64,000 nucleotides of DNA, from positions 2,403-66,402 of the forward strand of contig JANMYS010000061.1 in NCBI GenBank assembly GCA_031382385.1, in the 5' to 3' direction. The position numbers and the translations under genes are program-made. Origin of the DNA: Gemmatimonadota bacterium (GTDB lineage Bacteria > Gemmatimonadota > Gemmatimonadetes > Gemmatimonadales > GWC2-71-9). The notes beneath the pieces are model-generated. The model saw nothing but the letters and a program-made list of their open reading frames with translations. It had not been told where the DNA came from and searched no databases. Of this stretch, positions 1-64,000 are shown in pieces (within the stretch, counting starts at the first letter, position 1; the number at the start of each line of letters is the position of its first letter).

Positions 1-982
1 CCGCCCAGGTGGCGATCACATCCGCCTCGCCCAGGTGTGCATTGGGAAAGGCGGCGTTGGCCGACCGGAGCAGGTAGACCACATCGTCGGCGGTGGCCCG
101 GACGTCGTCCGGCGATTCGTCGGTGTCGGTGTCGGTCGTCCCGATGTAGGAAAAGTCACCCCACGGCAGCACGAACATCACCCGACCGTCCAGGGGGCTG
201 GTGAGCGTGATGCCCGCCGCATGGCCCAGTCGCTCGCGCCGGACCAGCACATGGGCGCCGCGAGTGCGCCGAAGCAGTGGGGTGGCGGCCGGATCTTCCA
301 TGCGGCGAAGCGCGTCTCCCCAGGGCCCGGTCGCGTTGACCACGATGGTCGACCGTACCGTGGCGGTCGCACCGGTGAGCCGGTCCCGCAGGTGGGCGCC
401 ACGCACCTGGCCGTCATCCCGCACCAATCCCTCGACGGCGGTGTACGTTCCAATCCGGGCGCCATGCTGAATGGCGGAGCGGGCGGTGGCGAGGGTGAGC
501 CGGGCGTCGTCGCACTGGGCGTCGAAGTAGCGCACCCCGCCGACCAGACCGCGTTCGCGGACCATTGGTTCCTGCTGGAGCAGCCCGCGCTTGCCCAGCA
601 ACCGGTGCCACCGCACATTCCGGAAGGCGGCAAGCAGGTCGTAGGCCCAGGCCCCGGCCCACAGCTTCCAGAGCGGGACCCGGTCGCCGTGATGCACCGG
701 AAAGACGAAAGGGAGCGGCCGGACGAGGTGAGGCGCAATTGCGAGCAGGATGCCGCGCTCGCGCAGCGCCTCGAAGATCAGGCCGAACTCCCCATGCTCG
801 AGGTAGCGCAGACCACCATGCACCAGGCGGCTCGAGCGGGAACTGGTGCCGCCCGCGATATCATGCTGATCCACCAGGACCGTCCGGAGGCCGCGCATTG
901 CGGCGTCGCGGGCGATCCCCGCCCCGGTTATTCCCCCGCCGATGACCAGCAGGTCGACGGGTTCCCGGGCGAGCTGGTCCAC
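1..982 (-). CDS. glpD: FAD-dependent glycerol-3-phosphate dehydrogenase, N-terminal part (gene runs off the window edge)
   Basis: My own reverse-strand translation from GTG (complement of 980-982) reads VDQLAREPVDLLVIGGGITGAGIARDAAMRGLRTVLVDQHDIAGGTSSRSSRLVHGGLRYLEHGEF. This is the GxGxxG dinucleotide fold plus the GlpD signature. It is absent from the ORF track because it is incomplete. The listed + strand ORF 35..985 is its antisense shadow. Confidence 0.85.
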   Translation of the reverse strand, partial: MDQLAREPVDLLVIGGGITGAGIARDAAMRGLRTVLVDQHDIAGGTSSRSSRLVHGGLRYLEHGEFGLIFEALRERGILLAIAPHLVRPLPFVFPVHHGDRVPLWKLWAGAWAYDLLAAFRNVRWHRLLGKRGLLQQEPMVRERGLVGGVRYFDAQCDDARLTLATARSAIQHGARIGTYTAVEGLVRDDGQVRGAHLRDRLTGATATVRSTIVVNATGPWGDALRRMEDPAATPLLRRTRGAHVLVRRERLGHAAGITLTSPLDGRVMFVLPWGDFSYIGTTDTDTDESPDDVRATADDVVYLLRSANAAFPNAHLGEADVIATWA

Positions 983-991
983 TGAGGAGCG

Positions 992-1561
992 ATGCCAGAT
1001 CTCACGCGTGGGGCTCCCCCGCCCGTCCTGTACCTGCCGCGGCCGAGTACGTGGCTGGTCTGGCATGACTACCTCTTCCGCCCGGGCCAGCGGGTGATCG
1101 ACCTCGCCTGCGGCGAAGGCCGGCATGCGCTCAAGGCGGCGCAGTGGGGCGCCACCGTGGTTGGACTGGATGCGGATGAATCCAAGCTGGAGATCGGCCG
1201 GGAAGCAGCCAGCCGGCTCGGGGTCACCGTCGATTTTCGCTGTGTCGATCTCATCGATACCTGGCCGGAGCTCGGCACTTACGATGTGGTACTGCTGTTC
1301 AACTACCTGGATCGGCCGCGCATGCCCGAGGTGCGGAATCTCGTGGTCCCCGGCGGGCTGCTGATCATGGAGACCTATCTCGAATGGCAGCGTACTCAGG
1401 GCTGGGGTCCGACCAGCGACGACCACCTGCTGGAGCCGGGCGAGCTGGCCCGGCTCGTCGCCCCGTTCGAACCGATTCATGGCCGCGAGGTCTTCGAGCC
1501 GGTCGAGAACAACAAGGTGCGTGCTATCGCCAGCGTGGTCGCGCAGCGGATGCATGCGTAA
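992..1561 (+). CDS. class I SAM-dependent methyltransferase
   Basis: Motif I VIDLACGEGRH, then VVGLD and a DVVLLFNYL acidic loop. GGAG lies 5 nt upstream of the ATG. Confidence 0.8.
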   Translation: MPDLTRGAPPPVLYLPRPSTWLVWHDYLFRPGQRVIDLACGEGRHALKAAQWGATVVGLDADESKLEIGREAASRLGVTVDFRCVDLIDTWPELGTYDVVLLFNYLDRPRMPEVRNLVVPGGLLIMETYLEWQRTQGWGPTSDDHLLEPGELARLVAPFEPIHGREVFEPVENNKVRAIASVVAQRMHA

Positions 1562-1603
1562 CTTGCGCGGGCCCGTTCGTCCGTCCACTCCCGCCCGAAG
1601 ATA

Positions 1604-2890
1604 ATGGCTAACTCCCGTCGTCCCGCGATCGTCGCCGGTCTCCGCACCCCCTTTGCGCGCAGCGGCACCGTCTTTCGCGATGTCTCCGCGGTCCAGCTCG
1701 CCCGCCGGGCGACCCAGGAACTGCTGCTCCGCACCGCGCTCGACGGCCGGCTGGTCGACGAGGTCGCCTTCGGGCAGGTGGTGGCGTCGGCGCTGGCCCC
1801 GAATGTGGCCCGCGAAGTCAGTCTCCTGCCGCAGCTTCCGCGGACCATTCCCGCATTCTCCGTCAACCGCGCCTGCGCCTCGGCCGGCCAGGCCATCACC
1901 TACGCCGCCGACCAGATCACCCTGGGGCATGCCGACGTGATCCTCGCGGGCGGAGTCGAGTCGCTCTCCGACATTCCCATCCTGCACAGCAAGCGGATGA
2001 GCCAGATCCTGGTCGAGGCCAGCAAGGCGAAGAGCCTCGGCCAGCGGCTCACCGCCTTCGGGAAGATTCGCCCGCGCGACCTCATCCCCGTGTCGCCGGC
2101 GATCGCCGAGCCGAGCACCGGGGAAAGCATGGGGCAGTCGGCGGAAAAGATGGCGAAGGAGAACGGCATCACCCGGGAGGCGCAGGATCGTCTCGCCCTG
2201 CTGAGCCACCAGCGCGCCGCCGCGGCGACCCAGAGCGGCCGGCTGGCTGAGGAGATCGCGCCATGGTTTGGCGGCAGGAACATGGATGAGGTCGTCACCA
2301 CCGACAACCTGATTCGGGGCGACACCTCCCTCGATGCGCTGGCCAAGCTCAAGCCGGTCTTCGACCGGCGCTACGGCTCGGTGACCGCCGGGAATGCCTC
2401 CTCGCTCACCGACGGTGCCGCTGTCGTGCTGATGATGGAGGAACAGAAGGCGCGCGCGCTGGGCTATCGACCGCTGGCGGTTGTCCGCAGCTACGCCGTG
2501 GCGGCGGTTGACCCCGGCTGGCAGCTGCTGATGGGACCGGCATACGCGGTGCCCAAGGCGCTCGACCGCGCCGGTATCACCTGGAAGGAACTCGGCCTGG
2601 TCGAGATCCACGAGGCATTCGCTTCGCAGGTGCTGTCGAATGCGGAGGCGTGGGGCTCCAAGGCTTGGGCCGAAAAGCTGGGCCGTCCGGCGCCGGTCGG
2701 CGAAGTCGACTGGAATCGCACCAATGTGTTCGGCGGGTCGATCGCGATCGGCCACCCCTTCGGCGCGACCGGCGCACGCATCGCGACGACGCTCGCCAAC
2801 GAGATGGTCAAGCGCGACGTGCAGTTCGGGTTGATCTCCATCTGCGCCCAGGGCGGGATGGGGTTCGCGATGGTGCTGGAGCGGGTGTAG
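1604..2890 (+). CDS. fadI: 3-ketoacyl-CoA thiolase (FadI-type)
   Basis: Thiolase motifs NRACASAGQAI, GHPFGATGARI and CAQGGMGFAMVLE. The N-terminus RRPAIVAGLRTPFARSG is FadI-like. It lies immediately upstream of fadJ. Confidence 0.85.
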   Translation: MANSRRPAIVAGLRTPFARSGTVFRDVSAVQLARRATQELLLRTALDGRLVDEVAFGQVVASALAPNVAREVSLLPQLPRTIPAFSVNRACASAGQAITYAADQITLGHADVILAGGVESLSDIPILHSKRMSQILVEASKAKSLGQRLTAFGKIRPRDLIPVSPAIAEPSTGESMGQSAEKMAKENGITREAQDRLALLSHQRAAAATQSGRLAEEIAPWFGGRNMDEVVTTDNLIRGDTSLDALAKLKPVFDRRYGSVTAGNASSLTDGAAVVLMMEEQKARALGYRPLAVVRSYAVAAVDPGWQLLMGPAYAVPKALDRAGITWKELGLVEIHEAFASQVLSNAEAWGSKAWAEKLGRPAPVGEVDWNRTNVFGGSIAIGHPFGATGARIATTLANEMVKRDVQFGLISICAQGGMGFAMVLERV

Positions 2891-2895
2891 GGGCA

Positions 2896-2930
2896 GGCGA
2901 TAGGCGATAGGCGATAGGCGATAGGCGGTA
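2896..2930. repeat. tandem heptamer array (GGCGATA)x4 plus GGCGGTA
   Basis: Read directly from the sequence. It starts 6 nt after the fadI stop. Confidence 0.9.
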
Positions 2931-2968
2931 GGGAGTAGGCGGGTAGGGGCGGAGCTCCAGCTCCGCCC
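2931..2968. repeat. GGGAGTAGGCGGGTAGGGG box plus hairpin GGGCGGAGC tcca GCTCCGCCC
   Basis: The reverse complement matches 10322-10350 (GGGGCGGAACTGGAGCTCCGCCCCTACCCG) with one mismatch over about 29 nt. Confidence 0.85.
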
Positions 2969-3019
2969 TTAAGAGATCCTTCGTCGCTGCGCTCCTCAGG
3001 ATGACAGCAGTCAGAAACT

Positions 3020-3046
3020 AACGGCCAACGGCTAACGGCCAATGGC
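3020..3046. repeat. heptamer array ACGGCCA ACGGCTA ACGGCCA ATGGCC
   Basis: Read directly. Confidence 0.9.
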
Positions 3047-3061
3047 CCTCAAAGGCTCCAC

Positions 3062-5203
3062 ATGTCCGCACTCACCGAATCCCGCCATGGCTCCGTTGCC
3101 GTGCTCACCCTCGATCTTCCGGGCGAGCCGGTCAACAAGCTCAACGCGGCGGTCAAGGCCGAACTGGAGTCGGCGTTTGCACGGCTCAGGACGGACACGA
3201 CCCTGTCGGCGGTAGTGCTGATCTCGGGCAAGGCGGACACCTTCATCGCCGGCGCCGATATCGAGGAGTTCACCAGGCTCGGCACGCGCGAGGCCTTCGA
3301 GCAGCTCTCGCGCGAGGGGCAGATCATGCTCCAGATGGTCGAGGATTTTCCCCGGCCCGTCATCGCGGCGATCCACGGCGCCTGTCTCGGCGGCGGACTC
3401 GAGGTGGCGCTGGCGTGCCATTACCGCATCTGCACCGATCATCCCAAGACCCAGCTCGGTCTCCCGGAGGTCATGCTTGGCTTGCTCCCAGGTGCGGGCG
3501 GCTGCGTGCGGCTGCCGCGGCTGATTGGCGTGTCCGCCGCATTGGCCATCATCCTGCCCGGCCGCAGCGAGACCGGACCCAAGGCGTTCAAGCTCGGGCT
3601 GGTCGATGAGCTGGTTCCGAAGAGCATCCTGCTGGAGACGGCATTGAAGGCCGCGGCGCGGCTCGCTGGTGCTGGCGTCCCCGCCCGAAAGAAGAAGGGC
3701 GCACTCGCTGGAGCGATCCTTGACCGGACCTGGCTCGGTCGCCGGATCGTCTACAGCAAGGCGCGGCGCGACACGGTCAAGAAGACCTTCGGCAACTACC
3801 CCGCCCCGCTCGCGGCCCTGGACGTGGTGCGGACCGGGCTCGAGCATGGCGCGGCGGCCGGCTTTGTCGCGGAGCATCGGCAGTTTGGCGCGCTGGCCGC
3901 CACCGAGGTCTCCCGCAAGCTGATCGGCATCTTCTTCGCAACCAACGCCCTCAAGAAGGACGACGGCCTTCCCCCCGGAGTCGCCGCCGCGCCGCGCACG
4001 GTCGAGCGCCTGGGTGTCATCGGATCGGGCTTCATGGGCGCGGGCATCGCGGGCACGGCGGTCAGCCTGGCCGGGGTCGGGGTCCGGCTGCGGGATACCG
4101 AGCTGCCGCGTGTGGGGAAGGGGCTCAAGTCCGCCACCGACATCCTCACCACGAGGCTCAAGCGGCGGCGGCTGTCCCGTTTCGAATATGAGCGGCTCAC
4201 CGCGCTGCTCACTGGCGGCACCGACTTCACCGGCTTCCACAACGCCGATCTCGTCATCGAGGCGGTGTTCGAGGATCTCGACGTGAAGCGTTCCGTGCTG
4301 GCAGAGACCGAGGCGGCGACGCCCGACCGGGCCATCTTCGCCACCAACACCTCCACGATCCCGATCGGCGACATCGCCGCCAATGCGCGCCGGCCGGAAC
4401 GGGTGCTGGGGATGCACTTCTTCTCGCCGGTTGACCGGATGCCGCTGCTGGAAGTCATTCCGACGACGAAAACCAGTGCCGAGTCGATCGCGACGGCGGT
4501 GCATTTCGGCCGCAAGATGGGGAAGACGGTCATCGTCGTGCGGGACCACCCGGGATTCTGGGTCAACCGCATTCTGACGCCGTACATGAACGAGGCCGGC
4601 TACCTCTTCAGCGAAGGCGTCCCGATGGAAGTGCTGGACCGGGTCATGACACGGTTCGGCTTTCCGGTGGGTCCGATCACGCTGCTGGATGAAGTCGGGC
4701 TGGACGTCGCGGCAAAGGCGGGGGGCGTGATGCACAAGGCCTTCGGCGAGCGGCTGACCCCGTCGACCATGCTTGGCAAGCTGCTGGCGGACAAGCGGCT
4801 CGGCCGAAAGAACGGCCGCGGCTTCTATCTCTATGCCAAGGGTCAGAAGGCGGGCCCGGATGAAACGGTCTACGATCTCCTGGGCATCAAGCCGAGCCGG
4901 CCCGCCGATCTCACGCTGACGGAGCAGCGCCTGGTCTACAGCATGTTGAATGAGGCGGCCATGGCCGCGGGCGAGGGCGTGGTCCGTTCCCCGCGCGACG
5001 GCGACATCGGGGCCATCTATGGTATCGGCTATCCGCCCTTCCGCGGCGGGCCGTTGCGCTACATCGATGACCTCGGCCCCGCCGCGGTGGTTGCCACGTT
5101 GCGGGCGCTCGAGCAGCAGGTCGGTCCTCGCTTCCAGCCCGCCGCCTCGCTGGTGCGGATGGCGGAGAGCGGGGCCACGTTCTACGGCGCGGTGCCGGGG
5201 TAG
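3062..5203 (+). CDS. fadJ: fatty-acid oxidation complex alpha subunit (enoyl-CoA hydratase / 3-hydroxyacyl-CoA dehydrogenase)
   Basis: 713 aa. It has an N-terminal crotonase fold (AAIHGACLGGGLEVALAC) and a central NAD-binding GVIGSGFMGAGIA with a 3-HCDH domain. Confidence 0.9.
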   Translation: MSALTESRHGSVAVLTLDLPGEPVNKLNAAVKAELESAFARLRTDTTLSAVVLISGKADTFIAGADIEEFTRLGTREAFEQLSREGQIMLQMVEDFPRPVIAAIHGACLGGGLEVALACHYRICTDHPKTQLGLPEVMLGLLPGAGGCVRLPRLIGVSAALAIILPGRSETGPKAFKLGLVDELVPKSILLETALKAAARLAGAGVPARKKKGALAGAILDRTWLGRRIVYSKARRDTVKKTFGNYPAPLAALDVVRTGLEHGAAAGFVAEHRQFGALAATEVSRKLIGIFFATNALKKDDGLPPGVAAAPRTVERLGVIGSGFMGAGIAGTAVSLAGVGVRLRDTELPRVGKGLKSATDILTTRLKRRRLSRFEYERLTALLTGGTDFTGFHNADLVIEAVFEDLDVKRSVLAETEAATPDRAIFATNTSTIPIGDIAANARRPERVLGMHFFSPVDRMPLLEVIPTTKTSAESIATAVHFGRKMGKTVIVVRDHPGFWVNRILTPYMNEAGYLFSEGVPMEVLDRVMTRFGFPVGPITLLDEVGLDVAAKAGGVMHKAFGERLTPSTMLGKLLADKRLGRKNGRGFYLYAKGQKAGPDETVYDLLGIKPSRPADLTLTEQRLVYSMLNEAAMAAGEGVVRSPRDGDIGAIYGIGYPPFRGGPLRYIDDLGPAAVVATLRALEQQVGPRFQPAASLVRMAESGATFYGAVPG

Positions 5204-5296
5204 GCGCAGACGTCCGCCTCCCCCGCCCTCCTCGAGCGGCTCACCGCCGGCCTGGGCGATCGCTACGTCATCGAGCGGGAGCTGGGGCGCGGGGGG

Positions 5297-7504
5297 ATGT
5301 CGGTGGTCTACCTGGTCCACGACCGCCGGCATGACCGGCCGGTGGCGCTCAAGGTCCTGCACGGCGCACTCCTGAGCAGCGGGGAACACGCCGACCGGTT
5401 CCTGCGCGAGATTCGCTTCGCCGCTCAGCTGACCCACCCGCACATCCTGCCGCTGTATGACTCGGGCGAGATTGCTTCCCCCGAGGGGCCCCCACTCCTC
5501 TTCTATGTCATGCCGCTGGTTGCGGGCGGCTCGCTCCGCGATCGGCTCAAGGCGGAACATCGGCTTCCGGTAGATCAGGCCATTCGCCTGATCCGCGCGG
5601 CAGGCGCCGCGCTCGACTACGCCCACCGGCGGAACATCGTACACCGCGACGTGAAGCCGGAGAACATTCTGCTGCAGGAAGGGGAGCCGGTGGTCGCCGA
5701 TTTCGGCGTGGCGCGCGCGCTTTGTGATGCCTGTGATGTGGCGGGGGCGGCGTTGCCAGTGACGGAACCGGGTGTCGCGGTGGGAACGCCGGTCTACATG
5801 AGCCCGGAGCAGGCCAGCGGGGACCCGGTCATCGACGCCCGGAGCGATCAGTACGCGCTGGCCTGTGTGCTCTATGAGTTGCTCACCGGCCAGCCGCCCT
5901 TTGCCGGCAGCAGCGCGCGGAAAACCATGGCGCGGCATGCCACCGAAACACCCCGCTCGCCGCGGCTCGACCGGCCGGAGATTCCCGCGGCGGTGGAGCG
6001 GGCACTGCTCCAGGCGCTCGCGAAGGACCCGGCGGAGCGATACGCCTCGGTGGTGGAATTCTGTGACGCACTGGTCACGCCGCTTTCCGGACTGCCGGAC
6101 CAGCCCGGCGGGCGTGGCCGGCGTACCATCGCGGTGCTGCCGTTCACCAACGCCACCCCGAATGCGGATAACGAATACGTCAGCGATGGGATCACCGAGG
6201 AGCTGATCCACGCGCTGGCGCAGGTCGAGGGGTTGCAGGTCTCACCCCGGAGCTCGGTCTTTGCGCTCAAGGGCAAGCACGAGGATGTCCGCGCGGTCGG
6301 CGCGCTGCTGGGGGCATCGGTGGTGCTGGAAGGGAGTGTCCGACGCGCCGGCGACCGGTTCCGGATCACCGCCCAGCTGTCCGATGCGACCGACGGCCGG
6401 CTGCTCTGGTCGGAGCGCTTCGACCGCGAGGGCCGGGACATCCTCGCGTTGCAGGACGACCTGGCCCGAAGCATCGTGGCGACACTGCGCAGCCAGTTTC
6501 TCGAGCCTGAGGCACTGGGCGAGGTGGTGCCGCGCCGCGCGACCAGTAATCCGCGGGCCTACCACCTCTACCTGCGGGGCCGCCACGCGTGGAACAAGCG
6601 CACCGGTGCCGACCTGCTGCAGGCGGTGCAGTTCTTCGAGCAGGCCATCGTGGAGGATCCCGGCTTCGCGCTGGCCTACACCGGACTGGCCGACTCCTAC
6701 GCGCAATACGTCGACTACCGCGCGATGCCCGTCGCCGAAGGACTTGGGCGCGCGCGAGAAGAAGCCAGAAAGGCGATCGCGCTCGACGACACCCTGGCCG
6801 AGGCGCATACCTCGCTCGCGTGGGTGCTGTTCATCCATGACTGGGACTGGGCCGCGGCGGGCCGGGAGTTCCGCCGGGCGATTGAGCTCGATCCGCGCTA
6901 CGCCAGCGCCCGGCAGTGGTACTCCTGGTATCTCGCGGCGATGGGCCGGATGCCCGAGTCGCTGGCGGAGGGACAGCGTTCGGTGGAACTCGATCCGGCT
7001 TCGGTTTCAATCCGGCGCAGCTTCGGCTGGCTCTACTACTACGCGGGAACTCCCCACCTCGGCGTGCCGCACCTGGAACGGGCGCTGATGATGAACCCCG
7101 AGTCTCCCGACAATCACCTGCTGCTCGGCATCCTGCTGACTCACGCCGGCCGGCTGGAGGAGGCACGGGGTTCCATCGCGACGGCACTCGATCTCATGCC
7201 GGAGGACAGCCACGCGTTAGCCGCCAAGGCACACGTCGATCTGCTTCAAGGCCACAAGGCCGAGGCGGAGGCCACCTGGGGACGGTTCGAGGCGATGGCC
7301 CGCGAACGCTACGTCTCTCCCACCGACTTCGCCCGCCTGGCGCTGGTGCTGGGTCGCACCGAAGACGCTTTCGACTGGCTGGAGCGCGCCCGGGTGGCCC
7401 GGCGCGGCTGGCTGGCCTACCTCAGGGTGGACCTGCTGTTCGATCCTGTCCGAAACGACCCGCGATTCACTGCGCTGATGCGACAGATGGGGTTAAACGC
7501 CTGA
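5297..7504 (+). CDS. Ser/Thr protein kinase with C-terminal TPR region (true 5' end probably upstream of 5297, see findings)
   Basis: Hanks kinase motifs VALKVL, HRDVKPENILL, DFGVA and YMSPEQ. These are followed by an IAVLPF...LEGSVRR module and TPR repeats. The glycine-loop sequence LGRGGM starts upstream of the first ATG. Confidence 0.85.
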   Translation: MSVVYLVHDRRHDRPVALKVLHGALLSSGEHADRFLREIRFAAQLTHPHILPLYDSGEIASPEGPPLLFYVMPLVAGGSLRDRLKAEHRLPVDQAIRLIRAAGAALDYAHRRNIVHRDVKPENILLQEGEPVVADFGVARALCDACDVAGAALPVTEPGVAVGTPVYMSPEQASGDPVIDARSDQYALACVLYELLTGQPPFAGSSARKTMARHATETPRSPRLDRPEIPAAVERALLQALAKDPAERYASVVEFCDALVTPLSGLPDQPGGRGRRTIAVLPFTNATPNADNEYVSDGITEELIHALAQVEGLQVSPRSSVFALKGKHEDVRAVGALLGASVVLEGSVRRAGDRFRITAQLSDATDGRLLWSERFDREGRDILALQDDLARSIVATLRSQFLEPEALGEVVPRRATSNPRAYHLYLRGRHAWNKRTGADLLQAVQFFEQAIVEDPGFALAYTGLADSYAQYVDYRAMPVAEGLGRAREEARKAIALDDTLAEAHTSLAWVLFIHDWDWAAAGREFRRAIELDPRYASARQWYSWYLAAMGRMPESLAEGQRSVELDPASVSIRRSFGWLYYYAGTPHLGVPHLERALMMNPESPDNHLLLGILLTHAGRLEEARGSIATALDLMPEDSHALAAKAHVDLLQGHKAEAEATWGRFEAMARERYVSPTDFARLALVLGRTEDAFDWLERARVARRGWLAYLRVDLLFDPVRNDPRFTALMRQMGLNA

Positions 7505-7810
7505 AACAGGCGGCGAAATCGAGCTGACCTGTCTAGATTTGCCAGTGGAAGTTGTACACCAGTGGGCCCGCGGCTCAGGCGCCAGATCACGAGGTCGCAA
7601 CAGATGGAAGGATGACCGCTACAGCCCGGTCCGGAAATCACCTGACATTCGATTCGCTAAGAATTACATAAAGCTTTATATAACATATGTTTGCGTCATA
7701 GATCACGGCCGACATGTTTGTCCGGGATCGTGGCGGCATCATTCTTGGTGTCTGGCGTCATTGCGCCGGGGGTTTTCGCCCCTAGGTTTGACTCGATTGC
7801 TGCAGTCGCA

Positions 7811-8542
7811 ATGTCAATAATTCAGACAGGCAAAGTGATGTCCACCAGTGGTGTGCCGAGTGCCATGCCGATCCGCCAGTTTCCCGTCGCCGTGCGGACC
7901 CGGGTCCGGGTCGCGTATGCGGTTGCATGGGAGGCGCTGATCAACACCCATACCGAGCAGGCCCGGCTCTTCATCGGCGAATTCGCCAGCCGGCTCTCCC
8001 CGCTCGATGGGCTGGAGCTCTACCTGACCGTCGTGTCGGTCCCGGCGCCGATGCAGGAGCCGGTGCGCACCCGGACGCTCACGGCCCTCGACCTCGAATG
8101 CCTGCCACCCCAGACGCCGATGCCGGTCCTGCGCGGCTGGCGCCTGCTCCGCCTCGACCTGGTGCTCAAGCTGATCCGCTACCGCCGGCAGTATGCGGAA
8201 AAGACGCTGGAGCTGGCACGGATGGTGGGGGCGCGTGCCGAGGAGGCGATCACCGCGACGCACGTGTACAACGCCCAGGACCTGGCGCAGCTGCTGACCG
8301 GGCACATGACGGTGGAGCGGACGGTGGGGGAGTACCTGCGGGCCTTCTACCTGCCGCTGGCGACGGCGCAGGCGGTCATGCAGCGGATCAAGGCGGAGGT
8401 GGCGGGGAGCCACCTGGCGGCGCAGTACGCCCGCGCGGCAGAACCTGATCCCGAACTGCTCGAGCTGCAGGAAGCGGCGGAGGAACCGCGCACCACCGGC
8501 GAAAGCTACGATACGGCGCCGAGTTCCTCGTTGCTGGGATAG
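7811..8542 (+). CDS. hypothetical protein, no family recognised
   Basis: High GC3 is sustained through the ORF. I prefer ATG 7811 (or 7838) over the track start at 7691, which lies in AT-rich non-coding-looking DNA. The 3' end overlaps the rho 3' end by 37 nt. Confidence 0.55.
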   Translation: MSIIQTGKVMSTSGVPSAMPIRQFPVAVRTRVRVAYAVAWEALINTHTEQARLFIGEFASRLSPLDGLELYLTVVSVPAPMQEPVRTRTLTALDLECLPPQTPMPVLRGWRLLRLDLVLKLIRYRRQYAEKTLELARMVGARAEEAITATHVYNAQDLAQLLTGHMTVERTVGEYLRAFYLPLATAQAVMQRIKAEVAGSHLAAQYARAAEPDPELLELQEAAEEPRTTGESYDTAPSSSLLG

Positions 8543-9645
8543 CGCTTCATCAGGGTCAGCACCTGCTGCATGGCATCGATGGCGCTCAACGGGGCGAATC
8601 GGGCGCGCAGCGCCTGGCTCACCCGGAGCAGGGCGGGGGACAGCAGCAGCTCTTCCCGTCGGGTGCCGCTCGCCTTGAGATCGATGGCGGGGAAGATCCG
8701 CCGATCGGCCAGCTCCCGGCTCAGCGTGAGCTCGCTGTTGCCGGTCCCCTTGAACTCCTCGTAGATCACCTGGTCCATCTTCGAGCCGGTATCAATCAGC
8801 GCCGTGCCGATGATCGTGAGCGATCCGCCGCCCTTCGATTCATCGATCGTGCGGGCGCTGCCCAGAAAGCGCTTGGGCTTCTCGAGGGCGTTTGAATCGA
8901 GGCCACCGGTCATGGTGCGGCCGGTGCCGCGCTCCACCGTGTTGTACGCCCGGGCCAGCCGGGTGATGGAGTCGAGGATGAGGACGACATCCTCGCCCTG
9001 CTCCACCCGCCGCCGGGCCCGTTCCAGCGTCAGTTCCGCCACCGCCACATGCCGCTCCGCCGGGCAGTCGAAGCTTGAGGCGACCACTTCCCCGAACCCG
9101 CAGCTCTCCATGTCGGTCACTTCCTCGGGCCGCTCATCCACCAGCAGAATCAGGAGGAGTGACTTCGGGTAGTTGGTGGCGACCCCTTGGGCGACCGACT
9201 GCAGCACCATCGTCTTGCCGGCCTTGGCCGGGGCGACGATCAGCGCGCGCTGCCCTTTGCCGAAGGGGCAGAGCAGGTCGATGATCCGGTTGGTATAGTC
9301 GGCGTTTCCGAACCGTCTGAGCCCGCAGTCGAGCGTGAGGGCCTGCTCGGGGTGGATGGCACCGAGGCTGGCAAAGGTAGGGCGGCTGCGGGCTTCCTCG
9401 GCGGGGCGACCGTTGACCTCGGTGACTTTTTCGACTGGGGCGGACTTGCCCCGCCCCGGCGGGCGACCGGTTTCGCCAAACAGCTCGTCGCCGCTCCGCA
9501 GCCCGTACTGGCTGACCAGGCGCGGGGGGACGTAGTAGTCACCGTCTTCGGGGAGGTAACTGAACTGGCGGCGGCGCACAAAGCCCGCACCGCGGTCGGT
9601 GAGTTCCAGAATGCCGAGTGATGGAGATGTCATGAGGTGCGTCAA
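8506..9645 (-). CDS. rho: transcription termination factor Rho
   Basis: Walker A APAKAGKT, LLILLVDERPEEVTDM, and a RecA-type core with an OB-fold N-terminal region. Confidence 0.95.
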   Translation of the reverse strand: MTHLMTSPSLGILELTDRGAGFVRRRQFSYLPEDGDYYVPPRLVSQYGLRSGDELFGETGRPPGRGKSAPVEKVTEVNGRPAEEARSRPTFASLGAIHPEQALTLDCGLRRFGNADYTNRIIDLLCPFGKGQRALIVAPAKAGKTMVLQSVAQGVATNYPKSLLLILLVDERPEEVTDMESCGFGEVVASSFDCPAERHVAVAELTLERARRRVEQGEDVVLILDSITRLARAYNTVERGTGRTMTGGLDSNALEKPKRFLGSARTIDESKGGGSLTIIGTALIDTGSKMDQVIYEEFKGTGNSELTLSRELADRRIFPAIDLKASGTRREELLLSPALLRVSQALRARFAPLSAIDAMQQVLTLMKRYPSNEELGAVS

Positions 9646-9723
9646 TATAGCACAGGGCGGGCCGCCATTGGTCCGTTCGGGTTGTGAGAAGTATTCTATC
9701 TACGTGCAGGCCGTCATCCCGGC

Positions 9724-9826
9724 GTCAGGCGGACGGTCGGACGGTCAGACGGTCAGGCGGTCAGGCGGTCAGGCGGTCGGACGGTCACGCGGTCAGGCGG
9801 TCGGACGGTCAGGCGGTCAGGCGGTA
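9724..9826. repeat. about 13 tandem 8-nt units GGTCRGRC
   Basis: GTCAGGCG GACGGTCG GACGGTCA GACGGTCA GGCGGTCA and so on, with strict 8-nt period. Confidence 0.95.
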
Positions 9827-9842
9827 TAGAGTATCTTGAGTT

Positions 9843-9895
9843 CGCCTCGCGCCTCGCGCCTCGCGCCTCGCGCCCGTTCCCCGTTCCCCGTTCCC
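9843..9895. repeat. (CGCCTCG)x4 followed by (CCGTTCC)x3, then CTCTCCTC before ATG 9903
   Basis: Read directly. Confidence 0.95.
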
Positions 9896-9902
9896 TCTCC
9901 TC

Positions 9903-10316
9903 ATGCCCCCTCCCACCGACCTGCTCCTCTACGACGGCAGCTGCGGCCTCTGCCACCGGACCGTGCTCTTCACTCTGCGGCACGATCTTGAGGGGACCCG
10001 GTTCCGCTACGCTCCATTGGGCGGCGACGCCTTCCAGGCCGCATTCACGCCAGAGCAGCAGCGGACACTGCCTGACAGTGTCGTCATCCGGACTGCCGAC
10101 GGCAGGACCCTGCTGCGCTCCGCCGCGGCACTCCATATCGGCGAGCAGCTCGGCGGGCCCTGGCGGGCAATCGCGCGGGTGACGGGGCTCCTGCCGCGCT
10201 GGCTGCTCGACTGGTTCTATGACAGAATCGCGAGCGTGCGGAAGCGGCTCTTCGCCGCCCCGAAGGAGGCCTGTCCGATGCTGCCGCCGGAGTTGCGGGG
10301 GCGGTTTTTGGCGTGA
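9903..10316 (+). CDS. thiol-disulfide oxidoreductase DCC family (DUF393)
   Basis: N-terminal LLLYDGSCGLCHRTV, i.e. the DxxCxxC motif of the DCC family. Length is about 137 aa. Confidence 0.8.
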   Translation: MPPPTDLLLYDGSCGLCHRTVLFTLRHDLEGTRFRYAPLGGDAFQAAFTPEQQRTLPDSVVIRTADGRTLLRSAAALHIGEQLGGPWRAIARVTGLLPRWLLDWFYDRIASVRKRLFAAPKEACPMLPPELRGRFLA

Positions 10317-10321
10317 TGCGT

Positions 10322-10411
10322 GGGGCGGAACTGGAGCTCCGCCCCTACCCGATCGTCCAATCGCCTAATCGCCTAATCGCCCAATCGCCCAATCGCCCAT
10401 CGCCCATCGCC
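10322..10411. repeat. hairpin + TACCCG + (YAATCGCC)n / (CATCGCC)2 array
   Basis: It fills the whole DCC / aminotransferase convergent gap. The array ends on the aminotransferase stop codon. Confidence 0.9.
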
Positions 10412-11310
10412 TACACCACCACCTCCCCCTCCACCGCCGTCAGCGCCCGGAACAGCGCGGTCAGCCGCGTGGTCATCGGCCCGACCCGACCCTCACCGAT
10501 CGTGCGGCCGTCGATCTTCGTCACCGCGGCCAGCTCACCCATCGTCCCGGTGCAGAACACCTCATCCGCCCGGTAGACCTCCGCTGGCGAGATCTCCCGC
10601 ACCTCGTGCGGGATCCCATGCGTGGCGCAGAGACCGAGCACTGCGGAGCGGGTGATGCCTTCGGGGCAGGCAGTGGTGCGGCTGGTGCGTACCACGCCGC
10701 CATCAACGAAGAAGAGGTGGGTCGCGTTGGTCTCCGCCACGAAGCCGTGGGTGTCCAGCATCAGCGCGTCATCTGCCCCGGCGGCGTTGGCCTCGATCTT
10801 GGCGAGGATCGACTGCAGCAGGTTGCAGTGGTGGATCTTGGGATCGAGGCAGTCGGGCGGGAAGCGCCGGATGGAACTGGTGATGAGCGTGAGGCCCGTC
10901 GTGCCGTACACCGGCGGCTTGTGCTCGGCGAGCACGATGAGTGTCGCACCGGACTGGTTGAGTCGCGGGTCCATCCCCGAGGTCACCTTCACGCCGCGGG
11001 TGAGCGTGAGGCGGATGTGCACCCCATCGGTCATGCCGTTGGCCTTGAGCGTCTTCCGGATCTCCTCGATGATCACCTTGTGCGAGGGGATCTCGCTGAA
11101 GGCCAGCGCCAGCGCCGAGTGCCGGAGGCGGTCGAGATGCTCCCGCAGACGGAAGATCCGTCCCTGGTAGAGCCGAAGCCCCTCCCACACCGCGTCGCCT
11201 CCCTGGACGGCGGAATCAAACGGACTGATCCCGGCCTGGTCCCGGTGATACAGGGTGCCGTTGATGTTGACCTGGAGGTCGCGGTTCTTGGGATTGAAGG
11301 ACTGGAGCAT
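10411..11310 (-). CDS. class IV (branched-chain / D-amino-acid type) aminotransferase
   Basis: I started it at MLQSFNPKN (complement of 11308-11310), because the track's upstream 106 aa are a translation of repeats. Fold-type IV features include ISPFDSAVQGGDAVWEG and ETNATHLFFV. Confidence 0.8.
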   Translation of the reverse strand: MLQSFNPKNRDLQVNINGTLYHRDQAGISPFDSAVQGGDAVWEGLRLYQGRIFRLREHLDRLRHSALALAFSEIPSHKVIIEEIRKTLKANGMTDGVHIRLTLTRGVKVTSGMDPRLNQSGATLIVLAEHKPPVYGTTGLTLITSSIRRFPPDCLDPKIHHCNLLQSILAKIEANAAGADDALMLDTHGFVAETNATHLFFVDGGVVRTSRTTACPEGITRSAVLGLCATHGIPHEVREISPAEVYRADEVFCTGTMGELAAVTKIDGRTIGEGRVGPMTTRLTALFRALTAVEGEVVV

Positions 11311-11353
11311 GGGGGGACCGCTTGAGCACGAGAGGGGATCGGAAATCGGGTAC

Positions 11354-11467
11354 GGGGAACCGGGAACGGGGACCAGGAAACGAGAAGCAAGAGCGTCGCG
11401 ATCAGCGAAGGGTGACACGACTCCACTCCTATCGGCGCGGTGCCCGGTTCCCGGTTCCCCGTTCCCC
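11354..11467. repeat. inverted heptamer arrays GGGGAACCGGGAACGGGGACC ... CCCGGTTCCCGGTTCCCCGTTCCCC
   Basis: Arms at 11354-11373 and 11443-11467 with a spacer of about 70 nt. Confidence 0.9.
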
Positions 11468-12205
11468 TGCTGTCGTCGAGCGGTGTTCCGAGAGTTCGTC
11501 GTAGTACGGCATGCACTCCTCCAGCAGCGGCTGCAGCTCGGGCGGCAGGTCCCGAGACCGGGGCGTCCAGGGTTCGAATCCCGTCGATCGCTCGACGGCG
11601 TCATACCAGTACTTGGCCCAGGCGCCATCGGTCTCGCGGCGGCCAGCGGGCCAGTGCAGCATCCGCTCGGAGAAGTCGACCCCGATGTGGTTGCAGAGCC
11701 GGGTGAGCGCGTTGCGCGGATCGGTCAGTACATCCTCGCTGTCGAGTATTACCGGGGTGACACCAGTCCGCTCCCGCACCGAGCGGAAGATCTCGACCTG
11801 CTGCGGCAGCCCGGTATCCCGCAGCATCGGCAGCCCCATCTTCGCAGCCAGCGAGGGCAGCATCTCCGCCGGATGGCGGATCAGGAACGCGTTGGTGAGC
11901 TGCAATACCCAGTCACCCCGCAGATGGGGCAGCCAGTGATGAGCCATCTGTTTCTGGTAGTAGATCCGCCGGCCGTGAGGGACGGGCCCAATCAGACCCT
12001 CGACCACCTTCTGCCAGTCGTTCTCCTGACTCGCGATCACCTCGGCTACGGCGGGGTGGGTGACCTGCACCTGTGTGAGATAGTGCGCGTACAGCGGTTC
12101 GTCCACCACCCAGCAGTCGTCCCGGTTCTCCCACGCCCGCATCAGCGCGGTCGAGATATTGCGCGGGCCGGACCACACCGCCAGGCGGACAGAATCTTTA
12201 TTCAT
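11429..12205 (-). CDS. uncharacterised sulfotransferase-like / P-loop-like protein
   Basis: N-terminus MNKDSVRLAVWSGPRNISTALMRAWENR resembles a conserved family often annotated as sulfotransferase family. The last ~12 codons (GERGTGNRAPRR) are a translated heptamer repeat. Confidence 0.55.
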   Translation of the reverse strand: MNKDSVRLAVWSGPRNISTALMRAWENRDDCWVVDEPLYAHYLTQVQVTHPAVAEVIASQENDWQKVVEGLIGPVPHGRRIYYQKQMAHHWLPHLRGDWVLQLTNAFLIRHPAEMLPSLAAKMGLPMLRDTGLPQQVEIFRSVRERTGVTPVILDSEDVLTDPRNALTRLCNHIGVDFSERMLHWPAGRRETDGAWAKYWYDAVERSTGFEPWTPRSRDLPPELQPLLEECMPYYDELSEHRSTTAGERGTGNRAPRR

Positions 12206-12274
12206 CGCTTGTAGCCCCCATGCCCGCACGCTACGTTCCGGCTGGTCAACCGCCCCACGTAAGGAACCATCGAC

Positions 12275-13201
12275 ATGATGCGCACCACACTACTGTGGCT
12301 GTCGGAACAGCCACGGATCTTCCGCTTTGTCCGGAGCAATCCGCTGGCGCGGAAATTCGCCGCGCGGTTCGTCGCCGGCGAGACGATCACGACCGCCGTC
12401 GAGGCGGTTCGCGATCTCAACCGCCGCAAGATCACTGCGACCCTCGATCTGCTGGGCGAGAGCATCTCCCGCGAGGCCGATGCCGCAAATGCCCGCGACA
12501 TCTACCTCCAGATGCTGGACCAGATCGCCGAAAGCGGGGTGGATTCAAATGTGTCGCTGAAGCTGACCCAGATGGGCTTCGATATCAGCGAGGAACTCTG
12601 CCTCGCCAATATGACCCGGATTCTGGAGAAGGCCAAGGCGCTCGGCACATTCGTCCGGCTCGACATGGAAGGCTCGGCCTACACCCAGAAGACGCTGGAA
12701 TTCTTTTCTAAAAGGCTTTTCCCGCAGTATGGCGCCCACGTTGGCGTGGTGATCCAGTCCTGCCTGCGTCGCTCCGAGCGGGACATCGACCAGCTGATCG
12801 AGATGAAGGCCCGGGTCCGGCTCTGCAAGGGTGCGTATCTCGAGCCCGCCGAGGTGGCCTTCCCCGACAAGGCCGATGTGGACCGGAATTTCCTGACCCT
12901 CATGGAGCGGCTGCTGGAGCGCGGCAACTACCCGGGCATCGCGACCCACGATCCTGCGATGATCAGTCACGCCCGCCGCTTTGTTGCCGAGCGCGGTCTC
13001 GATGCGTCGCGATACGAGTTCCAGATGCTGTACGGTGTCCGGCGCGATCTGCAGGATCAGCTCCGTACCGCCGGCTTCAACATGCGGGTCTATGTCCCCT
13101 TCGGTACCCAGTGGTACCCCTACCTGATGCGCCGCCTGGCCGAGCGGCCGGCGAACATCTTCTTCATTCTCGGGAACGTCGTCCGAGAGGCGATTCACTA
13201 G
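12275..13201 (+). CDS. proline dehydrogenase (monofunctional)
   Basis: 308 aa TIM-barrel PRODH signatures: ATLDLLGE, NVSLKLTQMG, VRLDMEGS, RLCKGAY and IATHD. AAGGAA lies upstream of the ATG. Confidence 0.85.
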   Translation: MMRTTLLWLSEQPRIFRFVRSNPLARKFAARFVAGETITTAVEAVRDLNRRKITATLDLLGESISREADAANARDIYLQMLDQIAESGVDSNVSLKLTQMGFDISEELCLANMTRILEKAKALGTFVRLDMEGSAYTQKTLEFFSKRLFPQYGAHVGVVIQSCLRRSERDIDQLIEMKARVRLCKGAYLEPAEVAFPDKADVDRNFLTLMERLLERGNYPGIATHDPAMISHARRFVAERGLDASRYEFQMLYGVRRDLQDQLRTAGFNMRVYVPFGTQWYPYLMRRLAERPANIFFILGNVVREAIH

Positions 13202-13205
13202 CGGT

Positions 13206-13520
13206 ATGCAGGAAGTCACCCTCGGCGGCTACATGGCCAAGCACGATCGGGCCGCCGCATTCTCCGGCAACGATGGCCAGCCCTACTCGGTGGGCTTGTT
13301 CATCGAAGACGAGCCCGATGCCTCCGGCCGGTATGCCGCCTCCCTGCTGTTTGTCCGCTGGTCCCAGTCGGGTGAACGTCCGCTCGGCCACGTCGAAACC
13401 GGTGTCCTCGCCTGGGGCCGCTCGCCGGAGGAGGCCGAGTCGCGCCTGCTCGCCCTGTCGCTGTACGACGTGAAGGCGGCGCTCGACGAAGCGATTGCGA
13501 AGGCACCGGAAGCGTGGTGA
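13206..13520 (+). CDS. hypothetical small protein
   Basis: 104-aa ORF packed between the proline dehydrogenase gene and rsgA. Coding-like codon bias, no family recognised. Confidence 0.45.
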   Translation: MQEVTLGGYMAKHDRAAAFSGNDGQPYSVGLFIEDEPDASGRYAASLLFVRWSQSGERPLGHVETGVLAWGRSPEEAESRLLALSLYDVKAALDEAIAKAPEAW

Positions 13521-13521
13521 G

Positions 13522-14427
13522 ATGAGCCTGTTGTCCGGAATGGTCCTCGAGCGGGATGGCAGCACCTATCGGGTCCTCACCCCCGAGGGGGAGGTCCGCG
13601 CAATTCTCCGCGGCAAGATGAAGCGCGACATGCCGAAGGTCGTGGTCGGCGACCGGGTGCACCTCGATGGGGAGGGTGAGGGCGGTGTTCGCGCGATCGC
13701 GGGGGTGGAGGAGCGGACCAGTCTGCTGGCGCGGCGGACTCCGGAAGGTCGGGGCACGCGCGATGTCGCCGCCAATGTCGATCAGGTCCTCGTCGTCACC
13801 GCCACGAAAAGCCCGGAACCCATCCCCCAGCTCATCGACCGGCTGCTGGTCGTCGCCGAAGCGAACAACCTCTCCGCCGGCGTCATCCTCAACAAGGTCG
13901 ATCTCGATCCGGGCGAAGCGCTCGAGCGCCGGTTCACCCTCGCCGGGTATCCGGTCTATCGCACCAGCGCCAAGGGGGATATCGGACTGGAGGATCTGCG
14001 CGATGCACTGCGCGGCCGGCTCAGTGTGATCACCGGCCCGTCCGGCGCGGGGAAATCGAGCCTGCTCAACGCCCTCGAGCATGGGCTGATGCTCCGGGTG
14101 GGCGAGGTGAGTGCCAAGGCACAGCGTGGCACCCACACGACCGTTGCAGCGGTGATGGTGCCGCTCGAGTGCGGCGGATACCTGGTGGATACGCCGGGAT
14201 TCAGCGAGGTGGGGCTGTGGGGGCTGGAGGCGCGGGAACTGGCGCACTGCTTCCCGGAGTTCCGTCCGCTGGTGGATCGGTGCAAGTACGCCGACTGTCA
14301 GCATGTGCGGGAGCCGCACTGCGCGGTGATCGCGGGGGTGTCGACCGGGCTGGTCGCGGCCGATCGGCTGGAGAGTTATCGGGTGTTGCTGGCGGAGATT
14401 CGTGAGGCGCCGAAAGACTGGGAGTGA
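13522..14427 (+). CDS. rsgA: ribosome small-subunit-dependent GTPase A
   Basis: Circularly permuted GTPase: NKVDL, GPSGAGKSSLLNAL, DTPGF, and a C-terminal zinc knuckle CKYADCQHVREPHCAV. The ATG at 13522 directly follows the upstream stop. Confidence 0.9.
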   Translation: MSLLSGMVLERDGSTYRVLTPEGEVRAILRGKMKRDMPKVVVGDRVHLDGEGEGGVRAIAGVEERTSLLARRTPEGRGTRDVAANVDQVLVVTATKSPEPIPQLIDRLLVVAEANNLSAGVILNKVDLDPGEALERRFTLAGYPVYRTSAKGDIGLEDLRDALRGRLSVITGPSGAGKSSLLNALEHGLMLRVGEVSAKAQRGTHTTVAAVMVPLECGGYLVDTPGFSEVGLWGLEARELAHCFPEFRPLVDRCKYADCQHVREPHCAVIAGVSTGLVAADRLESYRVLLAEIREAPKDWE

Positions 14428-14431
14428 GCTG

Positions 14432-14527
14432 ATGGCCGTTGGCCAGTCGCCGTTGGCAACTAGCATTCGACTCAACTGCCCAACCGCCCGGTCGGGCACG
14501 GAGGCCCGACCTACCCGCCCAATCGCC
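14432..14527. repeat. TGGCCGT-type array, hairpin GGTCGGGC acggag GCCCGACC, then TACCCGCCCAATCGCC
   Basis: Same module order as 49364-49527 read on the minus strand. Confidence 0.85.
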
Positions 14528-17406
14528 TACTTTGCCGACTCCCCCGTTACCCGCTTCAGCGCCTCCTTCACCTCGGTGATCCGCGGCTGGAAGATCGGGT
14601 CGGCCTTGTCCCATAGGCGGAGGAAATTCCCGTACGCCTCCGCGGCGGCGGCCCGGTTCCCTGCGGCCTCTTCCGCCCGCCCCAACGCGTATTGAGCGAT
14701 CGGCACCATTCCCATCTCGTTGGTGAAGCCGTAGCGCAACAGTGCCCGGCCCTCGTCCCTGGTCGCCGGGTGCAGCGCCATGGCGGTGGCAAACTGGAGC
14801 CGGAGCGGGGCGGTGAGGAATCGGTTCCAGCCGCTGCCGACCTGCTCGAGCGAGCCCCGCATGCGGATCAGACCCGCCGCGGTATCTCCGGCCATGATGA
14901 TGCTCCATCCCTTCGCCGCCTCCACCATGCCCCAGAACCGTGGTGGCAGGTTCGGCGCCCGGTTGGCCAGCAGGCTGTCGATCCAGCGGGTACCACCGGC
15001 CTGGTCGCCGCGGTTGAGCCGTACCACCGCGCGCATGTAGGCCTCCCACGGATTGCGCATCGGCGCTGCGGCCATCGCCGCCAGCTGAGGTGGCAGGTAG
15101 TCCGGAGGAGCGAATCCGACGAGTCCGGGCCACATCAGGATGCCCCAGGCCTGCTCCGGATCGACTTTCTTGAGGGTGTCGAACACCGCCTCAGCCTCCG
15201 TCAGGCGGCCGAGGCCGGACAGCGTGATCCCCCGACCACTGAGCGACTGGACCCGGACCGCGGGGACGATATGGGCGATCGGCTCCCAGCTCTCCAGGCG
15301 CCGCATCACGCTGTCTGACGTCACGTCGCCGCGGTAGAGCGAGGCGAGCGGGCCATACAGGCTGCCCGAGTAGCGCGTCATCGCGCGCGCCGTGGCGGTG
15401 TCGTGGACACTGTTTCCGAAGACGAGCTCACCGCTGCCCCGATATGCCAGGTTTTCCGTCGCGTTGCCCGATTGCTCCAGGATCTTGAGATAGGTCTCGT
15501 AGCGGGGCCGGTCGCCGGTTTCGAGGGCCAGCTCGATCGGGTGAATGGCGGCCGGCGTCAGGGTCGAATCCCGGGCCAGGACGCTATCGAACGGAGCCCG
15601 CAGCGTCGCGGGGTCGTTGCCCACCAGCTGCCGGGTGTGGTACTGCGTCTCGCCCAGCAGGAACCAGCCATCGACGTCGTCGGGATACTTCGCGGTGTAG
15701 GCCCGCATGCTGTCGGTGGCGGCGAGCTTCAGGTGCTCGAACAGGTTGTAGGCGTACACCAGGCTGCGCTCCCGCGGCGGCAGCCGGCCGGAAAAGCGCA
15801 GCGCGGCGTCGCTGGCCTTGAGCGCGTCCACCGCGCCCAGTCCACCGGACCAGCCCACCGCAGCCGCCAGGCGGAAATGCGCCAGCGCAAACGTCGAATC
15901 CTGTTCGATGGCACGGGTGAACGCCGCCGCGGCCGAATCCCACTCGGAGCGCCGATAGCGCTGCTCCCCCACCAGGTACTCCCGCATGGCGGCGAGACTG
16001 GTTGTGGTGAGTGCGCCGAGACGGAGTGAGGGTACCGGCTCCTTGGAGCGCCAGATCTCCCGCACCAGACTGAGGCTGAGCTGGTCGATCAGCGCGAGTA
16101 CGCTATCGCTCGCTCCGTCCACCTGGGCATGCGCGAGGCTTTTGCGGTCCGGGCCGTAGAGGTCGGCGCTCACTCGCACCCGGGGACCGGAGGCGACAAT
16201 GCTGCCGAGGACGACCGCTTGGGCCTTCACACCACGCGCGACCCCCAGGGCCGCTTCGAGGTCGAGTCCGGGGCCGAGTCCCTGCTGCTTGAGTCGGGTC
16301 ATGACCGTGCGCGGTTCGATCGCGTGGATCCCGCCCACCGCATTGAGATTGGTGGAGAGGAGGTCCACCATGCCTTCGCCCATCAGCTCCACGCCGGCAC
16401 CCGAGGTGCTGAACGGCATCACGGCGATGCTCTCCGCACCCTTGACCACCGGGCTGCTGCGGGTCGGCCCGAAGGCGATCCACAGCCCGGCGATCACGGC
16501 CACACCGATCGGCAAGCCGAAGGCGAGGCGCTTCAGCCGCCGTCGCTCAGCGACCCCGCCACTACCACCGCCTGCCGCCAGGTCCAGCGCATCGGCGAAC
16601 TCCGTCACCGATGCGAAGCGCTTGGCGGGATCCGCATCGAGGGCGCGGCTCACCGGCCCATCCGCCTCGGCCGGTGTGGTGCGGGTGACCTTGCTGAGCC
16701 TGGGTCGCAGCGCCGTCAGGGCCTTGGTCAGGACTGCCTGCGGCGTGGTGGCGGCGAATGGGGTCTCGCCCGTGACCATCTCGTAGAAGACGCAGGCGAG
16801 ACTGTACTGATCGCTGCGCCCGTCGACTTCACTCGCGGTGGCCTGTTCCGGGCTCATGTAGGCCGGCGTGCCGATGGCCATGCCGAGGCCGGTCATCGTC
16901 TGATCCTGCTGGGCGGCGCTCAGCGCGCGGGCAATTCCGAAATCGGCCACGACCACGTTGCCGCCGGAGAGCATGATGTTCTCTGGCTTGATGTCGCGGT
17001 GGACCACGCCGCGGGCGTGGGCGTAGGCGAGGCCGCTGGCAATCTCGCGAGTGAGGCGGACTGCCTCCTCGAAGCCGACCTTGCCATCGCGGGTCAGGCG
17101 GTCACGGAGCGACTCACCCTCCACGAACGGCATGATGTAGTAGAGCGTCCCGTCGGCGTCACCCGAGTCATACAGCGGGACGATATGCGGGTGCTGGAGT
17201 TGAGCGGAAAGCTCGATTTCGCGGAGAAACCGGTCCGACCCGATGCTCGCCGCGAGCTCCGGACGCAGGACCTTGATGGCGACGGCCCGTTGATGCTTGA
17301 GGTCGGTGGCGCGGTAGACAGTGGCCATGCCGCCCTGACCGGCCAGGCCGTCGATGGCGTAGCGGTCGGCAAGGGCAGCGGTCAGGCGGGCGCGGAGATC
17401 GTCCAT
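14527..17406 (-). CDS. Ser/Thr protein kinase with TM segment and large extracytoplasmic/TPR-like C-terminal region
   Basis: GQGGMATVY, VAIKVL, HRDIKPENIML, DFGIA and YMSPEQ. One hydrophobic segment (IGVAVIAGLWIAF) is followed by IAVMPFS. Confidence 0.9.
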   Translation of the reverse strand: MDDLRARLTAALADRYAIDGLAGQGGMATVYRATDLKHQRAVAIKVLRPELAASIGSDRFLREIELSAQLQHPHIVPLYDSGDADGTLYYIMPFVEGESLRDRLTRDGKVGFEEAVRLTREIASGLAYAHARGVVHRDIKPENIMLSGGNVVVADFGIARALSAAQQDQTMTGLGMAIGTPAYMSPEQATASEVDGRSDQYSLACVFYEMVTGETPFAATTPQAVLTKALTALRPRLSKVTRTTPAEADGPVSRALDADPAKRFASVTEFADALDLAAGGGSGGVAERRRLKRLAFGLPIGVAVIAGLWIAFGPTRSSPVVKGAESIAVMPFSTSGAGVELMGEGMVDLLSTNLNAVGGIHAIEPRTVMTRLKQQGLGPGLDLEAALGVARGVKAQAVVLGSIVASGPRVRVSADLYGPDRKSLAHAQVDGASDSVLALIDQLSLSLVREIWRSKEPVPSLRLGALTTTSLAAMREYLVGEQRYRRSEWDSAAAAFTRAIEQDSTFALAHFRLAAAVGWSGGLGAVDALKASDAALRFSGRLPPRERSLVYAYNLFEHLKLAATDSMRAYTAKYPDDVDGWFLLGETQYHTRQLVGNDPATLRAPFDSVLARDSTLTPAAIHPIELALETGDRPRYETYLKILEQSGNATENLAYRGSGELVFGNSVHDTATARAMTRYSGSLYGPLASLYRGDVTSDSVMRRLESWEPIAHIVPAVRVQSLSGRGITLSGLGRLTEAEAVFDTLKKVDPEQAWGILMWPGLVGFAPPDYLPPQLAAMAAAPMRNPWEAYMRAVVRLNRGDQAGGTRWIDSLLANRAPNLPPRFWGMVEAAKGWSIIMAGDTAAGLIRMRGSLEQVGSGWNRFLTAPLRLQFATAMALHPATRDEGRALLRYGFTNEMGMVPIAQYALGRAEEAAGNRAAAAEAYGNFLRLWDKADPIFQPRITEVKEALKRVTGESAK

Positions 17407-17464
17407 CGGCTGGGCGGCTAGGGGATGGCGGAAGGTACGGGGCGACGGGAGGAGGGGGAAGTGA

Positions 17465-17530
17465 GCTGTCAGCCGTCAGCATTCAGCCAACCGCCCGACC
17501 GCCTACTCCCTGCCTCCTGCTCACTCCTGC
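17465..17530. repeat. CAGCCGT-type array followed by CGCCTACTCCCTGCCTCCTGCTCACTCCTGC box
   Basis: Read directly. The 11-mer CGCCTACTCCC recurs at 2931-2941 (-) and 45396-45406 (-). Confidence 0.85.
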
Positions 17531-17829
17531 TTCCGCGTCCACCGCTCCGCATCCCGTCGTTCGACCTTGTCCATCATTCTGTCAAACGCCGCCTGCAGGT
17601 CGATTCCCTCCCGATTGGCCATGCAGATCAGGACAAAAAGGATATCGGCCATCTCCATGGCCATGTCCCCGTCGGCTTCTTCCTTCTTCTTGGTCTTCTG
17701 GCCGAAGCGGTGATTCACCTCCCGGGCCAGCTCGCCGACTTCCTCGGTGAGCCGGCAGAGATTGGTCAGCGGGTGGAAGTAGCCCTCCTCGAACTGGCTG
17801 ATCCACCGGTCGACGCGGGCCTGATGCTG
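17521..17829 (-). CDS. MazG-like nucleotide pyrophosphohydrolase (YpjD-type); 5' boundary undefined
   Basis: The track ORF 17521..17718 starts at GTG. The same frame upstream reads HQARVDRWISQFEEGYFHPLTNLCRLTEEVGELARE, which contains the EExxE metal motif and resembles B. subtilis YpjD. No ATG/GTG/TTG occurs between this and the upstream TAG. Confidence 0.7.
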   Translation of the reverse strand, partial: QHQARVDRWISQFEEGYFHPLTNLCRLTEEVGELAREVNHRFGQKTKKKEEADGDMAMEMADILFVLICMANREGIDLQAAFDRMMDKVERRDAERWTRKQE

Positions 17830-17859
17830 GGAGTGGGGATTGGGGGGTGGTGGGCGAAG

Positions 17860-17947
17860 GGGGAACGGGGAACGGGGAACGGGGAACCGGGAACCGGGAA
17901 CAGATGAATGATGTATGCTGACGGCTGACAGCTAACGGCTGACGGCC
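17860..17947. repeat. (GGGGAAC)x4 (CGGGAAC)x2 array plus ACGGCTG-type array
   Basis: Read directly. The second array overlaps the last codons and stop of the ABC transporter gene. Confidence 0.95.
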
Positions 17948-19707
17948 ATCTCTTCGTCCGGCTCCGGCTCACCCTCGCCGATCTGCTGCCGCCACATGGC
18001 GTAGTAGAGCCCTTTCCGTTCCAGCAGGTCCTGATGCTGGCCTCGCTCCACGACGCGGCCCCGTTCCAGCACAATGATCCGGTCGGCATGCATCACGGTC
18101 GACAGCCGGTGCGCGATGAGAATGGCGATATGGCCGCCGTTGGCCGAGACGTCGCGGATGGTCTGGCTGACCTCATCCTCGGTGAGCGAGTCCAGGCTCG
18201 ACGTGGCCTCATCGAAGATCAGGAGGGCCGGGTGCCGCAGCAGCGCTCGCGCGATCGACAGCCGCTGTTTCTCGCCGCCGGACACCTTGACGCCGCCTTC
18301 GCCGATCACCGTATCCAGTCCCTTGTCGGCGCGTGACAGCAGGCTCTGGCACGCCGCCTTCTGCAGCACGTCAAGGCACTCGGCGTCGCTCGCCGTCGGG
18401 TTGACGAACAGCAGGTTTTCCCGAATCGTGCCGGCAAAGAGCTGAGTGTCCTGAGTCACAAGCCCGATGCGGGCGCGGAACTGGTCGAAGTCGATCCTGT
18501 CGCCCGGATGGCCGTTATACAGTACCTCGCCTGCGCGCGGCCGGTACAGCCCGACGAGCAGCTTGACCAGCGTCGTCTTCCCCGACCCGGACGGACCCAC
18601 GAAGGCGATCGTCTCGCCCCGGCGCACGTGAAAACTGATGCCGGTCAGCGCGTCGGTGGTGGCCGACTGATGGCGGAACCCGACCGACTTGAACTCGAGC
18701 GTCTCGATGCTCTCCAGCGGTACCGGTGCGGGTGGCTTCACCTCGCGCGGGATCTCGAGGATGGCGGCGAAGTTCTGCAGCGACACCTCGGTCTCGCGGT
18801 AGATGTTGATGACGTTGCCGAGCTCCTGCAGCGGCCCGAAGATGAAGAATGAATAGATGAACAGAGAGAAGAACTGGCCGAAGGTGATCTCGCCGGCGTA
18901 GATCAGGTACAGCATGACGAACAGTATCGTCGTCCGCAGGAAGTTGACTGCGGTGCCCTGGATGAAACTCAGGCTGCGGATGTACTTCACCTTCTTCAGT
19001 TCCAGCTTGAGGATCTTCCCCGTCGTGGCGTTGAGCCGGGCGATTTCCTGGCCCGAGAGCCCCAGGCTCTTCACCAGTTCGATATTCCTGAGCGACTCGG
19101 TGGTGGCCCCGGCCAGCGCGGTGGTCTCTGCCACGATCACCTTCTGGACCGTCTTGATCTTCCGGCTCAGCACCGAGCTGATGTATCCGATGATGGGGAT
19201 GGTCGCGAAGTAGATCGGTGCGATGATCCAGTGCACGCTGATGGCGTAGACCGTCACGAAGATGATGCCGACCAGCGTGGTGAACAGGATGCCAATGAAC
19301 GCGGCGATCAGCTTCTCGACATCCGACCGGACCTTCTGCAGCGTGCCGAGCGTCTGGCCGCTGCGCTGATCCTCGAAGACCTGGTAGGGCAGCTCGAGCG
19401 AGTGCTGCAGCCCGTCGGAATAGATCTGCGCCCCCACCTTCTGGGTGATGACGTTGACGAAATAATCCTGGAAGTTCTTGGCGACACGCGAGACAAAGGC
19501 GACACCCACCGCCATGCTCAGCAGCAGGGCCACGCCGCGGAAGAATTCCGGTCGGGTGTAGTCCTTCGGGTGGCTGGCGTAGTTGTCGATGACATGGCGG
19601 AAGATCAGCGGGTCCAGCAGCGAGAAGATCTGGTTGATGGCCGCGAGCACCAGCGCAAGCAGGACGAGATTTCGGTGGCGCGAGAGATAGCCGAAAAGAA
19701 TGCGCAT
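17932..19707 (-). CDS. ABC transporter, fused permease/ATP-binding (MsbA/multidrug exporter type)
   Basis: Six-TM N-terminal half, Walker A GPSGSGKTT, signature VSGGEKQR and Walker B LLIFDEATS. Confidence 0.9.
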   Translation of the reverse strand: MRILFGYLSRHRNLVLLALVLAAINQIFSLLDPLIFRHVIDNYASHPKDYTRPEFFRGVALLLSMAVGVAFVSRVAKNFQDYFVNVITQKVGAQIYSDGLQHSLELPYQVFEDQRSGQTLGTLQKVRSDVEKLIAAFIGILFTTLVGIIFVTVYAISVHWIIAPIYFATIPIIGYISSVLSRKIKTVQKVIVAETTALAGATTESLRNIELVKSLGLSGQEIARLNATTGKILKLELKKVKYIRSLSFIQGTAVNFLRTTILFVMLYLIYAGEITFGQFFSLFIYSFFIFGPLQELGNVINIYRETEVSLQNFAAILEIPREVKPPAPVPLESIETLEFKSVGFRHQSATTDALTGISFHVRRGETIAFVGPSGSGKTTLVKLLVGLYRPRAGEVLYNGHPGDRIDFDQFRARIGLVTQDTQLFAGTIRENLLFVNPTASDAECLDVLQKAACQSLLSRADKGLDTVIGEGGVKVSGGEKQRLSIARALLRHPALLIFDEATSSLDSLTEDEVSQTIRDVSANGGHIAILIAHRLSTVMHADRIIVLERGRVVERGQHQDLLERKGLYYAMWRQQIGEGEPEPDEEMAVSR

Positions 19708-19710
19708 GGT

Positions 19711-20247
19711 TCAGTCGCGGGAGGGACGGGAGCGCAGTGCCGCGAGCAGCGCCTGCATGAAGGGGCCGAGATCGGCGGGAGTACGGGAGGAAATCAGGTT
19801 GCCGTCCACCACGACCGGCGCATCCACCCACGCCATTCCCGCATTGATCAGGTCGTCCCGGATGGCGCCGACACTGGTGCCGCGCTTCCCCTGCACGATC
19901 CCCGCGGAAATCGGGACCCAGCCGGCGTGGCAGATGAAGGCGACCGGCTTGCCGGCGGCAAAGATCTCCCGCGTGAGCGCGAGCACCTTGGCATAGCGCC
20001 GCAGCACATCCGGCGCGTACCCGCCGGGAATCACCAGTCCGTCGAAGTCGGCGGCGTTCACCTCATCGACGTGCGCGTCCACCGTCACGGGGTACGAGCC
20101 GCTCTTGCCGTAGTAGACCTTCTCGCCGACCCCCGCCACGACGGTGGCACAGCCCTCTTCCTCCAGCCGGATCTTGGGATACCAGAGCTCCAGCTCCTCG
20201 TAGTACTTGGCCGCGAAGATCAGGACCCGCTTCCCGGAGAGCGTCAT
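19711..20247 (-). CDS. DJ-1/PfpI family protein
   Basis: 178 aa with DGLVIPGG and the nucleophile elbow AFICHAG. Confidence 0.85.
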   Translation of the reverse strand: MTLSGKRVLIFAAKYYEELELWYPKIRLEEEGCATVVAGVGEKVYYGKSGSYPVTVDAHVDEVNAADFDGLVIPGGYAPDVLRRYAKVLALTREIFAAGKPVAFICHAGWVPISAGIVQGKRGTSVGAIRDDLINAGMAWVDAPVVVDGNLISSRTPADLGPFMQALLAALRSRPSRD

Positions 20248-21041
20248 CGGTTCCCCCGTCCTTCCTGGATCCGTCGCGCGATGGCCGTGGGGATCGACCT
20301 CGGCACCAGCCTCCCGGAGAACACCAGCAGCTTGTTGAGAAATCCCGGGACCACGACCGTGCTGCCCCGCATCATCCCCTGATATCCCGCCTCCGCCACC
20401 GGCTCAACCGGCATCATGAACGGCCCCGTCATCGGGATGTTCTGCGGCAGGTTGGCCACCTCGAAGAACTTCGTGCTGGTCGGCCCGGGGCAGAGCGCCG
20501 TCACCGTGATTCCGGTGCCCTTGAATTCATTGCTGAGGGCCTCGGAAAACGAAAGCACGAACGCCTTGCTGGCATAGTACGTCGCCATCAGCGGTCCGGG
20601 CTGGAAGGCTGCGGTCGACGCGACATTGAGAATCCGTCCCTTCCGCTGGCTGACCATCCGGGGCAGGACCAGCCGGGTGAGAATCATCAGGGCGACGATG
20701 TTGACCTGGACCATGGCGAGCTGTTTCTCGAGGTCGGCCCGGCCGAACAGCCCCCAGTCGCCGAAGCCGGCGTTATTGATCAGCGCGTCAACTCCGAGGC
20801 CGCGGCGTTCCACCTCTTCGAGAATCGCCTGCGGCGCCTCCGGATCTTCCAGGTCCGCGACGATGACCTCGGTGCGCACGTTGTACATCCCGCCGAGGTA
20901 TTTGGCCAGCTCTTCGAGCTTGGGGGCGTTGCGGGCGACGAGAATCACATCGTGCCCGCCCCGGGCGCAGAGCCGGGCCAGTTCGAGACCGATGCCACCG
21001 GAGGCGCCGGTGATGAGGGCGACGGGTCGAGGGTTGGGCAT
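20244..21041 (-). CDS. SDR family oxidoreductase
   Basis: Started at MPNPRPVALITGASGGIG (TGxxxGxG). It also has NNAG and YxxxK (YYASKAF). The upstream part of the track ORF covers repeat DNA. Confidence 0.85.
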   Translation of the reverse strand: MPNPRPVALITGASGGIGLELARLCARGGHDVILVARNAPKLEELAKYLGGMYNVRTEVIVADLEDPEAPQAILEEVERRGLGVDALINNAGFGDWGLFGRADLEKQLAMVQVNIVALMILTRLVLPRMVSQRKGRILNVASTAAFQPGPLMATYYASKAFVLSFSEALSNEFKGTGITVTALCPGPTSTKFFEVANLPQNIPMTGPFMMPVEPVAEAGYQGMMRGSTVVVPGFLNKLLVFSGRLVPRSIPTAIARRIQEGRGNR

Positions 21042-21048
21042 GGAGGCC

Positions 21049-21133
21049 TTTGGCCGTTGGCCGTTAGCCATTGGCGGTAGCGGTGAACGCGAGCATGCTG
21101 CAGCCGCATCGGGCCTTGAGCCAACGGCCAATG
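21049..21133. repeat. TTGGCCGTTGGCCGTTAGCCATTGGCGG and inverted GCCAACGGCCAA
   Basis: 12-nt inverted repeat about 57 nt apart, between the SDR start and the S58 peptidase stop. Confidence 0.85.
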
Positions 21134-21140
21134 TCCCCAC

Positions 21141-22358
21141 TCATGGAATCCTCCCCGCCTTCCGCAGCAGCGCCACCACCTGGTCCGTCGGCAGCGCCGA
21201 TACCCGGTAGCCGTCGGCGCCGGTCATCGTCTCGGCGGCGAACATGGCGTTGGTGATCGCCTCTTCGGTGGCGTCGATCGTCGCCTCGAACAGCCCGTTG
21301 ATCCGGTCATTCGGCCACATCCGGACGGTCACCGCCGAGTCGGGATTGGAGGCCCCCGCATTCGCGGTCGAGAAGGCGAGGTAGATATCGCCGGAACTGT
21401 CCCCGCCGATCCCGCCCATCCGTCCGATGCCGAGTCCCACCCGCTTGGCCAGTCGCTTGAGCTGGTGCGGAAGGAGTGGCGCGTCGGTGGCCACGACCAC
21501 GATGATGGAGCCGAGTTCCTCCCGGGCCGCGGTCGGCAGCATCCCCGAGGGTGCGGCGTCACAGCGCGGCAGCTGCCGGGCCCATGGTTCCGATGGGTTG
21601 GCCACGCCGACGCACTGCTCGGCGCCCTGAATCTGCGGCCCGACTGGAACCCCCGCGATGCTGAGCCGGCGCCGGCCGCCGTAGTTGCACTGCACCAGCA
21701 CGCCCACCGTGTAGCCGCCGGCATCGACGCCAAGCCGGCGCGACGCCGTGCCGATCCCCCCCTTGAACGAGTGGCAGACCATGCCGGTGCCTCCGCCCAC
21801 GTTGCCCTCTGCGACCGGTCCGGTCTTCGCGTCATCCAGCGCCCGGAAGGCGTCTTCCTTCCGGATGTGCATCCCCTTGATGTCGTTCAGGCCGCCGTCG
21901 TAGGTCTCCGCCACAACCGGGAGAGCCCAGAGAAAGTCGTCGTAGTTCCGCTTGATCGCCCATTCGATGACGGCATCGCGCACCACCCCGACACTCAGGG
22001 TATTGGTGATCATCACCGGGCCCCAGAGGAAGCCCGATTCCTCCAGCCAGGTGGTGCCGGTCATCTCGCCGTTGCCGTTGAGGGTCCACCACGCCGCCAT
22101 CACCGGATCGCTGGACTTCCCCCGCGGCAGGACCGCCGTCACTCCAGTCCGCACCGGGCCCTTGCCCACCACCAGCCTGCCCGCACCGCTGATGAGCGTC
22201 ACATGGCCCACCTCGACTCCGGCCACATCGGTGATGGCGTTGAGCGGGCCGGGGGTGCCATTGAACGGGATGCCGAGCGCCCGGGCGCGCGGCTTCTGCT
22301 GGGCAGAGGCGGCGGTCGCAAGCAGGGCCAGCAACGACAGGGCGAGAATCGGGCGCAT
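21141..22358 (-). CDS. secreted DmpA/S58 (P1) family aminopeptidase
   Basis: Signal peptide MRPILALSLLALLATAASAQ. DmpA-like blocks ITDVAGVEVGH and GGGTGMVCHSFKGGIGTASR. Confidence 0.8.
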   Translation of the reverse strand: MRPILALSLLALLATAASAQQKPRARALGIPFNGTPGPLNAITDVAGVEVGHVTLISGAGRLVVGKGPVRTGVTAVLPRGKSSDPVMAAWWTLNGNGEMTGTTWLEESGFLWGPVMITNTLSVGVVRDAVIEWAIKRNYDDFLWALPVVAETYDGGLNDIKGMHIRKEDAFRALDDAKTGPVAEGNVGGGTGMVCHSFKGGIGTASRRLGVDAGGYTVGVLVQCNYGGRRRLSIAGVPVGPQIQGAEQCVGVANPSEPWARQLPRCDAAPSGMLPTAAREELGSIIVVVATDAPLLPHQLKRLAKRVGLGIGRMGGIGGDSSGDIYLAFSTANAGASNPDSAVTVRMWPNDRINGLFEATIDATEEAITNAMFAAETMTGADGYRVSALPTDQVVALLRKAGRIP

Positions 22359-22394
22359 GGTGGCAGGGGAAAGAGTGAGGCAGTAAGCTACTGT

Positions 22395-22545
22395 TATCAG
22401 CCGTCAGCCGTCAGCGGGGAGCAGTCAGCAGTCAGCATTCAGCGTTTAGCTTGCCGTCCGACCGTCCGACCGTCCGACCGTCCGACCGTCCGACCGCCTC
22501 GCGCCCAGCGCCACTTTTCACCTCCTACTCCCTGCTCCCTACTCC
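22395..22545. repeat. CAGCCGT/CAGCAGT array, (CCGTCCGA)x5 array, CCGCCTCGCGCCCAGCGCCAC box, CT-rich leader
   Basis: Read directly. It ends at ATG 22546. Confidence 0.95.
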
Positions 22546-22746
22546 ATGCGCCCTCGCGACCAGATCCTCAGCAATCTCGAAGTCACCTATCGCGAGCAGT
22601 TCGATCGCGCCAAGGGTGACCAGCAGACCCGGCGGATGGAAGAGCTGGACGCCGCCTATCAGCGGGACCAGCTCATGCTGGAAGTGCTGCTCGATGTCCG
22701 CGACCTCCTGGCCCTCCGGGTCACCCTTCCCCAGTCATCCCGCTGA
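22546..22746 (+). CDS. hypothetical small helical protein
   Basis: 66-aa ORF ending 2 nt before the amidohydrolase start. It is preceded by the conserved CT-rich leader box. No family recognised. Confidence 0.4.
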   Translation: MRPRDQILSNLEVTYREQFDRAKGDQQTRRMEELDAAYQRDQLMLEVLLDVRDLLALRVTLPQSSR

Positions 22747-22748
22747 CC

Positions 22749-24416
22749 ATGAACCGCATCCCGCTGCCCCTCGCCTGTCGCCTCTCGCTCCTGCTGCTTG
22801 CCTCGGCCTGCAGCCGCCCGACACCGGCCGATCTCGTGGTCTTCGGAAAGGTGTGGACCGGCGACTCGACCCACCCCTACGCCCAGGCGGTCGCCACACG
22901 CGGTGACACGATCATCGCGGTGGGCGACAGCGCCACGGTGGCGCGACTGATCGGGGACAGCACCCGCGTGCTGCAGAACGGCCCGGCACTGATCACGCCG
23001 GGCTTCCTGGACGCCCACGTCCACTTCCTCAGTGGCGGCTTCCAGCTCGCCAGCGTGGATCTGCGGGACGCCAACTCGCCGGCGGAGTTCATCGGCCGGC
23101 TCAAGGCGTTCGCCGCCGAGCGGCAGCCGGGGGAGTGGATCCTGGGGGGCGACTGGGATCATGAGCGCTGGCCCGGCACACCGCTGCCCCGGCGCGAATG
23201 GCTCGATTCGGTGACGCCGCGCAATCCGGTCTTCGTCAGCCGGCTCGATGGCCACATGGGCGTCGCCAACTCGCTCGCGCTCCGGGCGGCGGGGATCACT
23301 CGGGCGACGGCGGATATCGCCGGTGGCACGATCGTCCGCGATCCTCGCACGAAGGAGCCGACTGGCGTGCTCAAGGACGAAGCGATGAACCCGGTTTACG
23401 GGGTCGTTCCCGAGCCGTCGGAAGCCCAGGTCGACGCAGCACTTGCCCGCGCGATGCAGTTCGCCGCGTCGAAGGGCGTGACGGCGATCGGCTCGGTGAG
23501 TGCGGAGTGGTCGCAGGTCGCCGGGCTCCGCCGGGCCCGGCAGGCCGGCGCGCTCACGCTCCGGGTGTCGCTCTATCCGGCGCTAGCACAATGGGCCCGT
23601 GTCGCCGATACCGTGAAGGCCCGCGGTCCCGGCGATGACTGGATTCGTCTTGCCGGAGTGAAGGGGTTCATCGACGGCTCGCTCGGCTCGACCACCGCCC
23701 TCTTCTTCGAGCCCTATGCCGACGACCCGACCACGTCGGGGTTGCTCACGACCCCGGAGGATTCGCTCCGCAGCCAGATCGGTCGGGCCGACTCCGCCGG
23801 GCTGCAGGTCGTGGTGCACGCCATCGGTGAGAAGGCCAACAGCCTGGTGCTCGACATCTTCGATAGCGTCGCGAAGGTGCATGGGCCGCGGGATCGCCGT
23901 TTCCGGATCGAGCATGCGCAACACCTGCGGCCGCAGGAGGTGCAGCGGATGGCGACCCAGGGTGTCCTCGCGTCAATGCAGCCCTACCACGTGATTGACG
24001 ACGGGCGCTGGGCTGGCAAGCGGCTCGGCAGCCGGGTGAGCGACAGCTACGTCTTCCGCTCCCTGCTGGACGCGAAGGCGCGCCTCGTCTTCGGCTCCGA
24101 CTGGACCGTGGCGCCGCTCGATCCCATCCTCGGCCTCTACGCTGCCGTCACCCGCCGTACGCTCGATGGCAAGAATCCCGGGGGCTGGCTCCCGGCGGAG
24201 AAGATTTCGCTCGATGACGCGCTCCGGGCATACACCGTGACCAACGCCTACGGCGTCTTCGCCGAAACGACCCGCGGCATTCTCAAGCCGGGCTACCGCG
24301 CCGATCTCGTGCTGCTGGATCAGGATCTCTTCGGCATTCCGCCGGAGGCGATCGAGACGGCGCGCATCCGGGCGACAGTGGCGGGGGGCCGGGTGGTCTA
24401 CCAGGCCGATCAGTAG
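22749..24416 (+). CDS. amidohydrolase-3 family metal-dependent hydrolase, lipoprotein-like
   Basis: Signal/lipobox LLLLASAC, metal motif PGFLDAHVHF, and HAIGE / EHAQH blocks. Confidence 0.85.
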   Translation: MNRIPLPLACRLSLLLLASACSRPTPADLVVFGKVWTGDSTHPYAQAVATRGDTIIAVGDSATVARLIGDSTRVLQNGPALITPGFLDAHVHFLSGGFQLASVDLRDANSPAEFIGRLKAFAAERQPGEWILGGDWDHERWPGTPLPRREWLDSVTPRNPVFVSRLDGHMGVANSLALRAAGITRATADIAGGTIVRDPRTKEPTGVLKDEAMNPVYGVVPEPSEAQVDAALARAMQFAASKGVTAIGSVSAEWSQVAGLRRARQAGALTLRVSLYPALAQWARVADTVKARGPGDDWIRLAGVKGFIDGSLGSTTALFFEPYADDPTTSGLLTTPEDSLRSQIGRADSAGLQVVVHAIGEKANSLVLDIFDSVAKVHGPRDRRFRIEHAQHLRPQEVQRMATQGVLASMQPYHVIDDGRWAGKRLGSRVSDSYVFRSLLDAKARLVFGSDWTVAPLDPILGLYAAVTRRTLDGKNPGGWLPAEKISLDDALRAYTVTNAYGVFAETTRGILKPGYRADLVLLDQDLFGIPPEAIETARIRATVAGGRVVYQADQ

Positions 24417-24505
24417 GCCCGGGAGGGACGCCGAGCCGCCCTGCTGGCGGAACGGGTGGTTTGCAGGCATGTTCGGCGGAGCAATCCCCTTCACGCCGGC
24501 CAGCC

Positions 24506-25711
24506 ATGCGATCCTGCCTCTGGGCTCTCGGCCTGCTCCTGATCGCTGAGTCGGCCGCCGCCCAGCAGCCGGGGACACGCACGCCCGGCATTTCCGAGCT
24601 GGAGGCGCAGGCACGAGCCGACTCCAACGACGCCACCGTCCACTACGCCCTTGCGATGGCGTACTGGGACAAGAAGAAGTGGGACGCCGCCGACCGCGCC
24701 CTGCACCAGGCTATTCAGCTCGCCCCCAACTACGCCGACGCCTGGCTCGCCCTCTCGGAACTCCCCTGGCGCCGGGGCGAGGGCTACTGGAAAGCGCTCA
24801 AGCAGAGCGCCGGGGACAGCGCCGTCGTCGCGAGGCTATACGAGAGCGACACCCGCTACCGCCGCGCCTTCCTGCTGAACCCCCTCGTCGAGCTTGGCAT
24901 TCTTGGCAAGTTCAAGGGACCTCGCGGCGAGGGGATCATCCGCACCGCCCGCGGACTGGTGTTTGTGATTCAGCCGTGGTGGACCGGGGACCTCGCGCGG
25001 GCCATCAACGACTTCCGCGAGGCGAAGTACGACGAGGCCTATGCGCGCATTCACAAGGTGGCCACGGACCCGCGCTCCGGCGGCGCCATCGAGAATGCCG
25101 CAACGCCGGTGCTCTGGTATCACGGGCTGGCCGCGGCGCACCTGGGCAGGTTCGACGAGGCGGTGCAGAATTTTGCGGTGCTGACCCGGCGCGCCATCGT
25201 TGAGGAGGAGGATACAACCCGTACGAGCCGCGACCTCCCGCTCAGCAGCAACCAGTACCGCTATATCCTCGCCACCTTTCTCTACCTCGGCGGCTATTAC
25301 GACGCGGCCATCCCCACCTTCCGTCGCGCGCTCGAATTTGATCTCAGTCTGTACATGGCCCACGTCCAGCTGGCCCGCATGTACGAACAGCGTGGCCAGA
25401 TCGAAGAGGCGCTCGCCGAGCGGCGGCTGGCGCTGGATGTCGACCAGGACAATTCCGACCTGGTGCTGGATCTGGCCGCAACGCTGGTGCGCTTCCAGCG
25501 TACCGCGGACGCGGTCGAGCCTCTCGCCGACGCCGCGCTGGCCAACCCGCGCGACGCCAGGATTCCGTACCTGCAGGGTGTCGTGGCGGTGGAGCTTCGC
25601 CAGGCGGATGCCGCACGCGAGGCCTTTTCCCGATTTCTGGCGATCGCGCCGAGCCGATTCGAGGCGCAGCGGGTCGAAGCGCGCGCCTGGCTCGCCGACT
25701 CCGTCCGGTAG
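24506..25711 (+). CDS. secreted TPR-repeat protein, paralog 1 of 3
   Basis: Start chosen at MRSCLWALGLLLIAESAAAQ (signal peptide). Shares RxDSNDA..HY.LA.AY, RRAFLL[DN]PLV, YMAHVQLARMYE and APSRFE blocks with the next two genes. Confidence 0.75.
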   Translation: MRSCLWALGLLLIAESAAAQQPGTRTPGISELEAQARADSNDATVHYALAMAYWDKKKWDAADRALHQAIQLAPNYADAWLALSELPWRRGEGYWKALKQSAGDSAVVARLYESDTRYRRAFLLNPLVELGILGKFKGPRGEGIIRTARGLVFVIQPWWTGDLARAINDFREAKYDEAYARIHKVATDPRSGGAIENAATPVLWYHGLAAAHLGRFDEAVQNFAVLTRRAIVEEEDTTRTSRDLPLSSNQYRYILATFLYLGGYYDAAIPTFRRALEFDLSLYMAHVQLARMYEQRGQIEEALAERRLALDVDQDNSDLVLDLAATLVRFQRTADAVEPLADAALANPRDARIPYLQGVVAVELRQADAAREAFSRFLAIAPSRFEAQRVEARAWLADSVR

Positions 25712-25740
25712 TACTACGCCAAACGACAGGGAGAAGCCTG

Positions 25741-26931
25741 ATGCGTACCTGGCACATTACGGTGGTGATCGGCCTGGGCCTGTCCCTGCTCCCGATTGTC
25801 CCCCTGCAGGCGCAGCGAGCCCAGCTCCAGGTCTCGATCGATTCGCTCGTGGCCCGCGCCGCCCGTGATTCCAACGATGCGCCGGCACAGTACGAGCTGG
25901 CGCTGGCCTACTGGGTCAAGCACAAGTACGACCTCGCCGAGCAGCAGCTGCGTCGGGCGATTCTGATCGAACCCAAGACTGCGCAGGCCTACCTCGCCCT
26001 CTCGTATCTTCCCTATGCCCGGCGCCCGAAGCTGTGGGACGAAGAGGACAACGGGAAAGTCCCCCCGGAGTGGGCGGCGGCGGTGGAGGAGGCGTGGGGC
26101 TTTCGCCGGCGCGCCTTCCTGCTGGATCCGCTGGTGGACCTCAAGCCGCTCGCCCTGATGATTCCCCCCGCCGAAGTGCTGCATCTCGGGAGGAGCTCCT
26201 CGGCGGTGTACACCTACATCATGAACGGATTCGGCAGCTTCTGGGACGGGCAGTACGCGCGGGCCTATCAGTTCTTCCACGACATCACCGGCAAGGACAC
26301 CGACGCGGATCGGCAGAAGTACGCCGGCTGGTTTCTCTGGTACGAGGCGCTCGCCGCCGCGCACACCGGCGACTTCCCCCGCGCCATCACCAACATCCAG
26401 CTCCTGCTCGACCGTGCCGCGGCGGACGCCGAGCAGAGCGGCGGCGCGACGCTCGCCTTCTCGTCGGCCAATCACTACCGCTATGCCCTGGCCTGCATCC
26501 AGGAGGCTTCCGGTCGCAGCCCAGAGGCCATCGCCCTGCTGCAGGAAGCGCTGACGGTCGACGCCGGCCTGTACATGGCTCATGTGCGCCTCGCCGGCAT
26601 CTACGATGAGCAGCATCGGACCGGCGCCGCGCTGGAGGAACGCCGCCGGGCCGTCGCCGCGAACCCCGAGGATCCCTCGCTCCTGTTCGACCTCGGGGAG
26701 GCCCTCGCCCGCGCCGGCGAAGCGGAGGAGGCAGAGACGGTGCTCGGTCAGGCGGTGGCGGCCAATCCCCGCAATGTGCGCGCGCTGTACGTGCTGGGCT
26801 TCGTCGCCAGGCAGATGGGACACACCGCCGCTGCCCGGAATGCCTACGGCCGCTTCATCGAGCTGGCGCCGAGCCGGTTTGAGGACCAGAAGGTCGAGGC
26901 CCGCAAGCGGATCGAGGCACTGGGTTCCTGA
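25741..26931 (+). CDS. secreted TPR-repeat protein, paralog 2 of 3
   Basis: Signal peptide, GGGAGAAG SD-like box upstream, and the same conserved blocks as paralogs 1 and 3. Confidence 0.8.
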   Translation: MRTWHITVVIGLGLSLLPIVPLQAQRAQLQVSIDSLVARAARDSNDAPAQYELALAYWVKHKYDLAEQQLRRAILIEPKTAQAYLALSYLPYARRPKLWDEEDNGKVPPEWAAAVEEAWGFRRRAFLLDPLVDLKPLALMIPPAEVLHLGRSSSAVYTYIMNGFGSFWDGQYARAYQFFHDITGKDTDADRQKYAGWFLWYEALAAAHTGDFPRAITNIQLLLDRAAADAEQSGGATLAFSSANHYRYALACIQEASGRSPEAIALLQEALTVDAGLYMAHVRLAGIYDEQHRTGAALEERRRAVAANPEDPSLLFDLGEALARAGEAEEAETVLGQAVAANPRNVRALYVLGFVARQMGHTAAARNAYGRFIELAPSRFEDQKVEARKRIEALGS

Positions 26932-27001
26932 GGGGTACACACCCGGCGGTAGTCAGGCGCCGCCGGTACCGGTATTCGTCGCCTGCCTGGGAGACAGTCC
27001 C

Positions 27002-28150
27002 GTGACCCTGCACCGCTGGTACCGCCGCGTGCTGTTCGGCGTCGTCCTCGTCGCCAGTCCGCTCCAGGCGCAGAAGATCAAGCTGACCGTGCCGGTGCCG
27101 GAGCTGGAGGCGCGCGCCCAGCGTGATTCCAACGATGCCGCGGCGCACTACAATCTCGCGATGGGGTACCTCAGCAAGGACCGCTTTGGTGCGGCGGAGG
27201 CCTCCCTGCGGCAGGCCATCGCACTGGACCCGCAGTTTGCCGAGGCCTACCTCGCCCTGTCGATCGCCCACGAGAAGGATGGGGACTTCTGGCGGGCGAA
27301 GCGCAAGGCGGGCCCGGACAGCGTTCGCGCGGCCATCCGGGAGCTCGACCGGCAATACACCAAGGCCTTTCTCCTCGACCCGCTGGTGGACGTGCGGATC
27401 CTCGGCAGCATCGTCTGGCTCCGGCCCTGGGGGGAGTTCGCGAGCGGGCTCAAGGACTTCGTCGAAGGCAAGTACCCCACTGCTTATACCCACTTCAGCA
27501 ATGAGGTGCGGCATCAGCAGAAGGGCGGGAAACTCGAGGACGTTCCGCAGGTGCTGCTCTGGTTTCGCTCCCTTGCGGCGGCGCACAGTGAACTTCCCGA
27601 CTCCGCCGCGGCGGACCTGCAGGCCCTCGTCGCGCGGACCGAGCGGCAGGTGGCGGTGGATTCCGCCCCCGACGACGCCCCGCTCCGCGCCAACGAGTAC
27701 CGGTACATGCTGGCCGCGATCCGGCAGCGTCAGGGCCGCACCGCGGAGGCCACCGAGCTGTACCACCAGGTGATCACCGCCGACATCGGCAACTACATGG
27801 CGCATGTGCAGCTGGCGCGGATGTACGAGGCCGCACGCGACTTCCCGCGTGCGGTGCAGGAGCGGATGAGCGCCGTGGACGCCAATCCCGACGACCCCAG
27901 CCTGCTGCTCGACCTCGGCGTGACGCTGGGCAAGGCCGGCATGCTGCCGCAGGCGGAGACGCGGCTCAAGCTCGCCAGCGAGGCCAATCCGCGCGACCCG
28001 CGCGCCTTCTACTGGCTGGGACTCGCCCAGATGGATCTGGGCAAGAATGCCGAGGCCAAAGCGACGCTGTCCCGGTTCCTCGAACTTGCCCCCAGCCGGT
28101 ATGAGCACCAGATCTCAGTTGCCAGGGAACGCCTCACCCGGCTTCAGTAG
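27002..28150 (+). CDS. secreted TPR-repeat protein, paralog 3 of 3
   Basis: GTG 27002 gives VTLHRWYRRVLFGVVLVASPLQAQ (signal peptide), with GGGAGA upstream. The track's longer 26582 start overlaps paralog 2. Confidence 0.75.
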   Translation: MTLHRWYRRVLFGVVLVASPLQAQKIKLTVPVPELEARAQRDSNDAAAHYNLAMGYLSKDRFGAAEASLRQAIALDPQFAEAYLALSIAHEKDGDFWRAKRKAGPDSVRAAIRELDRQYTKAFLLDPLVDVRILGSIVWLRPWGEFASGLKDFVEGKYPTAYTHFSNEVRHQQKGGKLEDVPQVLLWFRSLAAAHSELPDSAAADLQALVARTERQVAVDSAPDDAPLRANEYRYMLAAIRQRQGRTAEATELYHQVITADIGNYMAHVQLARMYEAARDFPRAVQERMSAVDANPDDPSLLLDLGVTLGKAGMLPQAETRLKLASEANPRDPRAFYWLGLAQMDLGKNAEAKATLSRFLELAPSRYEHQISVARERLTRLQ

Positions 28151-28157
28151 GAGTCCC

Positions 28158-29720
28158 ATGCGCCGCATGCTTCGTCGTTCGTTCCTGCTCACCGCGCTCT
28201 GCCTCGCCGCCGCGCCGCGCACGCTGCTCTGCCAGACCGCGTCGTACGAGCAGCTCCAGACCTTCTCGAGCCTGCTCAACCAGATCCGGGTGAGCTATGT
28301 CGACTCGGTCTCGTACGCCGAACTGGTGCATGCCGCGATCGACGGCGTCCTCGCGTCGCTGGATCCCCACAGCCGGTTCGAGCGGCGGGTGGATGCGGAG
28401 CGCGAGATGGCGTACCAGACGGGTCAGCTGGCGGGCACCGGCATCGTGCTGGATGCGGTCGATGACGCCGTGACCGTGCTGTCGGTCCTGCCCCGCAGCA
28501 GCGGGGCGCGGGCCGGCATCGCCGCCGGCGATCGGCTGCTCGCCATCAACGACACCTCGATTGCCGGTCTCTCGATTGGGGAGGCGTCCAGCCGCATGAT
28601 CGGCGAGAAGGGCAAGAAGGTGCGGGTGCTCTTCGAGCGTGGCCCACGCTTCGACACCGACTCGATCCGGGTCCAGCTCAAGTTCGACAACCTCGAGGCC
28701 CGCTCGGTCAGCGCGACGGGGATGCTGGATGCGACGACCGGTTACCTCCGGCTCACCGGCTTCTACCTCAGCTCGGCGGAGGAAGTCGAGAAGGCGCTGA
28801 AGGATCTGAAGGGCAGGGGGGCCAAGCGGACGGTGTTCGATCTGCGGGGGAATCCCGGCGGCGTGGTGGTCGCGGCGGTCCAGATTGCCTCGCTCTTCCT
28901 CCCCGACACCACCCTGGTCTTCCGGACCGAGGGCCGGCGGCGCCTCGCCAATGAGTCCTATCGGACCCGGAAAGCCGGCGCATTCCGCGACCTGCCGCTG
29001 CTGGTGCTCATCGACGAGGGCAGCGCCAGCGCCTCCGAGGCTCTCGCCGGTTCGCTCCAGGATCACGATCGCGCCCTCCTGATCGGCCGCCGCAGTTTCG
29101 GCAAGGCGCTGATGCAGCAGGCCTTTCCCATTCCGCCGCAGGGCGATCTCGTCTGGCTCACCACCGGCCGCGTGGTGACCCCAAGTGGCCGCGTGATCCA
29201 GCGGTCCTACCGCGGCCTCAAGGCGGCGCAGTACTACAGCTTCGCCGGGGTGAGCGGCCTGGGCCAGGATACCCTCACCGTCTTTCGCACCGATGCCGGC
29301 AGGGCGGTCCGCGGTGGCGGCGGGATCGTGCCGGATATCGTCCTGCCGCCGAGCACCGAACTGCCCGGCTGGTGGGGCGTCGCCGCGGACAGCGGGTGGT
29401 ATGAGGCGATCGCCGACAGCGTCGCCGTGCTGCTGCCCCACGAACCTGCGGTCTGGACCCGCTGGCTCGACGCCCGGGACGAATGGCACACCAGGCTCTT
29501 CGAGCCATTCTTCAACCGGGTGCAGACCCGGTTACACGTGACCGCTGCCGCCGACACGGCCGTGCAGGCGGTGGTCAGCCGCGTGCTGGCCCGTCGCGTC
29601 GTCGAGGTGCGCTGGGGTCCGGAGGCGGCCGACGAGTTCTATCTGCACAACAGCCCCGATATCCGCGCGGCGCAGGGGTACTGGGACCGGGCACCGGCGC
29701 TGTTGTCGCCCCCGCGATAG
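28158..29720 (+). CDS. S41 family (C-terminal processing / tail-specific type) peptidase
   Basis: Signal peptide MRRMLRRSFLLTALCLAAAP, PDZ-like segment (GDRLLAINDTSIAG), DLRGNPGG and IDEGSASASE. AGGAG lies 5 nt upstream of the ATG. Confidence 0.85.
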   Translation: MRRMLRRSFLLTALCLAAAPRTLLCQTASYEQLQTFSSLLNQIRVSYVDSVSYAELVHAAIDGVLASLDPHSRFERRVDAEREMAYQTGQLAGTGIVLDAVDDAVTVLSVLPRSSGARAGIAAGDRLLAINDTSIAGLSIGEASSRMIGEKGKKVRVLFERGPRFDTDSIRVQLKFDNLEARSVSATGMLDATTGYLRLTGFYLSSAEEVEKALKDLKGRGAKRTVFDLRGNPGGVVVAAVQIASLFLPDTTLVFRTEGRRRLANESYRTRKAGAFRDLPLLVLIDEGSASASEALAGSLQDHDRALLIGRRSFGKALMQQAFPIPPQGDLVWLTTGRVVTPSGRVIQRSYRGLKAAQYYSFAGVSGLGQDTLTVFRTDAGRAVRGGGGIVPDIVLPPSTELPGWWGVAADSGWYEAIADSVAVLLPHEPAVWTRWLDARDEWHTRLFEPFFNRVQTRLHVTAAADTAVQAVVSRVLARRVVEVRWGPEAADEFYLHNSPDIRAAQGYWDRAPALLSPPR

Positions 29721-29783
29721 TCCCCGTTGCCCACTGGCGGTCCCGCCCTTCCGCGCGGTCCCTCCGGGCGCGATTATTCGCCC

Positions 29784-31910
29784 ATGGCCTCTCGCACCCG
29801 CCCGCTCCCGAAGACCGCCCGAACGCTGGGCAAGCCCGACCTCCTCGACATCTACCGGCTGATCTACCTCTCGCGCCGCATCGACGACCGCGAGATCCAG
29901 CTCAAGCGGCAGAACCGGATCTACTTCCAGATCTCCGGTGCCGGGCACGAAGGTGTCCTGGCTGCGGCGGCAAAGGTCTTCCGTCCCAGCTACGACTGGT
30001 TCTACACCTACTATCGCGACCGCGCGCTCTGCCTCGGGCTCGGCATGACGGCGACGGAGATGCTCTTCTCCGCGGTCGGTGCGGCGGACGATCCGAACTC
30101 CGGCGGCCGCCAGATGCCGTCGCACTTCGGTCACAAGGATCTGAACATCGTCAGCGCCTCGAGCCCCACCGGGACCCAGTTTCTCCAGGCCGTCGGTTGC
30201 GCCGAGGCGTGGCTGCGCTACTCCCGGGTGCAGGGGATGGCCGATGGTGTGAGCGGTCCGCATGGCGATGAAGTGGTGTTCTGCTCGTCGGGCGACGGGA
30301 CCACCAGCGAGGGCGAGTTCTGGGAGGCGATGAACTCCGCCTCGAACCTGAAGCTGCCGGTCGTCTTCCTGATCGAGGACAACGGCTACGCCATCAGCGT
30401 CCCGGTGGAGGTCAACACCGCGGGTGGGTCGATCTCAAAGCTGGTCGCGTCGTTCCCGGATCTGTACATCGAAGAGGTTGACGGCTGCGATCCTGTGGCG
30501 TCCTTCGAGGTGCTGAGCCGCGCGGTGGAGTATTGCCGGGCGCGGAAGGGTCCCGCCCTGGTCCACGCCAAGGTCATCCGGCCCTACAGCCATTCGCTGT
30601 CGGATGATGAGGTGCTTTACCGGCCCGGGAGCGAGCGAGATGAGGATGCCAAGCGCGATCCGCTGACCCGCTTCCCCGCCTGGCTGCTGGAGCAGGGGAT
30701 CGCCACCGGCCCGGAGCTCGAGGCGATTCGGCACCAGGCCGATGAAGAGGTGAGTCTCGCCGCGGAGACCGCGCTCGCCTCCCCGCAGCCGGCGACCAGC
30801 ACGATTTACGATTTCGTCTACTCGCCCGATGTCGACCCGACGTCGGAGCAGTTCGACACCGAGGATGATCCGCGCTTCAGCGGCGACCCCACCACGATGG
30901 TCGACCTGCTCAACAGCTGCCTCAAGGACGAGATGACGCGGGATCCGCGCATCATCGTCTTCGGCGAGGATGTCGCCGATGCGAGCCGGGAGGCGTCGCT
31001 GGAGACAGTGAAGGGGAAGGGCGGCGTCTTCAAGGTCACCTGGGGACTGCAGCGGGCCTTCGGCGGCGACCGGGTGTACAACTCGCCCCTCGCGGAGGCC
31101 AACATCGTCGGCCGGGCGATCGGTCTGGCGACGCGGGGTCTCAAGCCGGTCGTGGAGATCCAGTTTTTCGACTACATCTGGCCGGCGTACATGCAGATCC
31201 GCAACGAGCTGGCGCTGATGCGCTGGCGCTCGAACAACGCCTTCGCCTCGCCGGTCGTCATCCGGGTGACGTACGGTGGCTACCTCAAGGGTGGCGCCGT
31301 GTACCACTCCCAGACCGGTGCGGCGATCTTCACCGGCATTCCCGGCCTGCGCGTCGTCTGTCCCGCGACGGCGCTGGATGCCAACGGCCTCCTCCGCACC
31401 GCGATCCGGTGCGAGGATCCGGTGCTCTTCCTCGAGCACAAGCATCTCTATCGCCAGACCTACAACAAGGCGCCGAATCCGGGGCCGAACTTCATGATCC
31501 CGTTCGGCAAGGCGAGGGTCGTCCGCGAAGGGACCGACCTCACGGTGATCACCTATGGCGCGGTGGTGCAGCGCACCCTGGTGGCGGCCAAGGACGTGGA
31601 GGAGAAATACGGCTTGTCGGTCGAGGTGATCGACCTCCGCTCGCTCGCTCCGGTGGACTGGGAGACCGTCCTCGCGTCGGTGCGGAAGACGAGCCGGGTG
31701 ATCGTGGCCTACGAGGATTCACTGTCGTGGGGCTACGGCTCGGAGATCGCGGCGCGGATCGCCGAGGAGGCGTTCGAGTGGCTCGATGCGCCGGTGCGTC
31801 GCGTGGCCGCCACCGATACGTTTGTGGCCTATGCGCCGGAGCTGGAGGATGTCATCCTGCCCCAGGTGGCGGATCTGCGGCAGGCGATGGAGGAAATCGC
31901 AGGGTATTGA
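29784..31910 (+). CDS. 2-oxoisovalerate (branched-chain 2-oxoacid) dehydrogenase E1, fused alpha-beta
   Basis: The N-terminal half has the TPP motif ([15 protein letters not shown]). The C-terminal half is transketolase-like E1 beta ([17 protein letters not shown]). Confidence 0.85.
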
Positions 31911-31952
31911 GGCCGCGGCTCACACGACCAGGCCAGCGAGTATCTGCCCGCA

Positions 31953-31989
31953 GCGCCGGACCGCACTCAGCGGCCCGGCGCTTTCTTTG
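31953..31989 (+). terminator. intrinsic terminator candidate after the E1 dehydrogenase gene
   Basis: 12-bp stem GCGCCGGACCGC / GCGGCCCGGCGC with 1 mismatch and loop ACTCA, followed by TTTCTTTGG. Confidence 0.6.
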
Positions 31990-31998
31990 GCGGAAGGC

Positions 31999-33537
31999 TC
32001 AGGCCGGCGTCCACAGCGGCGGGAGACCCGGCAGCCGCCGCAGGATACCTCCCACCGAACCGTCGGTGACCAGGCGAGTGGCCTGCTCGATATCGGGCGC
32101 CAGGTAGCGGTCCTGCGGCATCGCCGGGCAGCTGCGGCGCAGCAGCGCATGCACCTCCTCCAGCGGGGGCGAGGTGGTCAGCGGGCGCAGGAACTCGATC
32201 CCCTGCGCCGCGGCCAGCAGCTCGATGCCGATGATATGGGCCACGTTGTCGACCATCGGCTGCAGCCGGCGCGCGGCGAAGGTGGCCATCGAGACGTGAT
32301 CTTCCTGATTGGCGCTGGTGGGCAGGCTGTCCACGCTGGCGGGATGGGCCAGCGATTTGTTCTCGGAGGCCAGCGCCGCCGCCGTGACATGGGCGATCAT
32401 GAAGCCGGAGTTGAGCCCCGGATCGGCGGCGAGAAATGGCGGCAGCCGCGACACGCCGCTGTCGATGAGCATCGCGATGCGGCGCTCGCTGATCGCGCCG
32501 ACCTCGGCGATGGCCACCGCGCAGGCGTCCGCGGCGAGCGCGACCGGCTCCGCATGGAAGTTGCCGCCCGACACCAGCGTGTCGTCGGCGGCGAAGACCA
32601 GCGGGTTGTCGGTGACGGCGTTGGCCTCGCGCACCAGCACCAGCGCCGCGTGGCGCAGCTGATCGTGGCAGGCGCCCACCACCTGGGGCTGGCAGCGCAG
32701 GCAGTAGGGATCCTGCACCCGGTCGTCCCCCTCGAGGTGCGACCGACGGATGGCGCTGCTGGCGAGCAGGGCCCGGTAGTACTGGGCGACGTCGATCTGC
32801 CCCGGCTGGCCGCGCAGGACATGAATGCGCGGATCGAACGGCCCGTCACTACCGCGGGCGGCATCCACCGTCAGGGCGCCGACCACCAGCGCCGCTTCCA
32901 GGACCGCCTCGAATTGCAGCAACGCGTGCAGCGCCAGCGCGGTTGAGGTCTGGGTCCCGTTGATCAGGGCGAGGCCCTCCTTGGCGGTGAGCCGCAGCGG
33001 CGCAATTCCCGCCCGCTGCAACACCGGCCCCGCCGGCTCTCGCCGGCCGTCCACCAGCATTTCCCCTTCCCCCAGCAGCGCCAGCGTCATGTGGGCCAGC
33101 GGGGCAAGATCCCCAGAGGCGCCGACCGAGCCCTGCGACGGGATGTACGGCACCAGGCCGGCGTGGTAGGCGGCCAGCAGCGTGTCGATCACCACCTCGC
33201 GGACCCCGGAGTACCCCCGGGCGAGGCTCGCCGCCTTCAGCGCGAGCATGAGACGGACCACCGCGGGCGCGAGCGGCGCGCCCACTCCCACGCTGTGCGA
33301 CCGGATCAGGTTGAGCTGCAGGGTGTCGAGCTGCGCCGAGCTGATGCGCTGATTGGCCAGCTTGCCGAAGCCGGTGTTGACGCCGTACACCGGCGCATCG
33401 CCCGCGGCCGCACGCTGCACCACCTGCGCGCTGGCCCGGATCTCCTGGGTGGCCGATGCCGGCAGGGTGAGCCCGGTGCCATCGGCGTGGATGGTGCGCA
33501 GCTGATCCAGCGCAATCCGGCCAGGATTAATCAGCAT
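31999..33537 (-). CDS. hutH: histidine ammonia-lyase
   Basis: The MIO-forming region [14 protein letters not shown] is present. The ATG at the complement of 33535-33537 overlaps the hutU stop by 11 nt. Confidence 0.95.
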
Positions 33538-35230
33538 CGGTCGCTCCCAGCATCGGCAGAGTGAGTCCCTGTTCACGGGCGCAGGCGCGGGCAATCGGGT
33601 ATCCGGCATCGGCATGGCGCATCACGCCGGTCGCCGGGTCGTTCCACAGGACCCGCTCGAGCCGCCGGTCCGCGGCCTCGGTGCCATCGCACACGATCAC
33701 GACGCCGGCGTGCTGCGAGTAGCCCATGCCGACACCGCCGCCGTGATGCAGCGAAACCCAGGTCGCGCCACTGGCGGTGTTCAGCAGCGCATTGAGCAGC
33801 GGCCAGTCGGAGACGGCGTCGGAGCCGTCCAGCATCGCTTCGGTCTCCCGATTCGGCGAGGCAACCGAACCGCTGTCCAGGTGATCCCGGCCGATCACGA
33901 TCGGCGCGGAGAGCTCGCCGCTGCGGACCATCGCGTTGAACGCCAGGCCGGCACGGTGCCGTTCTCCCAGTCCGATCCAGCAGATCCGCGCCGGCAGCCC
34001 CTGGAACGCGATCCGTTCCGCCGCCAGGTCGAGCCAGCGGTGCAGGTGGCCGTTCTCCGGGAACAGCTCCTTGATCTTCGCATCGGTCTTCCGGATGTCC
34101 TCCGGATCTCCGCTCAGCGCCACCCACCGGAACGGTCCCGTGCCGCGGCAGAACAGCGGTCGGATGTAGGCGGGAACGAACCCGGGAATGTCGAACGCCC
34201 GAGTCACGCCCGCGTCTTTGGCCACCTGCCGGATGTTGTTGCCGTAGTCCACCGTGGGAACGCCGAGTGTCTGGAACTCGAGCATCGCCTGGACATGCAC
34301 CGCGCAGCTCTGGGCCGCAGCCGCGCGGAGTGTGGCGTGCTGCGCACTATCGGCCTGCGCCGCCTGCCACCGCTCGACGCTCCAGCCCGATGGCAGATAG
34401 CCATGCACCAGGTCGTGGGCCGAGGTCTGATCGGTCACCAGGTCGGGCCGGATGCCGCCTTGCCGCGCCCGGCGCACCAGTTCGGGGAGCACATCGGCGG
34501 CATTGCCGAGCAGGCCGATGGAGACCGCCTTCTTCTCGCGGGTGTATCGCGCCAGGCGAGCCACGGCATCGTCGAGGTCGCTGGCCTGCTCATCGAGATA
34601 GCGGGTCTTGAGGCGGAAGTCGATTCGGGACTGCTGACATTCGATGGTGAGCGACGCGGCGCCGGCGATGCTCGCCGCCAGCGGCTGGGCGCCACCCATG
34701 CCGCCGAGCCCCGCGGTGAGGATCCAGCGGCCGGCGAGGTCGCCCCCATAGTGCTGGCGACCGGCCTCCACAAAGGTCTCGTAGGTGCCCTGCACGATGC
34801 CCTGACTGCCGATATAGATCCAGGAACCTGCCGTCATCTGCCCGTACATCATCAGGCCCTGACGATCCAGCGCATCGAAATGCTCCCACGTCGCCCACCG
34901 CGGCACCAGATTGGAGTTCGCGATCAGCACCCGCGGCGCATCGACATGGGTGCGGAAGACGCCGACCGGCTTTCCCGACTGCACCAGCAGCGTCTCGTCC
35001 TCCTGCAGCGCGCGCAGGGTTGTCAGCATCGCCTCGAAACAGTCCCAGTTGCGTGCCGCCTTGCCGATCCCGCCGTAGACCACCAGGGCAGCGGGATTCT
35101 CGGCGACTTCGGGATCAAGATTGTTCTGCAACATCCGGTAGGCGGCTTCGATCAGCCAGTTCCGGCAGCTGCGCTCGGTGCCGCGCGGAGCGCGTATCGG
35201 GCGAGGCTGGGCGGTGGGGCGATCGGGCAT
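33527..35230 (-). CDS. hutU: urocanate hydratase
   Basis: 567 aa with characteristic blocks [12 protein letters not shown] and [11 protein letters not shown]. Confidence 0.95.
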
Positions 35231-35266
35231 GGTGCGCTCCGGGTGGAGGGGGGCCGGGGGAGACTA

Positions 35267-35280
35267 CTTGTCTAGACAAG
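35267..35280. promoter_or_regulatory. perfect 14-bp palindrome CTTGTCTAGACAAG, candidate HutC operator
   Basis: It lies in the 74-bp hutU/hutC divergent gap. The half-site TGTCTA/TAGACA fits the GntR/HutC-type GT-n-TA-n-AC logic. Confidence 0.55.
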
Positions 35281-35304
35281 AATCGGCAAGTAGCATTCCG
35301 GCCC

Positions 35305-36009
35305 ATGGTCGCCATCGCGCCCTTTGCCAGGGTCAAGCACTTTCTGAAGCGGGAGCTGGGCCGGGGCCGGTGGCCCCCCGGCCGGCTCATGCCGTCCGAG
35401 GCGCAACTCGTGGCCCGCTTCGGCGTGAGCCGGATGACGGTCAACCGCGCCCTGCGCGAGCTGCAGGTCGAGGGGCTGATCGAACGGCGCCAGGGGATCG
35501 GCACCTTTGCCGCCCCGCTGCACCGGGTGTCGTCCACCCTCACCATCCGCGACCTGCACGACGAGATCACCGCGCGCGGTCACGCGCACCATGCCGTGGT
35601 GCATCTCGCTCGGCGGGAATCCGCCTCGGCGGCGGTGGCCGAGCGGCTGGGCGTGGCCCGGGATGCGGCGGTCTTTCACACCCTGATTGTGCACTTCGCC
35701 GACGCGGTCCCGGTGCAGTGCGAGGACCGCTTTGTCAATCCGGCCTGTGCCCCCGGTTACCTCGACGTTGACTTCACCCGCATCACACCCACCCATTACC
35801 TGCTCGAGGTGGCGCCGCTTTGGGAGGCGCAATACTCCATCGAGGCTGGCGTGCCGACCGCGCGCGAAGCTCGACTGCTCGGCATCGGTCGCCGCGATCC
35901 CTGCCTCATCGTGGTCCGGAGGACCGTCAGTCGCAGCGTGCCCATTACGATCGCACGCCTCGTCCATCCAGGGACCCGGTATCTCCTGCACGGGGAATTC
36001 AAGCCATGA
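35305..36009 (+). CDS. hutC: histidine utilisation repressor, GntR/HutC family
   Basis: wHTH LPSEAQLVARFGVSRMTVNRALRELQVEGLIERRQGIGTF plus a UTRA C-terminal domain. It is divergent from hutU, with a palindrome between them. Confidence 0.85.
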   Translation: MVAIAPFARVKHFLKRELGRGRWPPGRLMPSEAQLVARFGVSRMTVNRALRELQVEGLIERRQGIGTFAAPLHRVSSTLTIRDLHDEITARGHAHHAVVHLARRESASAAVAERLGVARDAAVFHTLIVHFADAVPVQCEDRFVNPACAPGYLDVDFTRITPTHYLLEVAPLWEAQYSIEAGVPTAREARLLGIGRRDPCLIVVRRTVSRSVPITIARLVHPGTRYLLHGEFKP

Positions 36010-36602
36010 GTGCGGCGAACGTGACCCTGCACGCTGTGCGCTGCGACGAGGTCGCGCCTCAGGCCTGGTGCAACGGCGGGGGCCGCACCCGCGAGCTGCT
36101 GGCCTGGCCCCAATCCGCGGACTGGCAATGCCGCATCAGCGTGGCGGATATCGAGCGCGACGGGCCGTTTTCATCGTTTCCCGGCGTGGATCGCTGGTTT
36201 GCGGTGGTGGAAGGCGCCGGGGTGCTGCTGCGACTGCCGGGTGGTGAGCACCGCCTGGACCGGGACAGCGCGGCACTGCACTTCACGGGCGAGTCGGCTC
36301 CGGATTGTCACCTGTTGCGCGGTCCCACCCGGGATCTCAACCTGATGAGTGTGCGCCGTGCGGGCCGCGCGTCAATGCAGCAGGCCCTGCCCGGCGTGCC
36401 ATGGATCGGCCGGGCCACGCTGCGTGCCCTGTTCAGCGCCGATCCGGTGACGCTGCGCTGTGCTGGGGCCGACCCGCTCCCCGTCGCGCCCTTCACGCTG
36501 GTCTGGGCCGAGGACGGTGCCGCGGGGAACTGGAGCATGGATTCCGCCGGAGACAATCCGAGCGCCTGGTGGCTGAGCTTCACGATCGGTTCTGACCGAT
36601 GA
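36006..36602 (+). CDS. hutD: HutD-family protein
   Basis: 198 aa, ATGA-overlapped with hutC. Its position and size match hutD as organised in Pseudomonas hutCD. The assignment rests mainly on context and general resemblance. Confidence 0.65.
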
Positions 36603-37816
36603 CGCCCTCGACGCTCTGGCGCAATGCGGCGCTGGCGACTCTCGTGCCCGACCGGCCGTGGGGCTGGATGGCGCGAGGCGCGCTGGTGACCCGTGGCGAA
36701 GCGATCGCGTGGGTGGGAGATGAGACGGCGCTTCCCCCCGACCTGGCCCTCGAGATCGAAGCGGAACACGATCTGGGCGGCGCGCTCGTCACACCGGGGC
36801 TGGTGGATTGCCATACCCATCTGGTGTATGGTGGCGACCGGGCCAGGGAATTCGAGTTGCGGCTGCAGGGGGCGAGCTACGAAGACATCGCTCGGGCCGG
36901 CGGCGGGATCCTCTCCACGGTGGCCGCCACGCGAGCCGCCAGCGACGATGACCTCTTCCGCGCCGCCCGCGCCCGCGCGCTGGCCCTCATGGCCGAGGGC
37001 GTGACCACGCTGGAGATCAAATCCGGCTACGGCCTGACGCTGCCTGATGAAGCCCGCATGCTGCGTGTCGCGCGCCGTCTGGGCCGGGAGCTCCCGGTCC
37101 ATGTGCGTACGACCTGCCTGGCCGCGCATGCACTGCCTCCCGAGTTTGCTGATCGCGCCGATGCCTACATCGACGCCGTCTGCGGCTGGCTGCCGGTGCT
37201 GCACGCGGAAGGACTGATGGATGCCGTCGACGCCTTCTGCGAGCGCATCGCTTTTTCCCCGGCTCAGACCCGGCGGGTGTTCGAAGCCGCGCAGGCACTG
37301 GAGCTGCCCGTCAAACTGCACGCGGAACAGCTCAGCGATCAGGGCGGTGCCGCGCTCGCCGCCGGATTCCAGGCGCTGTCCTGCGACCACCTCGAATACC
37401 TCAACCCGGCGGGTGTGCAGGCCATGGCGCAGGCCGGCACGGTGGCGGTGCTCCTGCCCGGCGCCTTCTACTTCCTCCGCGAGACGCAGCGGCCACCGGT
37501 CCAGGCGCTGCGCGATGCCGGCGTACCCATCGCGCTGGCGACCGATCACAATCCGGGTTCCTCCCCGACGCTCTCCCCATTGCTGATGCTCAACATGGCC
37601 TGCACCCTGTTCCGCCTGACACCGGAGGAGGCGTTGCGCGGCATGACGCTGCACGGCGCGCGCGCGCTCGGCCTCACCGATCGCGGCACACTGGCGGCCG
37701 GTCAGCGCGCCGATTTCGTGGTCTGGGGGCTGGAGCATCCCAGTGAGCTGGCCTATCGGTTCGGGCAGCGACCCGCCGCACGGACGATCGTCGGCGGACG
37801 GGAGCGGGCACCATGA
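36599..37816 (+). CDS. hutI: imidazolonepropionase
   Basis: Amidohydrolase metal motif [10 protein letters not shown], then KLHAEQL and DHLEY. Confidence 0.9.
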
Positions 37817-38610
37817 GCGCCCCCGTCGTGACGCTGCGGCCCGGCCGCACGCCACTGCTCGTGAGTCTGCCGCACATCGGTCAGCACATTCCGCCGGAGC
37901 TGGCCGACGCCTTTCTGCCGCACGCGCTGAACGTGGAGGATACCGACTGGCATCTGGACCAGCTGTATGATTTCGTGCCCGGGCTTGGCGCCAGCCTCAT
38001 CGTGCCGCACCACAGCCGCTACGTGATTGACCTCAATCGGCCGAGCGACAACCAGCTGATGTACCCCGGCGTGAACAACACCGAATTGTGTCCGACCCGG
38101 AGCTTCACCGGCGCGCCACTCTATCCCGAGGGCAGGGGGCCCGATGCCGCGGAGGTGGCCCGCAGAACAAGCCGCTACTGGCAGCCCTACCACGACGCGC
38201 TGCGTGGAGAGCTTGATCGGCTGAAGCGCGAGCACGGCTACGCCATTCTGCTCGACGGGCACAGCATCAAATCGGAGTTGCCCTGGCTCTTTCCCGGCCG
38301 GCTGCCGGATCTCAACCTCGGCACCGCGAACGGGTCCAGCTGCGCGCCTGCGCTGCGCGACGCTCTCGCGGCCGTTCTCGCATCACAGACCCGCTATACC
38401 CACGTGGTCGATGGTCGCTTCAAGGGCGGCTACATCACCCGGCACTACGGCCAGCCGGGGGAGGGCATTCATGCGGTGCAGCTCGAGAAGTGCTGGAGCT
38501 GTTACATGAGCGAGTCTCCGCCCTACAACTGGGATGCGGCTCGCGCGGCGCCACTGCGCCCGGTGCTGCGCGAGTTCGTTCAGTCGGCCCTGACCTGGAG
38601 GCCGGCATGA
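37813..38610 (+). CDS. hutG: N-formylglutamate deformylase
   Basis: FGase family blocks VSLPHIG, DTDWH and [10 protein letters not shown]. Translationally coupled on both sides. Confidence 0.85.
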
Positions 38611-39986
38611 ACGGAGACCGGTCACTGCTCTGGGCGCCACGGGCCTGGATTGGCAGTCAGTGGCGCGACCGCGTGCTGCTGCGAGTCGGGGCGGACGGTC
38701 ACTGGGCCGACGTTGTCGCTGGAGTCGCGGCGCCAGCCGAAGCGAGTGTACTGCCCGGGCCAGTGCTGCCAGGCATCGTGGATGCCCACAGTCACGCCTT
38801 CCAGCGGGCCTTCGCCGGACTGGCGGAGCGGCGCACCGGCGAGCACGATGACTTCTGGTCGTGGCGCGACCGGATGTACGACGTGGCGCTGCGCATCACG
38901 CCGGCGCAGCTCCGCGCGGTCGGCGCACAACTGTATGCCGAGCTGCTGCACGGCGGGTATACCCAGGTCTGCGAATTTCACTACCTGCAGCACGCGCCTG
39001 ATGGCCGGCCCTATGCCGATCCGCTGGAATTGTCCTGGGCCCTCGCCGATGCCGCCTCCGAGACCGGGATCGGTCTGACGGTCCTGCCGGTGCTCTACGA
39101 GCGGGCCGGTTTCGCCGAGCCGGCCCTGCGCAGCGACCAGCGCCGGTTCGCCACCAGCGCCGAGGGGGTGCTGGCATTGTACCGCGGCCTGCGCGACAGT
39201 CACCGAAGCCTGCTGAGCGCCGGCGTGGCGATCCACTCCTTGCGGGCAGCCACACCCGGTGCGATCGCGCGACTGGTCGCTCCGCTGGGCGATGTTCCGA
39301 TTCACATCCATGTGGCGGAACAGACCGGCGAAGTGGCCGACTGCCTCACGGCCACCGGCGAGCGGCCGATCGAGTGGCTCACCCGGCATGTGACGCTCGA
39401 TGCACGCTGGCAGCTGGTGCACGCGACCCAGAGCACCCCGGCGGAGATCGCCGTCGTGGCGCGCACCGGCGCAGGTGTCGTTCTCTGCCCCTCCACCGAA
39501 GCGAATCTCGGCGACGGCCTGGCCGATCTGCCCGGCTGGCTCGGAGCGGGCGTGCCCCTCTCCATCGGCTCCGACAGTCAGGTCACCCGCTCGTGGTGCG
39601 ATGAGCTCCGCCTCGTCGAGTACGGCCAGCGCGTGCACCTCAGGCAGCGGAGTGTGGCGGCCAGCCCTGAGCAGGGCGAGCCCGCGACGGCCTCGCATCT
39701 GCTGGAACGCGCACTTCACGGTGGCGGGGTGGCGGCGGGCTTCAGGCGCTGGGGGCTGGTCGCCGGTGCGCGCGCCGATCTCCTGGTGATTGACACCGCC
39801 GATGCCAGCCTGCTCGGCGCACCGGGCAGTCACCTGCTCGATCGTCTCGTCTTTTCCACCCCCAGCCGTCCCTTCCGCGATGTGATGGTGGGCGGCCGGT
39901 GGGTGTTGCGGGACCATCGTCACGCGCGAGCAGTGGAGATTGCCCGGGGATTCGTCGAGGCAATGCAGGAGCTCTGGCCCGGCTGA
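38607..39986 (+). CDS. hutF: formimidoylglutamate deiminase
   Basis: ATG 38607 overlaps the hutG stop (ATGA). Amidohydrolase motif PGIVDAHSHAFQRAFAG, about 459 aa. Confidence 0.85.
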   Translation: MNGDRSLLWAPRAWIGSQWRDRVLLRVGADGHWADVVAGVAAPAEASVLPGPVLPGIVDAHSHAFQRAFAGLAERRTGEHDDFWSWRDRMYDVALRITPAQLRAVGAQLYAELLHGGYTQVCEFHYLQHAPDGRPYADPLELSWALADAASETGIGLTVLPVLYERAGFAEPALRSDQRRFATSAEGVLALYRGLRDSHRSLLSAGVAIHSLRAATPGAIARLVAPLGDVPIHIHVAEQTGEVADCLTATGERPIEWLTRHVTLDARWQLVHATQSTPAEIAVVARTGAGVVLCPSTEANLGDGLADLPGWLGAGVPLSIGSDSQVTRSWCDELRLVEYGQRVHLRQRSVAASPEQGEPATASHLLERALHGGGVAAGFRRWGLVAGARADLLVIDTADASLLGAPGSHLLDRLVFSTPSRPFRDVMVGGRWVLRDHRHARAVEIARGFVEAMQELWPG

Positions 39987-40081
39987 ATCGAGCGTCGCAG
40001 CCGGTTAACGCCGCGCCCTCCTCGCCGTCTTCCGGGTGTCTTTCGCCGATACCTGGGACCTACTGCGACGGAGAGTCTCTC

Positions 40082-40441
40082 ATGCGACGCCCCCTGCTGA
40101 CGCTCGTCGGCGCGCTGTCTGCGCTGGCCCTGACCACCGTATTGCACGCGCAGAGCCCGACACCTGAAGCCGTGCTTCTCAACCACACCCGTGCACATCC
40201 CGCTGTCCACGCCGTTCGCCACCCCGGGCGCGATCTCGGGCGCGATCTCCGTGACCTGCGTCGAGACCGGCGGGATCTGCGGCTGGACCGCTGGGACCTG
40301 CGGCTAGACCGTCGGGAAGGCGCTGGCCCGCGCGAGCTCCGTCGTGACCGGGTGGAGCTGCGCGGTGATCGCCGAGAGCTCAGGCGGGATCGCTGGGAGC
40401 TGGACCGCGGCCACCGCGCTCACCGCTTACCCTGGATCTGA
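40082..40441 (+). CDS. small secreted Arg/Asp-rich heptad-repeat protein (unknown family)
   Basis: Signal peptide MRRPLLTLVGALSALALTTVLHAQ, then RDLRRDR RDLRLDR WDLRLDR ... ELRRDRV ELRGDRR ELRRDRW. The DNA shows 21-nt periodicity. Confidence 0.6.
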   Translation: MRRPLLTLVGALSALALTTVLHAQSPTPEAVLLNHTRAHPAVHAVRHPGRDLGRDLRDLRRDRRDLRLDRWDLRLDRREGAGPRELRRDRVELRGDRRELRRDRWELDRGHRAHRLPWI

Positions 40442-40466
40442 GACCGCCGCCTGCTCCAAGCACGAC

Positions 40467-40488
40467 GGGCGACCCGCGTGGGTCGCCC
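40467..40488. terminator. GC hairpin between convergent genes
   Basis: GGGCGACCC gcgt GGGTCGCCC (9-bp stem) with no clear U-tract. Confidence 0.4.
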
Positions 40489-40518
40489 GCTTGCCTCCGT
40501 CGTTCTCCGTTGCCGCCG

Positions 40519-42432
40519 TTACTCAGGCGTGCCCAGCGCTTCCCGGATCTCCCGTGCCGCGCTGATTGCGTTGTCGACATCGCGCGAGAGCGCCCGCGCC
40601 TGCTGCGTGGCGGCGGTCAGGTCGCCGAGAGCCGAACCGGCGTCGGCCGACCGCAGCCGCAGCAGATCGAATCGGACGTTCTGCATGGCGAGGATACAGC
40701 TCTCGAGCTGGCTCGCGATCTGATCCCGCCGGCCCCGCAGGTCGCCGATGGTCTTCTTCTGCCGTTCCAGCAGGGTGATCCGGCGGGCCCGTTCCTCGTC
40801 CTCGGGCTCGCGCCGCATCGCTGCCATCCGCTGCTCCAGCCGCTCTTCGCTCTGCAGATCGAGATTGCTGTCCATCGCGTGCAGTGTCTTGCCCAGCTCG
40901 TTGGCGCGCTGGTACAGGCCGTCGACGGTCGCCTGGACATCGTCGGGCAGCATGTTCCGTTCGGCCGGGCTCATGCGCTCCAGCAGCTTGAGGATCGCGA
41001 TCCGGTCGTTGTGGCCCTGCAGGACGAGGCCGAGGTGCTTGCCGAACTCATCGTTGCGCGGGGCGGGCAGCTGCCGCGCGAGCTTGCCGCCCTTGCCACC
41101 CGGTACCAGCACCGCGTCGGGCGCCGGCGGCCGGTTGAGCACGTCGCGCCAGGTGTACCCCGCCTGCCAGAGCTTGGAGTAGCTCGTGACCAGCCCGAAT
41201 CCCATGCCGAACATCGGGAAGAGGAACCACGGCTCGGTGATGCCGGTGGCGAGGTTGATCATGAACAGGCCGCCGGAGACCGCCGCCCACTTGGCGAACT
41301 GGGCCCGGGTCTTCTGGACAATCATCGGCTCGCCGGTGTCCGGGACCGGCAGCGGCGTGTCATTGTTGGGTGCGCGGTCCATCCGGCGGTTGGCCCGGTC
41401 CATGTGCCGGTCGAGCCGGTTGCGCCAGTCGTCGTTCTGGGGGGTGCGCCGCCCGAGCGCGACGGGCGCTTTCGGCGGAGAGGGGGCCGCGCCGGTAAAC
41501 CGGCGGGGCGGCTCGTTCCCGGTGGATCGTGCCGGAGCGCCGCTGCGGGTCTGCCCCGTCGGGCGGTAGCCGGAGACGGTGCGCGATTCGAGTGCGCGGC
41601 GCAACGCATCCGCCGATGGCCAGCGATTCTCGGGATCCTTCTCAAGGCAGCGGGCCACCGCCAGCGCGAGATCCTCCGGGCAGTCCGGCCGCCGGTCGAG
41701 CACGGAGGGGGGCATCTCGGTGATCTGCTTCATCAGGATGCCGGCGACGGTGGGGGCGTTGAACGGCGGTTCGCCCGTCAGCATCTGGTACGTCACGACC
41801 CCGAGACTGTAGAGGTCGCTCCGGCCGTCGATCTCCTTCTCGCCGGCGGCCTGTTCCGGGCTCATGAACTGCGGCGTGCCGATCGCGACGCCCGCGCTCG
41901 TCAGCGTGCCACCGGAGCCCCCCGACATCGCCTTGGCGATGCCGAAGTCCGTCACCATCACCCGCCCGCGCGTGCCGTCGAGCAGGATATTGTCCGGCTT
42001 GATGTCACGATGAATGACCGACATGGCGTGGGCGGCCGAGAGGGCGTCGGCGGTCTCTTTCATGATGCGCCGCACTTCATCCACCGGCAGCTTGCCGCGT
42101 CGCTTGAGTCGCCCGCCAAGCGACTCGCCATCCACGTAGCCCATGACGAAATAGACCAGTCCGCCGCCCTCACCGACGTTGAAGATCGGCACGATATTCG
42201 GATGCGACAGGCGAGCGGCGGTTTCCGCCTCGCGGGTGAACCGCGCACGGATCTCGGACTGGAAGGCAAGTTCCGGTGGCAGCACCTTGATCGCGACTCG
42301 CCGCTTGAGGCGTTCATCGCGCGCGCGGTACACCACGCCCATCCCTCCGCGTCCGATCTCGCCTTCAAGCGTGAAGGCGGTCCCGAGCGCTTCGGAGAGT
42401 CGTGGGGCCAGCGATGAGGTCGGGTCGGTCAT
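40519..42432 (-). CDS. Ser/Thr protein kinase with 2TM segment and C-terminal coiled-coil
   Basis: GRGGMGVVY, VAIKVL, HRDIKPDNILL, DFGIA and FMSPEQ. It also has a hydrophobic hairpin (GGLFMINLATG...FPMFGMGFGLV) and a long helical tail. Confidence 0.9.
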   Translation of the reverse strand: MTDPTSSLAPRLSEALGTAFTLEGEIGRGGMGVVYRARDERLKRRVAIKVLPPELAFQSEIRARFTREAETAARLSHPNIVPIFNVGEGGGLVYFVMGYVDGESLGGRLKRRGKLPVDEVRRIMKETADALSAAHAMSVIHRDIKPDNILLDGTRGRVMVTDFGIAKAMSGGSGGTLTSAGVAIGTPQFMSPEQAAGEKEIDGRSDLYSLGVVTYQMLTGEPPFNAPTVAGILMKQITEMPPSVLDRRPDCPEDLALAVARCLEKDPENRWPSADALRRALESRTVSGYRPTGQTRSGAPARSTGNEPPRRFTGAAPSPPKAPVALGRRTPQNDDWRNRLDRHMDRANRRMDRAPNNDTPLPVPDTGEPMIVQKTRAQFAKWAAVSGGLFMINLATGITEPWFLFPMFGMGFGLVTSYSKLWQAGYTWRDVLNRPPAPDAVLVPGGKGGKLARQLPAPRNDEFGKHLGLVLQGHNDRIAILKLLERMSPAERNMLPDDVQATVDGLYQRANELGKTLHAMDSNLDLQSEERLEQRMAAMRREPEDEERARRITLLERQKKTIGDLRGRRDQIASQLESCILAMQNVRFDLLRLRSADAGSALGDLTAATQQARALSRDVDNAISAAREIREALGTPE

Positions 42433-42818
42433 CGAGTATCCATAGAAGCCTCAGAGATTTAGCAGCGGAGGACGGGGGGGACAAGGTTTCCCGTCCGGAC
42501 ACCCCGACCGCTTGCCCCACCACCGATTGGCAGGCTACTTCAATTGGGCGCCGAACTGGCAGCGTTCTGTTCCGGATCGGGACGAAAACCGCCCCGGGAC
42601 CGGTCGAGCCAGGTCATCGGCTCTCGTTGCTGGCGGCCAACCAATGACGGTCTCGTCAACCGCCGATCGCCTCTCCCCCGAGGGTGCCGTCGAGGTCGGA
42701 GGGTGCAGGGACCCGCTCATCCGATACACCGCGGATGGCTCATGGCACATCCGGTGCACCTTGAGGGGCCGTTCGCGTGATTTTCTGCCAATACGCCAGA
42801 ACCTCGGAGTCCTGATAC

Positions 42819-45380
42819 ATGTCTGAACGCAGCGAACGTCTCGTGCTGCCCGTCCTGCCGTTGCGGGAAGTTGTGCTCTTTCCCGGAGTGACCGCCCCGA
42901 TCGGGGCCGGTCGTCCCGGAACCCTGCGTGCGATCGAAGCGGCGCTCAATACGCCCGACCGCCTGATCTTCGCCGTTTCGCAGCGGGAAAACGTCGAGCA
43001 GGTGACCGGCGAAACCCTCTACACGATCGGTACCATCGCCCGCATCGGCCAGATGCAGCGCGGGCTGGCCGGCATGCAGCTGCTGCTTCACGGCGAGCGG
43101 CGCGGCATCGCGATGCACATCGGTGAAAAGAACGGGTACATGGAGGCGATCATCCGCGAGGCCGAGGAACTGGCCCCGCTCAATAGCGAGGATCCCGCCT
43201 TCGTCGGCCTGTACAAGGAAGCCCGGGCCCGGGCCGGCGAGCTGGGCCAGAAGTCCGGCTTGCCCGAGGAGGTCGTGCAGCAGGTGCTCGCGGGCGTCGC
43301 CGATCCGGGCCGTTTCGCGGATCTGGTGGCCGGCTACCTCGACATCCTTCCGCCGCAGCGCCAGGCGCTGCTGGAGACGCTCTCGGTCGAGGAGCGGCTG
43401 CGCCGGGTTCTGGTCCACGTGCAGCGCCAGATCTCGGTGCTGGACGCACAAGAGGACATCAAGTCGCAGGTGCAGGAAGAGCTGGGCGAACGCCAGCGCG
43501 AGATGTTCCTGCGCGAGCAGCTCAAGCAGATCCGGCGGGAGTTGGGTGAGGATGACGAACGCGGAGATCTCGAGGAACTGCGCGAGAAGCTCGATGCCCT
43601 CGATCTCCCGGCCGAGGCCCGGAAGGAATCCGAACGCGAGTTCGGCCGGCTGGAGCGCATCAGCCGGGAGTCGATGGAGTCGCAGGTGATCCGCACCTAC
43701 CTCGACACCATCACGGAACTGCCGTGGAACCTGCGCAGCGAGGAGTCACTGGATCTCGTCAAGGCCAGCGCCATCCTCGATCAGGATCACTATGCCCTGG
43801 GCGACGTGAAGGACCGGGTGCTCGAGTTCCTGGCGGTGCGCCAGCTCAAGGAACAGGTGGCCAGGCAGGAGGAAGACGGTCAGGGGGTCGGACGGTCGGA
43901 TGGTCAGGTGGACCCGGAGCGGGTTGAAGCGACGAGCGTGGAGAACGCGCCCGATGCCCCGACCGTCCGACCGTCTGACCGCCCGACCGCCACAGAGGGC
44001 AACAGCGACGAAAAGGCCAGCAAGGGGCCGATCCTCCTCTTCGTCGGACCGCCGGGTGTCGGCAAGACCTCCGTGGCCAAGTCGATCGCCCGCGCGATGG
44101 GGCGGAAGTACGTCCGCATCTCGCTCGGCGGCGCGCGCGATGAAGCCGATGTCCGCGGCCACCGGCGCACCTACGTCGGCGCCATGCCCGGCCGCATCCT
44201 GCACGCGATGAAACAGGCCGGCACCAAGAACCCGGTCTTCCTCCTCGATGAGGTGGACAAGCTGGGCGTCTCCTTCCAGGGCGACCCGGCCAGCGCCCTG
44301 CTGGAAGTGCTCGACCCGGCCCAGAACGACAGCTTCGTCGATCATTACCTCGGTGTACCGTTCGACCTGAGCGAGGTGCTGTTCATCTGCACCGCGAATT
44401 TCATTCAGAATATCCCGGGTCCGCTGCTGGACCGGATGGAAGTCGTGGAGTTTGCCGGCTACACCGAGCGAGAGAAGCTGATGATCGCGCGGAAGTATCT
44501 CGTTCCGCGCCAGCAGGTGGAGCACGCCCTGAGCTCGGACCAGATCAACATCACAGACGAGGCCGTCGCCGAGGTCATCTCCAGGTACACCCGCGAGGCA
44601 GGAGTCCGGCAGCTCGAACGCGAGATCGGAAAGCTCTCCCGCAAGGTGGCGCGCAAGATCGCCGCGAAGGAGACGCCGCAGGTGGAAGTCACGGCGGAGA
44701 TGGTCGACGATCTGCTCGGCCGGCCCAAGGTGCATCCCGAACGCGCCGCCCGGGAAGACCAGATCGGGGTGGCGACGGGGATGTACTACACCCCGGTTGG
44801 CGGCGACATCATGTTCGTCGAGGCGTCCACGATGCGGGGCAAGGGCGAGCTGGTGCTGACCGGCCAGCTGGGCGACGTGATGAAGGAATCGGCGCGCGCC
44901 GCCTGGACCTACGCCCGGTCACATGCAGCGGGGCTCCACATCCGGGAAGAGACCTTTGCGGAGCGGGATGCCCACGTCCACGTCCCCGCCGGCGCCATCC
45001 CGAAGGATGGACCATCCGCGGGCGTCACGATGGCGACGGCAATCATCTCCGCCCTCTCCGGCCGTCCGGTCCGAAACGACATCGCGATGACCGGCGAGAT
45101 CACCCTGCGCGGCGAGGTCCTGCCGATCGGGGGGCTGAAGGAAAAGGTGCTTGGGGCGGTGCGCGCGGGCATCACCCGGATCGTGATCCCCAAGAAGAAC
45201 GAGCCCGATCTCGAGGATCTGCCGGAAGAAATCAGGAAGCTGATCGAGGTGTATCCGGCCGAGAATCTCGGCCAGGTACTCGCGCTTACGCTGCGCGGTG
45301 CCAGCTTCCGGGATGGCCGGCTGCTCTTCGGCGATCAGGTGCCGGGCGATGTGGCGCCGTTGCAGGCGTACCATCACTGA
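42819..45380 (+). CDS. lon: ATP-dependent Lon protease (LonA)
   Basis: LON N-domain, Walker A GPPGVGKTS, Walker B FLLDEVDK, and protease Ser-Lys dyad region PKDGPSAGVTM. It carries an extra ~50-aa insert before the AAA+ module. Confidence 0.95.
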   Translation: MSERSERLVLPVLPLREVVLFPGVTAPIGAGRPGTLRAIEAALNTPDRLIFAVSQRENVEQVTGETLYTIGTIARIGQMQRGLAGMQLLLHGERRGIAMHIGEKNGYMEAIIREAEELAPLNSEDPAFVGLYKEARARAGELGQKSGLPEEVVQQVLAGVADPGRFADLVAGYLDILPPQRQALLETLSVEERLRRVLVHVQRQISVLDAQEDIKSQVQEELGERQREMFLREQLKQIRRELGEDDERGDLEELREKLDALDLPAEARKESEREFGRLERISRESMESQVIRTYLDTITELPWNLRSEESLDLVKASAILDQDHYALGDVKDRVLEFLAVRQLKEQVARQEEDGQGVGRSDGQVDPERVEATSVENAPDAPTVRPSDRPTATEGNSDEKASKGPILLFVGPPGVGKTSVAKSIARAMGRKYVRISLGGARDEADVRGHRRTYVGAMPGRILHAMKQAGTKNPVFLLDEVDKLGVSFQGDPASALLEVLDPAQNDSFVDHYLGVPFDLSEVLFICTANFIQNIPGPLLDRMEVVEFAGYTEREKLMIARKYLVPRQQVEHALSSDQINITDEAVAEVISRYTREAGVRQLEREIGKLSRKVARKIAAKETPQVEVTAEMVDDLLGRPKVHPERAAREDQIGVATGMYYTPVGGDIMFVEASTMRGKGELVLTGQLGDVMKESARAAWTYARSHAAGLHIREETFAERDAHVHVPAGAIPKDGPSAGVTMATAIISALSGRPVRNDIAMTGEITLRGEVLPIGGLKEKVLGAVRAGITRIVIPKKNEPDLEDLPEEIRKLIEVYPAENLGQVLALTLRGASFRDGRLLFGDQVPGDVAPLQAYHH
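43878..43991. repeat. inverted 8-nt arrays inside lon CDS
   Basis: GGTCAGGGGGTCGGACGGTCGGATGGTCAGGTG (43878-43910) and CCGACCGTCCGACCGTCTGACCGCCCGACCGCC (43959-43991). Confidence 0.9.
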
Positions 45381-45430
45381 TGGCGCGAGGCGCGGGGGAG
45401 TAGGCGACAGGTACTGAGCGAAAAGTTAAA

Positions 45431-45469
45431 GCGGGGAGCAGCGGCTGTCGCTGCTCCCCGCGCATTTTT
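45431..45469. terminator. bidirectional intrinsic terminator (lon / cytochrome c convergent pair)
   Basis: 13-bp stem GCGGGGAGCAGCG / CGCTGCTCCCCGC with loop GCTGT. It is flanked by AAAAGTTAAA upstream and ATTTTTC downstream. Confidence 0.75.
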
Positions 45470-45510
45470 CGCCCTGCGCCCTGCGCCCTGCGCCCTGCGC
45501 CTCGCGCCCC
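45470..45510. repeat. (CGCCCTG)x4 CGCCTCG CGCCCC array
   Basis: Read directly, just after the lon terminator. Confidence 0.95.
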
Positions 45511-45516
45511 CTTCGC

Positions 45517-46395
45517 TCACTTCGTCTTCAGAAATGCCCACACCGCCGTGACCTCGTCGTCGGTCATGTCCCGGGTATAGCGCCAGGGCATGAACGGATC
45601 GATGACGCTGCCATCGGGGCGCATCCCGACCCGGAGGGCCTTCCGGAAATCCTCCTCGGTCCACTTTCCGAGCGGTCCGGTCGAGGTGAGATCCGCCGAC
45701 GCGGGTGTACCCGGAGGGCCCTCCTTGATGCCGCCTTTCAGATCTTCCCCGTGGCAATAGACGCAGCCGCCCACCACCGCCAGGTAGTTGCCATACTCGG
45801 CCGTGGGCCCCGCGGTGATTGCTGCTTTCAACGGTGCGCTATGGTCAATCCCTGAGGCGGGGATCAGCCGCTGGGGCGACCGGACGATGAGCAGCCGGCC
45901 AATCGGGCCAACGATGGTCCTGGGCAGCTCGTTGTCGACCGGAGGAACCGATTTGACGTAGGCGATCACCGCGCCGAGATCGGCTGCGGTGAAGCTCTGG
46001 TACACCATGGAAGGCATGAAGAGGAGGGAACGGCCATCAGGAGCCACTCCATGCCGAATTCCGCGGACCCAGTCGGCATCGGACAGCGGTGCCACCCCGC
46101 CCTTGCCGCTGGTGAGATTGAGCGGTACGAAGGTCCCGACAGGCCCCATCGTCAACGGCCGGCCGGCGAGGTTGTCGCCATGACAGTCGGTGCATTTTCC
46201 GATGGTTGACGCCAGATGGCGACCCCGCGCGATCGAGGCCGAATCGGTCGGAATGGACACCGCCTCCGGCGTTACGGCGTAGCGCCGTGCCATCGCCCGA
46301 TTGCTCAGAAACCAGATCGCTCCCGCGAGGAGCAGGATGAGGCCCAGCAGCGTTCCGAGTACAATCCCGATTCGTCGTCCCCAGCGGCCTGCCAT
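45517..46395 (-). CDS. membrane-anchored dihaem c-type cytochrome
   Basis: N-terminal TM helix and two CxxCH motifs (CTDCH, CVYCH). Confidence 0.8.
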   Translation of the reverse strand: MAGRWGRRIGIVLGTLLGLILLLAGAIWFLSNRAMARRYAVTPEAVSIPTDSASIARGRHLASTIGKCTDCHGDNLAGRPLTMGPVGTFVPLNLTSGKGGVAPLSDADWVRGIRHGVAPDGRSLLFMPSMVYQSFTAADLGAVIAYVKSVPPVDNELPRTIVGPIGRLLIVRSPQRLIPASGIDHSAPLKAAITAGPTAEYGNYLAVVGGCVYCHGEDLKGGIKEGPPGTPASADLTSTGPLGKWTEEDFRKALRVGMRPDGSVIDPFMPWRYTRDMTDDEVTAVWAFLKTK

Positions 46396-46424
46396 GCGTG
46401 CCTCGTTTCCTGGCCAAGGTTGAC

Positions 46425-46982
46425 CTACCAGCTTGCGCCCCGGACGATGAGGTCCGCGGCGCGGTCCCGCCAGATCCCCGGCTCACCCCAGCGTTCGGTG
46501 ACCGGGCGCGCGCCGAAGTACCCCAGTGTCAGCAAGAGCCCCAGTCGGGCGTGCCCTTCCGGATCGATGTCGTCGCGGAAGAATCCGGTCGCCTGGCCCT
46601 CGCGCAGCAGGTCGGTGACTGGCCGGATGGCGAGGTCGGCCCAGTCGCCGCCCTCGGTCGCGCTCAGCAGGACGGCGGCGTGCTCGGGCTCCCGGAGGAG
46701 GAAGTCGAACTGGCCCCGCACCAGGCGCCGCAGGCGCTCGACCGCGGTCAGGCCGATCAACGGCAGTTCCGCCAACGCCTGAGCGACCGACTGCGCCGTG
46801 GCGGTCCGGACGGCGTGATACAGCCCGGCCTTGGTCTGGAAGTAGTAGTGAATGAGTTGCTTGTTGACGCCGGCGCGCCGGGCGATCTGGTCGGTACGGG
46901 CGCCAGCTTCGCCCCGCCGGGCAAACTCATGCCGCGCGGCGAGCAGCAGCCGATCGGCGGCTGAGGGAGTGCGATGGGTCAT
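46425..46982 (-). CDS. TetR/AcrR family transcriptional regulator
   Basis: HTH FARRGEAGARTDQIARRAGVNKQLIHYYF. Confidence 0.9.
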   Translation of the reverse strand: MTHRTPSAADRLLLAARHEFARRGEAGARTDQIARRAGVNKQLIHYYFQTKAGLYHAVRTATAQSVAQALAELPLIGLTAVERLRRLVRGQFDFLLREPEHAAVLLSATEGGDWADLAIRPVTDLLREGQATGFFRDDIDPEGHARLGLLLTLGYFGARPVTERWGEPGIWRDRAADLIVRGASW

Positions 46983-47018
46983 GAGGCGCTGCTTTCAACC
47001 GGTTGGTTGAAGCTTACG

Positions 47019-48650
47019 TCAGGCCATCGGCGAGCGGTACTCCGTGGTGAACTCCACCCGGTCGCGGCCGCCCGCCTTGGCCCGGTAGAGCGCCTGGTCG
47101 GAGAGGCGGGCCAGGTCGGCTGCGGTACTCGCATCATCCGGGTAAACCGAGACGCCGATGCAGACGCGCACCGGGATCTGCTCCCCCGCGCCCACGACCG
47201 CCGGCTGCTCGGCCAGGGCGCTCCGCAGCTTGCCGGCAAGGACACTCGCACCCTGGCGGTCGGTGCGTCGCAGGATCATCCCGAACTCCTCACCCCCATA
47301 CCGGCCGATCAGGTCGCTGGCGCGGGCCGTCGCCTGGAAGACGCGGGCGACATGCAGCAGGACCTGGTCGCCGGCGAGATGGCCGTAGCGGTCGTTCACC
47401 CGCTTGAAGTGGTCGATATCAATCATCATGAACGCGAACGGCTCACCCTGGCGCCGGGCGTATTCCACCGCATGCTCCAGCTCGGCCATCAGCGTCGCAT
47501 GATTCAGCAGCCCGGTCAGCCCGTCACGGTGGACCATTTCGCGCAGCCGGCGACCGCGCTCGGCGCGATTGACCACCAGATGCGTCAGCAGCTCGCGGTC
47601 CACCGGCTCGGTCACGAAGTGGTCGGCGCCGGCACGCAGCGCCTCGATCTGTTCAGCGACGCTGTCGTGCTGGGTCAGAAAGACGATGGGGGTAATCCCG
47701 AAACGCTGGTCCTGCCGCACGAGGCGGGTGAGCGACAGACCATCGAGCCCAGGGAGCCGGGAGTCCATCAGGATGAGGTCCGGCGTCTCTCTCGAGAGCG
47801 CCTCGCGCGCATCATTCCCGTTGGTGCAATGGGTCACATGGGCATTGGCCTGCTCCAGCCACATCGTGAGCATCTCGGCCTGGACCGAGTCGGTCTCGAC
47901 CAGCAGCACCCGCGGCGGCGGGCTCCCGATCCGCGCGAGCGCCTTGGCGTAGCCCGGCAGGTCGACGGCGACACGTTCTGCCGGAATGATGGTGTCGATG
48001 CCGGCGGCCAGCGCCCGCACCCGATCTGTCGCGCCGTTGCGGGTGACCAGCACGATCGACCTCGGCCGCACCGCGCCGGCGCCGGACCAGGCGTTGGCGG
48101 CGGCATACGGATCTGGCCCGGCGGCCTGCTCGATGATGACGACAAGATCCGGTCGCTCGGTGAGCTTGTGCTCGCGCGGCTCGCCCGTTTCGCTTTCCCG
48201 TCGAGCGACGAAGCCGGTCGTGACGAGCGCGGCAATCACCTCATCGCAAAGTCGCTGGTCGCCGCCGATGACCAGCGCCCGCCAGCCGAATTCGGTGACC
48301 GCCGGCCCGCGGGCGGGAAGGCCGAGCTCCCGGGCGGCCGTATCATAGGCGTGGGCCAGCCGATCGATCAGCTGGTCCAGCCGCTGCTCGTTCTCCTTCG
48401 CCGGGGCAGGCGTCGGATCCTCCCGCAGCCACCGCTCGCCCTCCCGCGCGATCGTGCTGACCTCAGGGAAGCCATAGGACCCACCAGAGCCGGCGAGCCG
48501 GTGGAAGCGGCCGATCAGTGAGGCAGTCGCATCGGCCTCGCCGGCGCTGAATGCTGCCACGTCCTTGCGCAGCTCCGCCAGCCGGCCCGGTGCATCGAGC
48601 AGGTACTCCCGGCGCAACTCCGCCAGGGCGTCATTCAGGGCGTCGCTCAT
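47019..48650 (-). CDS. Hpt - degenerate receiver - REC - GGDEF response regulator (diguanylate cyclase)
   Basis: Start at MSDALND (ATGA overlap with the upstream stop). Hpt-like FHRLAGSGGSYGF, REC with DLILMDSRLPGLDG, GGDEF domain with GGEEF, and an RxxD I-site (RASD) 5 residues upstream. Confidence 0.85.
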   Translation of the reverse strand: MSDALNDALAELRREYLLDAPGRLAELRKDVAAFSAGEADATASLIGRFHRLAGSGGSYGFPEVSTIAREGERWLREDPTPAPAKENEQRLDQLIDRLAHAYDTAARELGLPARGPAVTEFGWRALVIGGDQRLCDEVIAALVTTGFVARRESETGEPREHKLTERPDLVVIIEQAAGPDPYAAANAWSGAGAVRPRSIVLVTRNGATDRVRALAAGIDTIIPAERVAVDLPGYAKALARIGSPPPRVLLVETDSVQAEMLTMWLEQANAHVTHCTNGNDAREALSRETPDLILMDSRLPGLDGLSLTRLVRQDQRFGITPIVFLTQHDSVAEQIEALRAGADHFVTEPVDRELLTHLVVNRAERGRRLREMVHRDGLTGLLNHATLMAELEHAVEYARRQGEPFAFMMIDIDHFKRVNDRYGHLAGDQVLLHVARVFQATARASDLIGRYGGEEFGMILRRTDRQGASVLAGKLRSALAEQPAVVGAGEQIPVRVCIGVSVYPDDASTAADLARLSDQALYRAKAGGRDRVEFTTEYRSPMA

Positions 48651-49333
48651 GCCGCTCCTCGCAACCGGTCGAAGATGATGAGTGCCGCCGCCACGAAGGT
48701 CGGCGCACTGCTCCAATGACCATGAATGGCGGTCCCCTCACGGGTCGCGATGATCGCGGCTCGATCGTCGAGAATCGCCACCAGTGGCAAGCCGGGCCAG
48801 GCCACGTTCCCGGGAAGGACTTCGACGGTCGCGAAGGGAAGCGCGACCGCGACCTGCGAGCAGAGCAGGACCGTGAGGCCTGCCCCAACAGCTCGGCGCA
48901 GCGCCGGGGACAGCAGCGGGTAGGCTTCGGAAGGCGCCGCCAGAAGGACGGATCGTGTCGCCCGGCCGATCTCGCTGGTGAGCAGCTGCACCGCGCCGCG
49001 CGGGCTGCTCAGCTCGACCACACTGGGCGTGGCCGGCGCGCCGAACACCTCCAGCGCGCGGCTGAGCTGCTCGAGCGCATTGCCCTGCCGGTCCGCGATC
49101 CGCGCCAGGACCCCCGAAGGCGGCTCGGCCCGGAATCGCTTTGGCTGTCCCTCCTCCATCCGGGCCGCACCCTTCGTCACCAGCCCCTCGAGTGCGCTGT
49201 AGGCGTTGGCCCGCGCCAAGCCAGCGCTGCGCGCGATGGCGTAGCCCGTGCCCGGCCCGCCGGTCAGGAGCACTTCGTAGACTCGGCTCTCCGTGGGGGT
49301 GAAGCCAAAGGCGGTCAGGTCGAGCGTGTTCAT
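48647..49333 (-). CDS. TrmB-family transcriptional regulator
   Basis: N-terminal wHTH LTAFGFTPTESRVYEVLLTGGPGTGYAIARSAGLARANAYSALEGLVTKG. Confidence 0.75.
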   Translation of the reverse strand: MNTLDLTAFGFTPTESRVYEVLLTGGPGTGYAIARSAGLARANAYSALEGLVTKGAARMEEGQPKRFRAEPPSGVLARIADRQGNALEQLSRALEVFGAPATPSVVELSSPRGAVQLLTSEIGRATRSVLLAAPSEAYPLLSPALRRAVGAGLTVLLCSQVAVALPFATVEVLPGNVAWPGLPLVAILDDRAAIIATREGTAIHGHWSSAPTFVAAALIIFDRLRGAA

Positions 49334-49363
49334 GGTAGTAGTATGGGATACGCAGGAGGGATG

Positions 49364-49527
49364 GGCAATAGGCGGCTGGGCGATTGGGCGATTGGGCGAT
49401 TGGGCGGTTGGGCGGTTGGGCGGGTAGGTCCGGCCTCAGTGCCGGACCGGCGACTAGACGATTAGAAGATTGGGCGGTCGGCCGTTGGCTGAACGCTAAC
49501 GGCCAACGGCCAACGGCTGACGGCTGA
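49364..49527. repeat. (GGCGATTG)x3 (GGCGGTTG)x2 GGCGGGTAGG, hairpin GGTCCGGC ctcagt GCCGGACC, then ACGGCCA/ACGGCTG array
   Basis: Read directly. Confidence 0.95.
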
Positions 49528-49531
49528 TTCC

Positions 49532-50638
49532 CTAGATGTACTCCAGCTCCCACCCCGACAGCTTGGCGATCAGGGCCAGCCGGAAGGTGACATCGACCTG
49601 CTTCCACTCCGCGGCCTTCGACTCCAGGTCGAGCGGAAAGGTGTGGTAGCTCATCTTGTTCACCGCTTTTGGTGCTGATCGCATCCCCTTGGGGGCCCAG
49701 ACACCGTGCTGGTCGCAGTCCTTCAGCAGGCGGACCAGCACCTTGGTCGCGGTGGGCGATTGTGCCAGCCCACCGATCCGCACCAGCTGCTCGATGAAGT
49801 GCAGGGCCAGCGGGATGTCCTTCGGCAGCCCCTTGCTGTCGGCTTCAATCGGGTCGCCGAGCAGCTGGATTGATGGCTTGAGCTTCTTCTTGCCCACCGG
49901 AATGGTGTAGAGTTTCTTGGGCGCGGGCGACGACAGATAGTGCACCAGGCGCTCGGTGAAGCCGGCGCGTTCCCGCTGCAGGTTCGGCATGGCCGCCATG
50001 ATGGCCAGCGAAAACCAGGTCGGGGGCCGGGCCGCGGGATTCAGGACGTTTGCGCTGCCGGCCCGCACGAATGGCTTCTCCGCCAGTGGGCTGCGGAGGA
50101 ACTCCGACACCTCCGAGGCGATCTTGTGCGCCGCGCCGCGGACCCGCGGGTCCTCGATGTTGCCTGCTTCCGCGAGCGCCGCGGTCGCCGCGGTGCGGAA
50201 AGAGGCCCGGCCCCAGTGGGCGTAGGCTTCATCGCCCTTGGACGCCTTGTGGAATTCGTAGAGCAGCGCGGGATCTTCGTCGCGTGACAGCAGCCGGTAC
50301 AACATCCGGTCCGCGAGCTTGAACGGCCGGGCGGACGTCGGCAGGCCCAGCTGCAACAGGCGGCGGTACTGGGCGATGGTCCCGATGTCCTTGATGCCCT
50401 GCGCTGCCGCGGGGGCAACGCCGAGCAGATTGCCGCCCCAGATGCCGGTGTCCTTCTGCTTCTTGACGATGGCCTGGACCGCCTTGGAGGCCTCGAGCGC
50501 CGCGCGTGCGGTCTCGATGGTCTCGGGTGCGGCACTGCCGGCGGGTGCCAGGTCGGCGAAGGTGCGGTACCGGATCGACTCGCCGCCATGCGCGAGGAGC
50601 CAGCCGATCGGGATTCGGTGATTGTTCGGGAGTTCCAG
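49532..50638 (-). CDS. hypothetical protein (possible alpha/alpha-repeat fold); start uncertain
   Basis: The track ORF starts at TTG 50356. The same frame stays open and protein-like back to a TAA at 50702-50704 (e.g. HRIPIGWLLAHGGESIRYRTF, QKDTGIWGGN). I placed a provisional CTG start at 50636-50638, preceded by GGGGG. No confident family assignment. Confidence 0.5.
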   Translation of the reverse strand: MELPNNHRIPIGWLLAHGGESIRYRTFADLAPAGSAAPETIETARAALEASKAVQAIVKKQKDTGIWGGNLLGVAPAAAQGIKDIGTIAQYRRLLQLGLPTSARPFKLADRMLYRLLSRDEDPALLYEFHKASKGDEAYAHWGRASFRTAATAALAEAGNIEDPRVRGAAHKIASEVSEFLRSPLAEKPFVRAGSANVLNPAARPPTWFSLAIMAAMPNLQRERAGFTERLVHYLSSPAPKKLYTIPVGKKKLKPSIQLLGDPIEADSKGLPKDIPLALHFIEQLVRIGGLAQSPTATKVLVRLLKDCDQHGVWAPKGMRSAPKAVNKMSYHTFPLDLESKAAEWKQVDVTFRLALIAKLSGWELEYI

Positions 50639-50777
50639 AAGCGCCCCCGTGCAGGAGTGGAGCCGGGAAAAAGCGGGCGCATAATAGCCGCAGCACGCAG
50701 GTTACGCCACCGTGACCTCGTCGCTGAGGTCAAACAGGGTCAGGGAATCTGCGCCTAAACAACTACGGCGTTGTGGT

Positions 50778-51896
50778 TTAGCTCAGTGCCTGCTGCAGGT
50801 CTGCGCAGAGGTCATCCGGGTGCTCCAGCCCGACGGAGACGCGGAGCAACCCCTCAGGGGCCCGACTGGCGCTCCCTTCCACCGAAGCCCGGTGTTCGAT
50901 GAGGCTCTCCGGGCCGCCGAGGCTCGTGGCGCGGGTAAACAGCCTCAGGCGGTTGGCTACCTCGAATGCTCTGGCGCGTCCGCCGGGCACGACGAAACTC
51001 AGCATCCCGCCGAAGGCCGGCATCTGCCGTAGCGCAACCGCATGTCCGGGGTCGGCGGGAAGACCGGGATAGTGCACCCGTTCGACATTCGGATGCCGCT
51101 CCAGAAAGCGCGCGAGGGTGAGTGCGTTGGCCGTGTGCATCCGCATGCGGGCTGGCATGGTGCGGAGTCCGCGCAGCGCCAGCCAGCAATCGAATGGTGC
51201 GGGCACCGCGCCATGGCTGCCCTGAATGGCGCGCAGGCGGTCCGCCAGCGCACCCCCCTCACGCAGCACCAGCAATCCGCCCATCGAATCGGAATGTCCG
51301 CCGATGTACTTGGTCGTGGCGTGCATGACCACATCGGCGCCGAGCGCCAGCGGCCGCTGCAGCAGCGGGGTGGCCCAGGTGTTGTCGCACGCCACCAGCG
51401 CTCCTGCCGCATGGGCGATGCTCGCAACCGCGGCGATGTCGGTCACGGCGATGAGCGGATTCGACGGCGTTTCCACCCAGACCAGTTTCGTATTGGCCCG
51501 GAGCGCGGCTCCCACTGCGGCCGGGTCGGTCATGTCGGCGTAGCTGACCTCCAGCCCCCAGGGTGCGAACTGCTCGCGCAGCAGTTTCGCCGTGCCGTAG
51601 TACGCATCCAGTGGCGCCAGCAGATGGTCGCCCGGCCGAAGCGATAGAAACAGCGCCGAGATCGCGGCCATGCCGGAGCTGAACGCGATCCCCGTGGTAC
51701 CGCCTTCGAGCGTGGCGAGTGCCTGTTCCAGTGCACGCCGATTCGGGTTGGAGTCGCGGACGTAGGTGAAGCCGAGCGGGTAGCTGCCGTCGGCCGAGCG
51801 CTCGAAGGTGGTCGACAGGTGCAACGGTGGCGCGACGGCGCCAGTGAGCGGATCCGGTGTCGAGCCTACGTGTACGGCCAGGGTGTCGGGATGCAT
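50778..51896 (-). CDS. PLP-dependent Cys/Met-metabolism enzyme (cystathionine beta-lyase / gamma-synthase family)
   Basis: Starts MHPDTLAVHVG. PLP lysine block ATTKYIGGHSD. The rest of the 799-aa track ORF is a frame overlap with the M28 gene. Confidence 0.85.
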   Translation of the reverse strand: MHPDTLAVHVGSTPDPLTGAVAPPLHLSTTFERSADGSYPLGFTYVRDSNPNRRALEQALATLEGGTTGIAFSSGMAAISALFLSLRPGDHLLAPLDAYYGTAKLLREQFAPWGLEVSYADMTDPAAVGAALRANTKLVWVETPSNPLIAVTDIAAVASIAHAAGALVACDNTWATPLLQRPLALGADVVMHATTKYIGGHSDSMGGLLVLREGGALADRLRAIQGSHGAVPAPFDCWLALRGLRTMPARMRMHTANALTLARFLERHPNVERVHYPGLPADPGHAVALRQMPAFGGMLSFVVPGGRARAFEVANRLRLFTRATSLGGPESLIEHRASVEGSASRAPEGLLRVSVGLEHPDDLCADLQQALS

Positions 51897-53539
51897 CAGG
51901 GGCGGACCCGCGCTTCTCCGGCGGCCCGGAACTCGGAGTCGGTACTCCAGCGGGGCTGGGCCGGTGCGTTCGCCACCGCCAGGGCGGTTCGCAGGATCAC
52001 CCGGATCTGCTGAGCCGCGCCCTCCATGGTGAACCAGGGCAGCAGTTCGTCCTGTGGCTGGTGATATCGGTTGGCGGTGTACTCCTCCTGCTGCTGCTCG
52101 CCCCAGCCGGCGGGCCGACCCTGAAAATCGTGACCGCTCTCGAGCGAGAGGGCGGGGACGCCTTTGCGGGCAAAGGCGAAGTGGTCCGAGCGGAAGAAGG
52201 AGCCGCGGATCAGCGAACCCGAGTCGACCGTGACCCGCAGTCCTTCGGCGGCCGCCGCGGTAGTGAACACCGCACCCAGCGTGGACTGGTCGACGCCGAG
52301 TGCGCTGATGTCCCGGGTCCGGCCATAGAGGTTCATCACATCCATGTTCAGCACGGCGGCGAGATTGCGGATGGGCAGCGTCGGTCGCTCGGCGTAGGCC
52401 TGCGAGCCGAGCAGTCCGCTCTCTTCCGCGCCAAACGCCATGAACAGGATCGACCGCAGCGGCTGCGTCCGGCTGCGGACGAACGCCTCGGCCGCTGTCA
52501 GCACCGCCGATGTCCCGGAGGCGTTGTCTTCGGCGCCATTGTAGATCGAATCGCCCTTGACCGGGGCCCGCACGCCGAGATGGTCGTAGTGCCCGCCGAT
52601 CAGGACGGCTTCGCCAGCGAGGCGGCCGCGGCCGGGCAGCCGCGCCACGACGTTCTCGGTGTGGGAGCGGCGGATCACACTCCGCACCACGGCGTCGATT
52701 CCGAAGCCGAGGGCGACGGGACGGAAGCCCTGCTGCCCGGCTTGCCGCATGAGGGCTGCGAGGTCCTGTCCGTTGCTGCGGAACAGCGTGGCCGCAGTCG
52801 TATCCCGGATCCAGCCGGCGATCACCAGCGGGCCGGCGGGGCGCTCGAGCCGCACCTGCTCGCCGGTCCACGAGCCGGTCACGGTGGTCCAGGGGTAGGT
52901 CGCACTCTCCGTGGTATGCACCATCAGGATCCCGGCGGCGCCCTGTCGTTCGGCCTCCTCGATCTTGTAGGTCCAGCGGCCATAATAGGTGAGGATGCGG
53001 CCACGGAAGATCGCCGGGTCGTGCAGTCCGGGATCGTTGACCAGACAGACAACCACCTTTCCCTTCACGTCGATTCCGGAATAGTCGTTCCAACCCCACT
53101 CCGGTGCCACGATGCCGTAGCCGACGAACACCGCCTCGGCCGCCAGCTTCACTTCCGGCTCGTTGCGCATCGACCACATGATGTAGTCGTCACGGTAGCG
53201 GAGCGGGCCAGGGGCGCTACCGGTGACCCGCACCGTGGGCTCCGGCGTATGGGTGATGACCGGCACCTGGTGGAAGTAGGTGCCACTGTCTCCGGCAGGC
53301 TCCAGGCCCAGGCGGTGGAACTGGGTGGCGATGTACTTCGCGGCGAGTGTGCCCCCCCGTGTGGCGGGGGCTCGACCCTCGAGCAGGTCGTCCGCCAGAT
53401 ACTCGAGGTGCGCGCGCAGCGCGACGGTGTCGACGCCGCGGGCCAGTTGAGTCGCCGGGGTGGCGACCTGCGCCGGCAGCGCAGTAGCGGGGCAGAGAAG
53501 GAGCGAGAGCAGGGCGACGGCGAGCGCTGGACGGGTCAT
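51896..53539 (-). CDS. secreted M28 family metallopeptidase with PA domain
   Basis: Signal peptide, GAEDNASGTSAVL and FMAFGAEESGLLGS. The stop overlaps the downstream ATG by 1 nt (TGATG). Confidence 0.85.
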   Translation of the reverse strand: MTRPALAVALLSLLLCPATALPAQVATPATQLARGVDTVALRAHLEYLADDLLEGRAPATRGGTLAAKYIATQFHRLGLEPAGDSGTYFHQVPVITHTPEPTVRVTGSAPGPLRYRDDYIMWSMRNEPEVKLAAEAVFVGYGIVAPEWGWNDYSGIDVKGKVVVCLVNDPGLHDPAIFRGRILTYYGRWTYKIEEAERQGAAGILMVHTTESATYPWTTVTGSWTGEQVRLERPAGPLVIAGWIRDTTAATLFRSNGQDLAALMRQAGQQGFRPVALGFGIDAVVRSVIRRSHTENVVARLPGRGRLAGEAVLIGGHYDHLGVRAPVKGDSIYNGAEDNASGTSAVLTAAEAFVRSRTQPLRSILFMAFGAEESGLLGSQAYAERPTLPIRNLAAVLNMDVMNLYGRTRDISALGVDQSTLGAVFTTAAAAEGLRVTVDSGSLIRGSFFRSDHFAFARKGVPALSLESGHDFQGRPAGWGEQQQEEYTANRYHQPQDELLPWFTMEGAAQQIRVILRTALAVANAPAQPRWSTDSEFRAAGEARVRP

Positions 53540-53595
53540 GGTTGCGAGCGGCTGGAGGGGGCCATCAGGACCGGGATTGATACTCGGAGGGGAAT

Positions 53596-54510
53596 CTAGC
53601 GCGGGTCACAGGCGGGGTGCGCCAGGAAGCGCTGCAACTCGAATGCGACGGTGTCCGGTACGGTCTGGTGTGGACGGTGCAGCGCCTGCAGCCGGACGAA
53701 CCGGCGGCAGGGCAGGGCCGCCGCAATCCGTTCCCCGATCCTGAAGGGAATCGTGGGGTCCTGTCGCCCCCAGATGAGCAGCACCGGCTGGTGAATCTCC
53801 GCAAAGCGACCGGCGAGGGCCCCGAAATCGAACTGCTCCAGCACCCGTCGCGCGGCGGTGGTGGCGCTGCTGTCCTGGAGGAGCTGGTAGCCCTCACCGC
53901 CGCGGGGCTCGCGCAGCCAGCCCGGGTCGTGCGGTGGCAGGACGTACCCCAGGGTGAACACGATCCAGTGGGTGGATGATTGTACCAGGCCGGTGCTGTC
54001 GGAGATGAGTGGGTTGAGGCCTTCGCCCGCCGGATCGAGGAGCACGACGGCGACAATCCGGTCGGGATGATCGAGCGCGAGGCCGGCGGCGAGCTGGCCA
54101 CCCATCGAATGGCCCACGACGATGACCGGGCCTCGCGTCTGGCGGGCCAGCAGATCGCCGAGCCAGCGCTGGTAGGCGGGGAAATCGTAGGTGGTGTCCG
54201 GCTTGTCGCTCAGGCCAAAACCGGGAAGGTCGACGGCCAGCACCCGGAAGTTCGGCGGCACGCGGTCGAGAAGGTACCGCCAGGTCAGCAGCGACTCGCC
54301 GTAGCCGTGGAGGAAGAGCAGTGTGGTGTCGCCCGCCCCCGCGCGGAGCGCACGCAGCCGGAGATCATCGACCCGGATCCACTCGGCGCGGTGCGCTGGC
54401 CGGTGCCGGCCTGGCTGTCCGAGCCCCAGCCAGAGCAGCGCCAGGGCGACGAGGCCGATGAGCATGCGCCGGCGCATCCAGAAGATGCGGGCCCGGTGGG
54501 TCTCACGCAC
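53596..54510 (-). CDS. alpha/beta hydrolase
   Basis: LLFLHGYGES and the nucleophile elbow GHSMGG. Confidence 0.8.
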   Translation of the reverse strand: MRETHRARIFWMRRRMLIGLVALALLWLGLGQPGRHRPAHRAEWIRVDDLRLRALRAGAGDTTLLFLHGYGESLLTWRYLLDRVPPNFRVLAVDLPGFGLSDKPDTTYDFPAYQRWLGDLLARQTRGPVIVVGHSMGGQLAAGLALDHPDRIVAVVLLDPAGEGLNPLISDSTGLVQSSTHWIVFTLGYVLPPHDPGWLREPRGGEGYQLLQDSSATTAARRVLEQFDFGALAGRFAEIHQPVLLIWGRQDPTIPFRIGERIAAALPCRRFVRLQALHRPHQTVPDTVAFELQRFLAHPACDPR

Positions 54511-55399
54511 CGCAGCGGATCACGTGGATCACTCCGGAGGTGGTCGGGAGTGGCGCCTCGCTGGTCAGCACCAGGCGTGTGCCATCAAGCCAGTCGACCC
54601 CTTCGCCCTGGGGCTCGAGTCCGGCCAGAGTGCAGCGCGCAGTCGGTGCTCCCAGCCGACCGGCGGGGAGCACAGGGAGGAGATAGAGCTCGGTGTAGGT
54701 GCGGACGGCCACGCGGGCCCCATCGGGGGAGAGGGCGGCATCCGTCACCCACCGACCGGCGGACTGGTCCGGGACGATGGGAAGCAGCTGCACCCGGGTC
54801 GCGGTCGCAGTGCCGCGCGTGTCCCAGGCCACAGCGGGCACCCGGAAGAGGATGATGCCACCGGTTCGGCCCTTGGTCACCAGGCTCAGGCTGCCGTCCC
54901 GGTCGACCCACATCGCCTCGGTATCGTGCGGCCCATCGGGATAGCGTAGCAGCAGAGTGTCGAGATCAGTGGGAGTGGCGTCCGCTCCACCCCGGAACCG
55001 GTCGAGCCGGGTGGGCTCGCGCACCCGGTAGATGGTCACGACCTGTCGCTGCTGGAGGTTGTCGCCGATATCGCCCAGGTAGATACAGGAGCCGACGGGA
55101 CAGGCGCCGATGGCGATGGCTTCCCAGTCCAGGTTGCTCACTCCCGGGACGAGCCAGCGACCGATCGGCCGACCAGAGGAATCGGTGGCGAAGATGACCG
55201 GGTCGTTGCCCGAGTCGTTGATGGTGAAGAGGATGCGCGGAATCGCGTGGCTGCGCGCGACGCCCGAGCTCTCGCGCAGGTCAGGGTCCTGCAGGATTCC
55301 CGTCCGGGTCGATTCCACCGGGCGGGCGGGCAGTGTCTGGGCGGTGGCGGAGCAGGCGGAGAGCAGGGCGGCGCAACCGGCCAGGAACATTCGGCGCAT
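54503..55399 (-). CDS. hypothetical lipoprotein (beta-propeller-like)
   Basis: Lipobox LLSAC. Repeated beta-strand-rich blocks (ESSGVA, DWEAIA, TEAMWVD, TDAALSPDG). No firm family. Confidence 0.55.
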   Translation of the reverse strand: MRRMFLAGCAALLSACSATAQTLPARPVESTRTGILQDPDLRESSGVARSHAIPRILFTINDSGNDPVIFATDSSGRPIGRWLVPGVSNLDWEAIAIGACPVGSCIYLGDIGDNLQQRQVVTIYRVREPTRLDRFRGGADATPTDLDTLLLRYPDGPHDTEAMWVDRDGSLSLVTKGRTGGIILFRVPAVAWDTRGTATATRVQLLPIVPDQSAGRWVTDAALSPDGARVAVRTYTELYLLPVLPAGRLGAPTARCTLAGLEPQGEGVDWLDGTRLVLTSEAPLPTTSGVIHVIRCGA

Positions 55400-55454
55400 A
55401 CCGAATGGTAGTGCGTCGGTGGCCTCCGGTCAGGCGGCTACCCGGCGCGGCGGT

Positions 55455-56699
55455 TCAGCGCCGGACGGCAGCAAGTCGCGGTACGACCGCCAGCGCTGGC
55501 GGGACGCTCGAGGGCTGCGCCGCAACCGGGAACGGCTTGGTGATCGTCTTCGCAAAGATGCGCGCATCGTAGGCCGATCGCGGATTCCACAGCACCCAGC
55601 CATGGATGCCGAGGTCGGCGGCGGCCCGCATCTGATCGCGCACATGCTCCGGGGTGTACCGCGGCCTGCCGAGGGTGAAGGCCTGCAGGTACGGCCGGAT
55701 CTCCGCCGTGCTGCCGGCGACCAGGCGCGAGCGACGCTGACCATCGGCGAGTGCGCCGCGGACGACGCGGTACGGTTCGCTGTTGGGGTGCGAGGCGCCG
55801 TACATCGCCTGGTAGTAATGGCTGGGATAGACCATCGGCAGGACGACATCCGCCGTGGTGATCAGATCCTCCCACACCTGGCCGATGCCGAGATCGACGG
55901 TGACGTTGGTCGTCATGCCGAAGACATCGATGGTGAAGGGCACGCCGAGCGGCTTGATCCGGTCGCGCAGGAGCTTGAGGTTGCGCGCCACGCCGCTGCG
56001 GACGCTCTCGCCGGCCCGCCGCGCGGGGAAGATCGCCTGCGCCATCCGGCTGCGCGGTTCATCGGGGAATCGGACGTAGTCGAACTGCACTTCGCTGAAT
56101 CCGGTATGCACCGCTTCGGCGGCGAGCTGACCGGCGTAGACCCAGACCGAGTCGTTGAATGCATCAACCCAGGCGAAGTTGAGCCGGTCGTGCCACAGTC
56201 CGCCTCCGAGCTGATGAACTGCCCAGTCGGCCTTGTGGCTGGCCAGCAGCGGATCCTTGGCGACCACGATGCGGGCGATGGCGTGAATGCCGTGTTGATG
56301 CAGCACTCGAAGCCGCTCGGCGGCATCGCGTGCCCGGAGCTGCCCGTTGGCGCCGATGGCGATAGCGGTGGGGACGGCGGATCGATAGGTGAGGTAGCCG
56401 GTGTCATCCTTGACGTCGATGACGAAGCTGTTGATCTCGGTGGTGTCGGCGAGCCGGACGAGGTCCCAGAATCGGCTGCCGCCAAACGCCCAGGCGTTGA
56501 CGTAGATCGCCCGGACCGGTTCGGGTGCGGGGCGGAGCGGGGGAGCCGGCCAGGTAAGTGCATCGGCCAGGACCGCGCCCAGGCCGAGCAGCCGATCTAC
56601 CGGGCGGACTGGGCGCAACTCATCTCCCCAGTCCTTCAGGGACTGGGCGCCCAGTGGGGCGGCGGTGAGGTGCAACGCGAGAAGGATTGCGCGACGCAT
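55455..56699 (-). CDS. putative glycoside hydrolase (TIM-barrel, DUF4015/GHL-like)
   Basis: Signal peptide. IRAIYVNAWAFGG...INSFVIDVKDDTGYL and FDYVRFP blocks resemble that family, from memory. Confidence 0.55.
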   Translation of the reverse strand: MRRAILLALHLTAAPLGAQSLKDWGDELRPVRPVDRLLGLGAVLADALTWPAPPLRPAPEPVRAIYVNAWAFGGSRFWDLVRLADTTEINSFVIDVKDDTGYLTYRSAVPTAIAIGANGQLRARDAAERLRVLHQHGIHAIARIVVAKDPLLASHKADWAVHQLGGGLWHDRLNFAWVDAFNDSVWVYAGQLAAEAVHTGFSEVQFDYVRFPDEPRSRMAQAIFPARRAGESVRSGVARNLKLLRDRIKPLGVPFTIDVFGMTTNVTVDLGIGQVWEDLITTADVVLPMVYPSHYYQAMYGASHPNSEPYRVVRGALADGQRRSRLVAGSTAEIRPYLQAFTLGRPRYTPEHVRDQMRAAADLGIHGWVLWNPRSAYDARIFAKTITKPFPVAAQPSSVPPALAVVPRLAAVRR

Positions 56700-56733
56700 G
56701 GGCGGACCCGGCGTAAGTGCCTGTTTCGAATCA

Positions 56734-56764
56734 CTCAGGGGCCGGTCATCGACCGGCCCCTGAG
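56734..56764 (-). terminator. hairpin downstream of ompA-family gene
   Basis: 14-nt perfect inverted repeat CTCAGGGGCCGGTC atc GACCGGCCCCTGAG. The U-tract is weak. Confidence 0.45.
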
Positions 56765-56796
56765 TCAGAAGGCAATTGCCGTGCGCGCCACGGGGG

Positions 56797-58188
56797 CTAT
56801 GGTCGGTGCTTCACCTTGATCTCGGTCCGGCGGTTGATGGTCCGGGCAACTTCTGTGGTGTCCGCCACAAGCAGCGGTTGGGCGCCCCTTCCGATGGAGG
56901 TGATCCGGCTCACACTGATACCCTGGCTGACCAGGTAGTCCCTGACCGCGTCGGACCGGCGCTGGGACAGTTTGAGGTTGTCTCCGGGTACGAGCCGGTC
57001 GTGGGCAAAGCCGGTCACTTCGGCGATCGTGGTGGAGTCGGTCAGCATCACGGTCGCGACGGAGTCGAGGATCGTCGTCGCCTCGCTGGACATGCTGGAT
57101 CCGCGCAGTTGCCAGGAGCTGCCGGGCACCACCCAGCTCTGTTCGGCGGGAAGGGTGTCCGCCGGGAGCGGCTCCGGCACGGTGGGACACCCCGTCTGGT
57201 CGACGGCGGTATCGCGCCGGCTCTCCGGGCACTGATCGAGACCGTCGAGGACGCCGTCGGCATCGGTGTCGCTGGGACAGCCGAGGGCATCCACGGTGGC
57301 CCCGGCCGGGGTCAGCGGGCAGCGATCGAGGCCCTCGAAGACTCCGTCGGAATCGCTGTCCGCCGGGCAGCCCGCACCGTCCACCAGCGCGCCGGCGGGC
57401 GTCCCCGGGCAGCGGTCGAGGCCATCGAGCAGTCCGTCGCCATCGGTATCATGGCTGCAGCCGGCGGCATCGACCGCGGCCCCCTCGACCGTGTTGGGGC
57501 ACCGGTCGAGGCCATCGGGCACGCCATCGGCGTCCCGGTCCGTGGGGCAGCCGCGGGCGTCGACCAGGGCGCCCAGGCGGGTATCGGGGCAGGCATCGGA
57601 GCGATCGTAGATGCCGTCGCCATCGCGGTCGGTAAGTGGCGTGCTGCCCACCATCAGGCTCACGCCACCCTGCAGGATGAAATTGGTGAACTTGAGGGTG
57701 GTCAGACTGCGCTGTAGCGTCCCCTCGTAGCGCATGAAGAGGGTCGGCTTGATGGCAATGCGCACACCCGCTCCGCCCTGCAGCACATCGGCGGAGCCGC
57801 AGGGGCCGGCGCCCGGCAGCGAGACGGACGGACAGGTGCCGTAGCTCAGGTGAGCATATCCGCCCTTGAGGATCACGAAGGTGCTGCGACCGACCGCGAT
57901 ATTGCCCAGCGCCCAGAGGCCGAGGGTGTTGGTGCTGACCGCTTTCTTGAGGGAGGTATTCGTCTTCGGCTTGGCGAGGGTGCCTTCGGCCTCCACCGAG
58001 AAGGGGCCGTAGATCCAGTACCCCAGGCGGAGGGCGCCACCGAAGGCGGGGGAGAGGTCGGTCTTGCTGTCGTAGGTGTGATACCCGCCGGCCCCGCTCA
58101 GTTCGAGCTTGTAGAGCCGCTGCGCGGCCAGGGAGGTGCTGCCGAGGGTCGTCAGGGTGAGGCAGGGGAGGAGCAGGCGGCGCAACAT
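56797..58188 (-). CDS. OmpA-family outer-membrane protein with thrombospondin type-3 (Ca-binding) repeats
   Basis: N-terminal beta-barrel-like region, six repeats of D.DGDG..D..D.CP, and a C-terminal OmpA domain (RRSDAVRDYL, NRRTEI). Confidence 0.85.
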   Translation of the reverse strand: MLRRLLLPCLTLTTLGSTSLAAQRLYKLELSGAGGYHTYDSKTDLSPAFGGALRLGYWIYGPFSVEAEGTLAKPKTNTSLKKAVSTNTLGLWALGNIAVGRSTFVILKGGYAHLSYGTCPSVSLPGAGPCGSADVLQGGAGVRIAIKPTLFMRYEGTLQRSLTTLKFTNFILQGGVSLMVGSTPLTDRDGDGIYDRSDACPDTRLGALVDARGCPTDRDADGVPDGLDRCPNTVEGAAVDAAGCSHDTDGDGLLDGLDRCPGTPAGALVDGAGCPADSDSDGVFEGLDRCPLTPAGATVDALGCPSDTDADGVLDGLDQCPESRRDTAVDQTGCPTVPEPLPADTLPAEQSWVVPGSSWQLRGSSMSSEATTILDSVATVMLTDSTTIAEVTGFAHDRLVPGDNLKLSQRRSDAVRDYLVSQGISVSRITSIGRGAQPLLVADTTEVARTINRRTEIKVKHRP

Positions 58189-58367
58189 GGCGACTCGGGC
58201 AGCAGGAGGAAGAAGGAAGGTGGATTCTGCCCCCCGGTCACGGAGGCCGCAAGGGGCGCGCAGGGAAGGCGGCGGACTACAGGGCGCTGGCGGGAGCAGT
58301 TAGCTTGGGATCAGTGGCTCGTTTTCCCTTGTCTCAGGCTGTTCCTTTTCCCTGCCGATACTCCATC

Positions 58368-58598
58368 ATGCATTTCACGATCACCTACTGCGTCGTCTGA
58401 AACTACGAACCACGGGCGGCCGGTCTGGCCGCCGAGATCAAACGGGCGTATCCCGCCGCGGAGGTGCGCCTGGTGCAATCCTCCGGCGGGGCCTTCGAGG
58501 TCACCATGAATGAGGATGTCGTCTTTTCCAAGAAGACCCTCGGCCGGCATGCCCAGCCCGGGGAGATCATGGGGCTGATTCAGGGGAGGCGCGCGTGA
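58368..58598 (+). CDS. SelW/Rdx-family selenoprotein candidate (in-frame TGA at 58398-58400 read as Sec)
   Basis: My translation is MHFTITYCVV-U-NYEPRAAGLAAEIKRAYPAAEVRLVQSSGGAFEVTMNEDVVFSKKTLGRHAQPGEIMGLIQGRRA. It has a CxxU redox motif in the canonical position of the Rdx fold. A hairpin lies downstream of the TGA. Confidence 0.7.
58414..58434 (+). promoter_or_regulatory. bacterial SECIS-like stem-loop
   Basis: GGCGGCC (58415-58421) pairs with GGCCGCC (58427-58433) in a 7 bp all-GC stem. The apical loop is GGUCU, and it begins 21 nt after the UGA. Confidence 0.55.
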
Positions 58599-58607
58599 AG
58601 TCGATTG

Positions 58608-58640
58608 CCGGTTCCCTGTTCCCGGTTCTCCATTCCCTGC
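58608..58640. repeat. degenerate CCGGTTCC-type array
   Basis: GCCGGTTCCCTGTTCCCGGTTCTCCATTCCCTGC, between the selenoprotein candidate and pfkA. Confidence 0.8.
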
Positions 58641-58650
58641 GGGCTGTCGC

Positions 58651-59730
58651 ATGCGCATAGCGATCTCCACCGGTGGCGGGGACGCGCCGGGACTCAACGC
58701 CGTGATCCGCGCCATCGTCCTCTCCGCGCACACCCGCGGGTGGCAGACCTACGGTATTCGACGGGGATACGGAGGATTGCTGGGGAACGATGGAATCCAG
58801 AGCCTCACGCCCCAGTCGGTCCGCGGCATCACCCACCTCGGCGGGACGATCCTCGGCACCACCAATCGCGGCAACCCGTTCCGCTGGGCGTCGAAGGATG
58901 CGTCTGGCCGGGAGGTGGAGGTCGACCGGTCGGATGATCTGATCGCGGCGTTCAATGCGAGCGGGTTCGACGCGATGATTCCCATCGGCGGGGATGGCAG
59001 CCTCAAGATCGCCTACGACCTCGGACTCAAGGGGTTGCCGGTCGTGGGAGTTCCCAAGACCATCGACAACGACGTCTGCGGCACGCTGTCCACGTTCGGG
59101 TTCGATACGGCCGTCAGCACCGCCACCGAGGCGATCGACAAGCTGCACTCCACCACCGAGAGCCATGAGCGTGTCATGGTGGTCGAACTGATGGGTCGCG
59201 ACGCGGGGTGGATCGCGCTGCACAGCGGGATCTCCGCCAGCGCCGATGTGATTCTGCTGCCGGAGATTCCCTTCGATATCGCGAAGGTGTGCGAAAAGGT
59301 CATGGAGCGGGAGCGCGATGGCCGGCATTTCAGTGTGGTCGTCGTGGCCGAGGGAGCCAAGCCGATCGGCGGAGAGGCCAGCATGGTCGAGCGCCGCTCG
59401 ACCGGCACCGTGGACCGGCTCGGCGGGATCGCGTCGCTGGTCGCGAAGACCATCACCGAGCGGACCGGCAAGGAAACCCGAAGCCTCGTGCTCGGTCACC
59501 TGCAGCGCGGTGGATCGCCCACGACTTTCGACCGACTGCTGGCGCTGCGCTTCGGTGCCGCCGCGGTCCGCGCGGTCGCGGATCATGCGTTCGGCGTGAT
59601 GGTGGGATTCGCACCGCCCGAGATCATCCGGGTGCCGCTGGAGCAGGTCATCGGACGCACCAAGCATGTGCCGCTCAATTGCGATACCATCCTGACGGCG
59701 CGGGGGCTGGGAATCAGTCTGGGGGACTAG
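58651..59730 (+). CDS. pfkA: 6-phosphofructokinase
   Basis: GGGDAPGLNAVIR, IGGDGS, PKTIDNDV and MGRDAG. Confidence 0.9.
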   Translation: MRIAISTGGGDAPGLNAVIRAIVLSAHTRGWQTYGIRRGYGGLLGNDGIQSLTPQSVRGITHLGGTILGTTNRGNPFRWASKDASGREVEVDRSDDLIAAFNASGFDAMIPIGGDGSLKIAYDLGLKGLPVVGVPKTIDNDVCGTLSTFGFDTAVSTATEAIDKLHSTTESHERVMVVELMGRDAGWIALHSGISASADVILLPEIPFDIAKVCEKVMERERDGRHFSVVVVAEGAKPIGGEASMVERRSTGTVDRLGGIASLVAKTITERTGKETRSLVLGHLQRGGSPTTFDRLLALRFGAAAVRAVADHAFGVMVGFAPPEIIRVPLEQVIGRTKHVPLNCDTILTARGLGISLGD

Positions 59731-59734
59731 GAGG

Positions 59735-59853
59735 GCCGTCAGCCGTCAGCTGTCAGCCATCAGCCATCAGCCATCAGCCATCAGCCGTCAGCCGTTGGCT
59801 TGTCGGGTACCGCCTCGCGCCTAGCGCCACCCTCCTCACTCCCACCTCTCCTC
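59735..59853. repeat. about 9 units CAGCCGT/CAGCTGT/CAGCCAT, then CCGCCTCGCGCCTAGCGCCAC box and CT-rich leader
   Basis: Read directly. It ends at ATG 59854. Confidence 0.95.
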
Positions 59854-61914
59854 ATGACCCGCCCATCCTATCCCGCTTCCCGCACCGACCCGATCATCGA
59901 CACGCTCCACGGCGTCCCGGTGCCCGATCCTTACCGCTGGCTGGAGGATGCCGAGAGCGACGAGGTACGAGCGTGGACGAGGGCGCAGAATGGGCTGACG
60001 GAGGCCTACCTCGGGGCGGTGGCGGGGCGCGGCGCGATTCGCGACCGGCTGGCGCAGCTGCTCACGATCGGGGCGCTGAGTACGCCAACACCAGCGCGGG
60101 GACGCTATTTCTACCAGCGGCGGGATGGCAGCCAGAACCAGCCCGTCTTGTATGCTCGCGACGGTGTCGCTGGCGAGGATCGGGTGCTGCTCGATCCCAA
60201 CGCGCTCAGTCCCGAGGGGACGACGGCGCTCGACTGGTCGCACCCCAGCGAGGATGGCGCGCTGCTGGCCTACGGCCTCTCCGACGATGGGAGCGAGGAG
60301 AGTGTGCTGCGGGTCATGGACGTGGCCAGGGGCCACGATCTTGGTGAGGCGATCCCCGGGACGCGGGCATGTGATCTGGCCTGGCTGCCCGATAACAGCG
60401 CGTTCTATTACACGCGCTATCCCGCGGCGGGAACCGTGCCCGAGGGTGAAGAGCAATACCATCGTTCGGTCTACCTCCACCGGCTCGGAACCGATGCCAG
60501 CGCGGATGCGCTCGTGTTCAGGCCGACGGAAAAGGAGCACTGGCCTGGCGTGGGGCTTTCGCCTGACGGCCGGTGGCTGATCGTCACGGTCGCCCGCACC
60601 TTTGATCAGACGGATCTCTACCTGCAGGAGCGTGCGGGGGGCGGACCGCTCGTGCCGGTGGTACAAAACCTTCCGTTTTCGTTCGACGGGCAGGTGGTCG
60701 GTGACCGCCTGTACATCCGGACCAACCTCGAGGCGCCTAACTACCGGCTCCTTGTCACGGACCCGCGCTCGCCGGGGCAGGCCGGCTGGCACGAGCTCGT
60801 GGCGACGCGGGCCGATGCGGTGCTCGACGGGGTGATGATCACCCGGGCCCGGCTGGTGCTGAGTTATCTGGAGCGCGCCACGTCCCGGCTGCAGCTGGCC
60901 GAGCTGGATGGCACCAACCGGGCGGAGCTGGAGCTGCCCACCATCGGCAGCGTCTTCGGCTGGGGGGCCGAACCGGATGGGATGGAGCTGTTCTACGGTT
61001 TCTCGTCCTACACCGTGCCGCCAAGCGTCTATCGCGTCGACCTCGGCACAGGAGTCACCACGCTGTGGCGCAGGGTGGAGGCCGACATTCGGCCGGAACA
61101 GTTCGCGGTGCGGCAGGTGACTTACCAGTCCACGGACGGTACCCCCATCACGATGTTCCTGGTACACCGGGCCGACCTCCGACGCGACGGTTCCGCGCCG
61201 GCGTATCTCACCGGATACGGCGGGTTCAACATCAGCATGACGCCCGGCTTCTCCCGTTCCCTGCTGGCATGGCTCGAGCAGGGCGGGCTCGTGGCGGTGC
61301 CGAACCTCCGGGGCGGCGGCGAGTATGGCGAGTCCTGGCACCAGGGTGGCATGCTGGGCTCAAAACAGAACACCTTCGACGACTTCATCGCCGCCGCCGA
61401 GTATCTGATCCGTGAGCGGTATACCACCACCGACAGGCTGGCGATTGCCGGCGGCTCGAACGGCGGGTTGTTGATGGGCGCGGTGCTCACCCAGCGCCCC
61501 GAGCTGTTCCGTGCCGTCATCATTCAGGTACCGCTGCTCGACATGCTGCGGTATCACCAGTTCCGGATCGCGCGGTTGTGGATTCCGGAGTACGGATCCT
61601 CGGAGGATGCGGCGCAGTTCGCCTGGCTCGCGGCCTATTCACCCTATCATCACGTCCAGCCCGGGACGCCCTATCCCGCGGTGCTGCTGGCGACCGCTGA
61701 AAGCGACTCGCGGGTCGACCCACTTCACGCCCGAAAGATGGCGGCCCGGCTGCAGGCGGCCACCGCATCGGAGCACCCGATCCTGCTGCGCCTCGAAGAG
61801 CGAGCGGGGCATGGCGCGGGCAAGCCGATGTCCAAGGTTCTGGACGAACTGGTGGACAGCTGGAGCTTCGTGGCCGCGGAGCTGGGTATTGAGTGGCGGG
61901 GGATCAGGCAGTAG
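59854..61914 (+). CDS. prolyl oligopeptidase (S9A)
   Basis: Start MTRPSYP, DPYRWLED, beta-propeller region and catalytic GGSNGGLL. Confidence 0.9.
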   Translation: MTRPSYPASRTDPIIDTLHGVPVPDPYRWLEDAESDEVRAWTRAQNGLTEAYLGAVAGRGAIRDRLAQLLTIGALSTPTPARGRYFYQRRDGSQNQPVLYARDGVAGEDRVLLDPNALSPEGTTALDWSHPSEDGALLAYGLSDDGSEESVLRVMDVARGHDLGEAIPGTRACDLAWLPDNSAFYYTRYPAAGTVPEGEEQYHRSVYLHRLGTDASADALVFRPTEKEHWPGVGLSPDGRWLIVTVARTFDQTDLYLQERAGGGPLVPVVQNLPFSFDGQVVGDRLYIRTNLEAPNYRLLVTDPRSPGQAGWHELVATRADAVLDGVMITRARLVLSYLERATSRLQLAELDGTNRAELELPTIGSVFGWGAEPDGMELFYGFSSYTVPPSVYRVDLGTGVTTLWRRVEADIRPEQFAVRQVTYQSTDGTPITMFLVHRADLRRDGSAPAYLTGYGGFNISMTPGFSRSLLAWLEQGGLVAVPNLRGGGEYGESWHQGGMLGSKQNTFDDFIAAAEYLIRERYTTTDRLAIAGGSNGGLLMGAVLTQRPELFRAVIIQVPLLDMLRYHQFRIARLWIPEYGSSEDAAQFAWLAAYSPYHHVQPGTPYPAVLLATAESDSRVDPLHARKMAARLQAATASEHPILLRLEERAGHGAGKPMSKVLDELVDSWSFVAAELGIEWRGIRQ

Positions 61915-61961
61915 CATATGTCTCCTTCCCGATCGCTCCACGCTTTGCCGGAGTCCCATCC

Positions 61962-62513
61962 ATGACTGGTTCCGCCGCAGCGACGCCGACGCAGGTGGAC
62001 ATGTCACATCCGAGCCGATGGATGGCAGTCCTGCGCATCCTGCTGGGAGCGTGGTTCCTGAAGGCGCTGTTCAACAAGATGGATTTCGTGCTGCTGGGTG
62101 GTGTGGTGCCGTGGATCGGCACCGAGCAGCGCTGGATCGAGATGATGCCGGTGATCCTCACCAAGCAGATGGAAGCCAACCAGATCCTCTGGTACAAGTC
62201 ATTCGTGGAGCAGACCGTGCTGCCGAATGTGGTGCTGTTCGCCCGGCTGACGGCGTGGGGTGAGGTGCTGGTGGGGCTGTCGCTGGTCTCAGGACTCTTC
62301 GCGGGTTTGGGTGCGCTTGGGGGGCTCTGGCTGAGTATCAATTACGGGCTGGCGGGGGCGCACACCTCGAGCGCATCGGCGGGATTCCACTACCTGCTCA
62401 TCTCGGTCTTCGCCGTGCTCTTCCTGTCCCGCTCGGGCCGGGCGTGGGGGCTCGACAGCTGGGTGGCATGGCGCTGGCCGGGATCGATCCTGACCTGGCG
62501 GCCGTTCGCGTAG
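61962..62513 (+). CDS. DoxX-family membrane protein
   Basis: Four hydrophobic segments. RILLGAWFL and AWGEVLVGLSLVSGLF are typical of DoxX/TQO small-subunit-like proteins. Confidence 0.65.
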   Translation: MTGSAAATPTQVDMSHPSRWMAVLRILLGAWFLKALFNKMDFVLLGGVVPWIGTEQRWIEMMPVILTKQMEANQILWYKSFVEQTVLPNVVLFARLTAWGEVLVGLSLVSGLFAGLGALGGLWLSINYGLAGAHTSSASAGFHYLLISVFAVLFLSRSGRAWGLDSWVAWRWPGSILTWRPFA

Positions 62514-62534
62514 GGGCCGCATGTATGCGGCCCC
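62513..62534. terminator. GC hairpin between convergent doxX-like and JAB-like genes
   Basis: GGGGCCGCAT gt ATGCGGCCCC with no U-tract. Confidence 0.4.
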
Positions 62535-62550
62535 TACGGGGCGGCCGCGA

Positions 62551-63057
62551 TCAATATTTCATTTTCGGCACCATGCTCACCCCCTCGATCCCTTCCACCT
62601 GGCAGCGCGCGTCGGACTCGCTGAACAGGATGCAGAACACTCCACTGGTCCGCCACAGCTTCACCCAGGCGAGCATGACGCCCTGGTCCGAGCCCGAGAA
62701 CTTGGAATAGACCGGATCGGTGTCATGCAGTGGCACATGGGTGTGCACCGTCCCGAACCACTCGGGCGGACTGCAATCCTCCAGCGATCCCTCTGCCGAG
62801 ACGGCGAGGGAGTCTCCCGCCGCCGTCGTGAGCGGCTTCAGCCGCTCCACCCAGGCCGTGTCCTGCACAATCCGCCCGCCGAGGCAGGCCACGCGCTCTT
62901 CGCGGGCGGCGACGCTGAGACGCCAGAGTTCATGCAACGCCGGTAGCGCGTCGGCGTGGAGCAGCACCTCGTGGGGACGGCTAGAGGACATCTGCGCGGC
63001 GGCTGGTGCCGCAAGGGCGGCGAGGCCGATCAGCAGGACGACCCGATGTCCGCTCAA
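62551..63057 (-). CDS. small secreted protein with JAB/MPN-like H-x-H ... S-x-x-D motif (tentative)
   Basis: TTG start (complement of 63055-63057) gives MSGHRVVLLIGLAALAAPAAAQ (signal peptide) and overlaps the upstream stop as TTGA. Motifs are EERVACLGG, GTVHTHV and FSGSD. Confidence 0.5.
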   Translation of the reverse strand: MSGHRVVLLIGLAALAAPAAAQMSSSRPHEVLLHADALPALHELWRLSVAAREERVACLGGRIVQDTAWVERLKPLTTAAGDSLAVSAEGSLEDCSPPEWFGTVHTHVPLHDTDPVYSKFSGSDQGVMLAWVKLWRTSGVFCILFSESDARCQVEGIEGVSMVPKMKY

Positions 63058-64000
63058 CGGACCGCCGGCCCGATGGCGACACCCCACGGTACCGATCCCG
63101 CGGGAATCGTATTGAGCACCGTCAGGGTGAGGGCATCCACGACCGTGACGGTGTTGGCCGGCCCGTTGGCGGTGTAGAGCTTCCTGCCGTCGGCGGTGAG
63201 GGCCAGGCCCCACGGCCGGGTGCCCACTTCGACGCTGGCGGTGACGGAATCGGTGCCGGGGTCGATCACCGAGACGGTCTTGCCCCGGCCGTTCGAGACG
63301 TAGATGCGCTTGCCATCCGGCGTCACCACGATGCCCATCGGGCGGGCGTCGGGCGGCATGGTGATCTGGTGCGTGGTCTTCCTGGCGACCATGTCCACCA
63401 CCGATACCGTGCCACTCACCTCATTCGTCACGTAGGCCCGCGATCCATCCGGCAGGAAGCCGATCGAGCGCGGCCGCTTGCCCACGACATCGATGCTCCC
63501 GATCCGCGTGCCCGTCGCGACGTCGATCCCGGTGATGTCGTGGTCGGTCTCTCCCGTCACCCAGACGCTCTTCCCGTCGGGCGTGAGCGTCACCCCTTCC
63601 GGCTCTTTCCCCACCTTGATGTTCGCTATCGCCTTGCCGGAGGCGATGTCAACGATTGTCGCCGAATCGGCCGCCTCGTTGCTCACGAACAGCCTGGCGC
63701 CGTCGGTGGAGACATCAAACGTCTCGGGGTCGAGGCCGGCCGGCAGCGTCTTGATGGTCTTCCGGGTGGCAACGTCCACCACCGCGACGCCATCGAGCGA
63801 CGGATCCGACTTGAGCTTCTCGCACTCCTCGTCCGGCATGGTGGGCGGGCACTTGGGCGAGCCGGAGAGGGCCACGTAGACGGTTCTCCCATCCGGACTG
63901 ACCTTCACCCCTCTCGGCCGTGTCCCCACGAAAATCGTAGCCACCACCGAGTCGGTGGTGGCATCGATGACGGTCAGGTCACGCGAGTCCTCGTTGGTGA
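63054..64000 (-). CDS. YVTN-type beta-propeller repeat protein (5' end beyond window)
   Basis: Repeated 40-residue units (PDG.R.YV.N......V.V.D). The frame stays open to the window end (TNEDSRDLTVIDATTDSVVATIFVG). Confidence 0.8.
   Translation of the reverse strand, partial: TNEDSRDLTVIDATTDSVVATIFVGTRPRGVKVSPDGRTVYVALSGSPKCPPTMPDEECEKLKSDPSLDGVAVVDVATRKTIKTLPAGLDPETFDVSTDGARLFVSNEAADSATIVDIASGKAIANIKVGKEPEGVTLTPDGKSVWVTGETDHDITGIDVATGTRIGSIDVVGKRPRSIGFLPDGSRAYVTNEVSGTVSVVDMVARKTTHQITMPPDARPMGIVVTPDGKRIYVSNGRGKTVSVIDPGTDSVTASVEVGTRPWGLALTADGRKLYTANGPANTVTVVDALTLTVLNTIPAGSVPWGVAIGPAVR

Follow-up and report, generated by a model that had tools for sequence, protein, structure and literature searches.

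The heptamer repeats GGGAATC and GGGGAYT of Xanthomonas and Nostoc are reported to follow the placement rule described below, to occur in inverted copies and to vary between strains (PMC4692102). In Beggiatoaceae, repeats stand directly before start codons in SD-poor leaders (PMC4679880). The window, the 64-kb stretch of Gemmatimonadales DNA analyzed here, carries tandem arrays of 7- and 8-nt units in its intergenic gaps, as the original prediction had described.

A strict periodicity mask (period 7 or 8) identified 826 bp of array DNA in the window, whereas 20 Markov-1 simulated windows averaged 22 bp, with no more than 65 bp in any one. Intergenic DNA held 732 bp of the array DNA (13.5% of 5416 bp) and coding DNA 94 bp (0.16% of 58.6 kb). 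TRF recovered period-7/8 arrays at essentially all predicted positions, at 2895, 3020, 9734, 9843, 9873, 10348, 11347, 11438, 17856, 17917, 21045, 22397, 22454, 22524, 43875, 43959, 45470, 49371, 49495, 58611, and 59735. Strict arrays are found in 12 of the 35 gaps of at least 25 nt, and the predicted figure of at least 14 is reached with two further gaps (14428-14526 and 17407-17520) that contain only short or degenerate arrays. For the 12 gaps with strict arrays, the description as largely filled corresponds to strict coverage of 42-65% in six and of 5-31% in the other six. With one mismatch allowed, YRGCCGTYRGCCGT has 15 matches in the window (0.83 expected), every one within or overlapping an intergenic gap, and CCTACTCCCT has 7 (2.1 expected). 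The hut block is free of arrays, as claimed. The E arrays at 43878/43959 had been taken as gap arrays and are actually inside the Lon gene, the D arrays at 22498 and 59812 have two units each only, and the F array at 14519 is a single unit. The features of the window are as follows.

2895..2941, minus strand: F array, (GGCGATA)x6.7 on the plus strand and C-rich TATCGCC on the minus strand, 4 nt past the thiolase stop codon (TRF)
2944..2971, unstranded: GC hairpin with GTAGG head, GGGTAGGGGCGGAGC-TCCA-GCTCCGCCC, which has a 21-nt exact string in common, as reverse complement, with the hairpin at 10322
3020..3047, minus strand: B array, (TGGCCGT/TAGCCGT)x4 on the minus strand, 14 nt before a fadB-like start codon (TRF)
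9724..9825, minus strand: E array, (GGTCAGGC)x11.5 on the plus strand, in the rho/DCC1 divergent gap upstream of the rho -10-like boxes (TRF)
9843..9902, plus strand: D array (CGCCTCG)x4.6 followed by C array (CCCGTTC)x3.3 and CT box CTCTCCTC, which extends to the DCC1 ATG (TRF)
10322..10411, plus strand: GC hairpin (TACCCG tail) followed by F array (CCAATCGC)x8.2, the two occupying a convergent gap as far as the minus-strand gene's stop codon (TRF)
11347..11466, minus strand: inverted C-array pair, (CGGGAAC)x3.7, the C-rich leader of an aminotransferase, and (CGGTTCC)x4.1, which codes for a sulfotransferase C-terminal tail (TRF)
14432..14526, plus strand: degenerate B array, then GC hairpin 14490-14511, then TACCCGCCCAATCGCCTAC, in a convergent gap
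17463..17530, plus strand: A array (3 units), then CAACCGCC/CGACCGCC, then a CT box beginning CCTACTCCCTGCC, antisense to both minus-strand neighbors
17829..17946, minus strand: in minus-strand order, A x4.3 (with the stop codon of the ABC transporter in it), then an AT-rich island, then C array (TTCCCCG)x6.6, and CT box before MazG, which is bracketed by inverted 19-nt A-array segments (TRF)
21045..21075, plus strand: B array (GGCCGTT)x4.4 in the gap from the peptidase S58 stop codon to the SDR start codon, antisense to both (TRF)
22397..22545, plus strand: A x6.7, then E (CCGTCCGA)x5.4, then D x2, followed by CT box (CCTACTC)x3.1 up to an ATG (TRF)
43875..43989, plus strand: inverted E-array pair within the Lon coding sequence, in frame, part of a linker insertion of 54 residues (nt 43854-44016) (TRF)
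45431..45509, plus strand: bidirectional terminator hairpin with T-run, the sole canonical one in the gaps of the window, then D array (CGCCCTG)x5.7 (TRF)
49371..49525, minus strand: in minus-strand order, A/B (about 6 units), degenerate F, GC hairpin 49427-49448 carrying the GGCGGGTAGG head, and F (CAATCGCC)x6.6 leading to a TrmB-like gene start (TRF)
58611..58639, plus strand: C array (GTTCCCT/CCGGTTC)x4.1, 11 nt before the PFK ATG (TRF)
59735..59853, plus strand: A x8.7, then D x2 (CCGCCTCGCGCCTAGCGCC), then CT box, from 4 nt past the PFK stop codon to the prolyl oligopeptidase ATG (TRF)
62507..62540, unstranded: hairpin GTAGGGGCCGCAT-GT-ATGCGGCCCCTAC, including a TAG stop codon

The repeat units sort into about six families, and their likeness is far above that of random units, consistent with the shared vocabulary originally proposed. 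The 16 heptamer units form 17 pairs with at most one mismatch in any rotation or strand against 4.5 expected, a number matched in 1 of 2000 simulations; the 6 octamer units form 4 such pairs against 0.28 expected, matched in none of 2000. The most frequent module, A/B, is nearly skew-neutral. It lies 5′ of the C-rich modules on the same strand in 7/7 gaps that hold both, so the fixed module order stands. We read its single polarity as a G-rich or neutral to C-rich order that is identical when read from either flanking gene.

Arrays are not oriented at random with respect to the nearest gene boundary, which supports the original prediction on this point. In all, 26 arrays obey and 7 violate a common rule (p=0.0013), and the window alone gives 9 and 4, which is not significant. 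We read this as a clade-wide rule by which the sense strand is C-rich and G-poor before starts and G-rich after stops. The sense strand is C-rich in 11/13 arrays nearest a start codon and G-rich in 15/20 nearest a stop codon. Strongly C-rich arrays thus lie mainly before the next start rather than just past a stop, where the original prediction had placed them. A/B arrays read CAGCCGT away from the nearest boundary in all eight cases in the window, and also in L014 and L002. Start codons were called by a home-made model, so the leader statistics are approximate: window leaders (-30..-1) have C of 0.41-0.45 and G of 0.23-0.26, the C>G skew remains without arrays (+0.16 in the window, +0.12 in 336 Gemmatimonadales leaders, +0.02 in Sorangium), and SD-like motifs occur in 24-30% of leaders compared to 47% in Sorangium. 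A published table gives 22 for Gemmatimonadetes in its apparent % SD column (PMC10783764).

The G-rich arm leads in 12/12 skewed inverted array pairs within the clade and in 6/8 elsewhere. When RNA of 14 orthologous gaps was folded, most minimum-free-energy structures left the final 15-25 nt ahead of the AUG unpaired, and L012 and L019 had predicted stems across the gap (z of -6.8 and -9.7). The leader argument leaves the G-rich-5′ order in convergent gaps and inside Lon, where there is no leader, unaccounted for. A REP-like GTAGG head is present on 6/15 gap hairpins of the window, which qualifies the earlier statement that the arrays are not classic REP/BIME.

Orthologous gaps in related genomes contain different copy numbers, different units or no arrays. 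The window and L001 are about 93% identical over 14.5 kb, and each of the three alignment breaks coincides with an array or hairpin: one is a difference in A units (9 versus 2), one a 58-nt G-rich arm that only L001 has, and one a duplicated hairpin. This last is the L001 ortholog of 62507-62540, whose 3′ arm is now a 12-mer x3 array. Variant units adjoin within arrays, as in the four successive CAGCCAT units at 59754-59781, and the F units GGCGATA, GGCGGTA, and GGGAGTA grade into the hairpin head GGCGGGTAGG. Depending on the genome, the PFK/prolyl oligopeptidase gap holds A arrays, F and A arrays, one of four different inverted array pairs, an unrelated hairpin, or nothing. The Lon linker bearing the in-frame E pair ranges from about 8 to 55 residues among 60 homologs. 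The same families are present in related genomes and other genera (A/B in L014 and L002, F in L017 and L002, E in L082). Their occurrence at unlinked loci and in other genera, together with strings of 19-25 nt common to different gaps, is not predicted by purely local slippage.

The explanation we tentatively favor is that these are heptamer-LSSR/STRR arrays that arise by slippage and are laid out by a boundary composition rule, with a function mainly in composition and pairing. The slippage origin is largely established; the layout by composition and the function are what we infer. Slipped-strand replication lengthens and shortens the arrays; growth often starts from the arms or the GTAGG head of a GC hairpin at the end of a gene, and turnover is much faster than that of flanking genes. 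The strand-composition rule would then select which arrays persist and in which orientation. In the 30-100 nt before a start, a C-rich, G-poor sense strand would give an SD-poor leader unable to fold, and the C, D, E, and F arrays and the CT box would therefore act as a G-depleted leader or intercistronic spacer. Stop-adjacent DNA would tend to be G-rich on the sense strand. Upstream G-rich arrays, often complementary to the C-rich ones, would form long hairpins with the G-rich arm always 5′, and these may be terminators, sites for RNase III, or insulators. At the opposite end of the gap would lie the CAGCCGT/TGGCCGT arrays, which are nearly strand-neutral. If this explanation is true, the exact unit sequence is secondary.

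Exposed C-rich arrays may additionally load Rho. As the main explanation this is unlikely; it holds that C-rich, G-poor array RNA, with (CCGUUCC)n and (CAAUCGCC)n as candidate units, would recruit Rho and halt read-through and antisense transcription at gene boundaries. The original proposal is supported in part. Its rut-like composition is present, with array gaps reaching 40-46 C and 8-14 G per 78 nt, and a C/G or G/C ratio of at least 3 is seen in 5.2% of intergenic-centered 78-nt windows compared to 0.15% of coding-centered ones, an enrichment of about 35-fold. A single hairpin-plus-T-run terminator occurs among all gaps of the 64-kb window, and scans of three gap regions found none. Among the genes of the window is a Rho homolog with Rho_RNA_bind and ATPase domains. 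Three convergent gaps run from stop to hairpin or A/B array to C-rich array to opposing gene. Convergent gaps are uninformative on a sense position past a stop, because any skewed array has it for one gene. The C-rich antisense strand at the 15/20 stop-adjacent arrays would suit silencing of antisense transcripts, and the G-first order of inverted pairs is as expected if exposed C-rich RNA were dangerous and needed masking. Against this reading, 11/13 strongly C-rich arrays end at the next gene's start codon on its sense strand, where termination would silence that gene, and the most frequent module has almost no skew. Polar composites in co-directional gaps are split between three sense (17719-17931, 49334-49531, and 59731-59853) and three antisense (2891-3061, 17407-17520, and 21044-21140), which by the original prediction's own criterion argues against a gene-oriented insulator. 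Beside rho, the long E array is upstream of the -10-like boxes and missing from the closest relative, L082, and so is not a conserved autoregulatory leader. There is no known relation between a 7-8 nt period and Rho binding geometry.

It is improbable that the arrays are a dispersed REP/BIME- or MITE-like mosaic in which a composite of A/B, GTAGG hairpin, F, and CT box was copied by transposase or recombination. The single module order in seven gaps in either orientation to genes, the REP/SMAG-like hairpin heads, the shared 21-nt hairpin and 19-25 nt array strings, and the inverted segments around MazG and inside Lon would all fit such copying. However, the composites have no terminal inverted repeats or target-site duplications, and an alignment of the seven has a mean column identity of 45% with 3 invariant columns and almost no conserved non-array sequence. 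No transposase or RAYT was found among the 39 ORFs scanned against Pfam, about 12 called genes lying outside that scan. Growth in place suffices for the Lon pair because the linker is hypervariable in all relatives; the L001 array likewise arose in place from a hairpin arm, and orthologous gaps hold unrelated units.

It is also doubtful that the arrays serve as sites for a DNA- or RNA-binding protein that recognizes their sequence, such as a nucleoid protein, a regulator or an S1/Csp-like factor, as proposed for TAACTGA repeats. Unit families much more alike than chance that recur across genera, the orientation fixed within gaps and seen in the A/B arrays, and arrays directly before start codons in SD-poor leaders are consistent with binding sites. 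A change from 2 to 9 copies between genomes 93% identical and quite different units in one gap in different genomes are not, the flanking genes have no common functional theme, and no candidate binding protein was found.

G-quadruplex or i-motif repeats acting through non-B DNA or RNA structure, as proposed for the Xanthomonas and Nostoc heptamers, are very improbable; (GGGGAAC)4 and (GGGCGATT)4 would be candidate G4-forming oligonucleotides. The gap arrays contain 8/13 of the window's G4 motifs, in C, octamer-form F, D (45470), and the G′ box. One more is found at 11443, in the C array embedded in coding DNA, and the placement rule agrees with PMC4692102. A G3 tract is missing from the A/B, E, D (CGCCTCG), and F (GGCGATA) units, making canonical G4 impossible, and such units make up over half of the array DNA.

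Assembly artefact is extremely improbable: short-read contigs do break at arrays (L081 stops 10 nt inside the one at 59735 and L001 begins beside one), so copy numbers in any single assembly could be wrong, but a Logan contig from an independent assembly matches with 100% identity as far as 10 nt inside the 59735 array and the same families occupy orthologous and other gaps in many independent MAGs, long contigs included (L014, 1.07 Mb).

The arrays of the window are alike to the Xanthomonas and Nostoc heptamers (PMC4692102) in placement rule, inverted copies, and variability. They belong, as a dense example, with the heptamer arrays already described in cyanobacteria and Xanthomonas and do not constitute a new kind of element.

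The 64-kb window has a GC content of ~68%, and its GC skew is not monotonic along its length. Genes were called with a codon-usage model trained on loci of relatives, and 39 ORFs were checked against Pfam. The coding share is ~92%, with 35 gaps of at least 25 nt that total 5.4 kb. The phosphofructokinase (PFK) encoded at 58651-59730 matches proteins from three Gemmatimonadota/Gemmatimonadales MAGs at 98%, 97%, and 92% identity, which identifies the window as a segment of a Gemmatimonadales chromosome, and it is 60-85% identical to some 30 further proteins. Locus L001 from a related genome is syntenic with window positions 49532-64000 at 89-93% DNA identity, and the identity of a second related locus, L003, is ~80%. 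A search of the whole window against Rfam 15 at the gathering score returned no matches.

TRF was used to locate tandem repeats and found 22 non-overlapping period-7 or period-8 arrays of 3 to 11.5 copies each, 18 of them within gaps. Period-7 or period-8 arrays lie at essentially all of the positions where the original prediction had placed them. Under a strict mask, periodic DNA covers 826 bp of the window compared to a mean of 22 bp in simulated windows, and it is divided into 732 bp of intergenic sequence (13.5%) and 94 bp of coding sequence (0.16%). Strict arrays occur in 12 gaps and short or degenerate arrays in 2 more, in agreement with the predicted count of at least 14. The description of these gaps as largely filled fits six of them, in which the strict mask covers 42-65%, and is too strong for the other six, in which it covers 5-31%. 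These results confirm the presence of intergenic arrays.

The arrays were assigned to the following families.
A/B: heptamers CAGCCGT and TGGCCGT
C: heptamers CCGTTCC and CCGGTTC
D: heptamers CGCCTCG and CGCCCTG
E: octamers
F: heptamer GGCGATA and an octamer form
G: a CT box, CCTACTCCCT

The idea that the gaps draw on a shared vocabulary is borne out by the units. Seventeen pairs of heptamer units differ by at most one mismatch compared to 4.5 expected for random units of the same composition, and 4 pairs of octamer units are within one mismatch compared to 0.28 expected. Dimers of the A/B pattern YRGCCGT have 15 matches, all in or overlapping intergenic gaps (0.83 expected), and the CT box has 7 (2.1 expected). 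Three of the predicted entries are corrected: the E pair at 43878/43959 was listed as intergenic and is actually within the Lon gene, the D arrays at 22498 and 59812 have two units only each, and the F array at 14519 is a single unit.

Array distribution along the window is patchy. None of the nine gaps between 22800 and 43800 (21 kb containing TPR genes and the hut block) has an array compared to 12 of 26 gaps elsewhere. The window has 25 arrays per 100 kb, its relatives have 5, and Sorangium and ~0.9 Mb of sequence from unrelated bacteria have 3-4. Arrays are widespread at low density, and the window is an extreme case. An exact-protein look-up with PFK retrieved one 3-kb Logan contig from run SRR20217211 that is 100% identical to 56701-59744 and ends 10 nt into the A array at 59735, and the L001 contig starts right beside another array. 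The arrays are not an assembly artefact. Short-read assemblies break at arrays, and arrays are therefore under-counted in MAGs.

The modules are arranged in a fixed order within gaps. As predicted, the A/B array is 5′ of the C-rich modules on the same strand in 7 of 7 composite gaps that hold both. The proposal that the arrays share one polarity holds for this within-gap order, with neutral or G-rich modules first and C-rich modules last, and does not extend to an orientation relative to transcription; the composites in co-directional gaps are 3 sense and 3 antisense. The strand of a skewed array follows the nearest gene boundary. Of the 13 strongly skewed arrays next to a start codon, 11 have their C-rich strand on the sense side, and of the 20 next to a stop codon, 15 have their G-rich strand there. 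This nearest-boundary rule is obeyed by 26 of the 33 skewed arrays and violated by 7 (p = 0.0013), and several violations trace to doubtful start calls. An orientation test that counted both neighbors within 120 nt was not significant. In the clade, the G-rich arm comes first in 12 of 12 skewed inverted array pairs. An inverted pair reads alike on both strands, and G-first arm order is therefore independent of gene direction. In unrelated bacteria, 6 skewed inverted pairs are G-first and 2 are C-first, and at four of these loci the heptamer pair immediately follows rho. In the unrelated metagenome contigs L134, L138, L142, and L150, inverted heptamer pairs with the G-rich arm first lie directly 3′ of rho, for example (GGTGAAA)n...(TTTCACG)n. 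The A/B arrays read CAGCCGT away from the nearest boundary, start or stop, in 8 of 8 window arrays and also in the related loci L014 and L002. The single polarity of the original prediction corresponds to within-gap order because the A/B arrays share the geometry of the skewed arrays and inverted pairs.

Array growth was examined by comparing orthologous gaps, and both copy number and sequence differ among the window, L001, L002, and L003 at two gaps and among 30 genomes downstream of PFK. The gap after PFK has nine A units in the window, two in L001, ~ten degenerate units in L003, and F units followed by A units in L002. Across ~30 genomes, this gap contains A arrays, four unrelated inverted pairs, a different hairpin element, or nothing, and one of the pairs is (GAAGTGA)5...(TCTCACT)9 in L019. 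The gap before PFK has a C array alone in the window, a C array plus a complementary G-rich arm in L001 and L003, and is empty in L002. All three breaks in the 14.5-kb alignment of the window and L001 are at array or hairpin sites. The orthologue of the 62507-62540 hairpin occurs twice in L001, and its 3′ arm is an array of a 12-mer x3; this is an array caught at birth. Variant units adjoin one another within arrays, and there is a graded series from F units to the hairpin head GGCGGGTAGG. Arrays of these same families in relatives include (CTGACGG)x7 and (GCTAACG)x12 in L014 (contig >1 Mb), (AGGCGAT) plus (CAGCCGT) in L002, (CGCCTAAT)x6.5 in L017, and (CTGACCGC)x5 in L082, a related locus. 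Growth of the arrays by slipped-strand synthesis, often seeded by hairpins, is largely shown. A conserved hairpin in the gap between PFK and the prolyl oligopeptidase gene was considered and rejected. Of 14 orthologues, only two have folds far more stable than those of shuffled sequences, with a marginal difference in two others, and the PFK-downstream hairpin is lineage-specific rather than conserved.

The E pair inside Lon (gene 42819-45380) is a coding example. Relative to solved Lon structures, the linker that joins the N-terminal domain to the AAA+ module of the window protein is longer by 54 residues (346-399, nt 43854-44016), and this stretch is the inverted octamer pair. The pair is in frame and folds as a long hairpin with a z of -4.3. 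The linker varies from ~8 to 55 residues in 60 homologues, and some have peptide repeats of their own, such as ADRRADGQ x2. Since all homologues have a hypervariable linker, insertion of a mobile element at this site is unsupported; growth in place in a tolerant linker explains the pair, and an insertion event is unnecessary.

Individual loci in the window were also noted.
2970-3010: box GAGATCCTTCGTCGCTGCGCTCCTCAGGATGAC, which resembles the hairpin elements GAGCGAGGGATCTCC...GGAGATCCCTCGGTCGC after PFK in L009, L011, and L013 (about 11100-11170); the box and these elements look like a separate dispersed repeat family
11432-11466: C array that encodes the last dozen or so codons of a sulfotransferase
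17463-17483 (+ strand) and 17917-17946 (- strand): inverted A-array segments that share the exact 19-mer AGCTGTCAGCCGTCAGCAT and flank a MazG-like small gene (17521 to about 17800, - strand)
17932-17946: last codons and TAG stop of an ABC transporter, within an A array
22546-22746: 66-codon ORF that begins right 3′ of a CT box and ends 2 nt before an amidohydrolase ORF (22749-24416), which is in a different frame; either a distinct small gene or a frameshift could account for it
40225-40426: tandem repeats of 21 nt and 12 nt within a 532-nt "gap"; an ORF without a Pfam match (39899-40441) overlaps this gap, and the region may encode a repeat protein or be a non-coding repeat
57216-57447: 90-nt tandem repeat (2.6 copies, 73% match) within an OmpA-like gene (56797-58188)

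The leaders of the clade are G-depleted. In the 30 nt 5′ of start codons in the window, the C fraction is 0.41-0.45 and the G fraction is 0.23-0.26. The C>G skew of leaders without a nearby array is +0.16 in the window, +0.12 in 336 clade leaders, and +0.02 in Sorangium. SD-like motifs are present in 24-30% of leaders in the window and in Gemmatimonadales L001-L030 compared to 47% in Sorangium; a published survey gives 22 for Gemmatimonadetes in a column that is apparently % SD (PMC10783764). Many Gemmatimonadales leaders contain strings like CCTCC, the anti-SD sequence itself. Within genes, the sense strand is C-rich over the first 10-30 nt and G-rich over the final 30 nt. RNA folding of 14 orthologous PFK-downstream gaps leaves the last 15-25 nt before the AUG unpaired in most, and these nucleotides stay unpaired also in gaps whose remaining sequence folds into a stem of -57 or -67 kcal/mol. 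The C, D, E, and F arrays together with the CT box would provide G-depleted leaders unable to fold, and arrays would then be one means of satisfying a leader constraint that is present without arrays too.

The main alternative is the original proposal that the C-rich strand loads Rho. It is plausible from base composition that exposed C-rich arrays would load Rho, especially in convergent gaps. The array gaps include 78-nt windows with a C/G ratio of 3-5, and intergenic DNA is enriched ~35-fold in windows whose ratio is 3 or more. A rho gene is encoded in the window, and the gaps have only one hairpin followed by a T-run (45431-45461), with a D array after it. There are 15 GC hairpins without T-runs at gene ends, a GTAGG head is present in 6, and the TAG stop codon of two genes lies in the GTAGG head of the downstream hairpin (5196-5225, 62507-62540). 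The G-first rule can also be read as masking of C-rich RNA from Rho. The rut-like composition, the rho gene, and the scarcity of T-run terminators thus stand on the side of Rho loading, and array position and orientation speak against rut sites as their dedicated role. The start codon of the next gene is where most C-rich arrays end, the A/B arrays are skew-neutral, co-directional orientation is 3 to 3, and the long array next to rho lies 5′ of the likely promoter and is missing in L082. Consensus scans for sigma-70 promoters and intrinsic terminators in three array-rich gap regions gave nothing above shuffles and thus assign no promoter position with respect to the arrays. The units named for Rho tests are, as RNA, (CCGUUCC)n, (CAAUCGCC)n, and (CAGCCGU)n.

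Autoregulation of rho through the 92-nt E array was rejected. The array is upstream of the -10-like TATATT/TAGAAT boxes, and there is no array at this position in L082, the closest relative, with 83% Rho identity. The two boxes lie ~20-60 nt from the ATG (window 9640-9700, - strand), a similar GATATATT precedes rho in L082 (3020-3076), and this arrangement suggests that the rho leader is short. A metagenome scan with Rho detected one close relative, and the remaining matches are generic Rho proteins with ~50% identity.

We infer that the function of the arrays is compositional, in that they would serve as a G-depleted leader, a hairpin arm, and possibly a Rho bait. A broader and rather improbable reading is that the arrays are a clade-wide cis-grammar instead of products of slippage that are merely tolerated. 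G-depleted arrays would be both an initiation platform in SD-poor Gemmatimonadales and a Rho sensor of untranslated RNA, the G-first arm would be a mask that sets leader exposure, and CAGCCGT-type arrays would be read by a dedicated factor. If true, the grammar would supply a function for the 35-year-old problem of short tandem STRR arrays.

Intergenic heptamer arrays of the STRR type have reportedly been known since 1990, and we know of no accepted function for them. In 2007 they were reportedly shown to be the most frequent type of long simple repeat in the genomes of many bacteria. Mrazek et al. 2007, as summarized in PMC4692102 and PMC4679880, described long simple-sequence repeats (LSSR) with units of 5-11 nt. 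The summaries in these two articles describe the function of STRR/LSSR arrays (5-11 nt units) as unknown and slippage as their proposed origin. The window arrays have the features of this class: tandem units of 5-11 nt, non-coding bias, recurrent families, and variability among relatives. Like the STRR (short tandemly repeated repetitive) heptamers of heterocystous cyanobacteria and the LSSR, they are head-to-tail heptamers, mostly intergenic, with several dispersed families per genome, and large, high-GC or environmental genomes are typical. They differ from STRR in the Gemmatimonadota host, the mixing of octamers with heptamers, and the chaining of modules in a fixed order tied to GC hairpins. 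Tandem dimers of STRR1-3, TAACTGA, and GGGAATC are absent from the window.

A match in placement is provided by the GGGAATC / GGGGA(C/T)T repeats described in Xanthomonas and Nostoc, for which Rehm et al. 2015 identified no function (PMC4692102). The G-rich strand of these repeats is the coding strand within ~50 nt after stops, sometimes overlapping them, and the non-coding strand just 5′ of ORFs; inverted copies occur, repeat length and sequence in the same gap vary greatly among close relatives, and there is no link to gene function (PMC4692102). The window arrays share the placement rule (26 of 33, p = 0.0013), the inverted copies, the variability, and the lack of a gene-function link. Unlike the Rehm repeats, only the C, some D, and the octamer F arrays have G3 tracts. 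G4 motifs occur 8 times in gap arrays (C, octamer F, and one D) and once in the coding-embedded C array at 11443; the A/B, E, heptamer F, and other D arrays do not combine a G3 tract per unit with at least four units, and A/B and E cannot form G4. The window arrays are also common in divergent gaps (6 of 22), where the Xanthomonas repeats are under-represented. The TAACTGA arrays of marine Beggiatoaceae are a single AT-rich unit in 2-6 copies located immediately 5′ of starts in the forward orientation in SD-less leaders (MacGregor 2015, PMC4679880). The window heptamers likewise lie directly before starts in SD-poor leaders, but their units are many and GC-rich, and they are found in either orientation, at the 3′ ends of genes as well, and also as inverted pairs. 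Six families chained with GTAGG hairpins are more elaborate than the Rehm or MacGregor case.

The exclusion of classic REP/BIME elements is correct for the arrays and incomplete for the hairpins, which resemble REP/SMAG units. The GC hairpins at 2944, 5196, 10322, 14490, 49427, and 62507 have GTAGG at one end, are located at gene ends in either orientation, and form mosaics with short modules. Six of 15 gap hairpins have the REP-like form (an imperfect palindrome of 20-40 nt with a GTAG/GTGG head). The bulk of the sequence is direct tandem repeats rather than palindromic units, and the hairpin stems differ, with two pairs of similar copies in these 64 kb rather than one high-copy family. No Y1 transposase was found among the 39 ORFs scanned against Pfam, a set that leaves ~12 called genes outside, and the genome is not known to encode a RAYT. 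The arrays are not a MITE, as the 7 composites align at 45% mean column identity with no conserved ends and the inverted pairs have no conserved body, nor a CRISPR, as the 7-8 nt units abut directly compared to 24-48 nt repeats with unique spacers. Like rut sites, the window has untranslated stretches of 60-90 nt that are rich in C and poor in G. Unlike rut sites, which are not tandem heptamers, these stretches have the composition but lie mostly directly before the next start, and many are paired with a G-rich arm.

The window arrays are a dense, multi-family addition to the known class of intergenic heptamer arrays. The window adds the unusual density in Gemmatimonadota (25 per 100 kb compared to 3-5 in the other sequences sampled), a link of arrays to SD-poor, G-depleted leaders, and two testable regularities, namely that inverted pairs begin with the G-rich arm and that the neutral array lies 5′ of the C-rich modules. 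With these regularities, what had been a descriptive oddity becomes a basis for specific experiments on how translation starts, how Rho loads, and how RNA is processed.

Follow-up and report, generated by a model that had tools for sequence, protein, structure and literature searches.

We analysed a 64-kb stretch of DNA (64,000 nucleotides, referred to here as the window) from a Gemmatimonadota bacterium, with a GC content of 67.8%. On its plus strand, at 58368-58598, lies a gene of 76 codons whose product, of 75-76 residues, resembles the small selenoproteins of the SelW type. Translation from the ATG at 58368 gives MHFTITYCVV, then meets a TGA at 58398-58400 and continues in the same frame through NYEPRAAGLAAEIKRAYPAAEVRLVQSSGGAFEVTMNEDVVFSKKTLGRHAQPGEIMGLIQGRRA, 65 more sense codons, to the stop TGA at 58596-58598. 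This is the reading that had been proposed from the letters of the window, and our translation agrees with it in its start, its internal TGA and its end. The gene is unseen by gene finders because TGA, here the putative codon of an active-site selenocysteine (Sec), is taken for a stop. Base composition is of the coding type on both sides of the interruption, with a GC3 of 0.90 5' of the TGA and 0.83 3' of it, next to 0.83-0.86 in the neighbouring real genes. Of the 45 genes predicted in the window, 20, among them the SelW-like gene, end in an ordinary TGA stop, and the codon is thus not globally reassigned. The features of the locus are collected in Table 1.

Table 1. Features at and around the SelW-like gene, in window coordinates.
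Feature	Position	Strand	Remarks
OmpA-family outer-membrane protein, thrombospondin-type repeats	56797-58188	-	Upstream, divergent
Predicted SelW-like (Rdx family) selenoprotein CDS	58368-58598	+	Complete; ATG start, Sec-UGA at codon 11, TGA stop
CxxU redox motif Cys8-Val-Val-Sec11	58389-58400	+	Cys8 in 80/80 and TGA at codon 11 in 80/80 orthologs; alignment to CTQC of 2fa8
In-frame UGA, predicted selenocysteine	58398-58400	+	TGA in the window and in 80/80 orthologs
Predicted bacterial SECIS hairpin	58415-58433	+	7 bp stem 58415-58421/58427-58433, loop GGUCU 58422-58426; MFE fold and covariation
Phosphofructokinase (pfk)	58651-59730	+	Pfam PFK, E=4.5e-102; possibly co-transcribed
Prolyl oligopeptidase	59800-61914		After pfk

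The pfk gene begins 52 nt after the stop codon of the SelW-like gene, and the gap holds no terminator-like site. In 50 of the 80 orthologous loci pfk follows downstream on the same strand, and in 37 an OmpA-family gene is found upstream. The sequence before the ATG shows neither a consensus sigma-70 promoter nor an obvious Shine-Dalgarno sequence, and phylum-wide the 5' region lacks conservation. No selenium-related genes were found near the locus.

To place the product in a family, we compared the translation, with U replaced by C, with curated profiles. The Pfam Rdx profile (PF10262) matched with E=2e-19 and 70 bits, against a cutoff of 22.6, over profile positions 3-73 of 74. Two NCBIfam models also recognized the protein: NF041051, named "SelT/SelW/SelH family (seleno)protein", with 98.6 bits against a cutoff of 88, and TIGR02174 (CXXU_selWTH) with 58.1 bits against a cutoff of 34.2. 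The original prediction had assigned the gene to the Rdx family and had suggested the PF10262 profile as a check; the assignment is borne out by that profile and by the two further HMMs, all above their curated cutoffs. The nearest sequence in the PDB was Atu0228 of Agrobacterium (2fa8; E=9e-8), and in this alignment Cys8 and the TGA codon fall on the two cysteines of the CTQC motif. The TGA thereby coincides with the second cysteine of a CxxC pair, the place of the second redox residue, where it had been predicted to sit.

The fold was assessed on an AlphaFold2 model of a Cys-form ortholog, P0001, which is 69% identical to the window protein and stands in for it here (pLDDT 86.8). The P0001 model runs from strand beta1 (residues 2-8) through helix alpha1 (14-27) and three strands to a C-terminal helix, a thioredoxin-like beta-alpha-beta-beta-beta-alpha fold in which the CxxC/U motif occupies the end of beta1 and the loop preceding alpha1. 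Foldseek searches with this model gave a TM score of 0.91 to 2fa8 and scores of 0.88-0.91 to 2obk, 3dex and 2p0g; thioredoxins came after the SelW structures. Mammalian SELENOW and MIEN1 share the Rdx fold and the position of the CxxU/CxxC motif, with TM scores of 0.75 to mouse SelW (2npb) and 0.78 to 2ljk, and the sequence match to 2ljk reached E=8e-7 at an identity of only ~26-27%. In eukaryotic SELENOW-type genes the SECIS is located in the 3'-UTR and belongs to an altogether different class. The product is a member of the SelW-like/Rdx family, a small redox protein with a thioredoxin fold and the predicted active site Cys8-x-x-Sec11, and it probably acts as a thiol/selenol oxidoreductase.

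We next compared the gene with its relatives. Scanning species-representative genomes gave 352 relatives, and the ortholog set consists of the best 80, from 80 species-level genomes; their protein identity is 58-89%, and nearly all are MAGs of Gemmatimonadota, Gemmatimonadales or Gemmatimonadaceae. In each of these best 80 of 352 relatives the codon aligned with the internal TGA is likewise TGA (80/80). Cys8 is invariant (80/80), the start codon is ATG in 79 orthologs and GTG in one, and all 80 reach their next in-frame stop at 72-90 codons from the start. Nucleotide diversity at codon positions 1/2/3 was 0.149/0.118/0.412 in codons 2-10 and 0.22/0.145/0.517 in codons 23-68. The low diversity at positions 1 and 2 compared to position 3 shows that this reading frame is under purifying selection before as well as after the TGA, and beyond the TGA it stays open and so constrained for ~60 further codons. 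Whether relatives carry TGA or TGC at this site had been put forward as a check, and the outcome is TGA in all 80 orthologs, followed by a conserved protein.

Taken alone, a single window cannot tell a Sec-UGA from a nonsense mutation, and one relative, P0001 (locus L084), has TGT at the Sec codon. The gene could accordingly be imagined as a pseudogene, a Cys-form Rdx gene broken by a TGC-to-TGA mutation from which only a 10-residue peptide is made. However, TGA is fixed in 80 of 80 orthologs across the whole range of protein identity, the downstream frame is intact with substitutions of the coding type, and an inactivating mutation is not expected to persist across the phylum. The constancy of the TGA together with the purifying selection downstream excludes a lineage-specific nonsense mutation, and the probability left to a pseudogene is vanishingly small. 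The original prediction had itself named a pseudogene with no conservation downstream of the TGA as the outcome that would speak against it, and what we found there is a conserved protein.

The TGT of P0001 amounts to a single A-to-T change next to a fully intact hairpin, and it is due either to a conversion that took place very recently or to a mistake in a single 1.2 kb contig. With one substitution and no loss of the hairpin, P0001 was unusable as a control for decay of the RNA element. Both its TGT and the 2fa8 alignment pair the in-frame UGA with a conserved Cys of homologues.

Public protein entries for close relatives (P0002-P0011) are N-terminally truncated, 41-60 aa long, and lack the catalytic CxxU motif; a full-length Sec form of a close relative was not found in the protein collection searched, which held truncated fragments and one full-length Cys variant. 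Such entries are exactly the fragments to be expected if the locus made two products, a leader peptide ending at the TGA and a separately initiated C-terminal fragment of 41-60 aa as in the public gene calls, and the window does offer an in-frame GTG at 58464. Against this, internal starts are not conserved: beyond the TGA, the first in-frame ATG, GTG or TTG is scattered over codons 24-50, and one ortholog is without any. Furthermore, the protein sequence of codons 12-23 (NYEPRAAGLAAE), all of them upstream of those starts, is 96-100% conserved across the orthologs, and the fragment would be devoid of strand beta1 and of the redox motif. Thus, the scattered internal starts and the conservation of codons 12-23 exclude independent translation of the C-terminal part, and we regard the production of two separate polypeptides as very improbable.

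A third way to read the locus is to take the minus-strand ORF at 58311-58733 (140 aa) as the real gene and the plus-strand frame as coincidence. Over the locus it is the longest ORF free of interruptions, and 69 of 79 orthologs have the corresponding antisense frame open. However, it has no Pfam match, its GC1/2/3 values of 0.709/0.546/0.645 are without the GC3 excess of real genes here, and it overlaps the start of pfk. Its conservation is also weaker, with a mean pairwise identity of 0.50 compared to 0.75 for the sense protein, and the frame is broken in 10 of the 79 orthologs. A long open frame is expected by chance at this position, since it is the exact codon-antisense frame of the gene and its stops would require the rare sense codons TTA, CTA and TCA. 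We therefore give this ORF next to no chance of being the gene. The earlier view of it as an antisense artefact stands on its missing Pfam match, its composition and its weak conservation; the accompanying statement that no other ORF was listed here does not, because a plus-strand ORF at 57850-58509 (219 aa) also overlaps the gene in another frame and is mostly antisense of the OmpA-family gene.

We then analysed the RNA downstream of the UGA. The MFE fold of 58398-58460 contained a 7 bp all-G/C stem with the apical loop GGUCU, the stem beginning 14 nt and the loop 21 nt after the UGA, which reproduces the hairpin of the original prediction in its position, stem and spacing. The 19-nt hairpin alone has a folding energy of -14.9 kcal/mol. 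Its stability is ordinary for a sequence of 68% GC: compared with shuffled sequences, the 63 nt fold had z = -0.57, with 55 of 200 shuffles as stable, and a 281 nt region had z = +0.79, neither of which is significant. With so ordinary an energy (z = -0.57) the hairpin by itself is no evidence, and energy-based significance was dropped in favour of comparative tests.

These tests were performed on an alignment of 81 sequences without indels. The distance from the UGA to the loop is the same in 81/81, and the apical loop reads GGUCU in 80 of the 81 and GGGCU in the remaining one. Synonymous choice is frozen over the hairpin, with Ala18 encoded by GCC in 80/80 orthologs, Gly19 by GGT in 79/80, Leu20 by CTG in 80/80 and Ala21 by GCG in 76/80. 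As a control within the same gene, only 9-19 of 80 orthologs use GGT where further Gly codons are invariant, and GGT makes up 12.7% of Gly codons in the genes of the window. Consistently, third-position (synonymous) diversity was 0.135 in codons 17-22 compared to 0.40-0.52 in the rest of the gene.

Two pairs of the stem, both at third codon positions, showed compensatory changes. Pair 21-33 is CG in 61 sequences, UG in 16, GC in 3 and GU in 1, with none unpaired, and the window itself has the swapped G-C version. Pair 18-36 is GC in 61, CG in 6, AU in 3 and GU or UG in 2, and is unpaired in 9. Over the whole stem, 98.2% of cells are paired, and sliding the 3' partners by 1-3 columns lowers this to 16-60%. 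Double changes were present in 14 cells, and the covariation score was reached by 0 of 500 shuffles, a control that overstates significance because the 81 sequences are related; the slid-partner and within-gene codon controls are free of that weakness. Three of the seven stem pairs are invariant and are therefore neutral on structure, speaking neither for nor against it. RNAalifold on the 81 sequences returned exactly the 7 bp stem and nothing else in the 63 nt. Rfam searches at gathering thresholds gave no match on the 64-kb window, and permissive thresholds gave only chance-level matches to the element, on the wrong strand, with no family that fits. Co-variation of the hairpin in relatives had been proposed as a further test of the prediction; pairs 21-33 and 18-36 do covary, around a loop identical in 80 of 81 sequences. 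Unlike the folding energy, the constant TGA, the frozen synonymous sites and the covariation exceed chance by a wide margin. On these alignments the hairpin is under RNA-level selection, and this conservation at the level of RNA suggests that it binds SelB and promotes hairpin-dependent read-through.

The loop G and U of the E. coli fdhF SECIS are contacted by the C-terminal domain of SelB, and similar contacts would explain why the loop is invariant here. For the comparison with fdhF, in which the UGA is codon 140, the real sequence from E. coli K-12 was used. As in fdhF, the element lies inside the coding sequence directly 3' of the UGA and its apical loop opens with GGUC, a likeness named in the original prediction and confirmed by the real sequence, the string GGUCUG being common to both. 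The loop begins 18 nt after the UGA in fdhF and 21 nt after it in the SelW-like gene. In contrast to fdhF, whose long interrupted helix of ~40 nt reaches back to the UGA and carries a 4-nt loop closed by A-U, the element here consists of a single helix of 7 bp, all G/C and without interruption, that carries a 5-nt loop; no conserved lower stem is predicted.

A 2026 review describes the bacterial SECIS consensus as an upper stem of 4-16 bp capped by an apical loop of 3-9 nt, at least one G among loop positions 1 and 2, as a rule with G or U after it, a UGA-to-loop distance of 16-37 nt and an MFE of at most -7.5 kcal/mol (PMC13188914). The hairpin agrees with all four points, having a 5 nt loop on a 7 bp stem, the loop sequence GGUCU, a distance of 21 nt and an energy of -14.9 kcal/mol; the spacing, which had been claimed to suit SECIS prediction, lies inside the published range.

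We also searched for the machinery that would insert selenocysteine. tblastn with E. coli SelA, SelB and SelD gave no match in the window or in the 80 loci (±10 kb, 1.2 Mb), and ARAGORN found no tRNA-Sec (selC) in the window or any of the 80 loci. An 88-nt "tRNA-Val" reported by ARAGORN upstream of the gene in one locus, L009, was a false positive to which Rfam gives no support. In a protein search with E. coli SelA, the best 120 of 8000 candidates were all from Enterobacteriaceae, with no Gemmatimonadota among the matches listed. A second selenoprotein gene was not found in the window and loci by scans for coding potential around TGA, for CxxU/UxxC motifs and for the SECIS signature; these scans are crude, returned only off-frame or antisense junk, and recovered 8 of 81 known SelW genes by one early method and 70 of 81 by the SECIS signature. 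Because neither the window nor the loci yielded any Sec machinery, the case for Sec decoding is an evolutionary one.

The same searches leave some room for the UGA being read without selenium, as Cys or Trp by a near-cognate or suppressor tRNA, with the hairpin acting as a generic stimulator of read-through or pausing. Along with the missing machinery in the window and the 80 loci, the Cys variant P0001 with its intact hairpin would fit this, as it indicates that Cys is tolerated at the site. However, the UGA stands exactly at the Cys/Sec site of a family that is defined by CxxU and whose curated models are so named, and the loop, in its sequence and its spacing, fits both the consensus for SelB-type SECIS elements and the loop of E. 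coli fdhF. Moreover, if a Cys product were the purpose, the cheaper TGC or TGT would have displaced TGA in many of the 80 lineages. The family as a whole points the same way: no prokaryotic selenoprotein family is more abundant in the GOS ocean metagenomes than the SelW-like proteins, which count 427 Sec forms and 56 Cys homologues there (PMC2398784). On balance, decoding without selenium is very unlikely, and selenocysteine remains the preferred reading of the codon.

Altogether, 58368-58598 is very probably a functional gene that encodes a SelW-like selenoprotein and contains a SECIS of the SelB type. From the sequence comparisons, we infer that the UGA is decoded by SelB and tRNA-Sec, and we know of no other explanation that would account for both a UGA in 80 of 80 orthologs at the Cys/Sec site and a selected hairpin of the SelB type. 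Translation would begin at the ATG at 58368, and the ribosome would pass the UGA at 58398-58400 without terminating on account of the 7 bp G/C hairpin 14 nt further on, whose GGUCU loop would bring in the Sec-specific elongation factor SelB with Sec-tRNA(Sec). Selenocysteine would thus be incorporated, and translation would then run to the true stop at 58596-58598.

The gene belongs to a common and well-known selenoprotein family and will not surprise a specialist. From the Sargasso Sea and GOS analyses onwards, SelW-like CxxU proteins have been listed among the bacterial selenoproteins (PMC2398784), and comparative genomics suggested that, in SelW-like proteins, the Sec form came first (PMC1794560). 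Nothing essential sets the gene apart from the bacterial SelW-like proteins described by PF10262, TIGR02174 and NF041051: the HMMs, the CxxU motif, the length of ~75 residues and the fold (TM 0.91 to 2fa8 for the P0001 model) are the same, Sec forms outnumber Cys forms in both, and what is particular here is the motif C-V-V-U and the lineage, Gemmatimonadota. Knowledge of selenoproteins or of recoding is therefore unchanged by the gene, and the new part is taxonomic and practical, namely its conservation across Gemmatimonadota with an unusually uniform SECIS.

In practical terms, the finding calls for a fix in annotation. Standard gene calling misses the gene or, in relatives, reports only a 41-60 aa fragment, and because the gene is miscalled, functional and pangenome work on Gemmatimonadota loses a conserved redox protein and evidence of selenium use. 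In addition, the 81-sequence alignment, with its absence of indels, near-invariant loop and two covarying pairs, could serve to train or benchmark bacterial SECIS predictors.

Gemmatimonadota are mostly known as aerobic soil organisms, and the literature searched held nothing specific on their selenium use or selenoproteome; the supplement to Mariotti 2015 places Gemmatimonas aurantiaca T-27 among the genomes analysed. Our reading of the locus predicts that the genomes carry selA, selB, selC and selD, with a SelB that recognises the GGUCU loop as E. coli SelB does. We put forward, tentatively and as the less probable prospect, that Sec decoding is an ancestral, phylum-wide and essentially undescribed trait of Gemmatimonadota, in which the SelW-like protein is a conserved, possibly the sole, selenoprotein. 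If so, a minimal SECIS loop like that of E. coli fdhF would have been frozen across the phylum, and the habitual placement of the gene directly upstream of pfk would hint at a redox link to glycolytic control.

The sequence conserved around the Sec-UGA of the SelW-like gene extended directly 3' of the stop-like codon. In the alignment A1 (81 sequences, the window and 80 orthologs, from the UGA onward), the codon after the UGA was AAC or AAT (Asn) in 96% of orthologs (window 58398-58403; A1 columns 1-6), its first base was A in 81/81 sequences, and positions 4-14 downstream of the UGA were highly conserved as well. Sec insertion might depend on this sequence context in addition to the hairpin, or the conservation might come from constraint on the protein alone. 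Two of the orthologous loci carry divergent labels, L073 (CAWEFJ010000004.1, "uncultured delta proteobacterium") and L024 (CBFHAJ010000101.1, "uncultured bacterium"). The TGA and SECIS sequence of both were nevertheless identical to those of the Gemmatimonadota loci; these MAGs may have been given wrong or imprecise taxonomic labels.

P0001, the sole full-length relative among database proteins, had TGT (Cys) at the codon that is TGA in all other relatives. Despite the TGT codon, the SECIS hairpin of its locus was intact (GCCGCC-GGTCT-GGCGGC). Either Sec was converted to Cys very recently, or the TGT, which rests on one 1.2 kb contig, is an error of sequencing or assembly. The remaining relatives from public collections (P0002-P0011) were fragments without the N-terminal part, 41-60 aa long and starting after the TGA; some bore names of the kind "selenoprotein W-related protein" or "SelT/SelW/SelH family protein", and the CxxU active site was absent from every one of them.

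Coordinates of the Cys-form gene, the antisense ORF and two probable false candidates
Feature	Position	Strand	Contig	Description
P0001 gene	L084 564-800		Logan contig SRR21285592_455701	Cys-form relative of SelW-like protein
140-aa antisense ORF	window 58311-58733	-		exact codon-antisense frame of SelW-like gene
tRNA-Val (gac) call	L009 9456-9543	-		88 nt, ARAGORN
Other in-frame TGA	window 43746-43748	-		flanks of 390 and 342 codons

On the 3' side, 50 of the orthologous loci (pfk match among L002-L081, the best 80 of 352 relatives) had the phosphofructokinase gene pfk immediately after the SelW-like gene and in the same orientation. The gap was 52 nt in the window (58598-59730 region), and no terminator-like site was seen within it. 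selW and pfk may thus be transcribed together as a conserved unit; we know of no functional link between them. In the orthologous locus L009, a tRNA-Val call upstream of the selW-like gene, at a distance of ~460 nt, was unsupported by Rfam tRNA models and is therefore probably a false positive within an OmpA-family gene.

Only one other in-frame TGA in the window had weakly coding-like flanks on both sides. The translation around it resembled the antisense of a large gene (42819-45380, +), and this second candidate is thus probably an artefact. The antisense frame of the SelW-like gene itself was open in 69/79 orthologs, which it owes solely to the scarcity of TTA, CTA and TCA as sense codons at 68% GC. 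The ORF in this frame exemplifies the long shadow ORFs that arise from high-GC codon bias.
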